A DNA stretch of 64,000 bases from Planctomycetaceae bacterium. GTDB taxonomy: Bacteria; Planctomycetota; Planctomycetia; Pirellulales; UBA1268. Numbering within the stretch: the stretch's first letter is position 1; the number at the start of each line of letters is the position of its first letter. The position numbers and the translations under genes were made by a program. Of the stretch, positions 1 to 64,000 are shown in pieces. The stretch is taken from positions 610-64,609 of the forward strand of contig CANFQO010000009.1 in assembly GCA_947449135.1 (NCBI GenBank), read 5' to 3'. Below the pieces are notes generated by a model that did no database searches, had not been told where the DNA came from, and saw nothing but the letters and a program-made list of their open reading frames with translations.

Positions 1-1542
1 CGCCGGCGGCTTTGACCGCAGGGTCGCCATGATCTCCCGCATTCGGTCCATGCCCGCGGCGCCCGGAAGCGTGATCGCCACCTGCCGTTCAAGGTGGCAG
101 CCGTGCGTGCAGAAGATCGCGTCGAGTTGCTCGTGCAGGGTCTTTCCCTGCGACTTCAGTGCGGCTGACAGTTCGGCCAGCAAGAGCGCGGCGACGCTGG
201 CGTCCTTGTCGCGGACGTGCGTGCCCGCCAGGTAGCCATGCGATTCCTCGCAGCCGAAGACAAAGTGTTCGGGGCCGGTCTGGTCGATCGCCTGCCCGAT
301 CCACTTGAAGCCCACCTGCAGCGTGTCGACCGTCCTTGCCCGGTAGGCATCGGCGATGCGGCGCACAATGCCGGTCGTCACGAGCGTGGTGATCACATGG
401 TCGGTAGCCTTGAGAGTGCCCAGTCGCTTCCGGCAGGAGAGCACCCAGTCGACCAGCAGAGCCGCGATCTGGTTGCCGGTGAATGTCTGCCAGCCGCTGC
501 CAGCGGCGGCCGTCAGCGGCGCGGCTGCACCGAGACGGTCACAGTCGGGATCGCTGGCCATCACGAGGTCGTCGCCGCGAGCCATCGCCTCGGCGATGGC
601 TCCCTCGAGCACGGCCGGATTCTCGGGATTGGCTACGTGGCCGGGCACGTTCGGGAAATCGCCGTCGGGCATCTCCTGCGGGCCGTAGAGCCGCAGTTTT
701 TTGAAGCCGGCACCGTCGAGCACTGGCACGACGGCGCTCGCGCCCACGCCATGCAGCGGCGTGTAGAGGATGGAGACGTCACGGGGGCCGGCCGTGGACT
801 GTCGGAGCACCGCAGCGACGAATGCCGGATCAATCTCCTGCTCCACGAACTGCACGCGGCCAGTGGCGACACCGGCGTCGAAGCTCTGGCGGTGCACGGC
901 ATCGCACCGCATCACCCGGTCGATGATCCCCTTGTCGTGCGGCGGCAGCACCTGCACGCCGCCAGCCCAGTAGACCTTCACAGCGTTGTCGCTGGGCGGA
1001 TTGTGGCTGGCCGTCACCATGATGCCGCAGGTGCTCTGCGTGTGGCGCACGGCGTATGAAAGTTCCGGCGTGCTGCGGAATCCACGGAGGAAGAAGATCC
1101 GGAAGCCGGCCGCGAGGAGCACTTCGGCGCACAGTTTCGCAAAGTGTTCGGAGCGGTGGCGGGTATCGTAGGCAATGGCACAGGTGGGCTCCTCGCCGGT
1201 CGGCATGACGCTCCGCACGTAGTCGGCCAGCCCCTGCGCGCTCTCGCCGATCGTGCGGTCGTTGATGGCGTTGGAGCCGACCGGATACATCCTGCCGCGG
1301 CGGCCGCCGGTGCCGAAGGGGATCACCGTCCAGTAGACATCGTCGAGTTCTTTCCAGACGGATGGCTGCTCCGCAGCCCGGTCGATGCGTGTCGCCAACT
1401 CACCGGCAAACTCCGCGTAACGGGGCTGGGTGAGCCAGTCGCGCATCGTCTGGGCGGAGTGTTCGGTGATCGTGCCTGCTGCGCGGGCGGCATCGATGGC
1501 GGCGAGGCGGGGGGCCGAGGAGGCGGCTGGGGCGATGGACAT
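1..1542 (-). CDS. Phospho-sugar mutase (phosphoglucomutase/phosphomannomutase family), 3' end runs off the window
   Basis: Not in the ORF track because there is no stop in the window. Manual translation from the ATG at 1542 gives MSIAPAASS...IPFGTGGRRG...CGIMVTASHNPPSDNAVKVYW...DPDCDR, which are phosphohexomutase motifs. Confidence 0.9.
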   Translation of the reverse strand, partial: MSIAPAASSAPRLAAIDAARAAGTITEHSAQTMRDWLTQPRYAEFAGELATRIDRAAEQPSVWKELDDVYWTVIPFGTGGRRGRMYPVGSNAINDRTIGESAQGLADYVRSVMPTGEEPTCAIAYDTRHRSEHFAKLCAEVLLAAGFRIFFLRGFRSTPELSYAVRHTQSTCGIMVTASHNPPSDNAVKVYWAGGVQVLPPHDKGIIDRVMRCDAVHRQSFDAGVATGRVQFVEQEIDPAFVAAVLRQSTAGPRDVSILYTPLHGVGASAVVPVLDGAGFKKLRLYGPQEMPDGDFPNVPGHVANPENPAVLEGAIAEAMARGDDLVMASDPDCDRLGAAAPLTAAAGSGWQTFTGNQIAALLVDWVLSCRKRLGTLKATDHVITTLVTTGIVRRIADAYRARTVDTLQVGFKWIGQAIDQTGPEHFVFGCEESHGYLAGTHVRDKDASVAALLLAELSAALKSQGKTLHEQLDAIFCTHGCHLERQVAITLPGAAGMDRMREIMATLRSKPPA

Positions 1543-1707
1543 GAGAGGAGGACTCGGGCCTGTGGTGGGAAGCGTTCGATGTGACGATGGGCGTGCTGAA
1601 TTCGTACGGCAATCTGCGTGCTGAATTCAGGCGACGGTTTTATACTCCCGGCCCAGCAAGCATCGCCACCCGAAGATCTCATTCCAACAGCCAACAGGCA
1701 GGATCAC

Positions 1708-3132
1708 ATGAGCGAACCCAGAGATACATCCGGCAGTGATCCGCTCATCGTCAGCGTCTCCGGGCTTCGCGGCATCGTGGGTGGCAGCCTGACGCCGGAG
1801 GTGGCTGTTCGGTATGTCGCTGCCTTCGCCGAGACCCTGCCGCCCGGGCCGATCGCGATAGGCAGAGACGGCCGCACCTCCGGGCCGTTGTTGATGGCCG
1901 CGCTCACCGAGCACCTGCGCCGCGTGGGCCGCGACGTGATCGACTGCGGAATCGCGGCCACGCCTACCGTGGGGATCGTCGTGCGGCAGGAGGGAGCCGC
2001 CGGCGGCGTGCAGATCTCGGCCAGCCACAACCCTGCTCCCTACAACGGACTCAAGCTGTTCTCCGCGAAGGGACGTGTGCTGCCGGCAGCCGCCGGGGCG
2101 AGGGTGCTTGAGAGGTTTCAGTCGCTGGCCACGGCGGACGCAATGCAACCAGCTCTCGGGGCAGTTCGGGCGGGGTCCGTGCGGGTGGTCGATGGGGGAC
2201 CGGCCCACATCGCACTGGTGGCGAAGACCGTCGACGTGGAGGCGATCCGGCGGTGTCGTCCACGCGTCTGGCTCGATGCGGGGCATGGGGCCGGCAGCCG
2301 TGTGGCGCGGCCGCTGCTCGAGCACCTCGGCTGCGAGGTCGTGATCGAGGGGGGCGAACCCGACGGCCACTTCGAACATACGCCCGAGCCGACGGCCGAT
2401 AACCTTGCGGGCATGCTGCCACGGATACGTCTCGAGCATGCCGACATAGGCTTCTTTCAGGACCCCGATGCCGATCGACTGGCGATCGCCACCGCCGAGG
2501 GGCGATACATCGGCGAGGAGGCAACGCTGGCCCTCACCGTGGAGGCCGTGCTCGCCAAGACACCGGGGCCGATCGTGGTCAACTGCTCGACCAGCGGCAT
2601 GGCGGCCATCATCGCCGCGAAGTACGGCGTGCCCTGCCATGTGTCGGCCGTCGGAGAGGCGAACGTCGTCGATAGGATGGTCGCCGCCGGTGCGATTCTC
2701 GGCGGCGAGGGGAACGGCGGTGTGATCGATCCGCGAGTGGTGCTGGTTCGCGACAGCTTTGTGGCGATGGCGATCGTCCTTGAGCGGATGTGCACAACGC
2801 GTGCGGGCGACGGTGGCCTCGCGAGCATCGACAGCCTTGCGCGGGCGCTGCCGCAGTTGGTGATGAAGAAGACAAAGGTCGATCTTTCACCGGAGACACG
2901 TGGCCCGGCGCTCGTCGCGGCGCTCGATCGCATTGGGCGAGCCTTTCCTGACGCCCAGGCGAGTCGGCTCGACGGCCTGCGACTCGACTGGGCTGGCGGT
3001 TGGCTCCTCGTGCGAGCCAGCAACACCGAGCCGATCGTGCGGATCGTCGCCGAGGCTGCCAGCGATGCGGCAGTGGATGAGGCTATTCAGAGGGCGACGG
3101 CGGCATTGTGCCCCGCCGATGCCGGGCGCTGA
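1708..3132 (+). CDS. glmM: Phosphoglucosamine mutase / phosphohexomutase
   Basis: Motifs SVSGLRG, ISASHNP (catalytic Ser), DPDADR (metal), GGEGNGG and VRASNTEP. Start moved to the ATG at 1708. Confidence 0.8.
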   Translation: MSEPRDTSGSDPLIVSVSGLRGIVGGSLTPEVAVRYVAAFAETLPPGPIAIGRDGRTSGPLLMAALTEHLRRVGRDVIDCGIAATPTVGIVVRQEGAAGGVQISASHNPAPYNGLKLFSAKGRVLPAAAGARVLERFQSLATADAMQPALGAVRAGSVRVVDGGPAHIALVAKTVDVEAIRRCRPRVWLDAGHGAGSRVARPLLEHLGCEVVIEGGEPDGHFEHTPEPTADNLAGMLPRIRLEHADIGFFQDPDADRLAIATAEGRYIGEEATLALTVEAVLAKTPGPIVVNCSTSGMAAIIAAKYGVPCHVSAVGEANVVDRMVAAGAILGGEGNGGVIDPRVVLVRDSFVAMAIVLERMCTTRAGDGGLASIDSLARALPQLVMKKTKVDLSPETRGPALVAALDRIGRAFPDAQASRLDGLRLDWAGGWLLVRASNTEPIVRIVAEAASDAAVDEAIQRATAALCPADAGR

Positions 3133-4410
3133 TCACTGTCGGACGAGCACCCGCGAGCCCTCGCCGAGGATGTCAGCAAGTTCCCCGAGATCGCGGTCGG
3201 CCACGAGCAGGCTTGTCCCCGGGATGGCGTCGTCTGAAACCGTGGCAGGATCGGCCACGCCCACAATAGAGAGGCCATCTGCCAGTTGGATCGAAAGCGG
3301 GCCCGACTGCGACCACGCCACCTGCGAGACGGCACCGGGCTGTTCCGCCGGGGGATCGTTGCGTTGAACTGTGACCACCGGGAGCGTGGCGCCGACGCTG
3401 TCGCGGATCTGCCTGCCGACCATCACCGGGAAACTACCGGCGTAGTTCCCGCCCACCTGGAGGCTGAGACGTCGCCGCGACACGCTCACCACGGCGTCGA
3501 AAGGACCACGCACGACTTTCAGCGACTCACCCGGCACGAGTCGCGCCGGATCGGGGACACCGTTGATCTTCGCCAGCAGTTGCCACGGCACGGCTAAGGG
3601 CGCAGCGATCGACAAGAGCGTCTCCCCCTGCTGAACGACATGTGGCGGCAACAGGAGGTCTTGCTGCGAATAGATCACCGTGCCCGCCAACTGCCCAAGA
3701 AGATCCTCCAATCGCTGACTTTCCTCGAGACCGAGCGAAGGATCATCATGCCATGTTGACAGCAAGGCCAGTGCCTCGGCATAGCGGCCCGCCGCGAGTT
3801 TGTCGTGGGCATCAGCCCAGGATGAAGCAAAGGCGGCCGAGGGCGGTGCCTCCCGCCCAACGTTCGACGGTGGCGGCATCTGGCGGGAATCCTGTGGATC
3901 GAATGCAGTCGCCGCAGGCGGCGGCAGCGCAGTTCCACCGACGAGGTTGTTGGTGTCGGGAATGGCGGCCGCGGGGGCGGCTACCGGCGGCGGTGCCGAG
4001 ACGGCGTTCAGATAGGTGGGAGCAGACTCGGGCGGAACTGCCGATGCCACTGGGGCAGCAGGCGGCGCCGCCGGAAAGGCAGCTGCGTCGGGGGACGGTA
4101 CGGCGGGGAGGCTTCCCGGCCCGGTCAGACCAGCGGCGGGCTGGGGTGGGGCCGTAACGGCTGCCGTGGTGGCTGGTGGAATCTCAATCTGCGGCGTAAA
4201 GACCGGGGCCGACGTGAGATCGCCGCCGACCGTTGCAGCGGGAGCGACGACCGAGCCGCCCGGGCCTTTATTCACGACCGACCAGGCTCCATAGAGGATC
4301 GTGCCGAGCAGCACGAGCACCACCAACGGTTTGAGCGAATCGCCCGAATCGTTGTCGCGTTCACGGTGGGCGTGGCCTTTTGACCGGCTGGCCATGGCAT
4401 TGGGTTCCAT
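3133..4410 (-). CDS. Membrane-anchored LysM protein with a degenerate L,D-transpeptidase (YkuD)-like C-terminal domain
   Basis: N-terminal TM helix, Pro/Ala linker, LysM (HVVQQGETLLSIA...LAKINGV..P..LVPGESLKV), then YkuD-like AVVSVSRRRLSL...FPVMVG...GSRVLVR. Confidence 0.75.
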   Translation of the reverse strand: MEPNAMASRSKGHAHRERDNDSGDSLKPLVVLVLLGTILYGAWSVVNKGPGGSVVAPAATVGGDLTSAPVFTPQIEIPPATTAAVTAPPQPAAGLTGPGSLPAVPSPDAAAFPAAPPAAPVASAVPPESAPTYLNAVSAPPPVAAPAAAIPDTNNLVGGTALPPPAATAFDPQDSRQMPPPSNVGREAPPSAAFASSWADAHDKLAAGRYAEALALLSTWHDDPSLGLEESQRLEDLLGQLAGTVIYSQQDLLLPPHVVQQGETLLSIAAPLAVPWQLLAKINGVPDPARLVPGESLKVVRGPFDAVVSVSRRRLSLQVGGNYAGSFPVMVGRQIRDSVGATLPVVTVQRNDPPAEQPGAVSQVAWSQSGPLSIQLADGLSIVGVADPATVSDDAIPGTSLLVADRDLGELADILGEGSRVLVRQ

Positions 4411-4643
4411 GTGTGGGCCGGCGCCGCTGCCGTATCCAAACGGCAGCAGATGCCGGACGAGAGGCTGGGATGGTAAAGACCCGCCCGTACTGGTGCCAGA
4501 TCGCTTCGGCCCCGGGAAAACAGCAGAATAGGGGGACGTTCGAACTCGGATCGCCAGTTGAGTGGGGGGGGCGTATAGTGTCAGGCTCGTGGTAGACCCA
4601 CGATCACCCCGCAGGGGCGCGGACTGCGGGAGAGGAGTTTTTC

Positions 4644-5927
4644 ATGCGTTCCCAGCACGTCGATCAGATGCGGGTTCGCGATGTCGTCGCCGTCGTGCTT
4701 GCCGGTGGAAAAGGCGCACGGCTCGATCCACTGACACGCGACCGGGCAAAGCCCGCCGTGCCGTTTGGCGGAAACTATCGCATCGTCGATTTTGCCCTCT
4801 CGAATTGTCTGAACAGCGGGCTGCGTCGCGTGCTGCTGCTGACACAGTACAAGGCCAGCAGCCTGGATCGGCATATCAATGTCGGCTGGCGACGCTTTTT
4901 CTGCCGTGATCTCGGCGAGTTTCTCGACGTGCTGCCGCCCCAGCAGCGGGTGGACGAAAACTGGTACCTCGGCACGGCCGACGCCGTCTACCAAAACATC
5001 TACTCCCTGGAGATGGCGGCGCCCCGGTTGGTGGTCGTCCTCGCTGGCGATCACATCTACAAGATGAACTATCAGAAAATGATCGATGCCCACGAGGAGA
5101 GCGGCGCCGATGTGACCGTCGGCGCGTTGTCAGTTCCCCGGGAGGCGGCTCGTGAATTCGGCACCATGGAGGTGGACGGAGCCGGACGAGTGCATGGATT
5201 CCACGAGAAGGTTGCCAACCCTCCCACAATCCCAGGCAGCGACGGCATGTGCCTGGCGTCGATGGGCATCTATTGCTTCTCGACCCAGTTTCTCCTCGAG
5301 CGGCTCAAAGAGGATGCCCACGAACGTACGAGCCGGCATGACTTCGGCCACGACGTGCTGCCTGCCGTGATCGGCACTCACGTGGTGCATGCCTTTCCGT
5401 TCCGCGACGAGAACCGGAAGCGAGACGCCTACTGGCGGGATGTCGGGACGATCGACGCCTACTTTGAAGCGAACATGGACTTGATAGACGTCGATCCGCA
5501 ACTCAACCTCTATGATGAGCAGTGGCCGATCCGCACGCATCATCCGGCCTATCCACCACCGAAGTTCGTCTTTGCGGGTGAGGGCCCCGATGCCCGCCGT
5601 GGAGAAGCCACCGACAGCCTTGTCTGCCCGGGCGCCATCATCTCAGGTGGCCGTGTCACTCGCTCGATCATCGGCCCCGGCGTGCGGGTGAATAGTTTTG
5701 CCGGGGTTGAGGAGAGCATCCTGTTCGAGGGCGTCGATATCGGCCGCCACGCCCGGGTGCGGCGTGCCATCATCGATAAGGGCGTCCGGGTGCCTCCTGG
5801 CATGACGATTGGCTTCAACGCCGAGGAGGATGCCGCCCGGGGCTTGACGGTTTCGCCGCAAGGAGTGACCGTGGTAGCGAAGGGACAGGCACTTTCGGCC
5901 GATCCACTGCCCCATGCCGTTGGCTGA
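4644..5927 (+). CDS. glgC: Glucose-1-phosphate adenylyltransferase (copy 1)
   Basis: LAGGKGARLDPLTRDRAKPAVPFGG, WYLGTADAV, LAGDHIYKMNY, YWRDVGT and a C-terminal beta-helix. Confidence 0.95.
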   Translation: MRSQHVDQMRVRDVVAVVLAGGKGARLDPLTRDRAKPAVPFGGNYRIVDFALSNCLNSGLRRVLLLTQYKASSLDRHINVGWRRFFCRDLGEFLDVLPPQQRVDENWYLGTADAVYQNIYSLEMAAPRLVVVLAGDHIYKMNYQKMIDAHEESGADVTVGALSVPREAAREFGTMEVDGAGRVHGFHEKVANPPTIPGSDGMCLASMGIYCFSTQFLLERLKEDAHERTSRHDFGHDVLPAVIGTHVVHAFPFRDENRKRDAYWRDVGTIDAYFEANMDLIDVDPQLNLYDEQWPIRTHHPAYPPPKFVFAGEGPDARRGEATDSLVCPGAIISGGRVTRSIIGPGVRVNSFAGVEESILFEGVDIGRHARVRRAIIDKGVRVPPGMTIGFNAEEDAARGLTVSPQGVTVVAKGQALSADPLPHAVG

Positions 5928-5949
5928 GTTCCCGGTCCCATAGACTGCC

Positions 5950-7335
5950 ATGCCCAAACGCAACCTGTTCGTGCTGCTCATGATGATCGCCGTTGCCGGC
6001 GTGAGTTGGCTGGCACGGGATCGTGCTGGTCACGGCCGTCGTTTTGCCGAAGTGCTCGGGGCGATCGAGCGGTCCTATCTCGACCCGGTCGATCAGCAGG
6101 GCCTGTTCGATGCCGCCATGCAGGGTGTGTTTTCTCGTCTCGACGAACACTCTGCCTTCGTGGCCGGCGACCAGCGGGACCGGTTGGAGAGCCTCCTCGA
6201 TCAGGAGTTTGGAGGCGTGGGGCTGGAACTGGACGGGTCGGATCGCCGTCTCGGCATCATCGTCGTGAGTCCGGTGCTCGGTTCTCCAGCCTGGCACGCG
6301 GGCATTGCCGCCGGCGATCGGATCCTGGCGATCGATGGAGTTTCCACCGCGCAGATGACTCTCGAAGAGGTTTTTCGGCGTCTGCGTGGCCGACCGGGAA
6401 CTTCTGTTCTGCTCTCGATCGGTGCCGCTGTGGCAGACCCTTCTGGTGAAGACGCCCCCGCTCGTGACGTCGCCTTGCTGAGGGAGGTGATCAAAACGGA
6501 GAGCGTGGTCGGTGATCGTCGCCGGTCGGACGGATCATGGGAGTGGACGATTGAGGGCGAGCCTGCTGCCGCCATCATTCGCATCACGACATTTGGGGAA
6601 CGCACGGCCGACGAGGTCCGGCGGGCCGTGGAAGCGATCGCGAGTCGCAGGTCCGCCGCCGAACCAGAGGCTGGCAGCGATCGAAATCCCGAGGCCGCTG
6701 TGATTCTGGATCTCCGGGGCAATGCCGGCGGTCTCCTGTCAGCCGCGGTGGAGGTCTGCGACATCTTTCTCGACGAAGGCGTGATCGTGTCGACGAAGGG
6801 ACGGGGAGTGCATGACGCAGGTGCAGCCGGTGACGATGCTGCCGCCCTCGACGTGAGGCGGGCCACACGCGGCGCCGCGCTTGTCGATCTCCCCATGGCC
6901 GTGCTGATCGACGGGCTTACGGCGAGTGCGGCTGAGGTTGTGGCTGCCTGCCTTCAGGACCATGGCCGGGCGATCGTGGTGGGGAGCCGCTCCTTCGGCA
7001 AGGGCACCGTGCAGTCGATCATGCCGTTGTCAGACGGCAGTGGCCTCGTAAAGCTGACCACCTCGGAGTATTTGCGGCCCAGCCGCGTCAACATCCACCG
7101 GCGAAACGAAGAAGAGAGCGACACGACGTGGGGGGTGAGTCCGGACAGGGGCTACGAGATCACTCCCACGGGCAGGCAGATTGAGTCCCTTCAGGCGTGG
7201 CGACAGATGCGCGATGTCGTGCCGACGAAGGGCGGGCTCGCAGCGACGCCCCAGCCGCCGTCACTGGCAGTTTTGCCGAGACGCGTCGATCCGGTGCTGG
7301 CGACGGCGCTTGACGCTCTCCGCGAACGTGATTGA
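5950..7335 (+). CDS. S41 family carboxyl-terminal processing protease (PDZ + peptidase)
   Basis: PDZ (GGVGLEL...SPAWHAGIAAGDRILAIDG), DLRGNAGG, TASAAEVV, GSRSFGKGTVQ. Confidence 0.9.
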   Translation: MPKRNLFVLLMMIAVAGVSWLARDRAGHGRRFAEVLGAIERSYLDPVDQQGLFDAAMQGVFSRLDEHSAFVAGDQRDRLESLLDQEFGGVGLELDGSDRRLGIIVVSPVLGSPAWHAGIAAGDRILAIDGVSTAQMTLEEVFRRLRGRPGTSVLLSIGAAVADPSGEDAPARDVALLREVIKTESVVGDRRRSDGSWEWTIEGEPAAAIIRITTFGERTADEVRRAVEAIASRRSAAEPEAGSDRNPEAAVILDLRGNAGGLLSAAVEVCDIFLDEGVIVSTKGRGVHDAGAAGDDAAALDVRRATRGAALVDLPMAVLIDGLTASAAEVVAACLQDHGRAIVVGSRSFGKGTVQSIMPLSDGSGLVKLTTSEYLRPSRVNIHRRNEEESDTTWGVSPDRGYEITPTGRQIESLQAWRQMRDVVPTKGGLAATPQPPSLAVLPRRVDPVLATALDALRERD

Positions 7336-7417
7336 GTGACGGCACTCTTTCAACACGGCACAAGCGTGTGTGTCAGATCGCACCACCGCCCCCGGCCCAT
7401 TGCACGAGCGGCCCCGT

Positions 7418-8806
7418 TCACATCACTGCGCGGATCTCCGCCGCGAGAAAAAAGCTGCCGGCCACGCAGACCAAGCCGCGGGGAGTGGCGAGCGACCGGG
7501 CGACTCGTAGCGCCTCGGCTGGCGTCGTGGCGACCTGCGGGGCGGGCAGGCCCGCTCGCCGGCAGGCGTCCACCAACTGCGTGACCGTTGCGGCCCGGGG
7601 ATTGGTCGCATAACGGGTGATGACGATGGAATCGAAGTGGCCCCGCACCGCCGCCAGCATCTCCTCGATTTGCTTGTCGGCGCTCGCGGCGAAGACGAGC
7701 ACTGTCGGCTGAAAGATCCGCGCGGCCGGCGCGAGGGTCGCCACGAGGGACTCCATCGAGGCGACGTTGTGTGCCGCATCGAGGATCACGAGTGGACGCT
7801 CGCTGATGCTTTCGATTCTGGCGGGCAGACTCACGGTCCGTAGACCCTTCGCCAGCGCCCGATCCGGCACGGGAATTCCGCGCGCATCGAGGCTGCGGGC
7901 GGCCATCACGACGAGCGACGCGTTGATCGCCTGGTGCTCACCTCGCATGACGAGCGGAAAGACAAGACCGTCGCTGGAGGGCGCGCCGGCGAATGTCACC
8001 GCCACGCGGCCGGGCGCGAGCGGATCAGTCGGCGAGTCGCTCGCGTTCTGCGGCAGATAAGAGACTTGAAAATCTCGCCCCAATTGCAGGAGCGACGCCC
8101 GTCGTCGGGTGGCGGTCGCTTCGATCACCCGACGTGCCGCCGGATGGATGGCGGCCGAGATCACCGGACAGCCGCGCTTGATGATTCCGGCCTTTTCCGT
8201 GGCGATCCGGCCGATTGTGGAGCCGAGCAGATGCATGTGATCGAGGCTGATGCTGGTGATGATCGACAGCACCGGGATCGAGACGTTCGTGGCGTCGAGG
8301 CGACCACCCAGCCCGGTTTCGAGCACGGCGAGATCGACGCGGCATCGCGCGAAGTGCACGAACGCCACGGCTGTCAGCACTTCGAACCAGGTCGGCCCGC
8401 TGCCACCGCGCCGGCCCGCGGCCTGGTCCATCTGCTCGACTGCTGGGATCACCACGTTGAAGGCACGCACGAGGTCGGCTGCGGAGATCGGGCGGCCGCC
8501 CACGCAGATGCGTTCTTCAAGAGCGTCGACGTGTGGCGACATGTAGCGGCCCACCCGGTGGCCGGCCGCCTGCAGCACTGCCGCCAGCATGGCGACGGTC
8601 GAGCCTTTCCCCTTCGTGCCTGCCACGTGGACCACCGGAAACTCACGATGCGGATTTCCAACGGCAGCCAGCAACCGCCGCACCCGCGTGAGCCCAAACG
8701 TGCCCGGTGGCGCGGCAGTCGGCACCGCCCGTTCAAAGTTGATGCGACGGTCGAGCCAAGCGAGGACCGACGCCCGCGTATGCTGCTCTTTGCGTGAACC
8801 GGGCAT
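7418..8806 (-). CDS. folC: Bifunctional folylpolyglutamate synthase/dihydrofolate synthase
   Basis: HVAGTKGKGST, SPHV, ETGLGGRLDATNV, LDAAHN. Start trimmed to the ATG at 8806 because the ORF-track extension overlaps the divergent gene. Confidence 0.92.
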   Translation of the reverse strand: MPGSRKEQHTRASVLAWLDRRINFERAVPTAAPPGTFGLTRVRRLLAAVGNPHREFPVVHVAGTKGKGSTVAMLAAVLQAAGHRVGRYMSPHVDALEERICVGGRPISAADLVRAFNVVIPAVEQMDQAAGRRGGSGPTWFEVLTAVAFVHFARCRVDLAVLETGLGGRLDATNVSIPVLSIITSISLDHMHLLGSTIGRIATEKAGIIKRGCPVISAAIHPAARRVIEATATRRRASLLQLGRDFQVSYLPQNASDSPTDPLAPGRVAVTFAGAPSSDGLVFPLVMRGEHQAINASLVVMAARSLDARGIPVPDRALAKGLRTVSLPARIESISERPLVILDAAHNVASMESLVATLAPAARIFQPTVLVFAASADKQIEEMLAAVRGHFDSIVITRYATNPRAATVTQLVDACRRAGLPAPQVATTPAEALRVARSLATPRGLVCVAGSFFLAAEIRAVM

Positions 8807-9052
8807 CTTCCTCAGACTCCCACAACGACGCTTGCTGCCACGGTTTGCCGGAATGTGCTTCTCGGTGCGGCTTGGTGGCCCATGACGGCGGAAATGCTCC
8901 GACGACCAGTGCCCTGCGAGTGTACCGTTGAAATGACGGTGCCGGGCCCCGCGTCGGAGGCCAAAGCGGCCTTGACCCCCGGTCGGCGTTTCCAGACCCT
9001 CCCGCGGCCTGTCCCGCCGTTGGCATCCTGCTCCGCGTCGCGTTGTGCCCCC

Positions 9053-10336
9053 ATGATGTTGTCCACCGTCGCATCGAGCCAGCCAGCCACCCGCACGTCG
9101 CGGCATCGTGCGGCTGTGTGGCGGTGGGGGGCGGTGCTCTGCGCGGTCGTGCTGTGCAGAACCGGCTGGCCGCAGGAGCCGCTGCCGGCACCAGACGGGG
9201 CCGCCGTCGCGGCTCCCGGCGAACCGATCCTCGTCCGGCCCCCTGGTTCTGAGGCTGCTCTGCCCGCTGTGGGCGAGCCGCCGCCGATGTACATCGCCGA
9301 TCCGCTCAATGCCGACGGCTTTGCCGGCATCCCCGTCGGTGCCGCAGCGGACATGCTTCCGAACTGGCCCCGCTGGTTCGCCGGTGCCAGTGGCCTTGTC
9401 ATGACGCGGACGCTCCCTGCGGGCACCGCCACCATGCAGCCGTCGGGGGGCGTACAACTCTCCACCAGCAACGCCGCAGCCACATGGCCTGGGGGCATCG
9501 ATCTGCACGTGGGCCGCTGGTTTGGTCCGCGGCAGCAGCATGCCGTCGAGTTCATCTACTGGGGTGTGTATGGCATCGGCTCGGCCGCGACCGCCACGGC
9601 GAGCCCGTCTTCTTCAATCGTCGCCATTCCTCAGGCACCTGGTGTGGTCGTCGGAGCTACGCCCGCCTCGGCGTGGCTCAACAACTCGGCAACACAGCAG
9701 ATCGGTCGCTCCGATCTCGTCAACGACGTCGAGATCAACTGGCTCTATTCGCTGTGGGAACGGCCGGAATTTCTGTCGCAGGATCCGGCGGCCCCGAGCC
9801 GTCGGATCAATCTCATGTGGTTGGCGGGTTTTCGATTCTTCGAGCTGCAGGACGTGCTGACGCAGACGAGTTTCCCCGGCGGTAGCGGCGCTCCCGGCAC
9901 TCTCGATCTCGGCGTGGCCACCAACAACAACCTCTACGGCGCGCAGGTGGGGGCGAAATTCGACTGGCGATTCCTGCCGCAGGTTCGTTTTTCAACGGTG
10001 CCAAAGTTCCTGATCGCCGGCAACTCGATCACGAACACGACGACGCTCGCCACCGGCTCGGGCACAGAGGCCACGTTTGCGGGGGCTCCCGTCAACGCCC
10101 ACTCGACACTGGGAGTATTTTCCTGGCTCGGGTCGGTCGATACGGGCGTGGCCTGGGACGTGACCGAACGCTGGACCCTCTCCATGGGCTATCGTGTGGT
10201 CGGCGTGGGCAACATCGCGCAGGCCGATAGTCAGTGGCCGGCGGTGATCTCGAGCCCGGCGAGCATCACCGGCATCGACGCCGGTTCGAGCACGGTCATC
10301 CACGGCGGCTTCGCGGGATTCGAAGGCCGCTACTGA
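9053..10336 (+). CDS. BBP7-family (planctomycete) outer-membrane beta-barrel protein
   Basis: Signal-like N-terminus, Pro-rich region, amphipathic strands (WLAGFRFFELQD, TNNNLYGAQVG, LSMGYRVVG) and a C-terminal HGGFAGFEGRY with terminal aromatic. Start uncertain. Confidence 0.7.
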   Translation: MMLSTVASSQPATRTSRHRAAVWRWGAVLCAVVLCRTGWPQEPLPAPDGAAVAAPGEPILVRPPGSEAALPAVGEPPPMYIADPLNADGFAGIPVGAAADMLPNWPRWFAGASGLVMTRTLPAGTATMQPSGGVQLSTSNAAATWPGGIDLHVGRWFGPRQQHAVEFIYWGVYGIGSAATATASPSSSIVAIPQAPGVVVGATPASAWLNNSATQQIGRSDLVNDVEINWLYSLWERPEFLSQDPAAPSRRINLMWLAGFRFFELQDVLTQTSFPGGSGAPGTLDLGVATNNNLYGAQVGAKFDWRFLPQVRFSTVPKFLIAGNSITNTTTLATGSGTEATFAGAPVNAHSTLGVFSWLGSVDTGVAWDVTERWTLSMGYRVVGVGNIAQADSQWPAVISSPASITGIDAGSSTVIHGGFAGFEGRY

Positions 10337-10473
10337 TTTCACGAAAAACACGACATCGTGTCGTTTTTTCTTGGCGGGCCTCAGCCCGCAGGCGAGAGCC
10401 GGGCATCCTGCCCGGCAGTTGTGTGGTGCTGCCATCCGGGCGGCCCTCCTGCCCGACGTTCCTTGCGTGAAAA
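10337..10473 (+). repeat. Dispersed multi-hairpin element, copy A (with short terminal inverted repeat TTTCACG...CGTGAAA)
   Basis: Hairpins GAAAAA-c-ACGACA[tcg]TGTCGT-TTTTTC, GCGGGC[ctca]GCCCGC and GCCGGGC[atcct]GCCCGGC. Homologous to the copies at 10594(-), 24311 and 62567. Confidence 0.85.
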
Positions 10474-10514
10474 CTGCCACTGAGGAGACGGTCGGAGGCA
10501 CGCGTAAGATGGGT

Positions 10515-10594
10515 CAGGCCCGGAGGGCCGGGTAAGCACCAGCCGACGGAGGTCGGCCAAGCGAAAACGACACGATGTCGTGTTTTGCGTAAAA
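10515..10594 (-). repeat. Dispersed multi-hairpin element, copy B (inverted)
   Basis: Reverse complement reads ttttacgcaaaacacgacatcgtgtcgttttcgcttggccgacctccgtcggctggtgcttacccggccctccgggcctg. Confidence 0.85.
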
Positions 10595-10830
10595 ATAGAT
10601 GCTGAAGAGCCGGTCGGAGGCACGCGCAGGAGTCCGGTGAATTCTGCGACTCACGAGCGATTCACGATTCGTCCAAGAGCCTCCTGTAGCAGAATCCGCC
10701 GGCGACGAGCATGCCGCAGACCGGCGAACCAGTGCGGGCTGCTCCACATGCCCCGCGCAACGGCCTCGCCAGACAGGATGACACGCTCGTGTTATTCTGA
10801 CCGCGGACCAATCTGCCTCCACGAGGGCCA

Positions 10831-11232
10831 ATGTTGATGCCAACGCCCCAAGCCGCCAGCGATCTCTCCGTCAAAAAGTGCGTGCCCTGCGAAGGGGGCG
10901 TGCCGAAATACTCGTCGGCCGAGGCCGAGGCGCAGCTGGCAGCGATGCCCGCCTGGCGGCTCACGCACGACGGCACGCGGATCCGCCGCGACTGGACGCT
11001 GCGAAACTTTCGTGAGTGCATCAAGCTGATCAATACTGTGGGGGCGCTGGCGGAGCGGGAGCAGCACCACCCCGATCTCCACCTGGAGGGCTACCGCTGC
11101 GTATGGATCGAGATCTATACGCACGCCATCGGCGGCCTTTCCGAAAACGACTTCATCCTCGCGGCGAAGATCGACACGGCGGCTCCCGTGGTCCCAACGA
11201 ACAGCGAGTCAGCGAGTTCGCCTCAGGCGTGA
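10831..11232 (+). CDS. phhB: Pterin-4-alpha-carbinolamine dehydratase
   Basis: KKCVPCEGG, AEREQHHPDLHL, THAIGGLSENDFILAAKID. Confidence 0.92.
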   Translation: MLMPTPQAASDLSVKKCVPCEGGVPKYSSAEAEAQLAAMPAWRLTHDGTRIRRDWTLRNFRECIKLINTVGALAEREQHHPDLHLEGYRCVWIEIYTHAIGGLSENDFILAAKIDTAAPVVPTNSESASSPQA

Positions 11233-11247
11233 ATGCCGGAGTAGGTC

Positions 11248-12195
11248 TCAGCCGCCGCAGTAGTCGATCGCCCGCGCAATCTCGCTCTTGAGATCCTTGC
11301 GGGCCACGATGCGGTCGATGAAGCCGTGCTCCAGCAGGAACTCGCTCGTCTGGAAGCCCTTTGGCAGTTCCACGCGGATCGTGGCCTTGATCGTCCGCGG
11401 GCCGGCGAAGCCGATCAGGGCCCGCGGCTCGGCGAAGCAGAGGTCGCCGAGCGAGGCAAAGCTCGCGGCCACGCCGCCCATGGTCGGATTGGTGAGGACG
11501 GAGATGAACAGTCCTCCGGCCTGCGAATGTCGGGCGAGTGCCGCCGACACCTTCGCCATCTGCATCAACGAGAGGATGCCTTCGTGCATGCGGGCACCAC
11601 CGCCGGAGGCACTGATGATGATCAGTGGCAGCTTGCCAGCCGTGGCCCGCTCGACGAGCCGCGTGAGCCGCTCGCCGACCACGCTCCCCATGCTTCCCAT
11701 GATGAAGGAGGAGTCGGTCACGCCGCAGGCCACGCGTCGGGCGCGGATCATGCCGGTGCCGGTGACGACCGCGTCACGCATCCCTGTTCTCTTCTGCTCG
11801 GACACGATCCGTTCGGCATAGGCCTTCTTGTCACGGAAGCCGAGGGGATCGGTGGGCCGCAGGTTGGCGTCGCATTCCTCGAATGTGCCGTCGTCAAGGA
11901 GTTGGGCAATCCGCTGCGCCGCCGACACATACCAATGAAAGCCGCACTGCGGGCAGACGTTCTGCATCTCCTCCGCTTCCTTGCGGTAGATCGTCGCGCC
12001 GCAGCCCTCGCACTTCTGCCAGAGCCCCTCTGGCACGCCGCGTTTTGTTCGCGGGGCGGTCGCCGATTCGGCAGGCTTCGCTGGCGGCCGCGTGGCGACC
12101 TCGGCTGGCTCAGTTCCGGCGCTGGCGGAGTTGCCAGAGGCCGTGCCGACGGCTGTGGTTACGGTACTCGGTCGCGGTGAGCGGCGGCGTTCCAT
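11248..12195 (-). CDS. accD: Acetyl-CoA carboxylase carboxyltransferase subunit beta
   Basis: Zn ribbon CEGC...[46 protein letters not shown]. Confidence 0.95.
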
Positions 12196-12357
12196 GCGAT
12201 TGTGTCAACGCGCGTTGAAGCACGGTCTGAGAGAGGATGTCGGCGAAGCCGCTGCAACGGCGAGACGCATTGTAGCCCGGGGCTTGCCTCTCCCGCTGCG
12301 CCGAAATTGGCGGTGTGCGGCGTGGGACTCGGCTGTGTTTTTGCGGGCTGTGGCGCC

Positions 12358-12969
12358 TCAGATCGGGGTCGGCTGGTAACGATCGGCGCGGGGCATGCGG
12401 GCCCACTGGGACGCCACGGGGATTTCCCTGAGGGGCTCGCCGTGCGGATCGCGGGCCCAGAGATCACCCATCGACTCTCCCGCCACAAGCCAGCAGACGA
12501 GCCGGTCGAGAGGTTCGGGAACAACGATCGCCACGCGGCCCTCCGTGTATCGACGGAGGAGTTTTTCGAGCACCCGATCGACCCGTTCGCAGGCCTCCTC
12601 CAGCAGTTCGCCTTCGGGAGGCGCGACAGCCCACGGATTGTCCTGCCACTGCCGATAGAGCCGCGGCTGCTTCCGGCGAATGTCATCCACGAGCAGTCCC
12701 TGCCAGAGCCCCTGGTCGAGGTTATGCAGGTCTTCGATGACCCGCGGCTTGAGTCCCATGGATCGGCCGATGATCCGGGCCGTTTCCAAGGCACATTGCT
12801 CCTCTGAAGAGACGAGCGCGAGCACCGGACCGTCAGCCAGCAGGGTGGCCGCGTGTTCTGCTTCGGTGACGCCTGCCGGGCACAACGGTATGTCGACCAC
12901 GCCGCGAATCCGGCCCTGCATTTCGAAGTCGGTGGCACCGGCACGGATCACGATCAGAGAATCGGGCAT
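12358..12969 (-). CDS. Histidine phosphatase (phosphoglycerate mutase) fold protein with degenerate active site
   Basis: LIVIRAGATD...RIRGVVDIPLCPAG, CALETA, LHNLDQGLWQG, PPEGE. The RHG motif is replaced by RAG. Confidence 0.75.
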   Translation of the reverse strand: MPDSLIVIRAGATDFEMQGRIRGVVDIPLCPAGVTEAEHAATLLADGPVLALVSSEEQCALETARIIGRSMGLKPRVIEDLHNLDQGLWQGLLVDDIRRKQPRLYRQWQDNPWAVAPPEGELLEEACERVDRVLEKLLRRYTEGRVAIVVPEPLDRLVCWLVAGESMGDLWARDPHGEPLREIPVASQWARMPRADRYQPTPI

Positions 12970-13051
12970 TGAGTGGGCATTGGCTCCAGAGGAAAAGCAT
13001 TTCCCGCGGCGGCAATGCCGTCGGGAAAACAGGTTCGCTGCGGCTGTGCCA

Positions 13052-13771
13052 TCAGGCGGCACTCCGGGCGAGTTGTTCGAGTTCGGTGATGGCCTTGGCG
13101 TAGTCGTGCGATCGGATCACGGCGCTGCCGGCCACGATCAATTCCGCACCGGCAGCCGCCACGGGACCGATGGTTTCGGTCGAGATGCCACCATCCACCC
13201 CCAGCCGGAACGAGTCGCCGCGTTGGGACCGCAGCGCCGCGAGTTGGGAAAGTTTTGCGAGTGCCACAGGGTTGAATGCCTGACCGCCAAACCCTGGCTC
13301 CACGCTCATCACCAGGACGCCGTCGCAGACGTCGAGATAGGGCTCGATCCGATCGATGGGCGTGCCCGGACTGATGGCGAGATGGGCCCGGGGACCGAGC
13401 GACGCAATGGTCTTGAGGGTCTGCCTGGGATCGGAGAGTCCTTCCAGATGAACGGTCAGGATGTCGGCTCCGGCCTGGGCGTAGGCTTCGACACACGTCT
13501 CCGGCTGCTCGACCATGAGGTGGACCTCGAGCGGTCTCTTCGCGGCCCGTCGTACGGCCTCGACCACCACCAGACCGTAGGTCAGTTGCGGCACGAAGCG
13601 ACCATCCATGACGTCGAGATGAAGGGCGGCCGCACCGGCCGATTCCAATCGCTCGACCTCCCTGGCCAAGTGTCCAAAATCGCAGAGCAGGAGGGCCGGA
13701 AGAACCACGGGACCGCGGGCATCAAGCGTGGCCGCCAACTGATCGAAGGCCTGTCCTGCCGGAGGATTCAC
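13052..13771 (-). CDS. rpe: Ribulose-phosphate 3-epimerase
   Basis: LHLDVMDGRFVPQLTYG, EVHLMV, VMSVEPGFGGQAF, VDGGI, VAGSAV. Start approximate (GTG). Confidence 0.93.
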   Translation of the reverse strand: MNPPAGQAFDQLAATLDARGPVVLPALLLCDFGHLAREVERLESAGAAALHLDVMDGRFVPQLTYGLVVVEAVRRAAKRPLEVHLMVEQPETCVEAYAQAGADILTVHLEGLSDPRQTLKTIASLGPRAHLAISPGTPIDRIEPYLDVCDGVLVMSVEPGFGGQAFNPVALAKLSQLAALRSQRGDSFRLGVDGGISTETIGPVAAAGAELIVAGSAVIRSHDYAKAITELEQLARSAA

Positions 13772-13936
13772 GTGTGTGCGGAGCAGAAGTTTGTGGCGCT
13801 GGCTACCATGCCCGCTGCCGTGGCCGGCATTGTAACACGGCTGAGGAGGGGGGGCTGGTTTCACCGCCGGGAAGGTCTGGTCGACCCATCTGCAAACGCT
13901 TTCCGTACAAAGACTTGGAGAAAGGAACGCAACGCC

Positions 13937-16900
13937 ATGGCCGCCACATCAGGAGCCGCGATCGAGGGGGTGCTTCCCAGCCGGCTGTCGCCGGCCGACC
14001 GGGAGCAGATCGAACGACGGGTGCAGCAGATCGGCCGCGGACTGTTGGAGCAGTCGCTCGCCGCCGAGCCTACGGCCGTCTCTCCGGAGTGGTGGGCGCA
14101 GCAGGCGGGAGAGTGGGCCACGCATGACGACGATCTGAAAGTGCGGCTGTTTCGGCTCGTCGACTGCATGCCGATGCTGGAGCATCCCGCCTCGCTCGAC
14201 CGTCACCTCCGCGAATACATCGACGATGACGTCATCACGCGACTGCCGTCGTCGCTCCGGGTGGCGGTCCAGGCTGCCCGGAGCGGCCTCCTCGCGCCGC
14301 TGGCAGCCCGGGCGATCCGGGCTGCGGTGCTCGCTCAGGCCCGCCGGTTCATCGCCGGCTCGAATCCGGCGGAGGCGGCGCGGGCGGCGCTCGCCCAGCG
14401 CCGCCGCCACCGCGGCTTCACGCTCGACCTGCTCGGCGAGGCGGTCACGAGCGAATCGGAGGCCGATGCCTACGCCGACGCCTATACGCGACTGCTCACC
14501 GAGCTGCCCCGCCTTGCCGCAGCCTGGCCCGCCGACCCGCTGGTGGACGACGGGCCCGACGGGCCGATGCCGCGGGTGAACGTCTCACTCAAGCTCTCCG
14601 CGCTCGACAGCCAGTTCGACGCCATCGATCCACTGGGCACCTCGCATCGCGTGCTTGCGCGTCTGCGGCCGCTGTGGCGATTGGCCCGCGCCCATGCCGC
14701 GCAGGTGCACATCGACATGGAGAGCCACGCCACGAAGGACCTGACGCTGGCCATCTTCCGGCAGATTGCCATGGAGGAGGAATTTCGTGACTGGCCCGAT
14801 TGCGGGGTGGTCGTGCAGTGCTATCTCCGCGAGTCGCTTCGCGACCTCGAGTCGCTGGCTGCGTGGGCGCGAGACCGCGGCACGCCGGTCTGGATCCGGC
14901 TCGTCAAGGGTGCCTATTGGGACTTCGAGACGGTGCATGCAGAGGCCGCCGGCTGGCCCGTGCCCGTCTGGCAGCAGAAGTGGCAGACCGATGCCTGCTA
15001 TGAGGCGGCGACGACGTTCGTCATGGAGCACGCGACGACGCTGCGGCCGGCGCTCGGGAGCCACAACCTGCGATCGCTCGCGCATGGCATGGCGGTGGCC
15101 GAGCATCTGGGCATCGACCGGCGCGGCATCGAAATGCAGATGCTTCATGGCATGGGTGATCCCGAGAAGGAGGCGGTGACCGCCGCCGGATGGCGACTGC
15201 GGATCTACATGCCCTACGGTGAACTCGTGCCCGGGATGGCCTACCTCGTCAGGCGGCTCCTTGAAAACTCGTCGAACGACTCGTTTCTCCGTGCGGGCTT
15301 CGTGAAGCACGTGGCGCCCGCCACGCTGCTCGCGGCCCCGGGGCCGGCCGCGAACGCCGACGACGCGGGTGCTGACCCTCCGGCCTCGGCCGGGCCTCTC
15401 GCTGCGATCGGATTTCGCAACGAGCCGCTTGCCGATTTTTCGCTCGACGCTTCGCGGCGGTCCATGGAGGAGGCGGTCGCCCGACTGGCCGCCGGCTTGG
15501 CGGCACGACCGGTCGCGGTAGCAAGTGTGATCGACGGCCGCCGCGTGGAGTCTGGGGATGTGTTTCCGCGTCATGATCCGTCGGATCATGACCGACTGAT
15601 CGCACACGTGGCAGCAGCCACGCCCGCGGATGCCGACCGCGCGGTCACGGTGGCCCGCGAGGCGTTGCCTTTCTGGAATCAGGTCGGCTGGGAACGGCGG
15701 GCGGGCATTCTCGAGAAGGCTGCGGACATCATGCGACGCCGTCGGTTCGAGCTGGCCGCCATCGAGGTCTTTGAGGTGGGCAAGCCGTGGCGGGAGGCCG
15801 ATGCCGATGTGGCCGAGGCCATCGACTTCTGCTGCTACTACGCCCGAGAGGCCAGGCGGCTTGCTGCGCCAGCGCGGGTGGATGTGCCGGGAGAGGAGAA
15901 TACGACCGAATGGCTGCCCCGAGGTGTGGCGGTGGTGATTGCACCGTGGAACTTTCCGCTCGCGATTCTCACCGGTATGACGACGGCGGCGCTGGTCACC
16001 GGCAACACGGTGGTGATGAAACCTGCCGAACAGTCGTCGTTGATCTCGCTGCGGCTGCACGAACTGCTGCTTGAAGCGGGAGTTCCGCCTGCAGCACTGG
16101 CCTTCCTTCCAGGCCGCGGCGAGGAGGTGGGGCCACCGCTCGTGTCTCATCCCGACACGGCGCTCGTGGCGTTCACAGGCTCGCGGGCCGTTGGCTTGGC
16201 AATCCATGCCCAGGCGGCGGCAGCCTCGGCGGCTGCGGGCAGCGGGCAGGTGAAGCGGGTGATTGCAGAGATGGGAGGCAAGAATGCAATCATCGTTGAC
16301 GACGACGCCGATCTCGACGAGGCGGTGGTGGCGGTCGTGCAGAGTGCCTTCGGCTTCCAGGGGCAGAAGTGCTCCGCCTGCTCACGCGTGATCGTGCTCG
16401 ACCGCGTGCACGACGCCTTCGTCAGGCGTCTCTCCGAAGCGGTGAAGAGCCTGCGGGTGGGCCCGGCCGCCGAGCCGGGAACGCGAGTGGGGCCGCTCGT
16501 CGACGCGGAGGCGCGGGACCGCGTGCAGTCCTTCATCGAGGTCGGGCGAAAGACGGCCCGCGAGGTGGTGGCCGTCGATGCCGGGACGCTGGCGGGCCGG
16601 GGCTGGTTCGTCGGGCCGCATCTGTTTGCCGACGTCGATCCGGCGGGGCCTCTGGGGCAGGAGGAGATCTTCGGGCCGGTGCTGGCCGTGTTCCGTGCCC
16701 GCGACTTCACCCGGGCGATTGAACTTGCGAATGGTACGCCCTACGCGCTCACCGCCGGCGTCTTTTCCCGCAGCCCATCGCATCTGCATGAGGCGGCAGC
16801 GGCCTTGCAGGCAGGCAATGTCTATCTCAATCGGGGCATCACTGGAGCGTTGGTCCGACGGCAGCCATTCGGCGGTTACCGGATGTCGGGCAGCGGCAGT

Positions 16901-17002
16901 AAGGCGGGCGGGCCCGAATATCTCCAGCAGTTTCTCGTGGCTAGGACAGTTACGGAAAACACGCTGCGACGGGGTTTTGCGCCGCCTCGACGCCAAGCGT
17001 GA
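13937..17002 (+). CDS. putA: Bifunctional proline dehydrogenase / L-glutamate-gamma-semialdehyde dehydrogenase
   Basis: PRODH motifs (FTLDLLGE, NVSLKLS, HIDME, IRLVKGAYWD, YLVRRLLEN) plus ALDH motifs (APWNFP, FTGS, EMGGKN, GQKCSACS, EEIFGP). Start trimmed to the ATG at 13937, preceded by an AAGGA RBS. Confidence 0.95.
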   Translation: MAATSGAAIEGVLPSRLSPADREQIERRVQQIGRGLLEQSLAAEPTAVSPEWWAQQAGEWATHDDDLKVRLFRLVDCMPMLEHPASLDRHLREYIDDDVITRLPSSLRVAVQAARSGLLAPLAARAIRAAVLAQARRFIAGSNPAEAARAALAQRRRHRGFTLDLLGEAVTSESEADAYADAYTRLLTELPRLAAAWPADPLVDDGPDGPMPRVNVSLKLSALDSQFDAIDPLGTSHRVLARLRPLWRLARAHAAQVHIDMESHATKDLTLAIFRQIAMEEEFRDWPDCGVVVQCYLRESLRDLESLAAWARDRGTPVWIRLVKGAYWDFETVHAEAAGWPVPVWQQKWQTDACYEAATTFVMEHATTLRPALGSHNLRSLAHGMAVAEHLGIDRRGIEMQMLHGMGDPEKEAVTAAGWRLRIYMPYGELVPGMAYLVRRLLENSSNDSFLRAGFVKHVAPATLLAAPGPAANADDAGADPPASAGPLAAIGFRNEPLADFSLDASRRSMEEAVARLAAGLAARPVAVASVIDGRRVESGDVFPRHDPSDHDRLIAHVAAATPADADRAVTVAREALPFWNQVGWERRAGILEKAADIMRRRRFELAAIEVFEVGKPWREADADVAEAIDFCCYYAREARRLAAPARVDVPGEENTTEWLPRGVAVVIAPWNFPLAILTGMTTAALVTGNTVVMKPAEQSSLISLRLHELLLEAGVPPAALAFLPGRGEEVGPPLVSHPDTALVAFTGSRAVGLAIHAQAAAASAAAGSGQVKRVIAEMGGKNAIIVDDDADLDEAVVAVVQSAFGFQGQKCSACSRVIVLDRVHDAFVRRLSEAVKSLRVGPAAEPGTRVGPLVDAEARDRVQSFIEVGRKTAREVVAVDAGTLAGRGWFVGPHLFADVDPAGPLGQEEIFGPVLAVFRARDFTRAIELANGTPYALTAGVFSRSPSHLHEAAAALQAGNVYLNRGITGALVRRQPFGGYRMSGSGSKAGGPEYLQQFLVARTVTENTLRRGFAPPRRQA

Positions 17003-17183
17003 CACAGCGTTCGGGGCTCAGCGGGGCATGGCATAGCGATTCCGCTGCGAGTTCCAGCGGGGAGGCAGCCGGAAAAGACCGCGGTTTTTCGCGGGGGTTT
17101 GCGGTCGCTCATGAAACGCTCGCATTTCCCGCTACCATCTCTGAACGAGTCTCTTTTCCTGATCCCCTCCAAGGAATCTGTAG

Positions 17184-18212
17184 ATGTTGACACGCATGCT
17201 CACCCACGCGGCGGTTGCGTTCGCGGGAATCGTCGTGCTCCCGACGCTGGCCTGCCTTGATTCAGTCGTGGTCATCCGCACCGCATCGGCGCTCGATCAG
17301 GAAATCGACCCAGCCCTGAAGCCTTACGAAAAGGTGTCGGGTGAAGTGGCCGGTTCGCTCAAGTGTGTCGGATCCGACACGATGAACAACCTTGTCGCCC
17401 TCTGGGTGGAGGGCTTCAAGAAGTTTTATCCGAGCGTGCAGGAGGGGATTGAAGGCAAGGGCTCGGCATCGGCTCCGCCGGCCCTGACTGAGGGCACGTG
17501 TACGTTCGGCCCGATGAGCCGCGACTGGAAACCGTCGGAGATCGACGAATTCAAGCAGAAGCATGGGTACGCCCCGACCGTCGTACCGGTGGCGATCGAC
17601 ATGCTGGCGGTGTTCGTCCACAAGGACAACCCACTCAAGAGCCTCTCGCTGCAGGAGGTCGACGCGATCTTCTCGAAGAACCGCACCGGCGGTGCCAAGA
17701 ACGAAATCCGCACCTGGGGCGACCTCGGTCTGGAAGGCGAGTGGAAGGACAAGCCGATCAGCCTCTATGGCCGCAACGCCACGAGCGGCACCTACGGCTA
17801 CTTCAAAGAGAACGCCCTCTTCAAGGGTGACTTCAAGCCGACCGTCAAGGAGCAGCCCGGCAGTTCTGCGGTGGTGCAGGCCGTAGCCAGCGACAAGTAC
17901 GGCATCGGCTACAGCGGCATCGGCTACCGCACGGCCGATGTGCGGGCCGTGCCGCTGGCGGCGAAGCAAGGGGCGGCGGCAATTGAGACCGAGCCCAAGT
18001 TCGCCTATTCGGGTGAGTATCCGCTCTCGCGGTTTCTCTACCTGAGCGTCAATCACAAGCCGGGGACGGCGATCGATCCGTTGCGGGGCGAGTTCATCCG
18101 CTACGTGCTCAGCGCCACCGGTCAGGGAGACGTCCGAAAGGACGGCTATCTGCCGGTCACCGGTCCGATTGCAAAGCGGGCACTGCAGAGCGTCGGGCTC
18201 ACGAGTCCCTGA
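17184..18212 (+). CDS. pstS: Phosphate ABC transporter substrate-binding protein
   Basis: GSDTMNNL, EGKGSASA, MSR, GRNATSGTYGYF, YPLSRFLY; first gene of the pst operon. Confidence 0.92.
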   Translation: MLTRMLTHAAVAFAGIVVLPTLACLDSVVVIRTASALDQEIDPALKPYEKVSGEVAGSLKCVGSDTMNNLVALWVEGFKKFYPSVQEGIEGKGSASAPPALTEGTCTFGPMSRDWKPSEIDEFKQKHGYAPTVVPVAIDMLAVFVHKDNPLKSLSLQEVDAIFSKNRTGGAKNEIRTWGDLGLEGEWKDKPISLYGRNATSGTYGYFKENALFKGDFKPTVKEQPGSSAVVQAVASDKYGIGYSGIGYRTADVRAVPLAAKQGAAAIETEPKFAYSGEYPLSRFLYLSVNHKPGTAIDPLRGEFIRYVLSATGQGDVRKDGYLPVTGPIAKRALQSVGLTSP

Positions 18213-18238
18213 GTTCCGCGCCTGCGCCTCCGCGAGCC

Positions 18239-20971
18239 ATGAGCCCGGGTATGCCACCGCAGTCCACCTTCACGGGCCGCTCGCGCCGCCGCAAGACCCA
18301 TCCGTGGGTGAGGGCTGGCGACATGCTGGCCCGCGCCGTCATCACTCTGGGAGGCATCGGCACGATCATCGCCGTGTTGGCTGTCGCCGTGTTCCTTATG
18401 GGCGTGGCGCTGCCGTTATTCTGGCCGGCGCGGCTCACGCTGGAACATGGGGCTAGTGTCGTCGCCCCGGTGGCGGGAGGGTCTGCGACGGATTCGGCGG
18501 CCGTGCCAGTCCGGGGGGAGTCTGGCACCTTCACCGCCCTCGGTGCCGATGAGGCGGGTGTCGTGGCGTGGATGTTTGATGGCAACGCGGTTTCCGAATC
18601 AGAAGTCGCGGCCGCCCCGGGGCTCCTGCGGGTCTTCTCGATCGCCGACGGCAAGGCTCTGCTGACTCGATCGGCTGCTGAGTGTGGGCTGTCCGATGCA
18701 ACCACCATTCAGATGCTTCCCGGTGGCATCCAGGCCGTGGTTGGTTTCCAGGATGGTTCCTTCCGCATCGGCCGCCTGGGTTTGGAGTCGACGTTCCTCT
18801 CGCCCGATGCGGTGCCGCCCGCCATCGCCGGCCTCGCTGAAGGAGCGGCGGAGGTTCACGACGGTGGTCTGATCGTGCGGACGTCCAGCGGGCAGTACGG
18901 AACCGTTCGCATGGTGACCGAATTTGAATCACCCCCGTCGACCGTCCTCGATCGCCCGGTGATTGATGCCGACATCACGATGCTGTCCGGCGGCCCGCTC
19001 GTTGCCGCACTGGATGCTGCCGGCACGGTGCGAGTGGAGACGATCACGTCGCGACGTAACCTGCTCACCGATGAACTGATCACCTCTGCGTCAGGCGCCA
19101 CGATCGACGTCGCTGCCAATGACTCAGGGATCGGGGACAATCGATTCAGTCCGAGATTCGTGCGGGTGTCGGAGTTGGGGGACCAGTTGTTTCTGATCGC
19201 GGCGGACGGCGGTGCACGGCGGTATGAGATTCGCGACATCGAGTCGCCGGTATTGATGGAGTCGTTCGATACGGTGCCGAACGAAGATACCGTGACCTGT
19301 GTGGTCGATATCTTCGGCGGCAATGCGATCGCCGTCGGCGACAGCGCTGGGGTGGTGCGGGTGTTTTTTGCAACCCGGGCGGCTGACGTGACCGCCGCGG
19401 ACGGATTGCAGATGGCCGAAGTGAACGTGTTTCCTGCGGTTTCTGGCGGTGGTTCGTCCACCGGCATCACCGCGATGTCGTCTTCGCCGCGTTCGCGTCT
19501 CTTGGCGGTCGCTGATGCCGCTGGGGGGATCCGCCTCCTGCAGACAACCACCGGGGCGACGGCGGTGTCGCTCCGGGGCGTCGATCCGGCGGCACTCGAG
19601 GCTCCCGCTGGGCAACTGCTGATCACGCCTCGCGAAAACAGGCTGCTCGCAACCGGCGGGAACCGGATGGCGGCATGGTCGTTGAACGCGGGCTATCCGG
19701 AAGTCTCCTGGCGGGCCCTGTTCGGTCGGGTGTGGTACGAGAAATATCCTGGGCCGGTCCATGCCTGGGAGACGACGGGCCACGAATCATTTGAGCCAAA
19801 GTTCGGCCTCGTACCGCTGATTTTTGGCACGCTCAAGGCCACCCTCTATTCAATGTTGTTCGCCACGCCGATTGCGATTCTCGCGGCGATCTTCGCCAGC
19901 CAGTTCATGCATCCCACCTGGAAGGCCCGCATCAAGCCGACGATCGAGATGATGGCCAGCCTGCCGAGCGTAGTGCTCGGTTTCGTGGCTGGGTTGATCT
20001 TTGCGCCGATCATCGAGCGGTCATTGATGACGATGTTGGCGGGTTTTTTCTGCGTGCCGCTGACGTTGCTCAGTGGGGCGTTCTGCTGGCAACTCCTGCC
20101 GCCAGGCTGGCGGAGCCGGTATGCGGCCTGGCGGTTTCCGCTCATCGTCGCCGTCGCATTGCCGGCAGGAGTTGCGGTGGCGGGAGCGGCGGCGGCTCCC
20201 ATGGAGCGGTTGCTATTCAACGGCGATGCGGCCGCGTGGCTGGACGGACGCGGCGGAAGTGGATTCGGCGGCTGGGTGCTCGCCCTGCTGCCACTCGCCG
20301 GCGTGTTGTCGGCGATGTTGCTGGGCTGGTTCGTCAACCCGTGGCTGCGGCGCAACAGCCGGGGATGGTCGCAGCATCGGGCAGCGGTCGTATCGCTGTG
20401 CACCTTCGCCGTCGGTGTCACTCTGGCCGTCGCCCTGGCCGTCGCTGCGGCGTCGTTTTTTGACGCGCTGCGACTCGACACCCGCGGTGGGCTGTTTGGC
20501 ACGTACGTGCAACGCAATGCCCTCATCGTTGCCATTGGCATGAGCTTCGCCATCATTCCACTGATCTTTACCATCGCCGACGACGCGCTCTCCAGCGTGC
20601 CCGACCATCTTCGCAGTGCCTCGCTCGGAGCCGGAGCCACTCCGTGGCAGACGGCAGTCCGCGTGATCGTCCCGGCCGCGGCCAGCGGTCTCTTCTCCGC
20701 TGTGATGATCGGATTGGGGCGGGCCGTTGGCGAGACGATGATCGTGTTGATGGCGGCGGGCAACACGCCGCTGATGGGCTGGAACCTGTTCAACGGATTC
20801 CAGACGCTCTCGGCCGCCATTGCCACCGAACTGCCCGAGGCCGCTCGGGGCAGTGCTCACTACCGAGTGCTTTTCCTGGCGGCCCTCACGCTCTTCGCCA
20901 TGACATTCGTCGTGAACACGGCTGCGGAGATCGTGCGGCAGCGGTTCCGCAGGAGGTCCCATGAACTCTGA
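18239..20971 (+). CDS. pstC: Phosphate ABC transporter permease (long form, with large extracytoplasmic beta-rich domain)
   Basis: C-terminal GTLKAT, SLPSVVLG, ASLGAGATPWQT, GRAVGETMIV; about 450-aa soluble insert after TM1. Confidence 0.88.
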   Translation: MSPGMPPQSTFTGRSRRRKTHPWVRAGDMLARAVITLGGIGTIIAVLAVAVFLMGVALPLFWPARLTLEHGASVVAPVAGGSATDSAAVPVRGESGTFTALGADEAGVVAWMFDGNAVSESEVAAAPGLLRVFSIADGKALLTRSAAECGLSDATTIQMLPGGIQAVVGFQDGSFRIGRLGLESTFLSPDAVPPAIAGLAEGAAEVHDGGLIVRTSSGQYGTVRMVTEFESPPSTVLDRPVIDADITMLSGGPLVAALDAAGTVRVETITSRRNLLTDELITSASGATIDVAANDSGIGDNRFSPRFVRVSELGDQLFLIAADGGARRYEIRDIESPVLMESFDTVPNEDTVTCVVDIFGGNAIAVGDSAGVVRVFFATRAADVTAADGLQMAEVNVFPAVSGGGSSTGITAMSSSPRSRLLAVADAAGGIRLLQTTTGATAVSLRGVDPAALEAPAGQLLITPRENRLLATGGNRMAAWSLNAGYPEVSWRALFGRVWYEKYPGPVHAWETTGHESFEPKFGLVPLIFGTLKATLYSMLFATPIAILAAIFASQFMHPTWKARIKPTIEMMASLPSVVLGFVAGLIFAPIIERSLMTMLAGFFCVPLTLLSGAFCWQLLPPGWRSRYAAWRFPLIVAVALPAGVAVAGAAAAPMERLLFNGDAAAWLDGRGGSGFGGWVLALLPLAGVLSAMLLGWFVNPWLRRNSRGWSQHRAAVVSLCTFAVGVTLAVALAVAAASFFDALRLDTRGGLFGTYVQRNALIVAIGMSFAIIPLIFTIADDALSSVPDHLRSASLGAGATPWQTAVRVIVPAAASGLFSAVMIGLGRAVGETMIVLMAAGNTPLMGWNLFNGFQTLSAAIATELPEAARGSAHYRVLFLAALTLFAMTFVVNTAAEIVRQRFRRRSHEL

Positions 20972-22664
20972 CAGGCAGCGACCCAGGCGGATGCGTTCGT
21001 CCTATTCGAGCCTGACGGCCCACGGCGAACCGTGGGTATGGCTCACCGGCGGGGCCTTGGCGCTAGCGATCATGATGATCACCGGCCTGCTCGCGTTTAT
21101 CGCGATCCGCGGAGCGAGCACGTTCTGGCCCGTGCCGCTCGAACTGGTTGAGTTGGCCGATGGCCGGCGGGCACTCGGCGAGGTGTCTGAAAAAGAGGAG
21201 GCCGAGGCGGCCACGGCTGCGGTGACAGGTCGCAGTGCCCGTCGGCTCGTCCGCACGGCCAACTTTGAAGTCTCAGGCAAGCATTACGAATGGTTCGATG
21301 ACGCGGCGATCGCGGAAGTGAGTCGGCCGGAATGGGCCACCGCCTTGGAGCGACTCGAGGGGGGCAGGTTTCACGGCTTCCCGGTGCGGTTGCTGCATGG
21401 CGATGAGGTCATCGCCGTCGGTCCCGAGGAGACCTGGAAGGCCTTCGAACGCGAGCATCCCGCCGTGCGGCGGCGGTGGCGGGAGGTCATGCGGATCGAC
21501 AGGCACGACCGCGGCCGTCTGCAGCGCGACCTTCGTGCCGCGCGACTGGCAGTCGTGCAGGCAGGGCTCGACGCGGGAACTGCAGCCGCGAACTCGGCGT
21601 CGGTGTCGGCCGCGCAGGCCGCGGCGGCCGCGACGGAACAGGAAGTCATCGCCCGCGTGAACGGGCGGTCTGCAGAACTCGACGCGCAGACGGCGGCATT
21701 GCGGCGGCAGAACGAGGGCTGGGGGCTCGAGGTCGAAACTGCCGACGGCATCAAGAAGATCCTGCCGCTCGAGGGCATCGTACGGGCTTGGCAACCGAAC
21801 CGGCTCTCGACGGCCGGCAAACTTGGCGTGTACGCCGGTCGATGGCAGGAGTTTCTCACCGACGATCCGCGGGAGGCCAACAGCGCCGGCGGCGTCTTCC
21901 CCGCGATTTGGGGCACCGTGTCCATGACGCTGATCATGGCGCTCCTGGTGGCCCCCTTCGGCGTGCTGGCCGCGCTCTATCTTCGCGAGTATGCCTCACG
22001 CGGGCCTGTCACAACGGCGGTGCGGATCGCCATCAACAATCTCGCTGGCGTGCCGAGCATCGTCTACGGAGCATTTGGGCTCGGATTCTTCTGTTATGCG
22101 CTCGGTGGCAGCATCGATGAGCTCTTTTTCCGTGCCAGCCTGGTGGCGGACAAGCAGCCGACATTCGGCACCGGCGGCCTGCTCTGGGCGTCGCTCACCC
22201 TCGCGCTTTTGACGTTGCCGGTGGTGATCGTGGCCACCGAAGAGGCCCTCTCCGCCGTTCCCAACTCCATGCGTGAGGGGTCGTATGCGTGTGGCGCCGG
22301 CAAGTGGCAGACCATTCGGCGGATCGTGCTGCCCAGGGCGCTGCCGGGCATCATGACGGGCCTCATTCTGGCGATGGCGCGGGGGGCGGGCGAAGTGGCG
22401 CCATTGATGCTCGTGGGTGTGAAAAAGCTCGCGCTCGACCTGCCGATCGACGGCACGTTTCCTTTCGTCCATCCCGAGCGGGAGTTCATGCACCTCGCCT
22501 ACCTGATCTACGACGTCGGCTTCCAGAGTCCCAATAGCCAGGCGGCCAAGCCGATGGTGTTTACGATCACGTTCCTGCTGGTGGCGATCATCGCGCTGCT
22601 CAACGTGGCTGCGATCTGGCTCCGCTCCCGGCTAAAGCGTCGGTATGTCTCGCAACAGTTTTAG
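20961..22664 (+). CDS. pstA: Phosphate ABC transporter permease (long form)
   Basis: PREANSAGGVFPAIWGT, NLAGVPSIVYG, REGSYACGAGKWQT, ARGAGEVAPL. Confidence 0.92.
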   Translation: MNSDRQRPRRMRSSYSSLTAHGEPWVWLTGGALALAIMMITGLLAFIAIRGASTFWPVPLELVELADGRRALGEVSEKEEAEAATAAVTGRSARRLVRTANFEVSGKHYEWFDDAAIAEVSRPEWATALERLEGGRFHGFPVRLLHGDEVIAVGPEETWKAFEREHPAVRRRWREVMRIDRHDRGRLQRDLRAARLAVVQAGLDAGTAAANSASVSAAQAAAAATEQEVIARVNGRSAELDAQTAALRRQNEGWGLEVETADGIKKILPLEGIVRAWQPNRLSTAGKLGVYAGRWQEFLTDDPREANSAGGVFPAIWGTVSMTLIMALLVAPFGVLAALYLREYASRGPVTTAVRIAINNLAGVPSIVYGAFGLGFFCYALGGSIDELFFRASLVADKQPTFGTGGLLWASLTLALLTLPVVIVATEEALSAVPNSMREGSYACGAGKWQTIRRIVLPRALPGIMTGLILAMARGAGEVAPLMLVGVKKLALDLPIDGTFPFVHPEREFMHLAYLIYDVGFQSPNSQAAKPMVFTITFLLVAIIALLNVAAIWLRSRLKRRYVSQQF

Positions 22665-22757
22665 TCACATGCAGAACGCTCACCTGCCGGGGGTGATTTC
22701 GGTGTGGTACGATCATTCAGCAGTCGTCACGGACGATCGCCTTTCATTGGTAGCATC

Positions 22758-23642
22758 ATGAACATTCAGGCAGAGCCAACAGCACCGCGAGGCGGACAGC
22801 CCGAAACAGTGACGGCCACCGATCGTTTGCAGGCGGTGGCCGCGGGCCGCGATGTGCCCTCCGAAGTGCACCCCGAAGTGCTCGAAGCGACTCCGGTCCT
22901 GGAGATCGACCGCTTCAACCTTTGGTATGGCGGCAAGCAGGCGCTCCACGGCATCACCATGCCGATCCCGAACAACAAGGTCACGGCGCTCATCGGCCCC
23001 AGCGGTTGCGGCAAGTCGACCCTGCTGCGGAGTGTCAACCGTCTCAACGATCTCGTGCAGAGCGTGCGGATCACCGGTGACATGCGGCTCAACGGCGACT
23101 CGATCTACGACCCCAGGATGGATGTCATCGAATTGCGGAAGCGGATGGGTATGGTGTTTCAGAAGCCGAATCCGTTTCCGATGAGCATCTATGAAAACGT
23201 CGTCTACGCCCTGCGGATCGATGGCGAGAACAACCGCGCCGCGCTCGACGAAGTCTGCGAACTGAGCCTGCGGGGTGCGGCCCTCTGGGACGAGGTGAAA
23301 GACCGGCTGCACGACAGTGCGATCGGGCTCTCGGGCGGCCAGCAGCAGCGGCTCTGCATCGCGCGGGCTATCGCGGCCGAACCGGAAGTGCTGCTGCTCG
23401 ACGAACCTTGCTCCGCCCTCGATCCGATTGCGACCGGTAAGGTCGAGGACCTGATTCAGGAACTGCGTGGCCGGTATTCCGTACTGATTGTCACTCACAA
23501 CATGCAGCAGGCCAGCCGCACGAGCGACTATACCGCGTTCATGTATCTCGGCCGGCTCATCGAATACGGCACGACTTCCGGCATCTTTACCAAGCCAATC
23601 CTCCGTGAGACCGAGGCCTACGTCACCGGCCGCTTCGGCTGA
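22758..23642 (+). CDS. pstB: Phosphate ABC transporter ATP-binding protein
   Basis: [52 protein letters not shown]. Confidence 0.96.
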
Positions 23643-23650
23643 CAATCCCA

Positions 23651-24310
23651 ATGACGCACCACATCGAACGCCAGATCGAGCATTTGAAAGAGCGGATCCT
23701 CCGTGTCGGCACCCTCGTGGAGGAGGCGATCTCGAAATCGATCACGGCACTCATCAACCGCGACACGCAGCTCGCGCAGCGTGTCATGAGTAGCGACGAG
23801 GATATTGACCGCATGGAAGTGGAGGTCGAAGAGGAGTGCCTGAAAATCCTCGCCCTCTACCAGCCGGTTGCCGCCGACCTCCGCTTCGTGGTATCGGTGC
23901 TGAAGATCAACAACGATCTCGAACGAATGGGCGACCTGGCCCGAAACATCGCGAAGCGGGTGGCCCAACTCACCGCAGGAGAGCCCTGCGTGCTGCCTCC
24001 CGAGATTCGCACGATGGCGATGCAGGCGCAGGACATGGTGAAGGAGTGCCTCGACGCGGTGGTCAAAGGGGATCCATCCCTGGCCCGGCAGGTTCGCGAG
24101 GAGGATGACGCGGTCGATGAAGCACGGCAGAAGATTCGGCGGAGGGTGATCCAGGAAATCAAGGAAAACCCTGAAAACGTGGAGAGTCTGCTGCGGATCA
24201 ATTCCGTTTCCAAGCACATCGAGCGGATCGCCGATATGGCGACGAACATCGCCGAGGACGTGATTTATATGGTGCAGGGCGACATCGTCCGGCACCGTTC
24301 CAACGACTGA
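23651..24310 (+). CDS. phoU: Phosphate signalling complex protein PhoU
   Basis: YQPVAADLR, DLERMGD, ERIADMATNIAE; last gene of the pst operon. Confidence 0.95.
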   Translation: MTHHIERQIEHLKERILRVGTLVEEAISKSITALINRDTQLAQRVMSSDEDIDRMEVEVEEECLKILALYQPVAADLRFVVSVLKINNDLERMGDLARNIAKRVAQLTAGEPCVLPPEIRTMAMQAQDMVKECLDAVVKGDPSLARQVREEDDAVDEARQKIRRRVIQEIKENPENVESLLRINSVSKHIERIADMATNIAEDVIYMVQGDIVRHRSND

Positions 24311-24389
24311 ATACACGAAAAACATCGCATCGTGCGATTTTTTCTTGGCGGGCCTCCGCCCGCCGGTGCTGACCCGGCCATCCTGGCCT
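24311..24389 (+). repeat. Dispersed multi-hairpin element, copy C
   Basis: GAAAAA-c-ATCGCA[tcg]TGCGAT-TTTTTC, GGCGGGC[ctcc]GCCCGCC and GGCC[atcct]GGCC; starts right after the phoU TGA. Confidence 0.85.
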
Positions 24390-24480
24390 AACGCGAATTT
24401 GGCTCCGCTTTCCGGCTGCTCCTGCCCCGTGGTAGCCTTTTCGGGTCATTTCGCCCGTCCCGCTGCCGGAACCCGCGCCC

Positions 24481-25971
24481 ATGTCATCCTTCACTGCCAT
24501 TGTCGTACCGTCACTCCATCGCGCACTGCGTGCACTGCCGGCCGTGGTGATGACACTCGTCGGACTGCTCTCCGCAGTTGCTCGGGCCGAGGATCCAGTC
24601 GCCGTGCTGATCACCGGGCCATTGTCGGCGAAGGTGGGCGATCGGGTGGCATTTGAGGTGGAACTGGTCAATCGCTCCGGCCGACCGCTGGAGAAACTGC
24701 GGGTGATCGACTACTTCGACAAGGGCTTTCATCACGACGCTTCGCTGAGCCCGATCGAACAGAAAGGCACCATCGATCTGGCTGCGGGCACATCTCGCCG
24801 GCTGACACTCGATTTCCTGCTCGATGAACCGGGTCGTCAATGCCATCGGGTGGAGATTCTCGATCAGGCCCACACCTTTGTTGGAGGCGCGACCTCGTGC
24901 GTGCAAGTGACCGGCTCGCCGATCACCGTTGCTGCGCCACAGTCCACTCCGCTCCCAACGACGCCCGCGCCGCTTTCGCCTGCGGCCAATGGCTATCCCG
25001 CCACGACCTATCCTGCGGCGCCGACGGTTCCCGCCACGCCCGCGCTGCCGCCGGCAGCCATAGCGGCTCCCTTGGCTGCAGCTCCCTTGGCTGCAGCTGC
25101 GCTCGCTCCGCCAGCTGCGCCGTCATTTACGCCGCCTCCGTTGCCTGCCACCACGCCACTGGCGACACCACAGCCGCCGGTGACAGCCAGCGTTCCAACA
25201 TCCACGCCCCTCCCCGCCACGCCATCACTGGAACTGGATATGGTTGGTCCGGCGGAGGTGCTGCCTGGTTCCGTTTCGGAATTCGTTGCCACCGTGCGGA
25301 ACACCGGGAGTGTGGCATCGGGACCGACGACACTCGAATTTAGCTGGGACGACGCCTTCACGCCGCTGGAAGCCTCCGAGGGCTACAAGCTGGCCTCCTC
25401 GCGGGTGTCGTGGAGCCTGACCTCGATCGAGCCCGGCGGGGAGTTGCGACGGCAGATCAACCTGCGGTCCCAGTCCACCGGTGCGGCCGGGACTGCTGCG
25501 CGGTCCTGCGTCCGCGGCGTGCTCAGTGGGTCGGTCGGAGGGGTCATGGTGGCCGATGAATCGTGCGTGCTCATCCGTTCGAATACCCCACGGGCCCGCA
25601 CTCCCCGCGATGCCGGCCTACGGCTGACGCTGGCGGACTGCGACGATCCGGTCATCGTTGGGCACCCCACCACGCTCATCTGCACCGTCGTCAATAACGG
25701 CACCATGTCGACTGGACGAATCGACCTCACGGTCGTGCTACCGGAGCGGGCCAGCCTGGTGGGCGATCCGAGCCCGTCACGCGTGCGAATCGATGGCACG
25801 AACGTCACGTTCGACTCGATTCCAAGCATCGCTCCCGGTGGGCAGTCGACGGTGGAATTGGCCTATCGGATCCCGGGCAGCGGCACCGCGAAGGCTACGG
25901 CGATCCTCACCGGTGCCGAACTTGAAGGCTCGCTCGATTCGAGCTGCCAAACGACTTTCCTGGCGCCGTAG
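24481..25971 (+). CDS. Secreted Ig-like (DUF11/CARDB-type) repeat protein with Pro/Ala-rich linker
   Basis: Signal peptide and three Ig-like repeats (VGDRVAFEVELVNRS; PGSVSEFVATVRNTG; DDPVIVGHPTTLICTVVNNG). Confidence 0.65.
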   Translation: MSSFTAIVVPSLHRALRALPAVVMTLVGLLSAVARAEDPVAVLITGPLSAKVGDRVAFEVELVNRSGRPLEKLRVIDYFDKGFHHDASLSPIEQKGTIDLAAGTSRRLTLDFLLDEPGRQCHRVEILDQAHTFVGGATSCVQVTGSPITVAAPQSTPLPTTPAPLSPAANGYPATTYPAAPTVPATPALPPAAIAAPLAAAPLAAAALAPPAAPSFTPPPLPATTPLATPQPPVTASVPTSTPLPATPSLELDMVGPAEVLPGSVSEFVATVRNTGSVASGPTTLEFSWDDAFTPLEASEGYKLASSRVSWSLTSIEPGGELRRQINLRSQSTGAAGTAARSCVRGVLSGSVGGVMVADESCVLIRSNTPRARTPRDAGLRLTLADCDDPVIVGHPTTLICTVVNNGTMSTGRIDLTVVLPERASLVGDPSPSRVRIDGTNVTFDSIPSIAPGGQSTVELAYRIPGSGTAKATAILTGAELEGSLDSSCQTTFLAP

Positions 25972-26229
25972 ATCGCCGTCGGGATGCGTCGAGCGGCCCG
26001 AGCCTGGCATTCCTCCCGGTCATTCTCGCTGCGACTCACCGGCGCGCTCTGCCCATGACAGAAAGCCGCAGAGTTTGTGCAATCCGCAGGGTCGGGCTGG
26101 CAACTGCCGACGGTGTCGTGGAGGCGACCGCCGATCACACGGTGGGGTTCCTCGTGCCGATGACATCAGGCAGGTCCGGGGGCGGCGGGCTCGCATGTCG
26201 TCGTCTGCGTTGCCGTCGGGAATTCCGCC

Positions 26230-27504
26230 ATGCTCGTGGTGACTTCGAACTGGTGCATTTCGGACGGCACGCTCGCCGCTGGGCCGCCACGCGGGTGCAT
26301 TGGCCGATTTCGCGACGAGGTACGGCGATCGAGCCTGCGCTGTGGATTTCGTCGGGACGGCAGCTACCGTCCCGTGGACGCGGTTGATGTTGTTCTCGCC
26401 GGCGACACCTTCGACTGGCTCGTCAGCCGTGAGTGGACCGACGAGGTGCGTCCGTGGGATGGCGGCCGGCGGGCCGTGGCGACTTTGAATCGTGTTGCGG
26501 GCGTTTCACTGCAACGGGGCAATCGGCTGTTGGCGACGCTGGCAGCTTGGATGCGGCGTGGGATCAAGGTGCCGGTGGCTGACCGGCGTGGGCGGCCGCA
26601 GCCGTCTGTCTTGCGTCCGGTGCCGGTGCGGGTGGCGGTGCTCTGCGGCGATCGTGATCGTTGGCTGGAGCGGGTGGCCTCCGGCTGGACGCCTGCGGCA
26701 CATGGACCGGTGATCGGCACGAGCTGGTCCGATGGCGACGTCACCGTGCGCCACGGTGCAGAACTGGACCCACTCTCCGTGGCATTCGACGGCGAACCCA
26801 CACTTGGAGAAAGCCTCGCCGTCGATTTGATCGGGAGGTTTGGCGTGTCTGTCCACGACATTGCCAGGCTTCGCCCGCTGGCAGCTGGCCTGCTGCGCCG
26901 ACTGGCCGGAGGATGCCCGGTCGATGCTCCGCAGCGGCTGGCCGCCTGGCTGGAGGCTCACGATCGGGGGGCAACGCTCCCCGATGCGACCAGACAGGAA
27001 GTGGCCGACGCGTGGCAGAGGGCCGTTGAGCGTTGGCACCGCGCTGCACGACGGCTTCCGCCCTACGGTGATGGTGGCGTTGATCTGGTGGGTCGGGTCG
27101 TGGAGTGGCTGGAACTCAATCCCTACGGTGCAGATCCGCCACCAGCGGCCTGGCTCGATGTGGTTCGGCCCATGGAAGTGGATGCCTGTTCCTTGGCGGT
27201 TTTGGGCCATCCGCCCGCCGACATCGCGTCGTCCGCGGCCTGGCAGCGGCAGGTGGTCTGCCTGGGGCCGCGGGCCTGTCACGCCCGCGTCGGTCGTGAT
27301 GACGATCCCGGAACACCGACGGCGGTGGTCGTGATGTCCCCGGGCCGTGAAAGCCCGCAGATTGAGCGGCAGATAGACTGGATGCAGATGACCGCCGTGA
27401 GAACGTCCGGGAATCAGGAAGACGGCCGTGGAAAGCGTGGCGTGTGGCTATCGAACGAAACGGCTGATACCTGGGCCGTTCGCGGCATCGTGGATGCCGC
27501 CTGA
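26230..27504 (+). CDS. Hypothetical protein, degenerate calcineurin-like metallophosphoesterase fold
   Basis: MLVVTSNWCISDGT, VLAGDTFD, LCGDRDRW, VRHG and VLGH occur in the order of motifs I-V of the fold. Confidence 0.55.
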   Translation: MLVVTSNWCISDGTLAAGPPRGCIGRFRDEVRRSSLRCGFRRDGSYRPVDAVDVVLAGDTFDWLVSREWTDEVRPWDGGRRAVATLNRVAGVSLQRGNRLLATLAAWMRRGIKVPVADRRGRPQPSVLRPVPVRVAVLCGDRDRWLERVASGWTPAAHGPVIGTSWSDGDVTVRHGAELDPLSVAFDGEPTLGESLAVDLIGRFGVSVHDIARLRPLAAGLLRRLAGGCPVDAPQRLAAWLEAHDRGATLPDATRQEVADAWQRAVERWHRAARRLPPYGDGGVDLVGRVVEWLELNPYGADPPPAAWLDVVRPMEVDACSLAVLGHPPADIASSAAWQRQVVCLGPRACHARVGRDDDPGTPTAVVVMSPGRESPQIERQIDWMQMTAVRTSGNQEDGRGKRGVWLSNETADTWAVRGIVDAA

Positions 27505-27525
27505 GACGGTGGTGTGGAGGCAACC

Positions 27526-27861
27526 ATGACGACAAGGGATGCGGTCTCGCTCGTCGAGATTCGCACGACATTCTCCAGTCGCGACAAGGCTGCCGCCTGC
27601 GCTGCCGATCTCGTTGCCCGGCGACTGGCCGCTTGCGTCCAGGTCGATGGGCCGATCACGAGCAGCTACCGCTGGCAGGACCGGATTGAGGTGGCGGAGG
27701 AATTTCGTTGCACGTGCAAGACGACCCAGCAAGCGGCGGAGGCTTGCATCGCGGCATTGACCTGTGATCATGAGTATCAGACGCCTGAGCTGATCCGCAC
27801 GAATGTGACGTGCTCCGCGGCCTACGCCGCGTGGGTACACGCAAACGTTGGGATAGAGTGA
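27526..27861 (+). CDS. cutA: Divalent-cation tolerance protein CutA
   Basis: RLAACVQVDGPITSSYRWQD, HEYQTPELI, YAAWV. Confidence 0.9.
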   Translation: MTTRDAVSLVEIRTTFSSRDKAAACAADLVARRLAACVQVDGPITSSYRWQDRIEVAEEFRCTCKTTQQAAEACIAALTCDHEYQTPELIRTNVTCSAAYAAWVHANVGIE

Positions 27862-27884
27862 GCGTCGCAGCATTCCGAGGGAGG

Positions 27885-28391
27885 ATGCCGATGACGGTTG
27901 CGGGCACGTGCGATGACCTCCTCGCCTTCGATATCACGTTGCATGGACGCGGTTCGGGAACGGCTGAACTGCCGTCGGTCGATACCTATCAGGATGCCTG
28001 GGGTTCATGGCCCACGCTGGTCATGCCGAACGAACTGCTGGCGGTGCCGATGGTGATCGGATTCGACGAGTCGTTCGATCTGCTCAACCAACTGGAACGG
28101 ATGTACGCGGAGCCTGACGGCTCGTTTGTCTGGACGAGCCCCCGTGACGGTCGGTGGTGGCAAGTGGACGGCAATGCCTTCGAGAAAGACGGCCGTGTGC
28201 TGTTGGTGGACCTCAAGGGGAGCTGCCCCGCGTCCCAATTCGACCGCCTGTTGGCTGCATTTGGCTGGCCGCAGCAGGCTATGATCATGCAACTGGTGCG
28301 GGCGGCGATGTTTCTCGACGAACCGACGTTTCGTCGACACGCCCGCTGCCGCGGGACCGCCGGGGATGGGCAGACTCTGCGGCCCCGGTAA
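27885..28391 (+). CDS. Hypothetical protein
   Basis: Protein-like ORF (LERMYAEPDGSFVW...WQVDG...VDLKGSCP) co-oriented with cutA. Start uncertain. Confidence 0.6.
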   Translation: MPMTVAGTCDDLLAFDITLHGRGSGTAELPSVDTYQDAWGSWPTLVMPNELLAVPMVIGFDESFDLLNQLERMYAEPDGSFVWTSPRDGRWWQVDGNAFEKDGRVLLVDLKGSCPASQFDRLLAAFGWPQQAMIMQLVRAAMFLDEPTFRRHARCRGTAGDGQTLRPR

Positions 28392-28507
28392 ATGACCAGT
28401 GGCAACGATTATGCCGTCGGATCGATCGTTGACGGGGTGCGATGCCCAAAGTCAGCCGATAAACCGAAAGAGAGCCGTTATGGCGAGGAATATTCGCGGG
28501 GAGACCA

Positions 28508-29382
28508 TGCAGATGGGCAGTGTCGAGCGGGCTGAGCGGAGGGTTGGTGGCAGGCTGTTGCGCGGGGTGGCAACGTACGGGAACGTCTTCCGTTCGTCAC
28601 TGACGCTGGTCGCATTGGGAGCGGCGCTCTTTGGCGGTGCCACCACGGTCGCTGCCGAATTCTCCGGCATGGAGCCAGTGGCCGTGAGGGATGCCGTCGG
28701 TGGCGGCATCCATGCGTACCATGCGGGTGATTACGATCGGGCGTACGACGACCTCACCAATGCCATCGAGGCCGGCACCGACGATCCACGCAGCTACTAC
28801 TTCCGCGGGCTCGCCGCCCTCAAGCTCGGCCGTACGAGCGAAGCAGAGGCCGACTTCATCACAGGAGCGGACCGCGAGGTGTCGACGGGCAGCATCCGAC
28901 GCGTGTCGCAGTCGCTGGAGCGGGTTCAGGGGCACGACCGTCTCAAGCTTGAACGCTTTCGGGCACGGGCCCGACTCGGGGCGTTGCAGCGGGATCAGGA
29001 AATGTATGGTCGGCGATATTCGACGATCGAGGATGCCAGCACCGACGTTCGTCGCCGCCGCCGCCCCGAAAATGTCCGTTCAGATCTCCTCGTCCCTCGG
29101 GAGATGCCGGCTGTGAACGCACTGCCACCCGCAGGCACGGTCGAGGAAGTGCCCGCCCCGGCGGCCAGGAACGCTTCGCCTGCCGAGCCCAGCGACACCT
29201 TCGAGGATGAGCCCGCTGTCGAAGCGGACGATCCATTCGGCGTGAGGGATTCATCCCCTGACATGCCGGAAAGCAGTGCCGATGAGAGGGCTGTGCAGGA
29301 CGAGCTCACCTCGGCCGAGGACGAAGACACTCTGGGCGAGAGAGCGGTTCAAAGCGAGGTCGAGGCTGTCGAGGGACGCTGA
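28508..29382 (+). CDS. Secreted TPR-like protein with acidic disordered C-terminus
   Basis: Hydrophobic signal segment, TPR-like GIHAYHAGDYDRAYDDLTNAIEAGTDDPRSYYFRGLA, Glu/Asp-rich tail. Start uncertain. Confidence 0.65.
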
Positions 29383-29427
29383 CGCGGTGATAGCGTCTGG
29401 CGAGGACACGCCGCCGTGATGGCGAGG

Positions 29428-29490
29428 ATCAACTGTCCTGCATCCACGATCAACGATCCTGCATTCGCAATCAATGATCCTGCATTCGCA
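29428..29490. repeat. Tandem repeat, 3 x 21 bp, overlapping the DUF423 gene stop
   Basis: atcaactgtcctgcatccacg / atcaacgatcctgcattcgca / atcaatgatcctgcattcgca. Confidence 0.8.
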
Positions 29491-29863
29491 GGGCGGCGGC
29501 AGCCAGCAGTGCCCAGCCGATGAGGAAAAGTACGCCCCCGATTGGCACGATCGCCCCCAGAATCTTCACGCCCGAGAGGGCCAGTGCCGCCAGGCACCCG
29601 CTGAAGATCAGTGTGCCGATGAGAAAGCACCAGCCGGCGGCAAGCAGCAGACCTCGGGCGTGCGCCGCCTGTGGCAAAGCCGCCGCCACCGCGAGCATCA
29701 AAAGTGCCAAGCCGTGATAGAGGCAGTAGCGAACGGCCGTCTCCCAGTTGTCAGCCCGGCCGGTGGCATCGAGCACGGCCTTGAGACCATGCGCTCCAAA
29801 CGAGCCCGCCGCCACGCCGACACCGCCAAGAAGGCTGCCGGAGAGAAGAAAAAACCGCAGCAT
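29471..29863 (-). CDS. DUF423 (YgdD/TMEM256) family membrane protein
   Basis: GSFGAHGL, WETAVRY..YH, IFSGCL, GAIVPIGG...GW. Confidence 0.9.
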   Translation of the reverse strand: MLRFFLLSGSLLGGVGVAAGSFGAHGLKAVLDATGRADNWETAVRYCLYHGLALLMLAVAAALPQAAHARGLLLAAGWCFLIGTLIFSGCLAALALSGVKILGAIVPIGGVLFLIGWALLAAAALRMQDH

Positions 29864-29911
29864 GCGGGGGGCTCCAGGGGAATCGCGGGAGGACTGGCTC
29901 TGGAGAATCAC

Positions 29912-32767
29912 TCAGGGGCGGTTGACACCGAGGAGTTTGTCCTCCTCTTCCTCCTGGATGATGATCCGCGGCGTCACCATCAGCATCAGGCTGTCGGTTG
30001 TGCGGCCCATGCCCACGTTCTTGAAGAGGCGGTTGACGTAGGGGATCTTCGAGAGGATCGGCACGCCAAACTCGTTGCGGCCTTCCCGTAGTCGCTTGAT
30101 TCCTCCGAGAAGCACCGTGCCTCCGTCAGGGACGCTGACGGTGGTGGTGACCGTCGTGAAGATGAATTCCGGCAATTGGATCGTGGTGCCTCGGGAGAAG
30201 GTCTCTTCCTCGCGATCAGCCTTCGCCTGGGTTTGAAGGCCGGCCTGGAGACCGCCGCCGGCATTGGCGTCGCCGTTCAGGCCTGTCTTCTCGTCGCTGC
30301 TCTTCGACTTCGTGGACCGCGTTCCCTCGAACTGAAACTGCTCAACGCGACCGATCTGCGAGAAGAACGGCACGAGCGTCAGCCGCACGAATCGCCTGTC
30401 GCTGGAGACGACTGCCTGCACGTTCACGGCGGTGCCCTCGGAGAGCACGGTGATCACCGGCTGCTGGGCGGCGGCAAAGTCACCGACCACCGGTACGACG
30501 CTCGTGACGAACGGCCGCTGGGTGGTGTCGGAGATGAAGGCGTTCTGGCCATTGAAGAGCGTGACCTTCGGCGCCTGCATGACATTTGATCGGGTGTTGC
30601 CCTGAGCCGCCTGGATCAGGAAAAACGCTTCGATGTCGCTGAGAATCGCGAAACCAAAGTTGGCTGCCGATGTGGACGGGTCGGGCAGGCCCGGCAGCGA
30701 TGGGACGGTGGCGCTGCCAAAACTGTTTTGACGAAACGGTAACGAGAAGTTGCTGGGGATTTGCTGGGCCTGCGTCTGGCCCGCGGTAGTGCCACCGGCG
30801 GTCGTGCCACCGAGGGAGCTGGAACCGAGGGCCACGCCCGGTCTGCCCGTGTTGTCGAGGCCGATCGTCTGACTTTGGCTTCCAGGCGCGGTCTGGAGGC
30901 CGAGCGAAGACGGGTTGAGGGAGCTGTTATTCTGGGTGGGAATGGCCGTCATGTTGAGCGGCGTGTGGACACCGGTCTGGATGTTGAAGTCGAAGTCGAC
31001 GCCGATCCGCTCGAAGAAGGTGTCGTTCAAGCGGATAAACCGCACCTCGATCGTCACCTGGAGATCCTGCAGCCGGCGGAGCTGTTCGAGCAGGTCGGCG
31101 ATTTCTTCGTGCACTTCCTGCGTCTGGCTCACGACGATGCTGAGGTTCGTGGCAAATTGTTGGATGGCGCCGGTGCCACCTACGGTGTTCCAGGTCGTCG
31201 GAGCGACCGTGTTTTGGATCAGTTCGATGAGCGACTGGAAGTCGGCCTGGCTGCCGCCGCCGGTCGGGGCGCCAAAGGGAATGGAAGGGGTCGAGCCCAT
31301 CGTGGGGGCACCGCCCCCGGCCTGGAACTGTGCCAGCGATGCGGGATCGATGGCCGCATTCCCGCCCGCCCGGCTCACACCGTTGATGCCGACCGGAGGC
31401 GGGCCGTACTCCACAGACGCGTTGCCGTTCCTCGGAAGCCGGGAGTAGCCGTCGCGGAGGGCGCCCGTGATGCCGAGGCCATCGGAGGAGAAATTCGGAA
31501 TCGGGATCACGAGATCGGCCACGGGGTAGGAGACGCTATAGACATCTCCCTTCACCAGCCGCGGGCTCGTCACCTTGAGTACCTCGTCCTTGACCACGCA
31601 ATCGAGGTGGAGCGGTTCGAGCAGCAGCTTGAGAGCGCTCTTCAGCGAGATCGGCTGGTCGAGGGAGATGGTCACCGGCGTATCGCTGCGGACCGCCTCC
31701 TGTTCGAGGCCGACCATGTCGAGATGGATCGGCACGTCCGCCTGCTTGGCCAACGCGTCGAGAACGGCTGAGAGCGGCTGGTCACGGTGCGAAGCTTTCA
31801 CCTTCACGCTCATCCGCTTTTGGATCTGCAATTCCGCAGGCGTCGCCCGGGCACGCCCTTCTGCCTGAAGTCGGGTGCGGTTCTTCGTCAGGTCTTCCCA
31901 GTCGCGGGTGGTCGGAAACTCGATCGGTCCGACGAAGGGAATGGAGGAACGGTCGGTATCCTCTGCCACGTCCAGAAAGCCGTCCCGCTTATCTCCCTCG
32001 ATCGACTTCTGTGTGTCGAGACGGCGGATGACGCGGCTCTGCGAGAGCAGCTGCCGCACGATCGGGTTGTCGGGAGCGAGTTGGCCGGCTTTCTTGGCGA
32101 CCGCCTCGGCCTCGGGAAACCGTTGGGTGTCGATGAGCGAGTTGTATTCGTCCACGAGCATCGCGAGGCGTTGATCGACCTCGACCTTCTGGGCCCGTTC
32201 GCGGTCGACGCGGGCGTCGATCTGTGCGCTTCGCCGCTCCATCTCGAGCTCGCCCCGTCGTTTGCCGGTTGATTCCTCGATGTCGCGACGGGCGCGTTCG
32301 ATTCGCTGCTGGAGCTGTGTCCGGACCTTCTCGGGCACGGCCGGATCGGCGACCTTCGCAGCCGCTTCGTCGAGCAGGGCGAGCGCATCGGCGGGGGATC
32401 GCTGCGCCGTGCGTCTGGCCTCAAGTTGCTTGGCGGCGACTTCCGCCGAGATCCGCGCCACGAGGAGATCATCGGGCACAGGGGCTGCGACACCACTCTC
32501 GGCGGTCTCGCGGCCTGCCTTGGCAGAACCGTTCTCTGCCGATTGGGAAATCGCGTCTTGCATGATTCGACGGGCGGCGGCCGCTTCGGCGGTGGCTGCC
32601 GGGAGTTCCTCCGAGGCATCCTCTTGCGCCTGAAGCCCCTTCGGTGTGCCCAGACCCGAAACCAGGCAGGCGAGGCCGAGCATGACCACGAACACACGGC
32701 TTCGAATCTGAGCCGTGTGGGCCAGAAGGACTGGTTTGATGACCGACAGGTTGATCGCTCGTACCAT
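29912..32767 (-). CDS. Planctomycete secretin-like protein (type II/III secretion system family)
   Basis: STN/N-domain-like region, QVTIEVRFI, VMQAPKVTLFNGQ, TTVSVPDGGTVLLGG, VPILSKIPYVNRLF, LMLMVTPRII. Start trimmed to the ATG at 32767. Confidence 0.85.
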   Translation of the reverse strand: MVRAINLSVIKPVLLAHTAQIRSRVFVVMLGLACLVSGLGTPKGLQAQEDASEELPAATAEAAAARRIMQDAISQSAENGSAKAGRETAESGVAAPVPDDLLVARISAEVAAKQLEARRTAQRSPADALALLDEAAAKVADPAVPEKVRTQLQQRIERARRDIEESTGKRRGELEMERRSAQIDARVDRERAQKVEVDQRLAMLVDEYNSLIDTQRFPEAEAVAKKAGQLAPDNPIVRQLLSQSRVIRRLDTQKSIEGDKRDGFLDVAEDTDRSSIPFVGPIEFPTTRDWEDLTKNRTRLQAEGRARATPAELQIQKRMSVKVKASHRDQPLSAVLDALAKQADVPIHLDMVGLEQEAVRSDTPVTISLDQPISLKSALKLLLEPLHLDCVVKDEVLKVTSPRLVKGDVYSVSYPVADLVIPIPNFSSDGLGITGALRDGYSRLPRNGNASVEYGPPPVGINGVSRAGGNAAIDPASLAQFQAGGGAPTMGSTPSIPFGAPTGGGSQADFQSLIELIQNTVAPTTWNTVGGTGAIQQFATNLSIVVSQTQEVHEEIADLLEQLRRLQDLQVTIEVRFIRLNDTFFERIGVDFDFNIQTGVHTPLNMTAIPTQNNSSLNPSSLGLQTAPGSQSQTIGLDNTGRPGVALGSSSLGGTTAGGTTAGQTQAQQIPSNFSLPFRQNSFGSATVPSLPGLPDPSTSAANFGFAILSDIEAFFLIQAAQGNTRSNVMQAPKVTLFNGQNAFISDTTQRPFVTSVVPVVGDFAAAQQPVITVLSEGTAVNVQAVVSSDRRFVRLTLVPFFSQIGRVEQFQFEGTRSTKSKSSDEKTGLNGDANAGGGLQAGLQTQAKADREEETFSRGTTIQLPEFIFTTVTTTVSVPDGGTVLLGGIKRLREGRNEFGVPILSKIPYVNRLFKNVGMGRTTDSLMLMVTPRIIIQEEEEDKLLGVNRP

Positions 32768-32948
32768 TGATGCTGCTTCCTGTGCGCAGGACCGGTGTCG
32801 CAGGCGGGAGGAGTACCTGCCCCCGTGAAGGCGGGTCAAGGTCAGGTCGGGGCAGTCATGCCTCCCAGCCTTTCCAGGCTGCCAGAGTGGCCGTTCTGGC
32901 CACTTTTTCGCAGACGCGGCACACAGCCCATCCCTCGCGATGGGGGTG

Positions 32949-34514
32949 CTAGCCGTTGCGGGCCGGGTTTCCGACCGCGGTTGGCCCGGCGGCAAGGAGC
33001 GGTGATCGCCCGAGGACCTTTTCCACCGTGTCGAGCAGTTGATCAACACGAAATGGCTTAAAGAGCACGAGATCGATGCCCGCCTGGCGAGCCTTGACGA
33101 TCGAGTGGCCCGGGTCGTATCCGAATCCGGTCATCAGCACGAGCGGCACGAGGTCTCGCAATTCGCGGAGTTTGACCAGGAGTTCATAGCCGTTCATGTC
33201 GGGCAGACGGATGTCTGCGATGATCACATCGTATGCCTCGGCGCCGCAGGCCCGCACCATCGATGCCGCCTCCGTACCGTCGCGGGCCGTTTCCACGGTG
33301 CAGCCATACCGTTCGAGCAGTGCATGCGCCGCAGCCCGCACCTGTTCGTCAGCATCCACCACAAGAATGCGGCGGCCTGCCAACGTCGGATGGCGATCGC
33401 CCTGTCGGCGTTGCGCGTGTGCCGAACTGGGCGTCATCTGCTCGCCCACTTTCTGGATTACCTGCTTGATGTCACGGGCATTGCGGAGAATTCGCTGCAG
33501 CCGCTCGACGACGTCGGCGTCGTGGCCGATGTAGCGCTCCATGACGCTGACGGCATCGTTCAGGATGTCATCCACCGGCAGCGCCACGGCACCATGGATG
33601 GCCTCGATGCTCTCCGCTGCGGTTGAGGCCTTCTCGGCCACGAGCAGTTCAAGCGTGTTCAGGGCGGCAGCGACGTCGCGAGAGAAGATTTCGAGAAATC
33701 GCAGGTCGGTGTCCGTGAAACCGCCTGGTTCCGGGCTCTCAACATTGAAGGTGCCGATGACCTGTTCGTGGAGCATGAGGGGCACGGTAAGCGAGCTTTT
33801 CGCCCCTTTGCAGCCCTCAAGGTAGAGCGGGTCTTTCGTGGTGTCGTTGCAGAAGTAGCTGCTGCCGGTGGCGGCGACGTAGCCGGTCACGCCGTTGTTT
33901 TCGGGACGCGCGTAGAGCACGCGAGTCTCTGCTGCGGGTTGCATGCCCACCGCGAGTAACGGCTCCAGGCGGCCCGTCTGACGATCGAGCAGCCGGATTT
34001 CGACAACGTCGAACTGCAACAGATCCTTCGAGTAGAAGAGGATGTTGCTCTTCAGCAGATCGATCCGTTCCTCGACGGTCATGTCGGCCAGTTCCGCCGG
34101 AGCGAGATCGGCGAGTTGCTGCCCCGCCTGATGGATCGCCGCGAGTTTCTGCTGTTCGAGGATGGTGTGCGTGACATCCCGCACCGCTGCCACAGCGACG
34201 GGACCGACTGCGTCGGCGGTGCCGACCGCAGCCTGCAGGTGAAAGTAGCGGTTGTCGGCGGTTCGCAGTGTCGCCGTCGTCGTGCGGCCCGTGGAGATCG
34301 TCACGGCGAAGAGGCCGGTATCGGTCCCCAGGATCTCGGGGCGGTCGAGAGCATCAAAAAAGTTGAGGCCCCGCAGGTCGGCCTTGTGGCACCAGTTCGC
34401 CAGAAGACCGTTAGACCAGACGATGGTGTTGTCGCCGCGAACCAGCGCGATGCCATCCGGAAGATGCTCCAGAACGGCCCCGGCATCGCATGCCCCAGGT
34501 GGGTTCTGGCTCAT
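32949..34514 (-). CDS. PAS-GAF-receiver signalling protein
   Basis: N-terminal PAS-like region (LEHLPDGIALV), GAF (GVTGYVAATG...SSLTVPL...IGTFNVES) and C-terminal REC (ILVVDAD, DIRLPDMNG, MTG, KPF). Confidence 0.85.
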   Translation of the reverse strand: MSQNPPGACDAGAVLEHLPDGIALVRGDNTIVWSNGLLANWCHKADLRGLNFFDALDRPEILGTDTGLFAVTISTGRTTTATLRTADNRYFHLQAAVGTADAVGPVAVAAVRDVTHTILEQQKLAAIHQAGQQLADLAPAELADMTVEERIDLLKSNILFYSKDLLQFDVVEIRLLDRQTGRLEPLLAVGMQPAAETRVLYARPENNGVTGYVAATGSSYFCNDTTKDPLYLEGCKGAKSSLTVPLMLHEQVIGTFNVESPEPGGFTDTDLRFLEIFSRDVAAALNTLELLVAEKASTAAESIEAIHGAVALPVDDILNDAVSVMERYIGHDADVVERLQRILRNARDIKQVIQKVGEQMTPSSAHAQRRQGDRHPTLAGRRILVVDADEQVRAAAHALLERYGCTVETARDGTEAASMVRACGAEAYDVIIADIRLPDMNGYELLVKLRELRDLVPLVLMTGFGYDPGHSIVKARQAGIDLVLFKPFRVDQLLDTVEKVLGRSPLLAAGPTAVGNPARNG

Positions 34515-34618
34515 GGAGGATGGAACTGGATTGGGCACCAACGACCCTCCGCGCACCGGTCGAACACTCAAGATCAGTATAAAATCGGACGCTGGGCTCG
34601 CCAAATGCAGTGTCGCCG

Positions 34619-34646
34619 TTGCCGCGTCGGTCGCCAAATCTATACT
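34619..34646 (+). promoter_or_regulatory. Candidate sigma70-type promoter for sdhCAB
   Basis: TTGCCG-N16-TATACT about 100 bp upstream of sdhC. Consensus match only. Confidence 0.35.
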
Positions 34647-34743
34647 CCCCGTATACTCTTGGACGCCGGCGGATGGCACCGATCCCGCCGTGTGAATCAC
34701 CGGCATTGAATCCGGCGTTAAATACAGTGCAGCGAGGCAGTTT

Positions 34744-35592
34744 GTGACCGCGAACGACCCATCCCAATCCTTCTTTGCCCGGCACCAGTTTCTGATCTAC
34801 CGGCTGTTCTCGTTGGCGGGCTTGATGCCGGTCGGCGCCTTCCTGGTGGTGCACCTCCTCACCAATGCCTCGGTGCTCGCCGGTCCGGGTGTCTTCCAGT
34901 CACGAGTGGACATGATCCACTCGCTGGGGCCGCTGCTCGTGCCAATCGAGTGGGCATTCATTTTCCTGCCGATGCTCTTCCATGCCGTGGTCGGGTTCGT
35001 GATCATCGCCAACGGCATGCCGAACGTGGGCTCCTACGCGTATGTGGGCAATGTTCGCTACACGTTGCAGCGGGCGACCGGCATGATCGCCTTCGTCTTC
35101 ATCATCTGGCACATCACGCAGTTGCACTGGTTGGGAACTCCGTTCGGCGGCGGCAGGTTCGATCCACACCACGCGACCAGTTCCGCGGCAGTCGTCCTGC
35201 GGCCCCTGTTGATCACCATCTTGTACGCAGTGGGTATCCTGTCGACCGTGTTTCACTTTTCAAACGGCCTTTGGACGCTTGGCATCACATGGGGCTTGTG
35301 GACGAGTCCCGCCGCGATGCGACGGGCCAACTTGATCAGCATCATGCTGGGCGTGTTGTTGGGCGGTGCCGGTCTCGGGGCGCTGGGCGGCATGCGGCGA
35401 GTCGATGTCGAGCAGGCCAGGGCGATTGAAAATCGGATGGATGATGTGAAGCGGATGCTGGAAGGCGGTGAGGCCCCGCTGCAAGGCGATCCGTCGCACG
35501 GGCGGTCTCCAGCCGTCCACACGTCCGAACCGGCAAGCATCCCCGTCGTGCCCACGTCCGGATCCGCAGCACGCACCCCGTCAGGAGGTTGA
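34744..35592 (+). CDS. sdhC: Succinate dehydrogenase cytochrome b558 subunit
   Basis: Five TM helices with heme-ligand His (VVHLLTN, LFHAVVG, IWHI, FHFSNGLW); adjacent to sdhA. Confidence 0.92.
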   Translation: MTANDPSQSFFARHQFLIYRLFSLAGLMPVGAFLVVHLLTNASVLAGPGVFQSRVDMIHSLGPLLVPIEWAFIFLPMLFHAVVGFVIIANGMPNVGSYAYVGNVRYTLQRATGMIAFVFIIWHITQLHWLGTPFGGGRFDPHHATSSAAVVLRPLLITILYAVGILSTVFHFSNGLWTLGITWGLWTSPAAMRRANLISIMLGVLLGGAGLGALGGMRRVDVEQARAIENRMDDVKRMLEGGEAPLQGDPSHGRSPAVHTSEPASIPVVPTSGSAARTPSGG

Positions 35593-35646
35593 TCAACCTC
35601 TGGTCAACCTCTGATCAAACATGGCAAATCAAGGAGCCCGAGCATC

Positions 35647-37650
35647 ATGGCACAACCCAGAGTCCTCGTGATCGGTGGTGGACTGGCCGGACTTTCCGCC
35701 ACCATGCGACTGGCCGAGCTCGGCATCAACGTCGATCTGGTCAGCCTCGTCCCCGTCAAGCGATCCCACAGCGTCTGTGCCCAGGGTGGGATCAACAGCG
35801 TCAATTCGCTCACCCGGCAGCAGGGCGACAGCGAATGGAAGCACTTCGATGACACCGTCTACGGCGGCGACTTCCTGCAGCATCAGCCCCCCGTCAAGGA
35901 GATGGCCGACTGGGGCCCCAGGATCGTCGACTTGATGGATCGGCTTGGCGTGCCCTTCAACCGCACGCCAGAGGGTTTTCGCGATCAGCGACGGTTCGGT
36001 GGCACGCTCTTCAAGCGGACCGCCTTTGCCGGCGCCACGACGGGCCAGCAGTTGCTCTATTCGCTGGACGAGCAGGTGCGGCGCTGGGAGGTGGAGGGAA
36101 AGGTCAAGAAGTGGGAGTTCTGGGATTTCCTGGAGCCGGTGCTCGACGACGCGGGCCGATGCCGTGGCGCGATCTGCCAGGATCTCGTCACCATGCAGTT
36201 TCGCGCCTTCCCGGCGGATGCGGTGATCCTCGCCACGGGTGGCTGTGGCTTGCTCTACGGTCGCTCGACGATGTCGATGGTCTGCACGGGCAGCGCCGTG
36301 AGCAGGGCCTACAGGGCAGGTGCCTGGTACGGCAACGGCGAGTTCATTCAGGTGCACCCGACCGCCATTCCTGGTGCCGACAAGCTGCGGCTGATGAGCG
36401 AGAGCGCCCGCGGGGAGGGGGGCCGGGTGTGGGTTCCCAAGACGCCACACGATCCCCGCGATCCCCGGGACATTCCGGAGTCGGAGCGGAGCTACTTCCT
36501 TGAGGAACGGTATCCCAAGTATGGGAATCTCGTGCCGCGGGATATCGCCACCCGTGAGATCTTCGACATCTGCACCAACGAGGGGCTATCGGTCGAGAAG
36601 GATCGGCTCTGCGTCTATCTCGATCTCACGCATGTGCCGCGGGAGACGCTCGATCGCAAGCTGGGCGGCATCCTGGAGATCTACGAGAAATTCCAGGGTG
36701 TCGATCCGCGGGTCGTGCCCATGAAGATCTTCCCTGCCGTCCACTATTCGATGGGCGGTCTGTGGGTTGACTACGAAAAGAGCAGCTCGGGCGGTCTGGT
36801 AGAGGGTTCGCCGCGAAATCAGCAGACCAACATTCCCGGGCTGTATGCCATTGGCGAATGCGACTATCAGTACCACGGTGCCAACAGGCTCGGTGCGAAT
36901 TCGCTGCTCTCCTGCATTTTCAGCGGATTGTTCTGTGCGCCGGGGGTGATCGCGGGCTGCGACGCCGGTGGCAAGAAAGCTGCGGAAGAGTCGTCGCGAC
37001 TCTTCGAATCGGGCCTCCGCCGCGAAGAGGAGCGGCATCGGGCCCTGCTCGTGCGGACGGCCGGCGACGAAAACCCCTACGACCTCCACCAGCAACTCGG
37101 CAATCTCATGACCCGCGTGGCCACGGTGGTTCGCCGCAACGAGCAGTTGGTAGCCGCTTACGCCGAGGTCTGCTCGCTCGAGGAGCGGTGGAGGCGGTGC
37201 GCGGTGTCGGACTCGGGCAACTGGACAAACCAAAACGTGGTCTTCACGAAGTCGCTCGGCGACATGTTTCCGCTGGCGAAACTGATCCTCAAGGGTGCCC
37301 TGCAACGTGACGAATGTCGCGGAGCCCATTACAAACCAGACTTCGCGATGCCCGGCATCCATTCCACCGATCCGGCGGAGAAGCGGCGTGAGGCGGAGGC
37401 GTGGTGCGATCGCTTCGAGGCGAGCACCCGTCGTTGGCTGAAGTCGACAGTGGCCAAGTGTGGTCCGGAAGGCGAGCCGGAGATCTCGTATCAGGACATC
37501 GACACATCGCTGATGCCTCCCCGTCCACGGCTCTACGGTCTGGTCGGAGGAGAGGAGATCGAGGAGGTCTGGAAGGAGCGGCAACGCGCCGCGGGTGTCG
37601 GTGGTGATGCCCAGAAGGGGTCGCCGGCCTACGCCGGAGCAACGAGCTAG
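35647..37650 (+). CDS. sdhA: Succinate dehydrogenase flavoprotein subunit
   Basis: IGGGLAG, RSHSVCAQGGIN (covalent FAD His), QVHPT, HYSMGG, HGANRLGANSL, ECRGAH. Confidence 0.96.
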   Translation: MAQPRVLVIGGGLAGLSATMRLAELGINVDLVSLVPVKRSHSVCAQGGINSVNSLTRQQGDSEWKHFDDTVYGGDFLQHQPPVKEMADWGPRIVDLMDRLGVPFNRTPEGFRDQRRFGGTLFKRTAFAGATTGQQLLYSLDEQVRRWEVEGKVKKWEFWDFLEPVLDDAGRCRGAICQDLVTMQFRAFPADAVILATGGCGLLYGRSTMSMVCTGSAVSRAYRAGAWYGNGEFIQVHPTAIPGADKLRLMSESARGEGGRVWVPKTPHDPRDPRDIPESERSYFLEERYPKYGNLVPRDIATREIFDICTNEGLSVEKDRLCVYLDLTHVPRETLDRKLGGILEIYEKFQGVDPRVVPMKIFPAVHYSMGGLWVDYEKSSSGGLVEGSPRNQQTNIPGLYAIGECDYQYHGANRLGANSLLSCIFSGLFCAPGVIAGCDAGGKKAAEESSRLFESGLRREEERHRALLVRTAGDENPYDLHQQLGNLMTRVATVVRRNEQLVAAYAEVCSLEERWRRCAVSDSGNWTNQNVVFTKSLGDMFPLAKLILKGALQRDECRGAHYKPDFAMPGIHSTDPAEKRREAEAWCDRFEASTRRWLKSTVAKCGPEGEPEISYQDIDTSLMPPRPRLYGLVGGEEIEEVWKERQRAAGVGGDAQKGSPAYAGATS

Positions 37651-37724
37651 CAGCGGCATGACGGCGGACGGAGTGGCTTGCGTGGATCAGTGTGCGGTTT
37701 CCGTGTGCGGAGGAGCATCAAACG

Positions 37725-38642
37725 ATGATCAGGTCAGTTGAATCAACCGGGCACCACGATGGTGGTCAGCAGTCGCAATCGCCGGACGTTGCTGGTGGCA
37801 ATGGGCACGCTGATGCCGCGCCGCAGGTCGTGCGGGTGCGGATTCTGCGGCAGGACGCCCCCGGTGAGGAGAGCTACTGGGAGCGATTCGAGATTCCCTA
37901 TGTCGCCAACATGAACGTCATCAGCATCCTCCAGCAGGTCGCCGCGCAGGCGAAGTCACGGGATGGCAGACGAGTGGCCCCGGTGGCGTGGGACTGCAAC
38001 TGTCTGGAAGAGGTCTGCGGTTCCTGCACGATGTTGATCAACGGCCGTACGAGGATGGCCTGCTCGGCGCTTGTCGACCGTCTGCTCGTCGAGTCGGCCG
38101 ACGAGATTGAATTGCGACCCATGTCGAAGTTTCCGGTGGTCCGCGACCTGGTCGTCGATCGCGGCAGGTTGTTTCATTCGCTCGAGAGGGTGAAGGCCTG
38201 GGTGCCCGTTGATGGCTCCTATGATCACGGCCCCGGCCCACGGATCGCGCCGGAGAATCAGGAGGATGCCTATCCATTGGCGACTTGCATCAGCTGCGGT
38301 TGCTGCCTGGAGGCCTGTCCTCAATTCACGAAGATCGAAGCGGTTCGTCGCGAGGACGAGTCTGCGGACGAGTTTGAGGCCCGAAGAAACGCCGCCTTCG
38401 ACAAGGGCTTTGTGGGTGCCCATGCCATCAGTCAGGCGATGCTGTTCAACGGCCACCCCACTGGCAAAATGATCGCCGACGAGCGGTTGACGGCACTCAC
38501 ATCGCAGGGCGGCATCCAGATGTGCGGCAATGCACAGAATTGCGTCGCCGTCTGCCCGAAGAGTATTCCGCTGACCCGATCGATCGCCCGCGCCGGCCGC
38601 GCAGCAACGGTCTGGGCCATCCGGAAAATCTTCGACCGCTAG
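37725..38642 (+). CDS. sdhB: Succinate dehydrogenase iron-sulfur subunit
   Basis: CLEEVCGSC, CISCGCCLEACP, CGNAQNCVAVCP. Confidence 0.95.
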   Translation: MIRSVESTGHHDGGQQSQSPDVAGGNGHADAAPQVVRVRILRQDAPGEESYWERFEIPYVANMNVISILQQVAAQAKSRDGRRVAPVAWDCNCLEEVCGSCTMLINGRTRMACSALVDRLLVESADEIELRPMSKFPVVRDLVVDRGRLFHSLERVKAWVPVDGSYDHGPGPRIAPENQEDAYPLATCISCGCCLEACPQFTKIEAVRREDESADEFEARRNAAFDKGFVGAHAISQAMLFNGHPTGKMIADERLTALTSQGGIQMCGNAQNCVAVCPKSIPLTRSIARAGRAATVWAIRKIFDR

Positions 38643-38643
38643 A

Positions 38644-38822
38644 GTGCATCTGGGGTATGTCGAGCGGCCCAAACCGCCGGGGTCGGTGACACGACTGTGT
38701 CCGCCGGCCAGCGGCGGACGGGCTCCGACTCGGGGGCAGGATAGCCCTACTCGCTTCGGCTTCCCCCGACCCCCGGCTCCCTTCGCGAGTCAAATAAGCC
38801 GCTACAGCTGACCGAGATGCGC
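38644..38822. other. Structured intergenic element (nested inverted repeats, 179 nt); possible ncRNA or repeat
   Basis: Nested complementary pairs GCATCT/AGATGC, AGCGGC/GCCGCT and GCCGGGGTCGG/CCGACCCCCGGC, plus inner hairpin GTCCGCCG[gccag]CGGCGGAC. Confidence 0.5.
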
Positions 38823-39023
38823 CCGAGCGGACTAAGTCAGTAGCCGTCATGGATCCCGGCTTTGTGGATTCGGCGAACTGTACGTTCGTTACCGGGGGAA
38901 TTCCCGGCTGTGTTTGCCGTGGCGAGGCCGTCGTGGTAGTTTTCAGCTATAAAATCCGGTCGTTTGCTGATTCGTGTTGGGGTCTTGTGCGCGGCCTGTG
39001 AGTATTTCAGAAGAGGATTACGA

Positions 39024-40460
39024 GTGTCTGTGAATGAGCGTGGTGACCCGCGGGCGGAGCAGGGGGACGGATTCCGTGAAGCATCTTCTGATGTGGAACG
39101 ACAGGACGTCGGCAGTTCGGCCGGCAGTTTTCGCACGATGGGGCTTTCGCCCGCCACGATGGATGCCGTTGAGCGGGCCGGTTACACGACCCCCACGCCC
39201 GTACAGGCTGGGCTGATTCCACGGGCCCTGACCGGCATCGACGTTCTGGGGCAGGCCCGCACGGGCACCGGCAAGACGGCGTCTTTCGTGCTGCCGATCT
39301 TGGAGCGCATGCAGCATCCGGGCCGGGGTGGTGGGCCGCGGGCCCTGGTGCTCGTTCCGACACGGGAGTTGGCCGTGCAGGTGCGGGATGAGTTTGAGAA
39401 GCTGGCTCATGGTTCGAAAATTCATTGCGTGGCCGTCTACGGTGGCAAGCCGATCAAGGGACAGATCGACAAACTGGCAAAGCATCCCGCGGTGATCGTC
39501 GGTACGCCGGGCCGCGTGCTTGATCACATGAGCCGGGGCACGCTGTCGTTTTCGGCACTCGAGATCGTCACGCTCGATGAGGCTGATCGGATGCTCGATA
39601 TCGGCTTCCGACCAGACATCGAGAAGATCCTCCGTCGCTGCCCCGAGAGCCGGCAGACACTGCTCCTCTCCGCGACGGTGCCTCCGCCGGTGGCCAAACT
39701 CGCCACCCGCTACATGCGGAATCCCGAAATCCTCGATTTTTCCGTCAACGAGTTGGCTGTCGAGACGATCGAGCAGGCCTATTTCACGGTCGAGCCGGTA
39801 CGTAAGTTCGATCTGCTGGAACGGCTGCTTGAGCGGGAGGATCCACGGCAGGTGATCGTGTTCTGTCGGACCAAGCGGGGAACGGACAAGATCTTTGAAC
39901 GTCTCTCCCGCCGCCGCAGTCGCGGCGCCGGTCAGGGCGGCCAGACCGACGAGGTGGCCTGCATCCACGGTGATCTTCCGCAGGGGGCGCGGGATCGCGC
40001 GATGAAGCAGTTCCGTGACGGTACGGTCCGCATTCTTGTCGCCACCGACGTGGTGGGCCGCGGCATCGACGTGTCGGGGGTATCGCACATCATCAATTAC
40101 GACATCCCCGAGTTCTGCGACGACTACGTGCATCGGGTGGGCCGAACCGGCCGCATGGGCCGCGAGGGCGTCGCCTACACGTTTGTCAGTCCAGAAGAGG
40201 GGCCGCAGCTCACGCGTATTGAGATGCGGATCGAACGGCTACTCAAGCGGGATGAGATCGCGGGCTTCGAGGCGTTTGATCGCCGGCCCAAGACGGAACT
40301 GCCGCGGGTCGGGGTGGGCGAGAGTGGTCTCGCCGCCAAGGTCGGTGCTCTGGTGGCCGAAGAGGCCGCCGCGGAAGAAGCCGCTGCACCAAAGAAGCCG
40401 TCGGCGGCCGCGCTGCTCGGCAAGGGCAGGGGTCCGAAGCGGCACCGTCGTGCCCTCTGA
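39024..40460 (+). CDS. DEAD-box RNA helicase
   Basis: PTPVQ, ARTGTGKT, PTRELA, TPGR, LDEAD, SAT, HRVGRTGRMG. Start approximate. Confidence 0.95.
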   Translation: MSVNERGDPRAEQGDGFREASSDVERQDVGSSAGSFRTMGLSPATMDAVERAGYTTPTPVQAGLIPRALTGIDVLGQARTGTGKTASFVLPILERMQHPGRGGGPRALVLVPTRELAVQVRDEFEKLAHGSKIHCVAVYGGKPIKGQIDKLAKHPAVIVGTPGRVLDHMSRGTLSFSALEIVTLDEADRMLDIGFRPDIEKILRRCPESRQTLLLSATVPPPVAKLATRYMRNPEILDFSVNELAVETIEQAYFTVEPVRKFDLLERLLEREDPRQVIVFCRTKRGTDKIFERLSRRRSRGAGQGGQTDEVACIHGDLPQGARDRAMKQFRDGTVRILVATDVVGRGIDVSGVSHIINYDIPEFCDDYVHRVGRTGRMGREGVAYTFVSPEEGPQLTRIEMRIERLLKRDEIAGFEAFDRRPKTELPRVGVGESGLAAKVGALVAEEAAAEEAAAPKKPSAAALLGKGRGPKRHRRAL

Positions 40461-40501
40461 CAGGCCTTCGGGATCCTGCGGCGAAACTACGGACGTGATC
40501 C

Positions 40502-41257
40502 ATGGAAGGAAGCGGCAAACAGTCGGGCTCGCCGGGCGGCAACGGTCGGAAACGAGCGCTGAAGCAACGGCTGGAGAGCCTCGCTTCGTCAGGTGTTTCC
40601 AGCCTGCCCAAGCAGCGGGCCGTGAAGAAGGCTCCGGTTGCCACCGGCGGCGGGGGGCGTGTTTCTGCCAAGGCGCCAGCTGCGGCCATTGGATCGCGCA
40701 TTCGGTCACTCGACGTGCTTCGCGACGAAGTGGCAGCCTGCCGCCTCTGTGAGCCGCTGGCCAAAGCTCGCACGCACACTGTGTTTGGGGCGGGCCCGGC
40801 CACGGCGAGGATCTGTTTTCTGGGCGAAGCCCCCGGCGCCGACGAGGATGCGTCAGGCGAGCCGTTCGTGGGCCGTGCCGGACAGTTGCTCACGAAAATC
40901 ATCGAGTCATGCACGCTCTCGCGGGAAGAGGTCTACATCCTCAATGTGCTCAAGTGCCGTCCTCCGGAGAACCGTCGGCCGCAGCCTGATGAAACGGCCA
41001 ACTGTCGTGGCTACTTCGAAAAGCAGTTGGAGATCATCGCTCCGGAATTCATCTGTTGCCTGGGCACGACTGCCGCACAGGCACTGCTGCAGACCGATGA
41101 GACGATCGGCGCCTTGCGGAAGCGTTGGTTCACCTGGGGAACGGCGCAGGTCATCTGTACCTATCACCCCTCGTATCTCCTGCGGAATCCGCCAGCCAAA
41201 CGCGAGGTCTGGGACGACATGAAACTGTTGATGGCCAAGATGGGCGTGCAGTTGTAG
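40502..41257 (+). CDS. Uracil-DNA glycosylase, family 4 (Fe-S)
   Basis: CRLC, GEAPG..ED, PFVGRAG, NVLKCRPPENR, YHPSYLLR. Confidence 0.92.
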   Translation: MEGSGKQSGSPGGNGRKRALKQRLESLASSGVSSLPKQRAVKKAPVATGGGGRVSAKAPAAAIGSRIRSLDVLRDEVAACRLCEPLAKARTHTVFGAGPATARICFLGEAPGADEDASGEPFVGRAGQLLTKIIESCTLSREEVYILNVLKCRPPENRRPQPDETANCRGYFEKQLEIIAPEFICCLGTTAAQALLQTDETIGALRKRWFTWGTAQVICTYHPSYLLRNPPAKREVWDDMKLLMAKMGVQL

Positions 41258-41511
41258 GGCCCTTTTTTTCCGGTTGAACCGGTTTTGCTGAAGAATCGGG
41301 CCCGAGCCATCCGAAAACGTGTGTGGGTGGTGGGGTGGGGAGCAGCCGCTGTTGGGGTCCGAGCCGTGACGCTCGGATGACGGGGTGAGGATGGGGCCGC
41401 GGGATATCCCGCGATTCCCGTTGTGCCCTGGGATTCCCGTCAGGGCTGTCGCTTCCGGTGGGATCCGGTGTGACCCGTGGGACGAAGGGCCCGCCATCTG
41501 GAAGGGACCGC

Positions 41512-42114
41512 ATGGTTGCATCACGATTGAAACGGGTTCCGCGGTCACGGGCTTGGGCGCTGACAACGGCGGCCGCCCTCGGGCTGGCATCGGCTGGCTG
41601 CACGATGTGCCCCGATCCCTTCGACTATTCCGGCCCGGTACCGAACGGTTCGTCGCCGCAAAACGACTTCCGGGCGCGAAGCAACGGCATCCTGCCTTTG
41701 GGCGCATCCCCAAGGCCCTGGCCGCTGATCGTCAAGAACGATGGTCGGCCGGATGCTGGGCCAGATCACGATGAGCCGATACCCACCCTTGCCGACGACG
41801 ACATCCCGGCGGATCTGCAGCAGACCGTAGCCGTTGTGGGAGAGTCGACAGAGGATTTCGGTGCGGAAGGCGAGCCTGAAGCAGAGCCCACCGACGCGGT
41901 GTCTCCCGCACTTGAGCCGGTGCCGGTCGCCGCAGAGCCGACAGACGCACCGCAGGAAGCGGTGGAAGTCACGCTTGAACAGGCGGAATCGGAAACCGAA
42001 GAAGCGACGGTCGTGCCCACGAATCTCCCTCAGTCCGAACCGGTGGTGACGACGGAGAATGGCGTCCCGTTTCAGGCTGGTGAGACTCCTGGCTGGCGTT
42101 CCCGCAACCGTTGA
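41512..42114 (+). CDS. Hypothetical lipoprotein
   Basis: Lipobox-like LASAG-C followed by TMCPDPFDYSGPV; acidic low-complexity tail. Confidence 0.6.
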   Translation: MVASRLKRVPRSRAWALTTAAALGLASAGCTMCPDPFDYSGPVPNGSSPQNDFRARSNGILPLGASPRPWPLIVKNDGRPDAGPDHDEPIPTLADDDIPADLQQTVAVVGESTEDFGAEGEPEAEPTDAVSPALEPVPVAAEPTDAPQEAVEVTLEQAESETEEATVVPTNLPQSEPVVTTENGVPFQAGETPGWRSRNR

Positions 42115-42136
42115 ATCTCGCTACGGGATTGTCGGG

Positions 42137-43438
42137 TCAGGGGCGCCAACCGTCCGGCACGATGGCATCCTTCGGCACCACCGCGATCCCGTCACGTACG
42201 GTGAACCGGTCGCTGTCGGCCGACGAATCGCAACCATGGTCGTTGCTGATCCGTACGCCGCACCCGATCCGCACATTCTTGTCGACGATGGCGCCCTCGA
42301 TCACGGTGCCAGCACCGATGCCCATTCTGGGCAGCCCCTTGGCGGCATTGGCAGCGATGTCATCTGCCGTCTCGAAGAAGTCGTTGCCCAGAATCACCGA
42401 GTTGCGGATCACCACGTCGCGACCGATTCGGCACCGCACTCCGATGACGCTGTTCTCGATCACCGCCCCTTCCTCGACGAGGCAGCCGTCGGAGAGCAGG
42501 CTGTGTCGCACCGTGGCACCGTCGATCCGAGATGGCGGTAGGAATCTGCCTCGCGAATAGATCGGTGCCTCCGGCATCGCCATGTCAAAGGGCGGAGCGG
42601 GACTGGCGAGATCGAGGTTGCACTGGTAGTAGGAGCGGATCGTGCCGATGTCCTCCCAGTAGCCGTCGAAGGGATGCAATTGCACTTTCTTGGCTCGGAT
42701 CGAGGCCGGAAAGACCTCGCGGCCAAAGTCTTGATAGTCCGTTTTTGTGAGCAGATCGACAAGACAGTCGCGGTCGAATAGGTAGATGCCCATGCTCGCC
42801 ATCAGGCTGCGACCCTGGGCCGGAATGCCCTGCCGCTCGATCCAGGCGGGATCGGTTCGCACCATGTCGAGTTCCGCCTGAGTCTGAGGTTTTTCGAGGA
42901 AGCCCTCGACCCGTCCCTGGCCGTCGAGCCGCATGATCCCGAGTGCCGACGCGGCATCCTCATGCACGGGAATCCCTGCGATCGTGACGTCGGCGCGGCT
43001 GGCCATGTGGGTGGCCAGCATGTCGGCGTAATTCATCCGGTAGAGCTGGTCGCCCGACAGAATCAGCACATGGCGGATGTCTGGCTGCTGCAGATAGCGG
43101 AGATTTTGGCGGACGGCGTCGGCCGTACCCTGGTACCAGCCCGCATTGTCGTTTGTCTGCTGGGCGGCCAGGATCTCCACGAAGCCGCCATTGAACGGGT
43201 CGAACGTGTAGGTCCGACGGATGTGGCGGTGGAGGCTCACGGAGTTGAACTGCGTCAGCACGTAGATCCGCTGCACGCCACTGTTGATGCAGTTGGAGAG
43301 CGGCACGTCGATGATGCGGTATTTGCCCGCCAGCGGTACGGCCGGCTTGGAGCGGTCGCGGGTGAGGGGATAGAGCCGGGTGCCGCGGCCTCCTCCGAGC
43401 ACCAGAGCCAATACACGCTGCACGCTCATGATGGTCAC
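42137..43438 (-). CDS. glgC: Glucose-1-phosphate adenylyltransferase (copy 2)
   Basis: LGGGRGTRLYPLT..RSKPAVPLAG, QFNSVSL, GFVEILAAQQT, LSGDQLYRMNY, YWEDIGT. Confidence 0.95.
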   Translation of the reverse strand: MTIMSVQRVLALVLGGGRGTRLYPLTRDRSKPAVPLAGKYRIIDVPLSNCINSGVQRIYVLTQFNSVSLHRHIRRTYTFDPFNGGFVEILAAQQTNDNAGWYQGTADAVRQNLRYLQQPDIRHVLILSGDQLYRMNYADMLATHMASRADVTIAGIPVHEDAASALGIMRLDGQGRVEGFLEKPQTQAELDMVRTDPAWIERQGIPAQGRSLMASMGIYLFDRDCLVDLLTKTDYQDFGREVFPASIRAKKVQLHPFDGYWEDIGTIRSYYQCNLDLASPAPPFDMAMPEAPIYSRGRFLPPSRIDGATVRHSLLSDGCLVEEGAVIENSVIGVRCRIGRDVVIRNSVILGNDFFETADDIAANAAKGLPRMGIGAGTVIEGAIVDKNVRIGCGVRISNDHGCDSSADSDRFTVRDGIAVVPKDAIVPDGWRP

Positions 43439-43524
43439 GTCCTTGCGAATGCTAGTGCCTACCCGCCGGCCACCATGCTACGGGAAGCGGCGGCACTCGC
43501 CAAATGGCATCACTCTCACCCGGC

Positions 43525-46317
43525 TCACTTCAACACGAAATTCACCAGCCGACCAGCAACGGCGACAACCTTCGCGATCTCCCGGCCCGCGATGAGTTCC
43601 GCGATCTTCGGATCGGCCATGGCGGCCGCCTTCATCGCGTCGGCGTCGGCGTCGGCCGGCACCGTCACGCGGCCACGGAGCTTCCCCTGGATCTGGACCG
43701 GGATCTCGACGGTGTCATCCTTGAGCCACTGCGTTTCGACGGCGGGCCAGGCAGCGAGCGATACCGGCGCCGGCCGGCCCAGAATCTCCCAGAGTTCCTC
43801 GGCCAGATGCGGCGCAAAGGGAGCGAGTACCGTCACGAACGGCTCGAGGATCGCCCGCGGCCGGCGGTCGAGCGGCGTACAGAAATTCACAAACTCCATC
43901 ATCCTCGCGATGGCCGTGTTGAAGGAGAGAGCCTGGATGTCCTTCGTCACTTTGTCGACTGTGCGGTGGATCTCACGGAGTTGTTCATCGGTCGGGGCAT
44001 CGTCGCAGACCTGCGGGGCGATCGCGATCGATTCGGCCCGTTCGTCCACCACCAGCCGCCAGCAGCGGTCGAGGAACCCACGAACACCACCCACGCCGGC
44101 CGTGCTCCACGGTTTTGTGGCTTCGAGCGGCCCCATGAACATCTCGTAGAGACGCAGTGAATCGGCGCCGTGGTCGCGGACAACGCTGTCGGGATTCACC
44201 ACGTTGCCGCGGCTCTTCGACATCTTGTAGGCCCGGCTCTCGACTCGGATCTTGGGCGCATCACGAAGCACGAAGTGCTCCCCCTGTTTCTCCACCTGAT
44301 CGGCGGGCAACTTCACCGGGGAATCGCCCTCGGCCTGCTGTCCGGCCGTCACCCATCCACCCTTCACGCTTCGGTAGCCGGTGAACTCCATCTCGCCAAG
44401 GATCATCCCTTGGTTCACGAGTTTTCCAAACGGCTCGGGTTGCGAGACATGCCCGCGGTCGAAGAGCACCTTGTGCCAGAATCGGCTGTAGAGCAGGTGG
44501 AGCACGGCATGCTCTGCGCCGCCCACGTAGAGGTCGACCGGCATCCAGGCCTTCTCGATTTCGGGATCGAGAAAACGATCGGAGTTGTGGGGATCGAGGA
44601 AGCGGAGGTAGTACCAGCAGGAACCCGCCCACTGAGGCATGGTGTTCGTCTCACGCCGATAGCGCTTGCCATCCCGTTCGACGAACAGCCAGTCGGGACC
44701 CGACCGGCCGAGCGGTGGCTCAGGAGTGTTGCCTGGCCGAAAGTCGGTGAGTTCCGGGAGGCCCACCGGCAGATCGCGTTCGTCGACCGCGCGGATCGCG
44801 CCTGTGGGGCGGCCGTCGGCGTCGAGTTCGTGCAGGATCGGGAATGGCTCGCCCCAGAACCGCTGCCGGCTGAAGAGCCAGTCACGGAGCTTGTAATTGA
44901 CCGCCGGCCGGCCGAGCCCGGCATCCTGAAGATCCTGCGACACCCGCGTGATGAACGTCCGTGTATCGAGGCCTGTGTAGGGGCCAGATGCCGTTGCCAG
45001 ACCGTCCCCCGTGAAGAGTTCGCCGGCCGCCAAAGCGGTGGCATCGGCCGGCTCGACGACCGTGACCACGTCGAGCCCAAACGTCTTGGCGAATTCGAAG
45101 TCGCGATCGTCGTGCGCCGGCACGGCCATGATCGCGCCGGTGCCATAGGAAGCCAGCACGTAGTCAGCCACCCAGACAGGAACGGGATTGCCAGAGAGGG
45201 GATGCACGACGCACGTGCCGGTAAACACCCCCGACTTCTCGCGGGCCAGGTCGGTGCGGTCGAGGTCGCTCTTCCGTGAGGCCGCCTCGCAATACGTGCG
45301 GATCGCTTCGCGCTGCCCGGGGGTCGTCAGGCTGTCGAGCAATGGATGCTCCGGCGCAATGACCATGAAGGTCACTCCGTAGAGCGTGTCGGGCCTCGTC
45401 GTGTAGACGCGGAGGGCGTCCACGGGGTTTCGCTCAGGAAAACCGGTGTCAGTACGCTGCTTTTTCCATTGCTGAAAGGCGGTATCACCACCGGCAGTGG
45501 GCGGGATAAAAAAATCGACCTCGGCGCCCGTGCTCCGGCCGATCCAGTCGCGTTGTAGTTTCTTGATGCTCGCAGGCCAGTCGAGGCCCTCGAGTTCGCG
45601 GTCGAGCCGGTCGGCGTAGGCGGTGATTCGCAGCATCCATTGCCGCAGCGGAATGCGGACGACCGGATGGCCGCCACGCTCGCTGACACCACCGATCACC
45701 TCCTCGTTGGCCAGCACCGTGCCCAGCGCCGGGCACCAGTTCACTGGGGCCTCCGACTGGTAGGCGAGCCGGTGGGCGTCGCGATAGGCGGCGACGGCGG
45801 CCTCGCCCTGGCTCGCGGTGTCGGCGGGGATCGGGAGTTCCGCTATCGGCCGGCCCTTCTGGAGGGCTGTGTCAAACCAGGTGTCGAAGAGCTGCAGAAA
45901 GATCCACTGTGTCCAGCGAACGTATTCGAGGTCGGTCGTCGCCAGCACGCGGTTCCAGTCGTAGCTGAAGCCGAGCATCTTCAGCTGGCGGCGGAAGGTG
46001 TCGATGTTGCGTTCGGTGCTTTCCCGTGGCGGCGTGCCGGTGCGGATCGCATGCTCTTCTGCCGGGAGGCCGAAGGCGTCGAAGCCCATCGGGTGCATGA
46101 CGCTCGTGCCCCGCATCCGTTCAAACCGGGTGACGATGTCGGTGGCGGTGTAGCCCTCGGGGTGGCCGACGTGCAGGCCGTCGCCGCTGGGGTAGGGAAA
46201 CATGTCGAGCACATACTTCTTCCCCGCCCCTGGGAGCCGCGGCGTGGCAAAGGTGCCGTGAGTGTCCCACCAGGCCTGCCACTTGGGTTCGATCTGGGAC
46301 GGCTGATAACGGGGCAT
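43525..46317 (-). CDS. leuS: Leucine--tRNA ligase
   Basis: [47 protein letters not shown]. Confidence 0.97.
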
Positions 46318-46470
46318 CACGTGGGGTCCGGGGGGGCTGTGCACGGATCCGTGCACGAATCAGAAACGGGCGGAAAGCGGGCCGAACTGGTCAGCCCGGG
46401 TGGGGCCGATTCTAATGGCTTCCGGGGGACGGGCAACGAGCCCGCCCATAACCGCACTCCGGATCGACCC

Positions 46471-48084
46471 ATGCCCATTCAGACCGGTTCTCCGATGGTG
46501 TTGCAGCGGCTGCTGCTGCGGGCGTGCCGCAGTGCCGGCAGCCGGCTCAAGATGGCCGACTCGCTTGGCACGCGGCTGACTGGCCGGGAAGCGTTGACCC
46601 GCATCCTGGCCGCAAAGAGCGTGCTCGATCGCGTGCTGGCGGCGGATGAAAAGATGGTGGGCGTGCTGCTGCCGCCCACGGCGGGGGCAGCGATCGTGAA
46701 TGCGGCGCTGGCGCTCTCCGGCCGGGTGGCAGTCAACCTCAACTACACGGCGTCGCAGGCGATCGTGGACCTCTGCATCGACCGGGCAGGACTGAAGCAC
46801 GTCATCTCGAGCCCGGCGTTTCTCAGCCGGGTCAAACTCGACGTAGGCTCGAAGCTGCTCGACGCCGGCGACCTGCGGAAGCGGCTCACCGCATTCGACA
46901 AGGTGAAGGCCTTCGTCCATGCCACGATCACACCGGTCGGACTACTGGACAAACTCCTCAAACTTGACCGGATCAAGCCCGACGACCTGCTCGCTGTGAT
47001 CTTCACCTCCGGTTCTACAGGTGACCCGAAGGGGGTCATGCTCTCAGTCGAGAACGTCGGTTCGCAGGTGCGAGCCATCGACAGAGTCCTCCACCTTTCC
47101 CCAGCCGACGTGGCGTTGGGCGTGCTCCCCTTCTTCCACGTCTATGGCTACACGACCACGCTCTGGACTCCGCTGGCCCTCGAGCCCGGCGTGGTCTATC
47201 ACACTGACCCTCGCGAGGCGCAGACGGTTGGCCGGCTGGCGCGTGAGTATCACGCCACGCTGCTGATGGCCACGCCGACCTTCCTGCGTTACTACACCCG
47301 GCGCACTCCGGCCGAGGATTTCTCGACGCTGGAGGCTGTCTTCGGCTCTGCCGAGAAGCTTCCCAAAGAAGTCTCCGACGCCTTCGAGAAGCGGTTTGGC
47401 GTACGGCCCAGCGAGGCCTACGGCGCGACGGAACTCTCGCCATTGGTTTCGGTCAATGTGCCTGTGTCACGGCACGTGCCGGGGCGGCCTGTCGATGCGA
47501 GAGAGGGCACGGTGGGCCAGCCGATCTTCGGCTGCCGCGCCCGGATCACCGAACGTGACAGCCTGAAGGAACTGCCCATCGGCGAGGAAGGCATGCTCTG
47601 GATCAGCGGCCCCAACGTGATGCAGGGCTATCTCAACCGGCCTGACCTGACGGCGAAGGCGGTGCGCGACGGCTGGTATTGCACAGGTGACATTGCCAAG
47701 CTCGACGCGGATGGTTTCATCACGATCACCGGTCGCCAGAGCCGGTTCTCGAAGATCGGCGGTGAGATGGTGCCGCATCTCACCATCGAAGAGGCGGTGA
47801 ATGAGACGCTCGGCGCCGCCGAAGGGGAGTTGCTTGCGGTGGTGACGTCAGTGCCCGACGTTGCCAAGGGCGAACGACTGATCGTGTTTCACGTCCCGAT
47901 TCCCCGGGATCCGGAAGAGGTCGTCAAGACGTTGATCCAGCGCGGCCTTCCAAAGCTCTGGGTGCCTTCAGCCGACAGCTTTGCCGAGATTGAAGAGCTG
48001 CCGATACTGGGGTCTGGGAAGCTCGACCTAAGGCGCCTGGGCGACATGGCAAGGCAGCGGTTCGCCGCCGAGAACGCCACGTGA
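46471..48084 (+). CDS. AMP-binding protein (Aas-like acyl-ACP synthetase)
   Basis: FTSGSTGDPKG, YGATELSP, TGD, GRQSRFSKIGGEMV, LGSGK. Start trimmed to 46471. Confidence 0.88.
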   Translation: MPIQTGSPMVLQRLLLRACRSAGSRLKMADSLGTRLTGREALTRILAAKSVLDRVLAADEKMVGVLLPPTAGAAIVNAALALSGRVAVNLNYTASQAIVDLCIDRAGLKHVISSPAFLSRVKLDVGSKLLDAGDLRKRLTAFDKVKAFVHATITPVGLLDKLLKLDRIKPDDLLAVIFTSGSTGDPKGVMLSVENVGSQVRAIDRVLHLSPADVALGVLPFFHVYGYTTTLWTPLALEPGVVYHTDPREAQTVGRLAREYHATLLMATPTFLRYYTRRTPAEDFSTLEAVFGSAEKLPKEVSDAFEKRFGVRPSEAYGATELSPLVSVNVPVSRHVPGRPVDAREGTVGQPIFGCRARITERDSLKELPIGEEGMLWISGPNVMQGYLNRPDLTAKAVRDGWYCTGDIAKLDADGFITITGRQSRFSKIGGEMVPHLTIEEAVNETLGAAEGELLAVVTSVPDVAKGERLIVFHVPIPRDPEEVVKTLIQRGLPKLWVPSADSFAEIEELPILGSGKLDLRRLGDMARQRFAAENAT

Positions 48085-49133
48085 CGCCCGGCGGACCATC
48101 GTTGCCGCTGACGATTCGGCTTGGCCGGTCTGACGACATGCGGGCCGAGATTGTGCTGCAGTTCGCCTGTGATCATGGGGGCGTCGGCGAGCGACTCCAG
48201 TTGGATGGCACGCTTGTGGGCCCACGCCGCGGCCGCGACATGACACTGCCGACGACCGTGAAGCTGGTCGACATCACAGGTGATCGTCCAGTCGATGCGG
48301 CCGCGGGGCGGGCCCTTGCGCGGGGCGTGTTCACAGAGCCCGCCTACTGGACGCCCGAGCTTCCCAACCTCTATCGGCTGCAGGCCCGAGTGCACCGTGG
48401 CGACCGCACCGTCGCGGTCTATGACGAGATGATCGGCCTGCGGCGGCTCGGGGTGCGGGGCCGGTCGCTCTGGTTGGAAGGCCGCCGCTGGGTGCCGCGT
48501 GGGCTGACGATTCCGACGACAGGCTTCGATCCAGTGTCGCTGCGGAGCCTGTCCGCGGCCGCCGTGATCGATGATCCTACCGAAGAGATCTGTGCGTTGG
48601 CGGATCAGGCAGGTGTGGCGATCGTCGCGCGGCTTCTAGACGCGGATCGTCAGCCCCTGGAAGCCACTCGTGTGGCCGAACGCATCGCCGCCTGGTCACT
48701 GCATCCATCGGTGGTGCTGGCGGTGGTGCCGCGGTTGGCGTCCGACGAGCAGTCAGCGGCAATCGTCGCCGTTGCCCGGCCGCTGAAGGGCACGATGCTC
48801 ATCGGCCAGGAGGTCGACGGCACGCAGTCGCCTGATGCGGTGACCGGGGCACTCGTCGACATGGTCGACTGTCTGATCGTTGATCTACCCCGCGATGGCC
48901 TGCCGCACGACGCGTGGCGGTCAGGCGGATCGTGGCGAACGGACGGGACTCCGACGGATAAGCCTCCGACAGAGAAGCCATTGCTGGCCCAGCGGGCCGT
49001 GGCCACGGGGACCGCAGCGGAGCACCGGCAAGAGTGCGATCGATTCCAGGCTTCCCTGGCGGCCTGGGGGCTCGCCCGTGGAGCCGGGCAACTGCCCTGG
49101 GACTGGGCGGGGTATCTCTCCGCCGCGTGGTAG
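48081..49133 (+). CDS. Hypothetical protein with glycoside hydrolase family 2-like Ig domain and degenerate barrel
   Basis: EPAYWTPELPNLYRL...IGLRRLGVRGRSLWLEGRR, LADQAG..., HPSVV resemble GH2 segments. Confidence 0.55.
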   Translation: MTPGGPSLPLTIRLGRSDDMRAEIVLQFACDHGGVGERLQLDGTLVGPRRGRDMTLPTTVKLVDITGDRPVDAAAGRALARGVFTEPAYWTPELPNLYRLQARVHRGDRTVAVYDEMIGLRRLGVRGRSLWLEGRRWVPRGLTIPTTGFDPVSLRSLSAAAVIDDPTEEICALADQAGVAIVARLLDADRQPLEATRVAERIAAWSLHPSVVLAVVPRLASDEQSAAIVAVARPLKGTMLIGQEVDGTQSPDAVTGALVDMVDCLIVDLPRDGLPHDAWRSGGSWRTDGTPTDKPPTEKPLLAQRAVATGTAAEHRQECDRFQASLAAWGLARGAGQLPWDWAGYLSAAW

Positions 49134-49144
49134 CATCAAGCTCC

Positions 49145-50182
49145 ATGCAGGCCTTCGACCCCGATCGCTATTCCCGGCAGGTTCGCTTCGCTCCCCTCGG
49201 TGCCGATGGGCAGGCGCGTCTTGCCGCGGCCCGCGTGGCAGTCGTCGGCTGCGGGGCGCTCGGCAGCGTGGTGGCCATGACGCTCGTGCGTGCGGGTGTG
49301 GGCTTCGTGCGGATCATCGACCGCGATGTGCCCGAGCTCTCGAACCTGCCTCGGCAGGTGCTCTTCGACGAGGCCGACGTGGCCGCCGGAGTTCCCAAGG
49401 CTGCGGCCGCAGCCGCTCATCTGCAGCGGATCAATTCCGCCGCGGAGATCGAGCCGGTGGTCGCCGATCTCACTCCGGCCAGCGCTGCGGCGCTGCTGGG
49501 GGGCGTCGATCTCATTGTGGACGGGACCGACAATTTCGAGGCCAGGTTCCTCATCAACGAGTTTTCCTGCCGCCATGGCATCCCATGGATCTACGGCGGT
49601 GCGATCGAAGCGGAGGGCCGCGTCATGACCGTGCTGCCTGGGAAAACCGCCTGCCTGCGGTGCCTCATCCCGGAGCCGCCGGCACCCGGCGTGATGCCGA
49701 CCTGCGACACGGCAGGCATCATCGGGCCAGCTGCGGTCGTGGTGGGGGCAATAGAGGCTGCCGAGGCGATCAAGCTACTCGTCGGCGCGACCGATCGTCT
49801 GGGCAACCGACTGCTGGCATGCGATCTGTGGGAGGGAGTCTGGCGGTCGATCGATCTCTCGTCGCTCGCCGAGCACGGCTGCGCCACCTGTCGCTCAGGC
49901 GACTTTCCCTGGCTGGAGGGAAGACTGGGCACGCAGGCGGCTGCGATCTGCGGTCGTGACGCAGTGCAGGTCGCGTCGCCGGTCGGCGTCACTATCGATC
50001 TGGCCGCGCTAGCGGCCCGGCTCGGGCCGTTCGGGGCCGTGACGGCGAACCCATGGTTGGTGCGTGCTGAGGTCGAGCAGGGGATCCAGTTGTCGGTATT
50101 CGCCGATGGCCGGGCGATCGTGTCCGGCACGCGGGAGGAATCGAAGGCCCGGGCGATTGTCGCCCGCTACGTCGGAGCGTGA
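49145..50182 (+). CDS. ThiF/MoeB family adenylyltransferase
   Basis: RYSRQ, GCGALG, SNLPRQ, DGTDN, CLRC, TCDTAG, CATC. Confidence 0.92.
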   Translation: MQAFDPDRYSRQVRFAPLGADGQARLAAARVAVVGCGALGSVVAMTLVRAGVGFVRIIDRDVPELSNLPRQVLFDEADVAAGVPKAAAAAAHLQRINSAAEIEPVVADLTPASAAALLGGVDLIVDGTDNFEARFLINEFSCRHGIPWIYGGAIEAEGRVMTVLPGKTACLRCLIPEPPAPGVMPTCDTAGIIGPAAVVVGAIEAAEAIKLLVGATDRLGNRLLACDLWEGVWRSIDLSSLAEHGCATCRSGDFPWLEGRLGTQAAAICGRDAVQVASPVGVTIDLAALAARLGPFGAVTANPWLVRAEVEQGIQLSVFADGRAIVSGTREESKARAIVARYVGA

Positions 50183-50212
50183 GACCACGCGTTCGTCGTG
50201 ATGGCCGGGGCT

Positions 50213-51550
50213 CTACGATCGGCCCATCCATGACTGGAAGCGGCCGCCGGGATCGCGTGTCGAGCGGATCTGATCGAGGCGGGTCATGTTGGGCTGTGCC
50301 GCGAAGGGAGCGGAACGTTGGCCTAGATTCTCGTCGGCCAGTTGGATACCGACGCTCCAGGGATCCCATTCCCGCACCCTGTCCGCGGCCCAGTCTGCAT
50401 AGAGCGGGTCGTCGGCCTCGTGCTTCCACTCACCGTAGAGTGCGATGTAGGTCTTCGCCTCCAGCGAGTAGGCCATCGACGGTCGCGACGGCGGCGGAGA
50501 CCAGTTCAGCCAGAGCATGTGGCTGGGCGCGGGGGGTAGTGTGGCAGCGACCTTCAGCAGGCCCGGCATCAGGTGATCGACCGATGCGTTGGTCCACATA
50601 TTGTCGACGCCCCAGCGCATCCCGTTGGGATAGTGCGTCATCACCAGGTCGTACATGATCTTCAACGGCGCCGGGAAGAGTGGCGAGGCCAGGCCCGACT
50701 TCGCACGCAGCGGGCAGTCGAGGAGGAAGGCCACGTCTGCCTTGGCGGCTTTCCTCGAGTCGGCCATCACCGTGGCATGCACCTCAATGCCGGGCTCGCC
50801 AATGGCGAGCGCCTTGCGGCTCATGATCAATTGAAACTCGACAGTGTTCGGGACCGATGCCCCGACAGCGTCGGTCCAGCGGAAGACATCCTCCAGGTGC
50901 GACATCCTGTAGACGTGGGTGACATTGCCGATGAACCGCGGGCAATCGTGGAGCTTCAGATGAAACCGCATGACCACACCGAAGAACCCCGGCCCGGCTC
51001 CTCTCGCCGCCCAGTAGATGTCGGCGTTCTCCTCCTCGCTGGCATGCACGAGCGATCCATCGGCCATCACGACGTCGAGTCCGATCACGCTCTCGCAGGC
51101 CATCCCCAGGGCGCGGCTGTTCCAGCCGAAGCCGCCCTGCAAGAGATAGCCCCCGAGGCAGACGCCCTTGCAGTGGCCAGCCGGAAAAAAGAGGCCATAT
51201 TTCTTCAGGGCGCCGACCAGCATGGAGCCTCCGCAGCCGGGGCCGACGATCGCCCGCTTGTTGGCGGCATCGATCTCGACTCCCTGCAGCCGGGAGGCGT
51301 CGATCAGCATGCCCCCTTCACGGATGTGATTCTGGGCCCAGCTGTGTCCGCCGGAGCAGATGCTGACCTTGAGGTGTTCGCGTGCCGCCCGTTTCACCGC
51401 GGCGATCACGTCGAAGACATCATTCACCTGCACCAGCACCTTCGGCCGATGCCCAGGATCGCGACTGTTGAAGCTCGTGGCCAAGACGGCCTGGTCGAAG
51501 CCCGGGTCTTCCCGGTGCAGAGTGACGCCTCTGCTTGATGTGGATTTCAT
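50213..51550 (-). CDS. FAD-binding oxidoreductase (VAO/berberine-bridge-enzyme-like)
   Basis: SGGHSW, PAGHCKGVCLGG..GGFG, WAARGAGPGFFGVV, DPGGRF. Confidence 0.88.
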   Translation of the reverse strand: MKSTSSRGVTLHREDPGFDQAVLATSFNSRDPGHRPKVLVQVNDVFDVIAAVKRAAREHLKVSICSGGHSWAQNHIREGGMLIDASRLQGVEIDAANKRAIVGPGCGGSMLVGALKKYGLFFPAGHCKGVCLGGYLLQGGFGWNSRALGMACESVIGLDVVMADGSLVHASEEENADIYWAARGAGPGFFGVVMRFHLKLHDCPRFIGNVTHVYRMSHLEDVFRWTDAVGASVPNTVEFQLIMSRKALAIGEPGIEVHATVMADSRKAAKADVAFLLDCPLRAKSGLASPLFPAPLKIMYDLVMTHYPNGMRWGVDNMWTNASVDHLMPGLLKVAATLPPAPSHMLWLNWSPPPSRPSMAYSLEAKTYIALYGEWKHEADDPLYADWAADRVREWDPWSVGIQLADENLGQRSAPFAAQPNMTRLDQIRSTRDPGGRFQSWMGRS

Positions 51551-51572
51551 GCCGTGGCTCCGGTGGTCGACA

Positions 51573-52397
51573 CTAGAGGGATGCCTGTGGGCCGAACGCC
51601 GCGTAGATGTCGGGCAGAATGGCGGCGAGATGGTTCATTTCCTGGGCGCAGTGCACGAGCAGGTCGCGGGCCTGGCCGCTTGTTGGCCCGGCGATCTGGC
51701 TGATTCCGCGACCGATCGCCTTGCCAATCGTCGTGTCCATGCCCCGAGGCGCAATAAAACCGCCCCCCATCCAGAAACGTGACCGCATTTCCGATCCGCC
51801 CGCCACGGGCCGCACGTAATGCACCAGCCATCCGGCGTCGAATTGAGGAAACTCAAGGCCCGTGCGGGCACAGATCGCCGTCGCCTCTGAGGCGGCCAGT
51901 CGCGACTCGTCGATGCCGATGCTGGCGGGAGGCACGAAGCTGATCGCACCGCTGATCTTGCTGGAGCCGATGTATTCCACGATGTGCGACGTGCGGCCGA
52001 CGTAGTGCGTGAGGTCAGACCGGTTGTCGCCCCAGACGGCATGGACGTGTGCTCTGGGGTGCCAGAGTTTGTAGCGCAGGGAATCGCTGCCGTGCCAGGC
52101 AAACCACCAGTCCCACATCGCGGGCGTCACTCCCGGCATCAGCGTGCGGACCGACACGCGAATTTCCCTGTCGTCACAAATAGAGTAGCCCGTCTCCACT
52201 AGCCAGTCGTCGGCATGGAGCAGGGTGCCGGCGGCATCGAACCCGGGCATCAGTTCACCACTGACTCCCCCGACGAGGACGGCCTGCTGCACATGGTCTG
52301 GCAGTGGCCGCATCTGCTGGCTGAAGAACCGAGAATAGGGGCTCTCGGCCAGTTCGGCGGCCGAATAACCGATGGTCTGGGGGGCGTGCGATCCCAT
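51573..52397 (-). CDS. PhlG-like (2,4-diacetylphloroglucinol hydrolase family) protein
   Basis: MPGVTPAMWDWWFAWH..RYKLWHP.AH, HIVEYIG, EMRSRFW, HCAQEMNHLA.ILP.IY. Confidence 0.85.
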   Translation of the reverse strand: MGSHAPQTIGYSAAELAESPYSRFFSQQMRPLPDHVQQAVLVGGVSGELMPGFDAAGTLLHADDWLVETGYSICDDREIRVSVRTLMPGVTPAMWDWWFAWHGSDSLRYKLWHPRAHVHAVWGDNRSDLTHYVGRTSHIVEYIGSSKISGAISFVPPASIGIDESRLAASEATAICARTGLEFPQFDAGWLVHYVRPVAGGSEMRSRFWMGGGFIAPRGMDTTIGKAIGRGISQIAGPTSGQARDLLVHCAQEMNHLAAILPDIYAAFGPQASL

Positions 52398-52546
52398 TGG
52401 AAACAGCCTTTTACGGGTGAGAGAGGGTCCCCGCGGCACCCCCCGGAAATTGTGCGCAAAAAACTTGCTGTGGCAGGAACGGAGTGTATGTTTTGTTAAT
52501 TATTAGAGCTAGCGTTCTGGTTTTTTGTTGCAGAAAGGCTTTTTCA
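52398..52546. promoter_or_regulatory. AT-rich divergent promoter region
   Basis: Conspicuously AT-rich tract (tatgttttgttaattattag) between the divergent PhlG-like and multicopper oxidase genes; TTGCTG-N16-TATGTT candidate on the + strand. Confidence 0.4.
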
Positions 52547-55345
52547 ATGGTTCGCCGCACCGGGTTTCGATCGGCTTTTCCTGTCCGCAAGCATGCCGTC
52601 CGTGTGGCCCGCCGGGCCAGCAGGCAGTTTGATCTGGAGCAGCTTGAGCAGCGGACGGTGATGGCGGCAGAAAACGTTATTTTCCCTACCGCATATGCAT
52701 CCCAGCAGACAGATCTGCGGCCGTTGGATGTAATCAAGAGCCAGAACGGCCTGCTCGAGGCCAACGTGAAGATGGTCACGGCAGGCTTCGACTCCAATCC
52801 GATCCTCTACGGCGGACAGGAAGTCTACAGCAGCCTCCCGGATGATGACCGTGACTACAACTCCTACGCAATGGCCTATCAGTTCGATGCCTACGGCACG
52901 AAATACTCAGCCGGCTTTCCGGGCACGATGCTGCAGATCAACAGCGGCGACACGCTCAAGCTTCATCTCATAAATGATCTTGCCGGGGACAACGATCCCT
53001 CTGATCCGGTCTTTACGACCAATTTCCACTACCACGGCTCGCATACGCCTGACCTGAGCCAGGGGGACAATGTCTATGTCCATATCAAGCCAGGCGAAAC
53101 GGTGGACGTTAACATTCCGATCTCCACCTACGAAAATAGCGTGGGTGCCAACTGGTATCACCCACACGTGCACGAGGAGACCAAGCCGCAGGTTGAGGGT
53201 GGTCTGGCTGGCATGATCATGGTCGGCGATCCGCTTGAGCCGTGGCCACAGTACAAGGACGAACTCAAGCAAGTGAACATGACCCTCTCGGAGGTCAATA
53301 TCTCCGTCGATGGCAAGTACAAAGTGATGACTGGTACTGACAGCAGTTCTTATTATGGTGACGGTTACACCACGGGCTGGCAGAAGCGGGTCAACGGCCA
53401 GATGAATCCGATCATCCGCGTCCGCCCCGGTGAGACGCAGGTCTGGAACATGGGCCAGTTCGGGGCCCGCGGCGCCACGAACTTCGTCATCGCCGACGAC
53501 AACCTGCAGAACCCCTGGTCGGCCACGATCCTCTCCAGGGACGGGGCCAGTGCGTTCGTCCACCCCTACACCGTGGAACTCGGCGCGAGTGAACTGCGGA
53601 TGAATGACATCTCCGCGCTCACCGTGCTCAGCCCGGGCAACCGTATGTCGATGGCGGTAACCGCCCCCACGACCCCGGGCACCTACTACTTCATGGACGG
53701 ATGGGGCGGCGAAGAGGCGAGACTCAACGCAAGCGGCACTGGCTACTACTACGTGCTGGCCACCCTCGTCGTCGAGGGAGATGCCGTCACCACTGACACG
53801 CCAGTGTTTGCCCCCCAGATGGCAGATCCGCTCTGGAAGGCGACGCCGGACGTCACTCGCACGTTCTCGCTAGAGCAGTTGCCCACCATTGATGGTATTG
53901 ATCCCGACACAGGCAAGCCGATCGTCAACATCGACAATTTCTACGTCAATGGCAAGAAGTTTGGCGAAGGCGTCATGCCGCAGCTTGAGATCGGCACGAT
54001 CGAGGAATGGACGATCCTCAATGCAGGCCCGCTCAACCATCCGTTCCACATCCATCAGGGTGTGTTCATCGTCACGAAGATCAACGGCTTCCCGATCGAG
54101 CCCGACAAGATCTTCCCGAATGCCAATGCCGCCAACTACGTCTCGCCGCTGGACGTGGACATGGTGCCGGCGTTCGGCAGCATTACCATTCGATTCCGGG
54201 TACTCGACTTCCCTGGCAAGTACGTCTTCCACTGCCACATCCTCGAGCATGAGGACGAGGGGATGATGTCGCCGGTCTTCCAGTTCGGCAACACCGAGGG
54301 CCTGAGGCTGGGCCTTGGCACGTCGTCGCCATCGACGCTCGTTCTCAACGGCAAGGGCAACACGGTCGGCACGATTCGGGCCTTCCCCAATTACCAGGGC
54401 CCTGTGGTGACCGCCTCCGGCATCGGCACATCGACCGAGAGCAAGCAGACGCCCCCGTTCGCCGGGACAGCCGAGCAGATCAATGCATACTTCAAGACCC
54501 AGATCACCAAGGAGACGATGGCCTTCGGCACCGGGGCAAAGGCCTCGCTCGTAAAGGTCTACGAGAACGGCTCGCTCAAGCCCACGGCCGCCTTCCGTGC
54601 CTTCAAGGGCAAGGCCGGCGTCGGGGGTGTGAGCCTGGCGGTGGGAGCGCTTGGTGAGCATGGCACCGTGAACATCGTCGTCGGCTCACGGACTGCCGGC
54701 GCCGCCAATGTCCGTCTCTTCGACGCCAAGGGCACGCTGCTTCGTGAATTCAAGGGCGTGCTGCCCGGCAGGTTTCCCCACGGCGTGAACGTCGCCGTGG
54801 GTGACGTTGACGCCGACAACTACGACGACATCATCGTCTCCGCCCGTGCTGGCCGGGAGGCGATCATCACCGCGCTGAGTGGCCGTGATATCGTCAACGG
54901 CGTCGCCGATCCCGAGAAGTGCTTCACGTTCGTTGCTCCAGGCGGAAGCCGCGATGGCGTCAAGGTAGCCGTCGGCTTCGCGGCACCCTCGACGGTGCCA
55001 AGCTACAAGCCGAACCTGATCACGACACCGGAAACCGGCCGGAATGTCGGCACGGTGAGTGTGTGGAACATGGCGGACATCTGCCACTGCTCCACGCACG
55101 GAAGCCACGCCATGTCGGGCATGGCCGCGATGGAGGAGACCACTGTCGACGCTCCCCCCGTGCCCGTGGCAACGTTCCGTCCCTTTGGGGCCCGACGCGG
55201 TGCCGTGAATCTCGCCACCACCTACCAGAGCCAGTTAGGCGGGCAGGCCCAGGCGGTGGTCGCGGCCTGGCAGACGCCGCGTGAGGTGGCCTTCACGGCG
55301 ATCGGACTCGACAACAAGCCGCAGACGGTAAGACGCAGATTTTAA
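52547..55345 (+). CDS. Secreted multicopper oxidase with planctomycete extracellular N-terminal motif and C-terminal FG-GAP-like repeats
   Basis: [11 protein letters not shown]; Cu motifs [28 protein letters not shown]; C-terminal [19 protein letters not shown] repeats. Confidence 0.88.
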
Positions 55346-55422
55346 GCTCATTTTTTCGAGGTAGAGTTCGGGAGAGGGTTGTACCGTGGGTTGCCCGGCC
55401 GGAAAGGGCCAATGAGCTTGCC

Positions 55423-56391
55423 ATGAGATCCGCAATCACCAAGACACGCCACCAGCCAATGCACGGCTTCACGCTGGTTGAGCTTCTGGTCGTGATCGCG
55501 ATCGTGGGCACTCTGATTGGCCTGCTCGTGCCTGCGGTGCAGCAGGCTCGCCAGGCTGCGGCTCGCAGCCAGTGTCAGAGCAATCTGCGGCAGATCGGCA
55601 TCGCGATGCTCAGCTATGCCGATGCCCGTCGCGGGTTTCCATTTGCGTCGGGAAGGCCGCGGCCCGGCACGGTGGCCCATCTGGAAGGCGCGGTGGAAAC
55701 CGGCATCGACTACATCCGGCCACAGTCGTGGGCCATTGCCATCCTGCCCTACATCGAGGAGGGGGCGTTGGCGAGCATGTACGACTCCTACTGCCTCGCC
55801 TGTCCTCCCGAAAGCCAGGAGGAGAGCATCGTGGCCGCCAGCATCAGGATCTACAACTCGGGCTCGAAGATGAAAGGAGCCGTCGATTTTGCGGCGCTCA
55901 TTGGTCCCGGGCCCGCGTCTCCCGATCCGGCCCATCGCCTCGACGGGTGGTTCTACAGCGCGAGCCCGCCGACAGCCGACTTCAGCGGCGTCCTGATCCC
56001 TGAGGGCCTTGGCTGGAACGATGCCACCGGGGCGTATACGACATCGATCCGCAACAAGCCGATTCGGCTGGCGGACATTACCGACGGCCTATCCAACACG
56101 CTCGTCCTCGCCGAATGCAACGACTACACGGTTGATGGCGGCGGCACGTGGACTCAGTCTCGCTATTCATGGCCCTACATTTCCGACGTGGGCCGCTACA
56201 CGGGCTTCGGAGCTGGTAGCGGGGCCTCCCCGCTCGAGACCTCGCTCAAGCCTCGGTCGCGTCTCCCAGGAGGCGTGTTCCAGGTGCTGTCTAGCGACGG
56301 TGGCGTGCGGTCCGTGGCCGAGGGCATTTCGGCCACGCTCCTGCAGTCGCTCGCCAGCCGGTCGGGAGGCGAAGTCGCCGCGATCCCGTAA
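55423..56391 (+). CDS. DUF1559 family prepilin-type N-terminal cleavage/methylation protein
   Basis: G|[50 protein letters not shown]...E, DGGVR. Confidence 0.92.
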
Positions 56392-56455
56392 ATGGGGACG
56401 GGACTGATTTTTCGGCCGCCACAGGAAGGTCCAAAAATCAGTCCCGTCCCCATTT
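56390..56455. repeat. Perfect 23-bp inverted repeat with 20-nt spacer between convergent genes (REP-doublet-like / bidirectional terminator)
   Basis: AAATGGGGACGGGACTGATTTTT (56390-56412) and AAAAATCAGTCCCGTCCCCATTT (56433-56455). Confidence 0.85.
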
Positions 56456-58003
56456 TCAGCCGCCGGTTGCGGCTTCCATGATCTTCTGTTCGGTCGCCTC
56501 GGCCCGTGGAAATTCCGCAGTCAGCCGGCCCTCGGCGAGCACGATGATGCGGTCGGCGAGCGTGAGCAGTTCTGGGAGTTCGCTCGACGTGAGAATCACG
56601 CCGAGCCCATCGCGACAGAGCCGGTCGATGAGCGCGTAGAGTTCGGCCTTCGCCCCGACGTCGATGCCTCGTGTGGGGTCGTCGAGCAGCAGGATCGCGG
56701 GCTTCGTGAGCAGCCAGCGGCTGATGATGCACTTCTGCTGGTTCCCACCGGAGAGGCCCGTGATGGCGGCGTGCGGCCCCGGCGTCTTGACGCCCGTGTC
56801 GCGGATCGGCCCGGCCACGAGTTCCTCTTCTCGCTGCCGCGAGAGCAGTCCACCGCGGAGAGCCTCGGAGAGGCTGCAGAGGCTCACGTTGCCGGCCACG
56901 TCGAGATCGGGAAAGAGCCCAAGCCGCTTGCGGTCTTCCGTCACCATCGCGATGCGGGCGTCGCACGCCTCCCGCGGATGTCGATAGTGAACCGGCTTTC
57001 CATCCAGCCGGATTTCGCCGGTCCAAGTCGGCTCGCCAGCGCCGAAGATCGTCTCCAAAAGCTCAGTGCGGCCGGCGCCCATCAGGCCCGCCACGCCGAG
57101 AATTTCGCCGGCGTGCAGATCGAACGACACGTTGGAGAGCCGATAGCCCCGCGGGTGATCCGGCCAGGGGAGCGTGAGGTCGCGAACCTCGAGCAATGTC
57201 GGGCCGCGGGTGCGGGCATGGCGAAAGTCATGGTCGGCCAGTTCGCGTCCCACCATCCAGCCGGTGATCTGGCGGGGGCTCGTGTCAGCCCGGTCAACCG
57301 TGCGGACATGCTGGCCATCACGGAGGACGGTGATCCGATCGGCCAGCCGAAACACTTCGTCCATCTTGTGCGAGATGTAGAGGATCGTGGTGCCGACAGC
57401 CAGCAGTCGCTTGATCGTGCGTTCGAGCCTCGCCGATTCCGACTCGGTGAGGGCGCTGGTCGGTTCGTCCATCACCACGATCGACGCCTCGAGCGACAGG
57501 GCCTTGGCGATCTCCACCAACTGCTGGTCGCCCACCCGCAGGCTGCCTGTCCGCGTGGCCGGCGACACCGGGCATTCAAGCATGGCGAGCAGCCGGCCGC
57601 ATTCGTCGTGCATGCCGCGGTCGTCGAGCAGCCCGAGGGCGGTGCGTTTTTCACGGCCGAGAAACACGTTGGCGGCCACCGAGAGATCTTCCACGAGCGC
57701 CAGCTCCTGGTGGATGATCGCAATCCCGGCCTGCTCGGCATCCCGCGTGCCGGCAAACCGCACCGGCCGCCCGGCGATCTCGAGGTCACCCTCGTCGGGC
57801 TGGTAGACGCCCGATAGGATCTTCATGAGCGTGCTCTTGCCGGCACCGTTCTCGCCACAGATGGCGTGGAGTTCGCCACGGCGGACCTCGAGTGTCACAT
57901 CGGCAAGCGCCACGACACCCGGAAATCGCTTCGTGATGCCCCGCATCACGACAGCCTGCGTCGTCGCGTCTCCCATGCCGGTAGTATCAGCGGCTGCTGT
58001 CAT
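56456..58003 (-). CDS. Sugar ABC transporter ATP-binding protein (RbsA/MglA type)
   Basis: GENGAGKST, DEPT, ISHK, LSGGNQQK, DDPTRGIDVGAK. Confidence 0.93.
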   Translation of the reverse strand: MTAAADTTGMGDATTQAVVMRGITKRFPGVVALADVTLEVRRGELHAICGENGAGKSTLMKILSGVYQPDEGDLEIAGRPVRFAGTRDAEQAGIAIIHQELALVEDLSVAANVFLGREKRTALGLLDDRGMHDECGRLLAMLECPVSPATRTGSLRVGDQQLVEIAKALSLEASIVVMDEPTSALTESESARLERTIKRLLAVGTTILYISHKMDEVFRLADRITVLRDGQHVRTVDRADTSPRQITGWMVGRELADHDFRHARTRGPTLLEVRDLTLPWPDHPRGYRLSNVSFDLHAGEILGVAGLMGAGRTELLETIFGAGEPTWTGEIRLDGKPVHYRHPREACDARIAMVTEDRKRLGLFPDLDVAGNVSLCSLSEALRGGLLSRQREEELVAGPIRDTGVKTPGPHAAITGLSGGNQQKCIISRWLLTKPAILLLDDPTRGIDVGAKAELYALIDRLCRDGLGVILTSSELPELLTLADRIIVLAEGRLTAEFPRAEATEQKIMEAATGG

Positions 58004-58019
58004 GCTCGCCCTCGCGTCA

Positions 58020-59231
58020 TCAGGCAGTCCGCCGCGATTCCCAGAGCCGCACCAGCCCCAGCAACACAGCCGCTCCGACGCCCGCGGCAATGCCGGCGCG
58101 GCTACCGGCCGTCATCGACACGATGGCACCGCAGAGAACCGCCAGCGTGGGGATCGCACTCAGTCCCAGAGCCCCCGGCAGCAGCTGGCGGCCACCCTTG
58201 GCGAGTTGGCCGAACTGCGCGAGCGTGACAGCGATCACCACCACGATGCCGACGATCAGTCCTTCGTAGACGTCGGCTCCCGTCTTGATGATCTTCGATA
58301 CCGCGTCGATCACGACCCGCAGGAAGATCGTGCCGAGTACCGTGCCGGGCACCGTGCCGACCCCGCCTGCCAATGAGCAGCCTCCCACGACGGCCGCGGC
58401 GATGGCATTGAGTTCATGGCCGCGTCCCTGATTCACCGGCGCGGCCACCGATTCGTTGGCCATGTAGAACAGTCCCGCCAGCGCCGCCGTCATGGCGCCA
58501 AAGCAGTAGGCGAACCATTTGACGTTATCGGTGCGGATGCCGGCGAGCCGTGCGGCCTGTTCGTTACCCCCGAGCGCGTGGAGATGCCGGCCGAGGACCG
58601 TCCGCGTGAGCAGAAGCCAGGTGACGATCGCGAGCACGCCGAACACTGCCACCGGAATCCAGACGTTGTCGCGGACTGTCTTGAAGAACGGGTCGGAGAT
58701 ATTGATAAGCGCACTTTTCGTGGGGGTGAGCGCCGCAGTGCTGCTCTCGCAGAGAGCCCGGGCAAAGCTCCGCAGGCCCACGAGGGTCGCCAGCGTGGCG
58801 ATGAACGGGGGAAGCCGCACGGAGGTGATCAGCCACGCATGGAGGGTGCCGACGAGAAATCCAACCAACAGGCTCGCGGCACAGCCGGCGGCTACGGCGA
58901 CGGCCCCGACCGGCTTGAAGCCCATCATCTGGGCAGGGGCGAGGGCCAGCATTGTCGTGGCACAGACGGTGCCCGAGAGCGCGATCATCGATCCTGCCGA
59001 GAGGTCGATCCCGCCGGCGATGATCACCACGGTGGCCCCAAGGGCAAAGATGCCGAGGAGGGCCGTGTTGCGGGCGATGTCACGCACGCTCTCCAGCGGA
59101 CGGTCCCAGTAGCTGTGGTTGGCGTCCACCAAGGCCGTCACCGCGATCGCCAGCACGATCGCCAGCACGAGCGCCCATTCACCCGGGCGGAGGAGGAAAG
59201 ACGGCCTGTGCGAGGCGTCCGGCTGTGGCAT
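58020..59231 (-). CDS. Sugar ABC transporter permease
   Basis: GGIDLSAG, PPFIATL, GGNEQAARLAGI, ELNAIAAAVVGGCSLAGG. Confidence 0.92.
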   Translation of the reverse strand: MPQPDASHRPSFLLRPGEWALVLAIVLAIAVTALVDANHSYWDRPLESVRDIARNTALLGIFALGATVVIIAGGIDLSAGSMIALSGTVCATTMLALAPAQMMGFKPVGAVAVAAGCAASLLVGFLVGTLHAWLITSVRLPPFIATLATLVGLRSFARALCESSTAALTPTKSALINISDPFFKTVRDNVWIPVAVFGVLAIVTWLLLTRTVLGRHLHALGGNEQAARLAGIRTDNVKWFAYCFGAMTAALAGLFYMANESVAAPVNQGRGHELNAIAAAVVGGCSLAGGVGTVPGTVLGTIFLRVVIDAVSKIIKTGADVYEGLIVGIVVVIAVTLAQFGQLAKGGRQLLPGALGLSAIPTLAVLCGAIVSMTAGSRAGIAAGVGAAVLLGLVRLWESRRTA

Positions 59232-59276
59232 GGCTGGGCTCCGGCTGGAGGATGCTCTGGGGGCGGCGAGCCTGCG

Positions 59277-60449
59277 TCAGGAGCTCGACAGGCCGTACTT
59301 CGCCAGCCACTCGCGGAATGCCGGCAGCGGCATCACCTCGACGTTTTTTGTTTCCAGCTTCTCGCCGCTGAGTGGCGACTCGCCAGCCGGCACGATCAGC
59401 CGCAGTCCCGTGGCGTAGATGTCGCCATCGGGCTCACCCCGCCGCGGAAACATTTCCTTGACGGTCGCTTCGTCGCCCGTATGCATGGCACGCAGCAGGC
59501 GGACGGTCTGGACACCCATTTCAAAGGGGTTCTGCACCACCATGGCGTCGATCTTTCCTTCGGCCATATGGTTCAGGGCTGCCGCCTGAGCGTCGAACGT
59601 GATGATCGTCAGCTGGTCGCGAACGCCGCGCTCCATGGCGACTTCGGCAATGGCCGGTGCGTTGTAGGCCCAGATGCCGACCAGCGACACCAGGTCGGGG
59701 TGGTTGACCAGGGCGGTGCGGACGTTGTCGCGGGCCTTGGAGAGGTCCATCTCGTCGCTCATGCGGTCGACTTCCTTGAAGCCGCCGCCGACCGCTTCCT
59801 TGAAGCCGTTCATGCGTGCCCGTGCGTTGTCGTTGTCGGTGAAACCGGCGAACTGCACGTAGCCACCGGATGACTTGCCACGGCTTTCGAGGAGCGTCTT
59901 GGCCGCGGTGCCGAGCAGCCGGCCGCCGACCACGTTGTCGGTGCCGATGTAGAAGGGCCGCGCGTCGCGAAACGTATCCCGGTTCACGTCGCTATCGACC
60001 GTGATCACCTTCACGCCCTTGGCGGCAAGGTTCTTCATCTCTTCGACGATCGCCACATTCTCGGCCTGGATGACGGAGATCGCGACGCCAGCAACGTCAG
60101 ACTGGCTGCCGAGTTGCCGGAGTTTCTCAATCTGGCCCTGTGCGGTGCCATTGTTCTTCTCCATCACGACGCGGAGCCCCTGCGACCCGACGTCGAATTG
60201 CTTCCCGCCTTCGATCAGTCCGGCGTTGCACGCATCCCAGAAGGGATCGTCGCCGTTGGTGATGAAGATCAGCCGCTTGGGGCCCGACGAGCCACCAGCT
60301 GCTGCGGTGTCGCCAGCGGCGGGAGTTGCAGCGCCGGGAGCAGTCGCCGGCTTGCCGGAGCAGCCGGCGATTGCGAGCGGAAGCACGCCTCCCACAAGCA
60401 GGAGGGCCGCCCAACAGCGGCGAGAGACGTTCACGTTGTGACGATGCAT
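59277..60449 (-). CDS. Sugar ABC transporter substrate-binding lipoprotein
   Basis: Lipobox IAG-C, PFW, VDSD, YIGTDN..GG, WAYN, VQNPFEMG. Confidence 0.9.
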   Translation of the reverse strand: MHRHNVNVSRRCWAALLLVGGVLPLAIAGCSGKPATAPGAATPAAGDTAAAGGSSGPKRLIFITNGDDPFWDACNAGLIEGGKQFDVGSQGLRVVMEKNNGTAQGQIEKLRQLGSQSDVAGVAISVIQAENVAIVEEMKNLAAKGVKVITVDSDVNRDTFRDARPFYIGTDNVVGGRLLGTAAKTLLESRGKSSGGYVQFAGFTDNDNARARMNGFKEAVGGGFKEVDRMSDEMDLSKARDNVRTALVNHPDLVSLVGIWAYNAPAIAEVAMERGVRDQLTIITFDAQAAALNHMAEGKIDAMVVQNPFEMGVQTVRLLRAMHTGDEATVKEMFPRRGEPDGDIYATGLRLIVPAGESPLSGEKLETKNVEVMPLPAFREWLAKYGLSSS

Positions 60450-60564
60450 GAGCAGGCTCCCAAGTGGCGGGCCAAGGATCTCACTGCCGAGGGGCCGAAA
60501 CGCATCGGTGATTCCCGCCCAGCAGCTTTCTGAAAACCGTTTAGAAAGTCAGGAAAGCAGACGG

Positions 60565-61104
60565 TCAGTAGCGTAATCCATTCTTCCGCACGTGTACCAG
60601 TGGGGTCGCTTCAGGGCCGGTGCCGGCACCGACCACGCGGGCCAGAATGATCACATGGTCGCCCGTCACGCCGCCGCCTCCGCCAGCCTGTGTCACGGCC
60701 TGGCATTCAAGCCAGGCGCTCGCATCGGCGATGACGGCGGTGCCCGAACCAGAGCGTTCGATGCGGAGGCCGTCAAAGGGATTCTCACCCGGGCCAGCAG
60801 GGCGTCCAAACCGGGACACCAGCGACCGCTGCGATTCCCCCAGCACGTTGACGACGAACGGCGTGCACTGATCGATCGCGGCCAGCAGGTCTCGCGATGT
60901 GCTCACCGCAATCGTGATCAGCGGCGGCACGAATCCGCCCTGCATGATCCAACTCGCGAGCATGCCCCGGTCCGTCGCGTCGGCATCGTTCTCCGCTGCC
61001 CGCCATGTCACCACGAACAGTCCGCTGGGGATGCGTCCCAATGCAGCGGCAGTGGCCTCGGTATCAACTGGTTCATTCTGGGCGTTTGGCTGCGGTTGCG
61101 TCAT
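60565..61104 (-). CDS. Flavin reductase family protein
   Basis: ALGRIPSGLFVVT, ASW.MQ.GF.PP, GDH. Confidence 0.85.
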   Translation of the reverse strand: MTQPQPNAQNEPVDTEATAAALGRIPSGLFVVTWRAAENDADATDRGMLASWIMQGGFVPPLITIAVSTSRDLLAAIDQCTPFVVNVLGESQRSLVSRFGRPAGPGENPFDGLRIERSGSGTAVIADASAWLECQAVTQAGGGGGVTGDHVIILARVVGAGTGPEATPLVHVRKNGLRY

Positions 61105-61297
61105 TGTCGTTGTGGTGTGAAAAGGCGTGGGCTGGGCGTTTCAGAAATTCTCAGGATTGCCCTGTTTTCCTCGGTGAACTGCGTGACATGAATCGCAGGG
61201 GCATAAGTCGTTTCAGCACGCTTCCTACGCTGGCGGAATCCACGCTGTGATGCCGATCAATCTGTGGCTGTCCGCTGCGTGGAACTAGAGTGTCGCA

Positions 61298-62566
61298 GTG
61301 GTGGTCACGAACCGCAACCCGTGGCCGGTTATCTGGTTTCATCTGTCGCTGTGCCCGCTCACACTCTCCCGGTGTTCATTGCTGCTCCGCATCCGCCCAC
61401 CGACCGGTCCGTCGCGGTGCTGTCCTGCGCCAAGCGGCCCGTCGCGCCGTCGTCTGACGGGGCTGTGCGCAGCGGTGCTCGTCATGGCGGTCTTGCCAGG
61501 CCTACTGACGCCGGCTCCCAAGGCAGCCGCCGACCTGGTGTGGACGTCCGGACAGGACGACGCTGGCGGGAGCTACACGATCCCCGCGCCGCAGCAGGAG
61601 CCGGCTCCTGCCGGCGAGCCGGGCGGCGGACCGCAGCTGCTCCCACTGCCGTCAACGCAGCCCCGTGGGCCGGTCATCCTCGACGTGCCCTACGAGGAAG
61701 CCCCTTCCGCTCCGGATGAATACCCGTTGCCGGGTGCCGGATTTCCCGAGGGGTTTGACGACCTCTGGGCAGCGAGGCCGTGGTCCTGGCAGATCATGCC
61801 CAACAACCTGATCTACACGAGCTACCTCGCCGGGCCGAAGGAACCGCGGATCGGCACGGTGGTCTACAACGACACCGCAAGCGATCCACTGAACCCCACG
61901 ATCTCGAACGGCACCATGTGGGATACAACGCTCGGCGGCCGGGCCTCGATTCTTCGCTTTGGCTCCGACCCGGTGCTGCATCCGCAGGGCTTCGAGGTTC
62001 AGATCGAGGGCGCGGCGTTCGTGCGGCTCGACCCGCAGGAAGACCGCGATCTGCGGAGTGCCGACTACCGCTTCGGCGTGCCGCTGGTCTACGGCATCGG
62101 CCGCTGGCAGACGAAGCTGGCCTACTACCACAACAGCGCCCACCTCGGCGATGAGGCGATGCTCAAGCACCCAAAATACGAGCGGCTCAATTACGTCCGC
62201 GACTGCATCGTCTGGGGCAATTCCTACTATCTCTTCGACTGGATGCGGCTCTACGGAGAGGTTGGCTATGCCTTCTTCAACGCGGGCGGCTCGCAGCCTT
62301 GGGAATTCCAATACGGCACAGAATTAATCCAGGCCCGAGCGACCGGCATCCATGGTGCACCCTTTTTCGCCATCAATGGGATCTCGCGGCAGGAACTCGA
62401 CTGGGGCGGGAATGTCTGCGTGCAGACGGGCTGGGCCTGGCGCGGCCGCCGGAGCGAAAAGCTCTTTCGCATCGGCTTCGAATATCTCTACGGCTCCGAT
62501 CCGCAGTTTCAGTTTGCGTTCGCCAACCAGAATCGCTACGGCGCCGGCATGTGGTATGACTTCTGA
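61298..62566 (+). CDS. DUF1207-like outer-membrane/secreted protein
   Basis: YLAGPKEPR, SADYRFGVPL, YYH.SAHLGDE, C-terminal WYDF. Start uncertain. Confidence 0.7.
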   Translation: MVVTNRNPWPVIWFHLSLCPLTLSRCSLLLRIRPPTGPSRCCPAPSGPSRRRLTGLCAAVLVMAVLPGLLTPAPKAAADLVWTSGQDDAGGSYTIPAPQQEPAPAGEPGGGPQLLPLPSTQPRGPVILDVPYEEAPSAPDEYPLPGAGFPEGFDDLWAARPWSWQIMPNNLIYTSYLAGPKEPRIGTVVYNDTASDPLNPTISNGTMWDTTLGGRASILRFGSDPVLHPQGFEVQIEGAAFVRLDPQEDRDLRSADYRFGVPLVYGIGRWQTKLAYYHNSAHLGDEAMLKHPKYERLNYVRDCIVWGNSYYLFDWMRLYGEVGYAFFNAGGSQPWEFQYGTELIQARATGIHGAPFFAINGISRQELDWGGNVCVQTGWAWRGRRSEKLFRIGFEYLYGSDPQFQFAFANQNRYGAGMWYDF

Positions 62567-62725
62567 CTTCACGCGAAACACGGCCATCCAGGCCGTTTTC
62601 GCTTGGCCGACTTCCGTCGGCTGGCATGAGCCGGGCATCGTGCCCGGCAGTCAAGCGGTGCAATGGCGCATCGTGCCGACCTTGCCTTGGTGGCCCTTCG
62701 GCCAGGGCTTCCGGCCCTGGCGTGG
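62567..62725 (+). repeat. Dispersed multi-hairpin element, copy D
   Basis: GCGAAA-c-ACGGCC[atcca]GGCCGT-TTTCGC, GCCGAC[ttcc]GTCGGC, GCCGGGC[atcgt]GCCCGGC, and a later GCCAGGGC[ttccg]GCCCTGGC. Right end approximate. Confidence 0.85.
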
Positions 62726-62734
62726 GTAGGAGGT

Positions 62735-63793
62735 ATGATTCGTCGTACCATGCCCCTGCTTGCCATCGAGACCACCTGCGACGAAACGGCCGCCGCGGTC
62801 ATTGCGCGTGATCGCACGGTGCTGTCGAGCGTCGTGGCCAGTCAGGAATTGCTCCATGCGCGGTGGCGGGGCGTCGTGCCGGAGGTGGCATCCCGCGCCC
62901 ATGTCGAACGAATCATTCCGGTGATCGATGAGGCGATCACCAGGGCCGGTATAACCCGTGCCGATCTCGCCGCCGTGGCCGTGGCCGTCAGGCCGGGGCT
63001 CGTCGGCTCATTGCTGGTGGGACTGTCGGCCGGTAAGGCGATCGCGGCCGCACTCGGCATCCCGATCGTGGGCTACGACCACATCGCGGCCCATCTCTAT
63101 GCCTGCCGGCTCGCGCATGGCGAACGGATGCGCTATCCGTGCGTTGGTCTCGTGGCCAGCGGCGGCCATACATCGCTGTTTCTCGTGCGCGGGCCGACCG
63201 ACCTGGAGCGGCTGGGCGGCACGATCGACGACGCGGCTGGCGAGGCCTTCGACAAGGCGGCGAGCGTGCTGGGGCTCGGCTATCCGGGCGGACCACAGAT
63301 CGAGGCTGCCGCGGCGGGCGGCAATCCGAAGGCCCACCGCCTGCCACGGCCGCTAGCGAATGACCGCGACAGAATGGATCTCAGCTTCAGCGGCCTGAAG
63401 ACGGCGCTCCGCTATTTGGTGCGACCACCAGGATCACCTGCCGACGTGCCCGCTCCGCAGGGAAAAGTGCTTGCCGATCTGGCCGCCTCGTTCCAACAGG
63501 CGGCCGTCGATTCGATTCTGGCGAAGCTCGCGCTCGCGATCGAGCGGACCGGCTGCCGGGTGCTGGCGATCGGGGGCGGCGTGACGGCGAACACACTGCT
63601 CCGCGAGTCGATCGAGCGGCTGGGGCGGGAGTTGGGAGTCGACGTGCTGATTCCTCCGCGGTCGCTCTGCACCGACAATGCGGCGATGGGGGCGATCGGG
63701 TGGGAGCGGCTCGAGCGTGGCGAAGACGACGGCCTGGAGCTCGACGTGCTCCCCGGCACCGACCGCTCCGCCGCCCGCCGAAAGATGGCGTAG
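62735..63793 (+). CDS. tsaD: tRNA threonylcarbamoyladenosine biosynthesis protein TsaD
   Basis: LAIETTCDET, GVVPEVASRAH, HIAAH, SGGHT, DDAAGEAFDK, GGV.AN, CTDNAAM; AGGAGG RBS before 62735. Confidence 0.95.
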   Translation: MIRRTMPLLAIETTCDETAAAVIARDRTVLSSVVASQELLHARWRGVVPEVASRAHVERIIPVIDEAITRAGITRADLAAVAVAVRPGLVGSLLVGLSAGKAIAAALGIPIVGYDHIAAHLYACRLAHGERMRYPCVGLVASGGHTSLFLVRGPTDLERLGGTIDDAAGEAFDKAASVLGLGYPGGPQIEAAAAGGNPKAHRLPRPLANDRDRMDLSFSGLKTALRYLVRPPGSPADVPAPQGKVLADLAASFQQAAVDSILAKLALAIERTGCRVLAIGGGVTANTLLRESIERLGRELGVDVLIPPRSLCTDNAAMGAIGWERLERGEDDGLELDVLPGTDRSAARRKMA

Positions 63794-63837
63794 GCGGAAT
63801 TCGTGCCGGAGGTCGGCGCGTGTTTGGCACGTTTGAC

Positions 63838-63951
63838 AAAAAGCCCCGGACGGAAGTCCGAGGACACCGGGTGCTTGGGCGTTCCCGGATCCGCGTGGCA
63901 CGTTGGGCGGTGTTCACTCCCGGAGTCCCCCGGCTTCCGCCGAGGGCTTTT
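63838..63951. repeat. Inverted pair of palindromic units (REP-doublet-like)
   Basis: Left arm AAAAGCCCCGGACGGAAGTCCGAGGACACCGGG; right arm reverse complement AAAAGCCCTCGGCGGAAGCCGGGGGACTCCGGG. Confidence 0.7.
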
Positions 63952-64000
63952 ATTCCACGCTACGTTTCCACAACCGGTGCCATCACCCACGAATAGAAGC

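Follow-up and report, generated by a model that had tools for sequence, protein, structure and literature searches.

A stretch of 64,000 nucleotides from a Planctomycetaceae bacterium (hereafter the window) carries four intergenic copies, A to D, of a non-coding element with three consecutive hairpins, and this raises the question of what the element is, how its hairpins are kept and how its copies are distributed. The copies were scored with R1, a covariance model of the three-hairpin element, and folded with RNAfold; the core extents are our own reading of the sequence. The core of copy A lies at 10333..10419 on the plus strand (93.8 bits), with hairpin H1 at 10343-10370, the motif CTTGG at 10370-10374, H2 at 10374-10389 and H3 at 10398-10416. 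Copy B, which stands tail-to-tail with A, has its core on the minus strand at 10512..10598 (94.9 bits; H1 10561-10588, H2 10542-10557, H3 10517-10529). The cores of C and D are on the plus strand at 24307..24393 (94.7 bits; H1 24317-24344, H2 24348-24363, H3 24376-24388) and 62563..62653 (85.3 bits; H1 62573-62602, H2 62606-62621, H3 62630-62648). RNAfold recovered the three hairpins in every one of the four, with z from -2.8 to -6.1 (200 shuffles each). The scaffold claimed in the preliminary description (ACG, H1, CTTGG, H2, H3) was present at all four sites, its stem and loop sequences were correct in each copy, and the single mismatch in the outer stem of B was confirmed as A·C (GCAAAA/TTTCGC). 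The longer ends that it gave to A (10473) and D (about 62725) take in extra hairpins beyond the shared model. The tail of A (10420..10473, plus strand) forms one or more short hairpins with an ATCC-type loop outside the R1 match, and that of D (62654..62725, plus strand), also outside the family model, contains additional hairpins, some of them behind a second CTTGG. A feature absent from that description is the overlap of three copies with stop codons. The TGA is a piece of the conserved 5' CTGA, which at copy A (10333-10336) contains the stop of a BBP7-porin-like ORF (8855-10336), at copy C (24307-24310) the stop of phoU (23651-24310), and at copy D (62563-62566) the stop of a DUF1207 ORF (61298-62566).

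Genome-wide multiplicity had been predicted from the four copies, and this was borne out. An HMM built from the four sequences gave 82 matches at E<1e-3 in the genome, iterated nhmmer gave 90 at the same threshold in the 3.69-Mb draft, and R1 gave 98 at E<=0.01 (150 candidates scored). Shuffling the window gave an expectation of 0.00 matches for a degenerate H1 pattern, which was written narrowly enough to find copy D only. A large number of copies are located at the ends of contigs, which is typical of a repeat, and the family therefore breaks assemblies. When other Planctomycetota were searched, as had been proposed, the family was present in all 19 genomes of the same genus (11 to at least 103 R1 matches each), and the sister genera gave 44, 15, 1, 0 and 0 matches. 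Of 16 genomes belonging to the order's other families, nine had no match and seven had one each, at marginal E-values of 6e-4 to 8e-3. Rfam gave 0 matches at gathering score across the whole window, in agreement with the earlier failure to recognise a named family; in E-value mode the best hits reached 18.7, 16.7 and 15 bits, where the cut-offs are 80, 56 and 46.6. The four copies are members of a lineage-restricted interspersed repeat family with about 100 copies per genome.

The whole unit measures about 85-95 nt. H1 is long (about 28-31 nt) and consists of an outer A/T-rich stem, a bulged C and an inner variable stem, together 11-13 bp with the bulge; H2 spans about 16 nt and H3 about 13-21 nt. 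The unpaired scaffold comprises the 5' C-T-G/A-N-N-T-W-C-A-C-G, CTTGG and CTGGTGCT, and the loop motifs are ATCCT/ATCGT/CTCC. Conservation at the 5' boundary begins at position -5 (C in 71 of 85 copies, T in 54, G in 58), and the bulged C at column 20 is kept in at least 90% of copies. Some copies show a possible closing helix of 5' CTG and 3' CAG: in the class whose H3 ends in GCAG, the termini CTG...CAG can pair over 3-5 nt, as in copy D between 5' CTGAC and the GTCAG at 62649-62653, and the other H3 class lacks this pairing.

Covariation was measured mainly on a structure-blind MAFFT alignment of 60 distinct copies. In this alignment, 88.1% of 1416 cells were paired as compared with 68.1% after shuffling, a value reached in 0 of 500 shuffles, and double-sided changes occupied 289 cells as compared with 101 in the shuffles. 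Slid controls were 32-49% paired. A second set of 91 distinct copies from other genomes, in an alignment fitted to the model, was 95.4% paired against 75.4% when shuffled. These results substantiate the proposal that pairing is maintained by compensatory change. A by-eye count of the 60 copies gave at least 13 perfectly complementary variants of the outer H1 stem, at least 15 of the inner H1 stem, at least 11 of H2 and at least 12 of H3, many of which recur in several copies. The stems vary freely provided that the arms remain complementary; in the loops and linkers, by contrast, one strand keeps its sequence. Selection on structure, as first suggested, is one explanation of this covariation among others. 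Amplification of master copies that were already compensated would yield the same picture, and so would correction of quasi-palindromes by template switching.

Orthologous gene ends were compared at two sites across 17-18 species. At the phoU site, 17 orthologues were readable: a full copy sat on the stop codon in five and nearby in two, a remnant-like sequence was left in three, and seven had none. The full copies there carried several H1 variants, with extra tandem H2-H3 units in three and two copies in one; in the copy of genome G008 the 5' arm reads GCGAAA and the 3' arm TTTTTC, and this copy looks recombinant. At the tsaD site (18 readable orthologues), nine copies were full, two were partial and seven sites had no copy. 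CTGA or CTAG ends each of the 11 tsaD sites that carry a copy, whereas six of the seven without one end in TTTTAG and the other in TTCTGA. An identical empty tsaD junction was found in four non-sister species, and one right-flank sequence was common to filled sites of different clades. In the flanking-gene tree, the genome under study (G000, filled) grouped with G012 (empty) at 86/86 support, and G017 (filled) grouped with G018 (unrelated spacer) at 99/97. Orthologous sites therefore gain, lose or replace copies rapidly, even between sister species. Stem variants found at a single orthologous site recur at other loci, which suggests replacement by copying and not drift in place. No target-site duplication was seen at two filled-versus-empty sites (phoU and tsaD), and neither a mobilising enzyme nor an excision junction was found when they were looked for, so the case for mobility rests on presence and absence among species.

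This turnover bears on whether the covariation needs selection at all. Intrastrand template switching, a mechanism known from E. coli work, corrects the arms of quasi-palindromes. If such correction during replication were combined with gene conversion between copies, perfect stems would be a mutational by-product. The switches from one Watson-Crick pair to another with almost no G·U or other intermediates are consistent with this process, as are the sharing of variants between one orthologous site and other loci and the recombinant-like arms of the G008 phoU copy. However, the process accounts for perfect stems and not for the existence or the location of the family, its mechanism is carried over from E. 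coli, and the conserved unpaired motifs still imply a sequence-specific constraint. We consider it an unlikely explanation of the covariation.

Gene context was obtained with our own codon-bias gene caller. Intergenic copies numbered 83 of 90, and the upstream gene was co-oriented with the element in 60 and opposed in 15. The occupied spacers were convergent in 23 cases, tandem in 27 and divergent in four, as compared with 10.6, 32.6 and 10.9 expected by count (p=5e-5); convergent spacers are enriched and divergent (promoter) spacers are depleted. Between tandem genes the element was sense in 22 cases and antisense in nine (p=0.03). The distance to the co-oriented stop codon showed a spike at exactly +1, with 13 copies, and at most two copies at any other distance; these 13 of the 90 copies supply the stop codon of the upstream gene from their own 5' CTGA or CTAG. 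Whole units and H2-H3 modules are also found expanded in tandem, mosaics that involve other repeats occur, and three inverted whole-unit pairs were noticed among the 90 listed copies (A/B, C7:76273/76491 and C15:14158/14277).

Such placement speaks for a cis-acting RNA selected by the host, that is, a 3'-UTR terminator, a protector of mRNA 3' ends or a platform for RNA-binding proteins, in which RNA structure would be selected and spread would be secondary. The preference for gene 3' ends over divergent spacers, the sense excess, the starts exactly at stop codons and the one-strand conservation of loops and linkers alongside covarying stems all point in this direction, and the H1 of A, B and C was flagged as terminator-like on both strands, in stems with only three G-C pairs. 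However, a T6 run follows H1 in only 19 of 60 copies and the A/T outer stem is changed to G/C pairs in many variants, and therefore what is conserved is not a U-tract terminator. The 15 copies antisense to the upstream gene also argue against host selection of an RNA, and an essential role at any single gene is made less plausible by sister species in which the same gene end is empty, filled or filled differently. Furthermore, G·U pairs were not in excess over A·C (21 vs 35 in A1; 7 vs 29 in A2), although many of the cells scored as mismatches stem from register problems in H3, and stems that are almost purely Watson-Crick are unusual for selection at the RNA level. Contigs from related strains covered the A/B and C bins when a lake metatranscriptome (X1; one run, Logan contigs, 13% of words) was compared with positions 8500-25500; element sequence in an RNA library is at most weakly favourable, since DNA carry-over is possible and these contigs cannot show ends, strand or level, and no inference was drawn from it. 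One X1 contig departs from the reference within the H2 of copy B and runs into a different H1 variant. Taking these points together, we regard host selection of an RNA as a possible account, but not a likely one. G·U being no commoner than A·C, the structured-RNA and single-stranded-DNA readings were not separated.

The preliminary description had also put forward a single-stranded DNA substrate of a Y1 (RAYT-like) nuclease. REPtrons, in which a tnpA(REP)/RAYT gene is flanked by copies, would spread the element by such an enzyme, with H1 (motif, bulged palindrome, CT on its 5' side) as the substrate. H1 does parallel the group-2 REPs, which in the portion of PMC8266576 that deals with them have a long palindrome, a required bulge and a preceding conserved motif, and are cleaved at CT 5' or 3' of the REP. 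A single Y1 protein carrying HUH and Tyr motifs is encoded in the genome, on a contig separate from the window; it scored 60.1 bits against NCBIfam REP_Tyr_transpos (cut-off 80). No copy was found beside its gene, where the contig breaks 46 nt upstream, as at repeats, and leaves that flank unseen. The Y1 connection nevertheless failed on wider comparison. Across the genus and family, none of 36 Y1 loci had an R1 match at E<0.01 in the flanks of about 1.5 kb (best 0.048, with the one G000 flank unseen). A PF01797 search gave no match in six of the 19 genus genomes (G019, G001, G002, G014, G013 and G008), which still have 44-96 element matches; this argument is weakened by the incompleteness of the MAGs (72-94% complete). 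Conversely, G020 has three homologues of the Y1 protein and only one element match, and the GTAG tag of REPs is absent. The hexamers TTCACG and CTTGGC near Y1 genes were uninformative. Element orientation relative to GC skew was 16 vs 25, in a draft where gene strand does not follow the local skew (280/268, 335/354) and the skew itself carries no signal. Dissemination by a RAYT-type enzyme thus appears improbable. We assign still less likelihood to a MITE, and consider this very improbable. Such an element would derive by deletion from a DDE-type insertion sequence, would move in trans by way of its terminal inverted repeats and would leave a target-site duplication. Copies are indeed polymorphic among species, and the CTG...CAG pairing, such as that in copy D, could be read as inverted termini. 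However, these termini extend over just 3-5 nt in one H3 class only, the two filled-versus-empty sites show no duplication, no longer element with the same ends occurs among the matches, and viral contigs searched with the H1 pattern gave 0 matches.

Copy B adjoins a second repeat family. Element 2 (10597..10746, plus strand) is about 150 nt long with a long covarying stem, is better conserved than the three-hairpin element and gave 0 Rfam matches. Its 5' end abuts the 5' end of copy B (CTA on the minus strand), and it forms a composite with inverted B-type copies, as 13 of 45 copies of element 2 bear an inverted three-hairpin copy at their 5' end. Beyond the 3' end of copy B there is a partial copy of the 5' end of element 2 (10479..10503, plus strand), and copy B is thus bracketed by the 5'-end motif in direct repeat; the same junction divides units in tandem arrays elsewhere (e.g. 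C8:4387 and C8:4509). A TnpB parent of element 2 was rejected, as no TnpB was found in the draft genome. Conceivably, the two elements form one unrecognised RAYT-independent system, which would install and swap hairpin cassettes at gene ends and rewrite the stop codon and 3' UTR, with stems regenerated by templated fold-back copying instead of slow compensatory mutation. This is a speculative proposal that we would not expect to hold.

Like the REP/BIME elements of Enterobacteria and Pseudomonas, in the sections of PMC8266576, PMC3733652 and PMC3116915 that describe them, the element is a small high-copy palindrome, mostly intergenic and at gene ends, with a conserved short motif 5' of a stem that may have a bulge, and with mosaics, tandems, stop-supplying termini and compensatory stem changes. 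REP termini provide stop codons, as described in part of PMC3733652, and compensatory changes are common in REPIN hairpins, as described in part of PMC3116915. The usual REP features of a palindrome of 20-50 nt at high copy are present, with 90-98 copies. In contrast to REP/BIME, where REP and iREP alternate in orientation, the element has three distinct hairpins in direct order in a unit of about 85-95 nt, inverted whole-unit pairs are few, and no Y1 gene is flanked by copies. The conserved 5' motif is T-W-C-A-C-G, and neither GTAG nor CGTC/TGTC/CCTC stands beside H1 on either strand. IS200/IS605-type ends (PATE) are marked by subterminal hairpins, by duplication-free insertion 3' of a fixed tetranucleotide, by a strand bias with respect to replication and by a TnpA Y1 gene in the same genome. 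The element has a conserved CTG(A/T) 5' of H1 and shows no duplication; TnpB was not found, and the Y1 genes are not linked to copies. The CGTC-tagged REPs of alpha-proteobacteria and others share with the element, according to the part of PMC3733652 devoted to them, a palindrome whose stem has A/T pairs at its base and a loop 4-5 nt long, a short unpaired tail and the lack of an associated transposase gene. They differ in the tag, in a stem of 8-9 bp compared with 11-13 bp and a bulge in H1, in a tail of CCA compared with CTTGG, and in occurring mostly as head-to-head dimers.

Pneumococcal BOX repeats follow the module scheme A-B(n)-C. In the portion of PMC3049150 that covers them, BOX (with RUP and SPRITE) is modular, has extensive secondary structure and is confined to one species group, and BOX repeats are judged parasitic, expressed and likely to affect co-transcribed genes. 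The element resembles BOX in its structured, modular build, in its confinement to one group and in the variable number of its internal modules, here H2-H3 units; it differs in having no sequence relation, a high-GC planctomycete host, and hypervariable stems with conserved loops and linkers. Intrinsic (bidirectional) terminators share the A-run, stem and T-run seen in H1 on both strands of A, B and C, but ordinary terminators have neither a conserved multi-hairpin scaffold nor about 100 near-identical copies. We also considered attC sites, whose cores are RYYYAAC/GTTRRRY, on account of the bulge and the location behind stop codons; no such cores were visible by eye, the neighbours are core genes (phoU, tsaD), and this candidate was rejected.

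From these comparisons, the family probably consists of REP/BIME/BOX-like interspersed palindromic repeats, lineage-restricted and about 100 per genome. The element would then be non-autonomous selfish DNA, which a trans-acting factor may copy or exchange as a folded single strand. If only copies with intact hairpins propagate, compensated stem variants would found new subfamilies. Once in place, an element would be co-transcribed into the 3' UTR, where its hairpins would probably help to end or stabilise the transcript, and the A-run/T-run form of H1 looks like a putative bidirectional intrinsic terminator. Against the REP/BIME/BOX-like reading stand the direct order of three distinct hairpins and the absent GTAG and CGTC tags; the sense bias and the stop-codon abutment are also compatible with a 3'-UTR RNA under host selection.

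Most knowledge of REP-like repeats comes from Proteobacteria, and how their transposase-less kinds spread is an open question in the field. Here such a family, in an uncultured freshwater lineage of Pirellulales, shows unusually rich and clean stem covariation, a fixed relation to the stop codon and visible turnover between sister species. It shifts predicted stop and start codons and should therefore be masked when these MAGs are annotated. With its covariation, stop-codon relation and turnover, the family offers useful natural data for studying the movement of such elements and the persistence of their hairpins.

The sequence at all four places in the window agreed with the preliminary description of a three-hairpin element. 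In each of copies A (10333-10419, +), B (10512-10598, -), C (24307-24393, +) and D (62563-62653, +), ACG stands 5' of a long hairpin (H1) that has a bulged C, an A/T-rich outer stem and an inner stem of variable sequence. CTTGG comes next, and after it the short hairpins H2 and H3, joined by a linker. RNAfold predicted the three hairpins in all four copies, with z-scores from -2.8 to -6.1. Copies A, C and D lie directly 3' of plus-strand ORFs, i.e., a BBP7-porin-like gene (8855-10336), phoU (23651-24310) and a DUF1207 gene (61298-62566), respectively, and copy B is placed on the opposite strand, tail-to-tail with copy A. The BBP7-porin-like ORF overlaps a minus-strand ORF (7418-9541) by about 690 nt and is the one of the pair that terminates at copy A; the Mur-ligase domains of the minus-strand ORF are confined to residues 396-697, and therefore its real start is probably downstream. 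In the stretch 62663-62752, the longest tsaD ORF (from 62663) passes through the tail of copy D. The tsaD orthologues at sites without a copy begin at a conserved CCATGCC, and the equivalent start in the window is 62750. Judged from these sequences, the predicted N-terminus of tsaD is inflated by the repeat.

The window corresponds to C9:610-64609 of a 3.69-Mb draft genome in 169 contigs with 64.6% G+C. An HMM made from the four copies gave 82 matches in this genome at E<1e-3, and 90 matches after two iterations. A covariance model with 24 base pairs was built from 60 distinct full-length copies aligned with MAFFT; of the 150 candidates scored with it, 98 were matches at E<=0.01. The four copies are thus part of a genome-wide family, as had been expected from their density, and the counts are lower bounds because a large number of copies are located at the ends of contigs. 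The covariance model matched every one of the 19 other genus genomes, 11 to at least 103 times each with at most 103 candidates scored, and five other genera of the family had 44, 15, 1, 0 and 0. Outside the family, 16 genomes of the order were scored; nine had no match and seven had one marginal match (E 6e-4 to 8e-3). In public genome records, the exact degenerate H1 pattern matched at least 118 stretches; the matches listed were nearly all from lake MAGs titled Pirellulales, Planctomycetia or Planctomycetaceae, together with some records titled Kuenenia and one Chitinophagaceae. No viral contig matched this pattern. The comparison with Rfam proposed in the preliminary description gave no family at gathering scores in the window, and the E-value mode gave only far sub-threshold matches.

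The alignment of the 60 copies, made without fitting to the structure, was used for the analysis of the stems (1416 stem cells). The paired cells amounted to 88.1%, as compared with 68.1% in shuffles, and two-sided changes were found in 289 cells, as compared with 101; neither observed value was reached in any of 500 shuffles. When the partners were slid by 1-3 columns as a control, only 32-49% were paired. These results confirm that pairing is kept while the stem sequences change. A further set of 91 distinct copies, taken from other genomes, had 95.4% of cells paired, as compared with 75.4% in shuffles; here the alignment was fitted to the model and H1 is biased, as the loci were picked by the H1 pattern. 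Counted by eye in the 60 copies, there were at least 13 perfectly complementary variants of the outer H1 stem, and at least 15, 11 and 12 variants of inner H1, H2 and H3, respectively, many of them found more than once. Constant unpaired motifs were TWCACG, the bulged C, CTTGG and CTGGTGCT, and the loops were ATCCT, ATCGT or CTCC. The stems are almost purely Watson-Crick, and G·T was not commoner than A·C (21 versus 35 in the 60 copies, 7 versus 29 in the 91), many such cells being register artefacts of H3. The covariation fits RNA and single-stranded DNA alike and does not choose between them. Amplification of already compensated masters, or correction of one arm against the other, would give the same pattern. 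Compensatory changes in the hairpins are reported to be common in REP doublets, in passages of PMC3116915.

The gene context was obtained with a purpose-written codon-bias gene caller (2508 genes, 85% of the genome), which is crude and on which all of the following context counts depend. Of the 90 copies, 83 were intergenic, and the upstream gene had the same orientation as the element in 60 and the opposite one in 15, and was unknown in 8. Of the element-bearing spacers, 23 were convergent, 27 tandem and 4 divergent, against 10.6, 32.6 and 10.9 expected by count (p=5e-5), and the expectation by spacer length gave a similar result. Between tandem genes, the element was in the sense orientation in 22 cases and antisense in 9 (p=0.03). 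The 5' edge of the element is sharp, with conservation starting from position -5 (C in 71 of 85 copies, then T in 54 and G in 58). The triplet at -4 to -2 was TGA in 14/85 copies and TAG in 7/85, and in 13/90 copies it served as stop codon for a gene in the same orientation; any other distance was found in two copies at most. This edge and the 13 stop-codon copies imply that CTGA/CTAG is either part of the element or its landing site.

Orthologous sites in the relatives were compared for two of the copies. At the phoU site, 17 orthologues were readable: five had a full copy placed at the stop codon, bearing several H1 variants, two had a full copy slightly downstream, three had remnants and seven had none. 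Among these five sites, additional H2-H3 units (1.5-3.5, in tandem) were present in three, and one had two copies. Downstream of phoU in genomes G004 (L197), G016 (L199) and G012 (L209), H2-H3 or whole units are amplified 2-4 times in tandem behind a single H1, and a unit of about 150 nt including the element is repeated at least twice in G001 (L272). At the DUF1207/tsaD site, with 18 readable orthologues, nine had a full copy, two a partial copy and seven none. The DUF1207 gene ends in CTGA or CTAG at 11/11 copy-bearing sites, versus TTTTAG in six and TTCTGA in one of the seven without a copy; in four copy-less sites the stop is 2 nt from the tsaD ATG. In the flanking-gene tree, the window's genome (filled) pairs with G012 (empty; support 86/86), G017 (filled) pairs with G018 (unrelated spacer; 99/97), and one clade (100/99) includes three H1 variants, one empty site and one unrelated spacer. 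Since the stem variants at one orthologous site recur at other loci of the window's genome, replacement by copying is likelier than drift in place. No target duplication was seen at either site. G006 (L264) and G018 (L258), from different clades, share a homologous spacer of about 146 nt between the DUF1207 gene and tsaD, which is unrelated to the three-hairpin element and may be another mobile repeat at the same hot spot. Four other species have no spacer between these genes.

The preliminary description had named a substrate of a Y1 (RAYT-like) nuclease as one possibility, besides a structured RNA, and proposed a search for copies flanking such a gene. The sole Y1 (IS200-like/RAYT-like) gene of the window's genome is located on the minus strand at C148:3439-4119 (L001:1195-1878), 46 nt from the contig end on its upstream side and with a downstream spacer of 31 nt. 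Its 227-aa product has the HUH and Tyr motifs and reached 60.1 bits with the NCBIfam model REP_Tyr_transpos, for which the cut-off is 80. Homologues were scattered in 14/31 family genomes with 46-86% identity, some with in-frame stops, and PF01797 matched in 13/19 genus relatives. None of 36 Y1 loci from the genus and family had a covariance-model match at E<0.01 in flanks of about 1.5 kb (best E 0.048). The six genus genomes without a PF01797 match had 44-96 element matches each, an argument limited by MAG completeness of 72-94%. A Y1-like mechanism is unsupported for the three-hairpin element, and could still apply because H1 resembles the group-2 REPs, as described in parts of PMC8266576, in its conserved motif, its bulged palindrome and the CT 5' of the palindrome.

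A second repeat of about 150 nt, element 2, directly follows copy B (10597-10746, +). The genome contains some 45-50 copies of it, including C8:4243-4390, C46:18426-18578, C7:24468-24609, C4:118927-119068 and about 40 more, and an inverted three-hairpin element adjoins its 5' end in 13/45 copies. The copies listed in other genomes of the genus were mostly 91-97% identical, versus 79-87% for the flanking genes, and one genus genome had no match at the threshold used. The ends are conserved and the centre is variable; a long stem is predicted, in which both partners have changed at four pairs and a U·G pair is conserved. Element 2 had no match in Rfam, no TnpB parent was found, and no copy was longer than the non-autonomous unit. 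It could represent either a MITE or a structured RNA. Three-hairpin copies are also accompanied repeatedly by at least three additional families of short repeats (e.g., C91:10811-10850, C59:6590-6630 and C23:18740-18780), namely a G+C-rich hairpin that follows an A-run and has a GGAA loop, a family containing CCGTGAGGGGCTGCCCATG, and one with a GAGCCGG...GGAAGC motif. The spacers between genes in this genome form a mosaic of repeats.

In the parts of PMC8266576 and PMC3733652 that describe REPs, their size, copy number and intergenic location are like those of the three-hairpin element, but the element has neither a GTAG or CGTC tag nor the REPtron arrangement. According to passages of PMC3733652, CGTC REPs likewise have no associated transposase, and GTAG REPs can likewise supply stop codons. 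The variable number of internal modules recalls the pneumococcal BOX repeats, which the authors of PMC3049150 consider to be parasitic and expressed, with a likely influence on the genes transcribed together with them. Titles and abstract openings of the papers retrieved on REP or miniature inverted-repeat sequences in Planctomycetes/Planctomycetota gave no pointer to this family; the figures and additional files of PMC3733652 list the Planctomycetes with GTAG repeats and bear on its novelty. It is well supported that the three-hairpin elements are a real new family of REP/BIME/BOX-like interspersed palindromic repeats.
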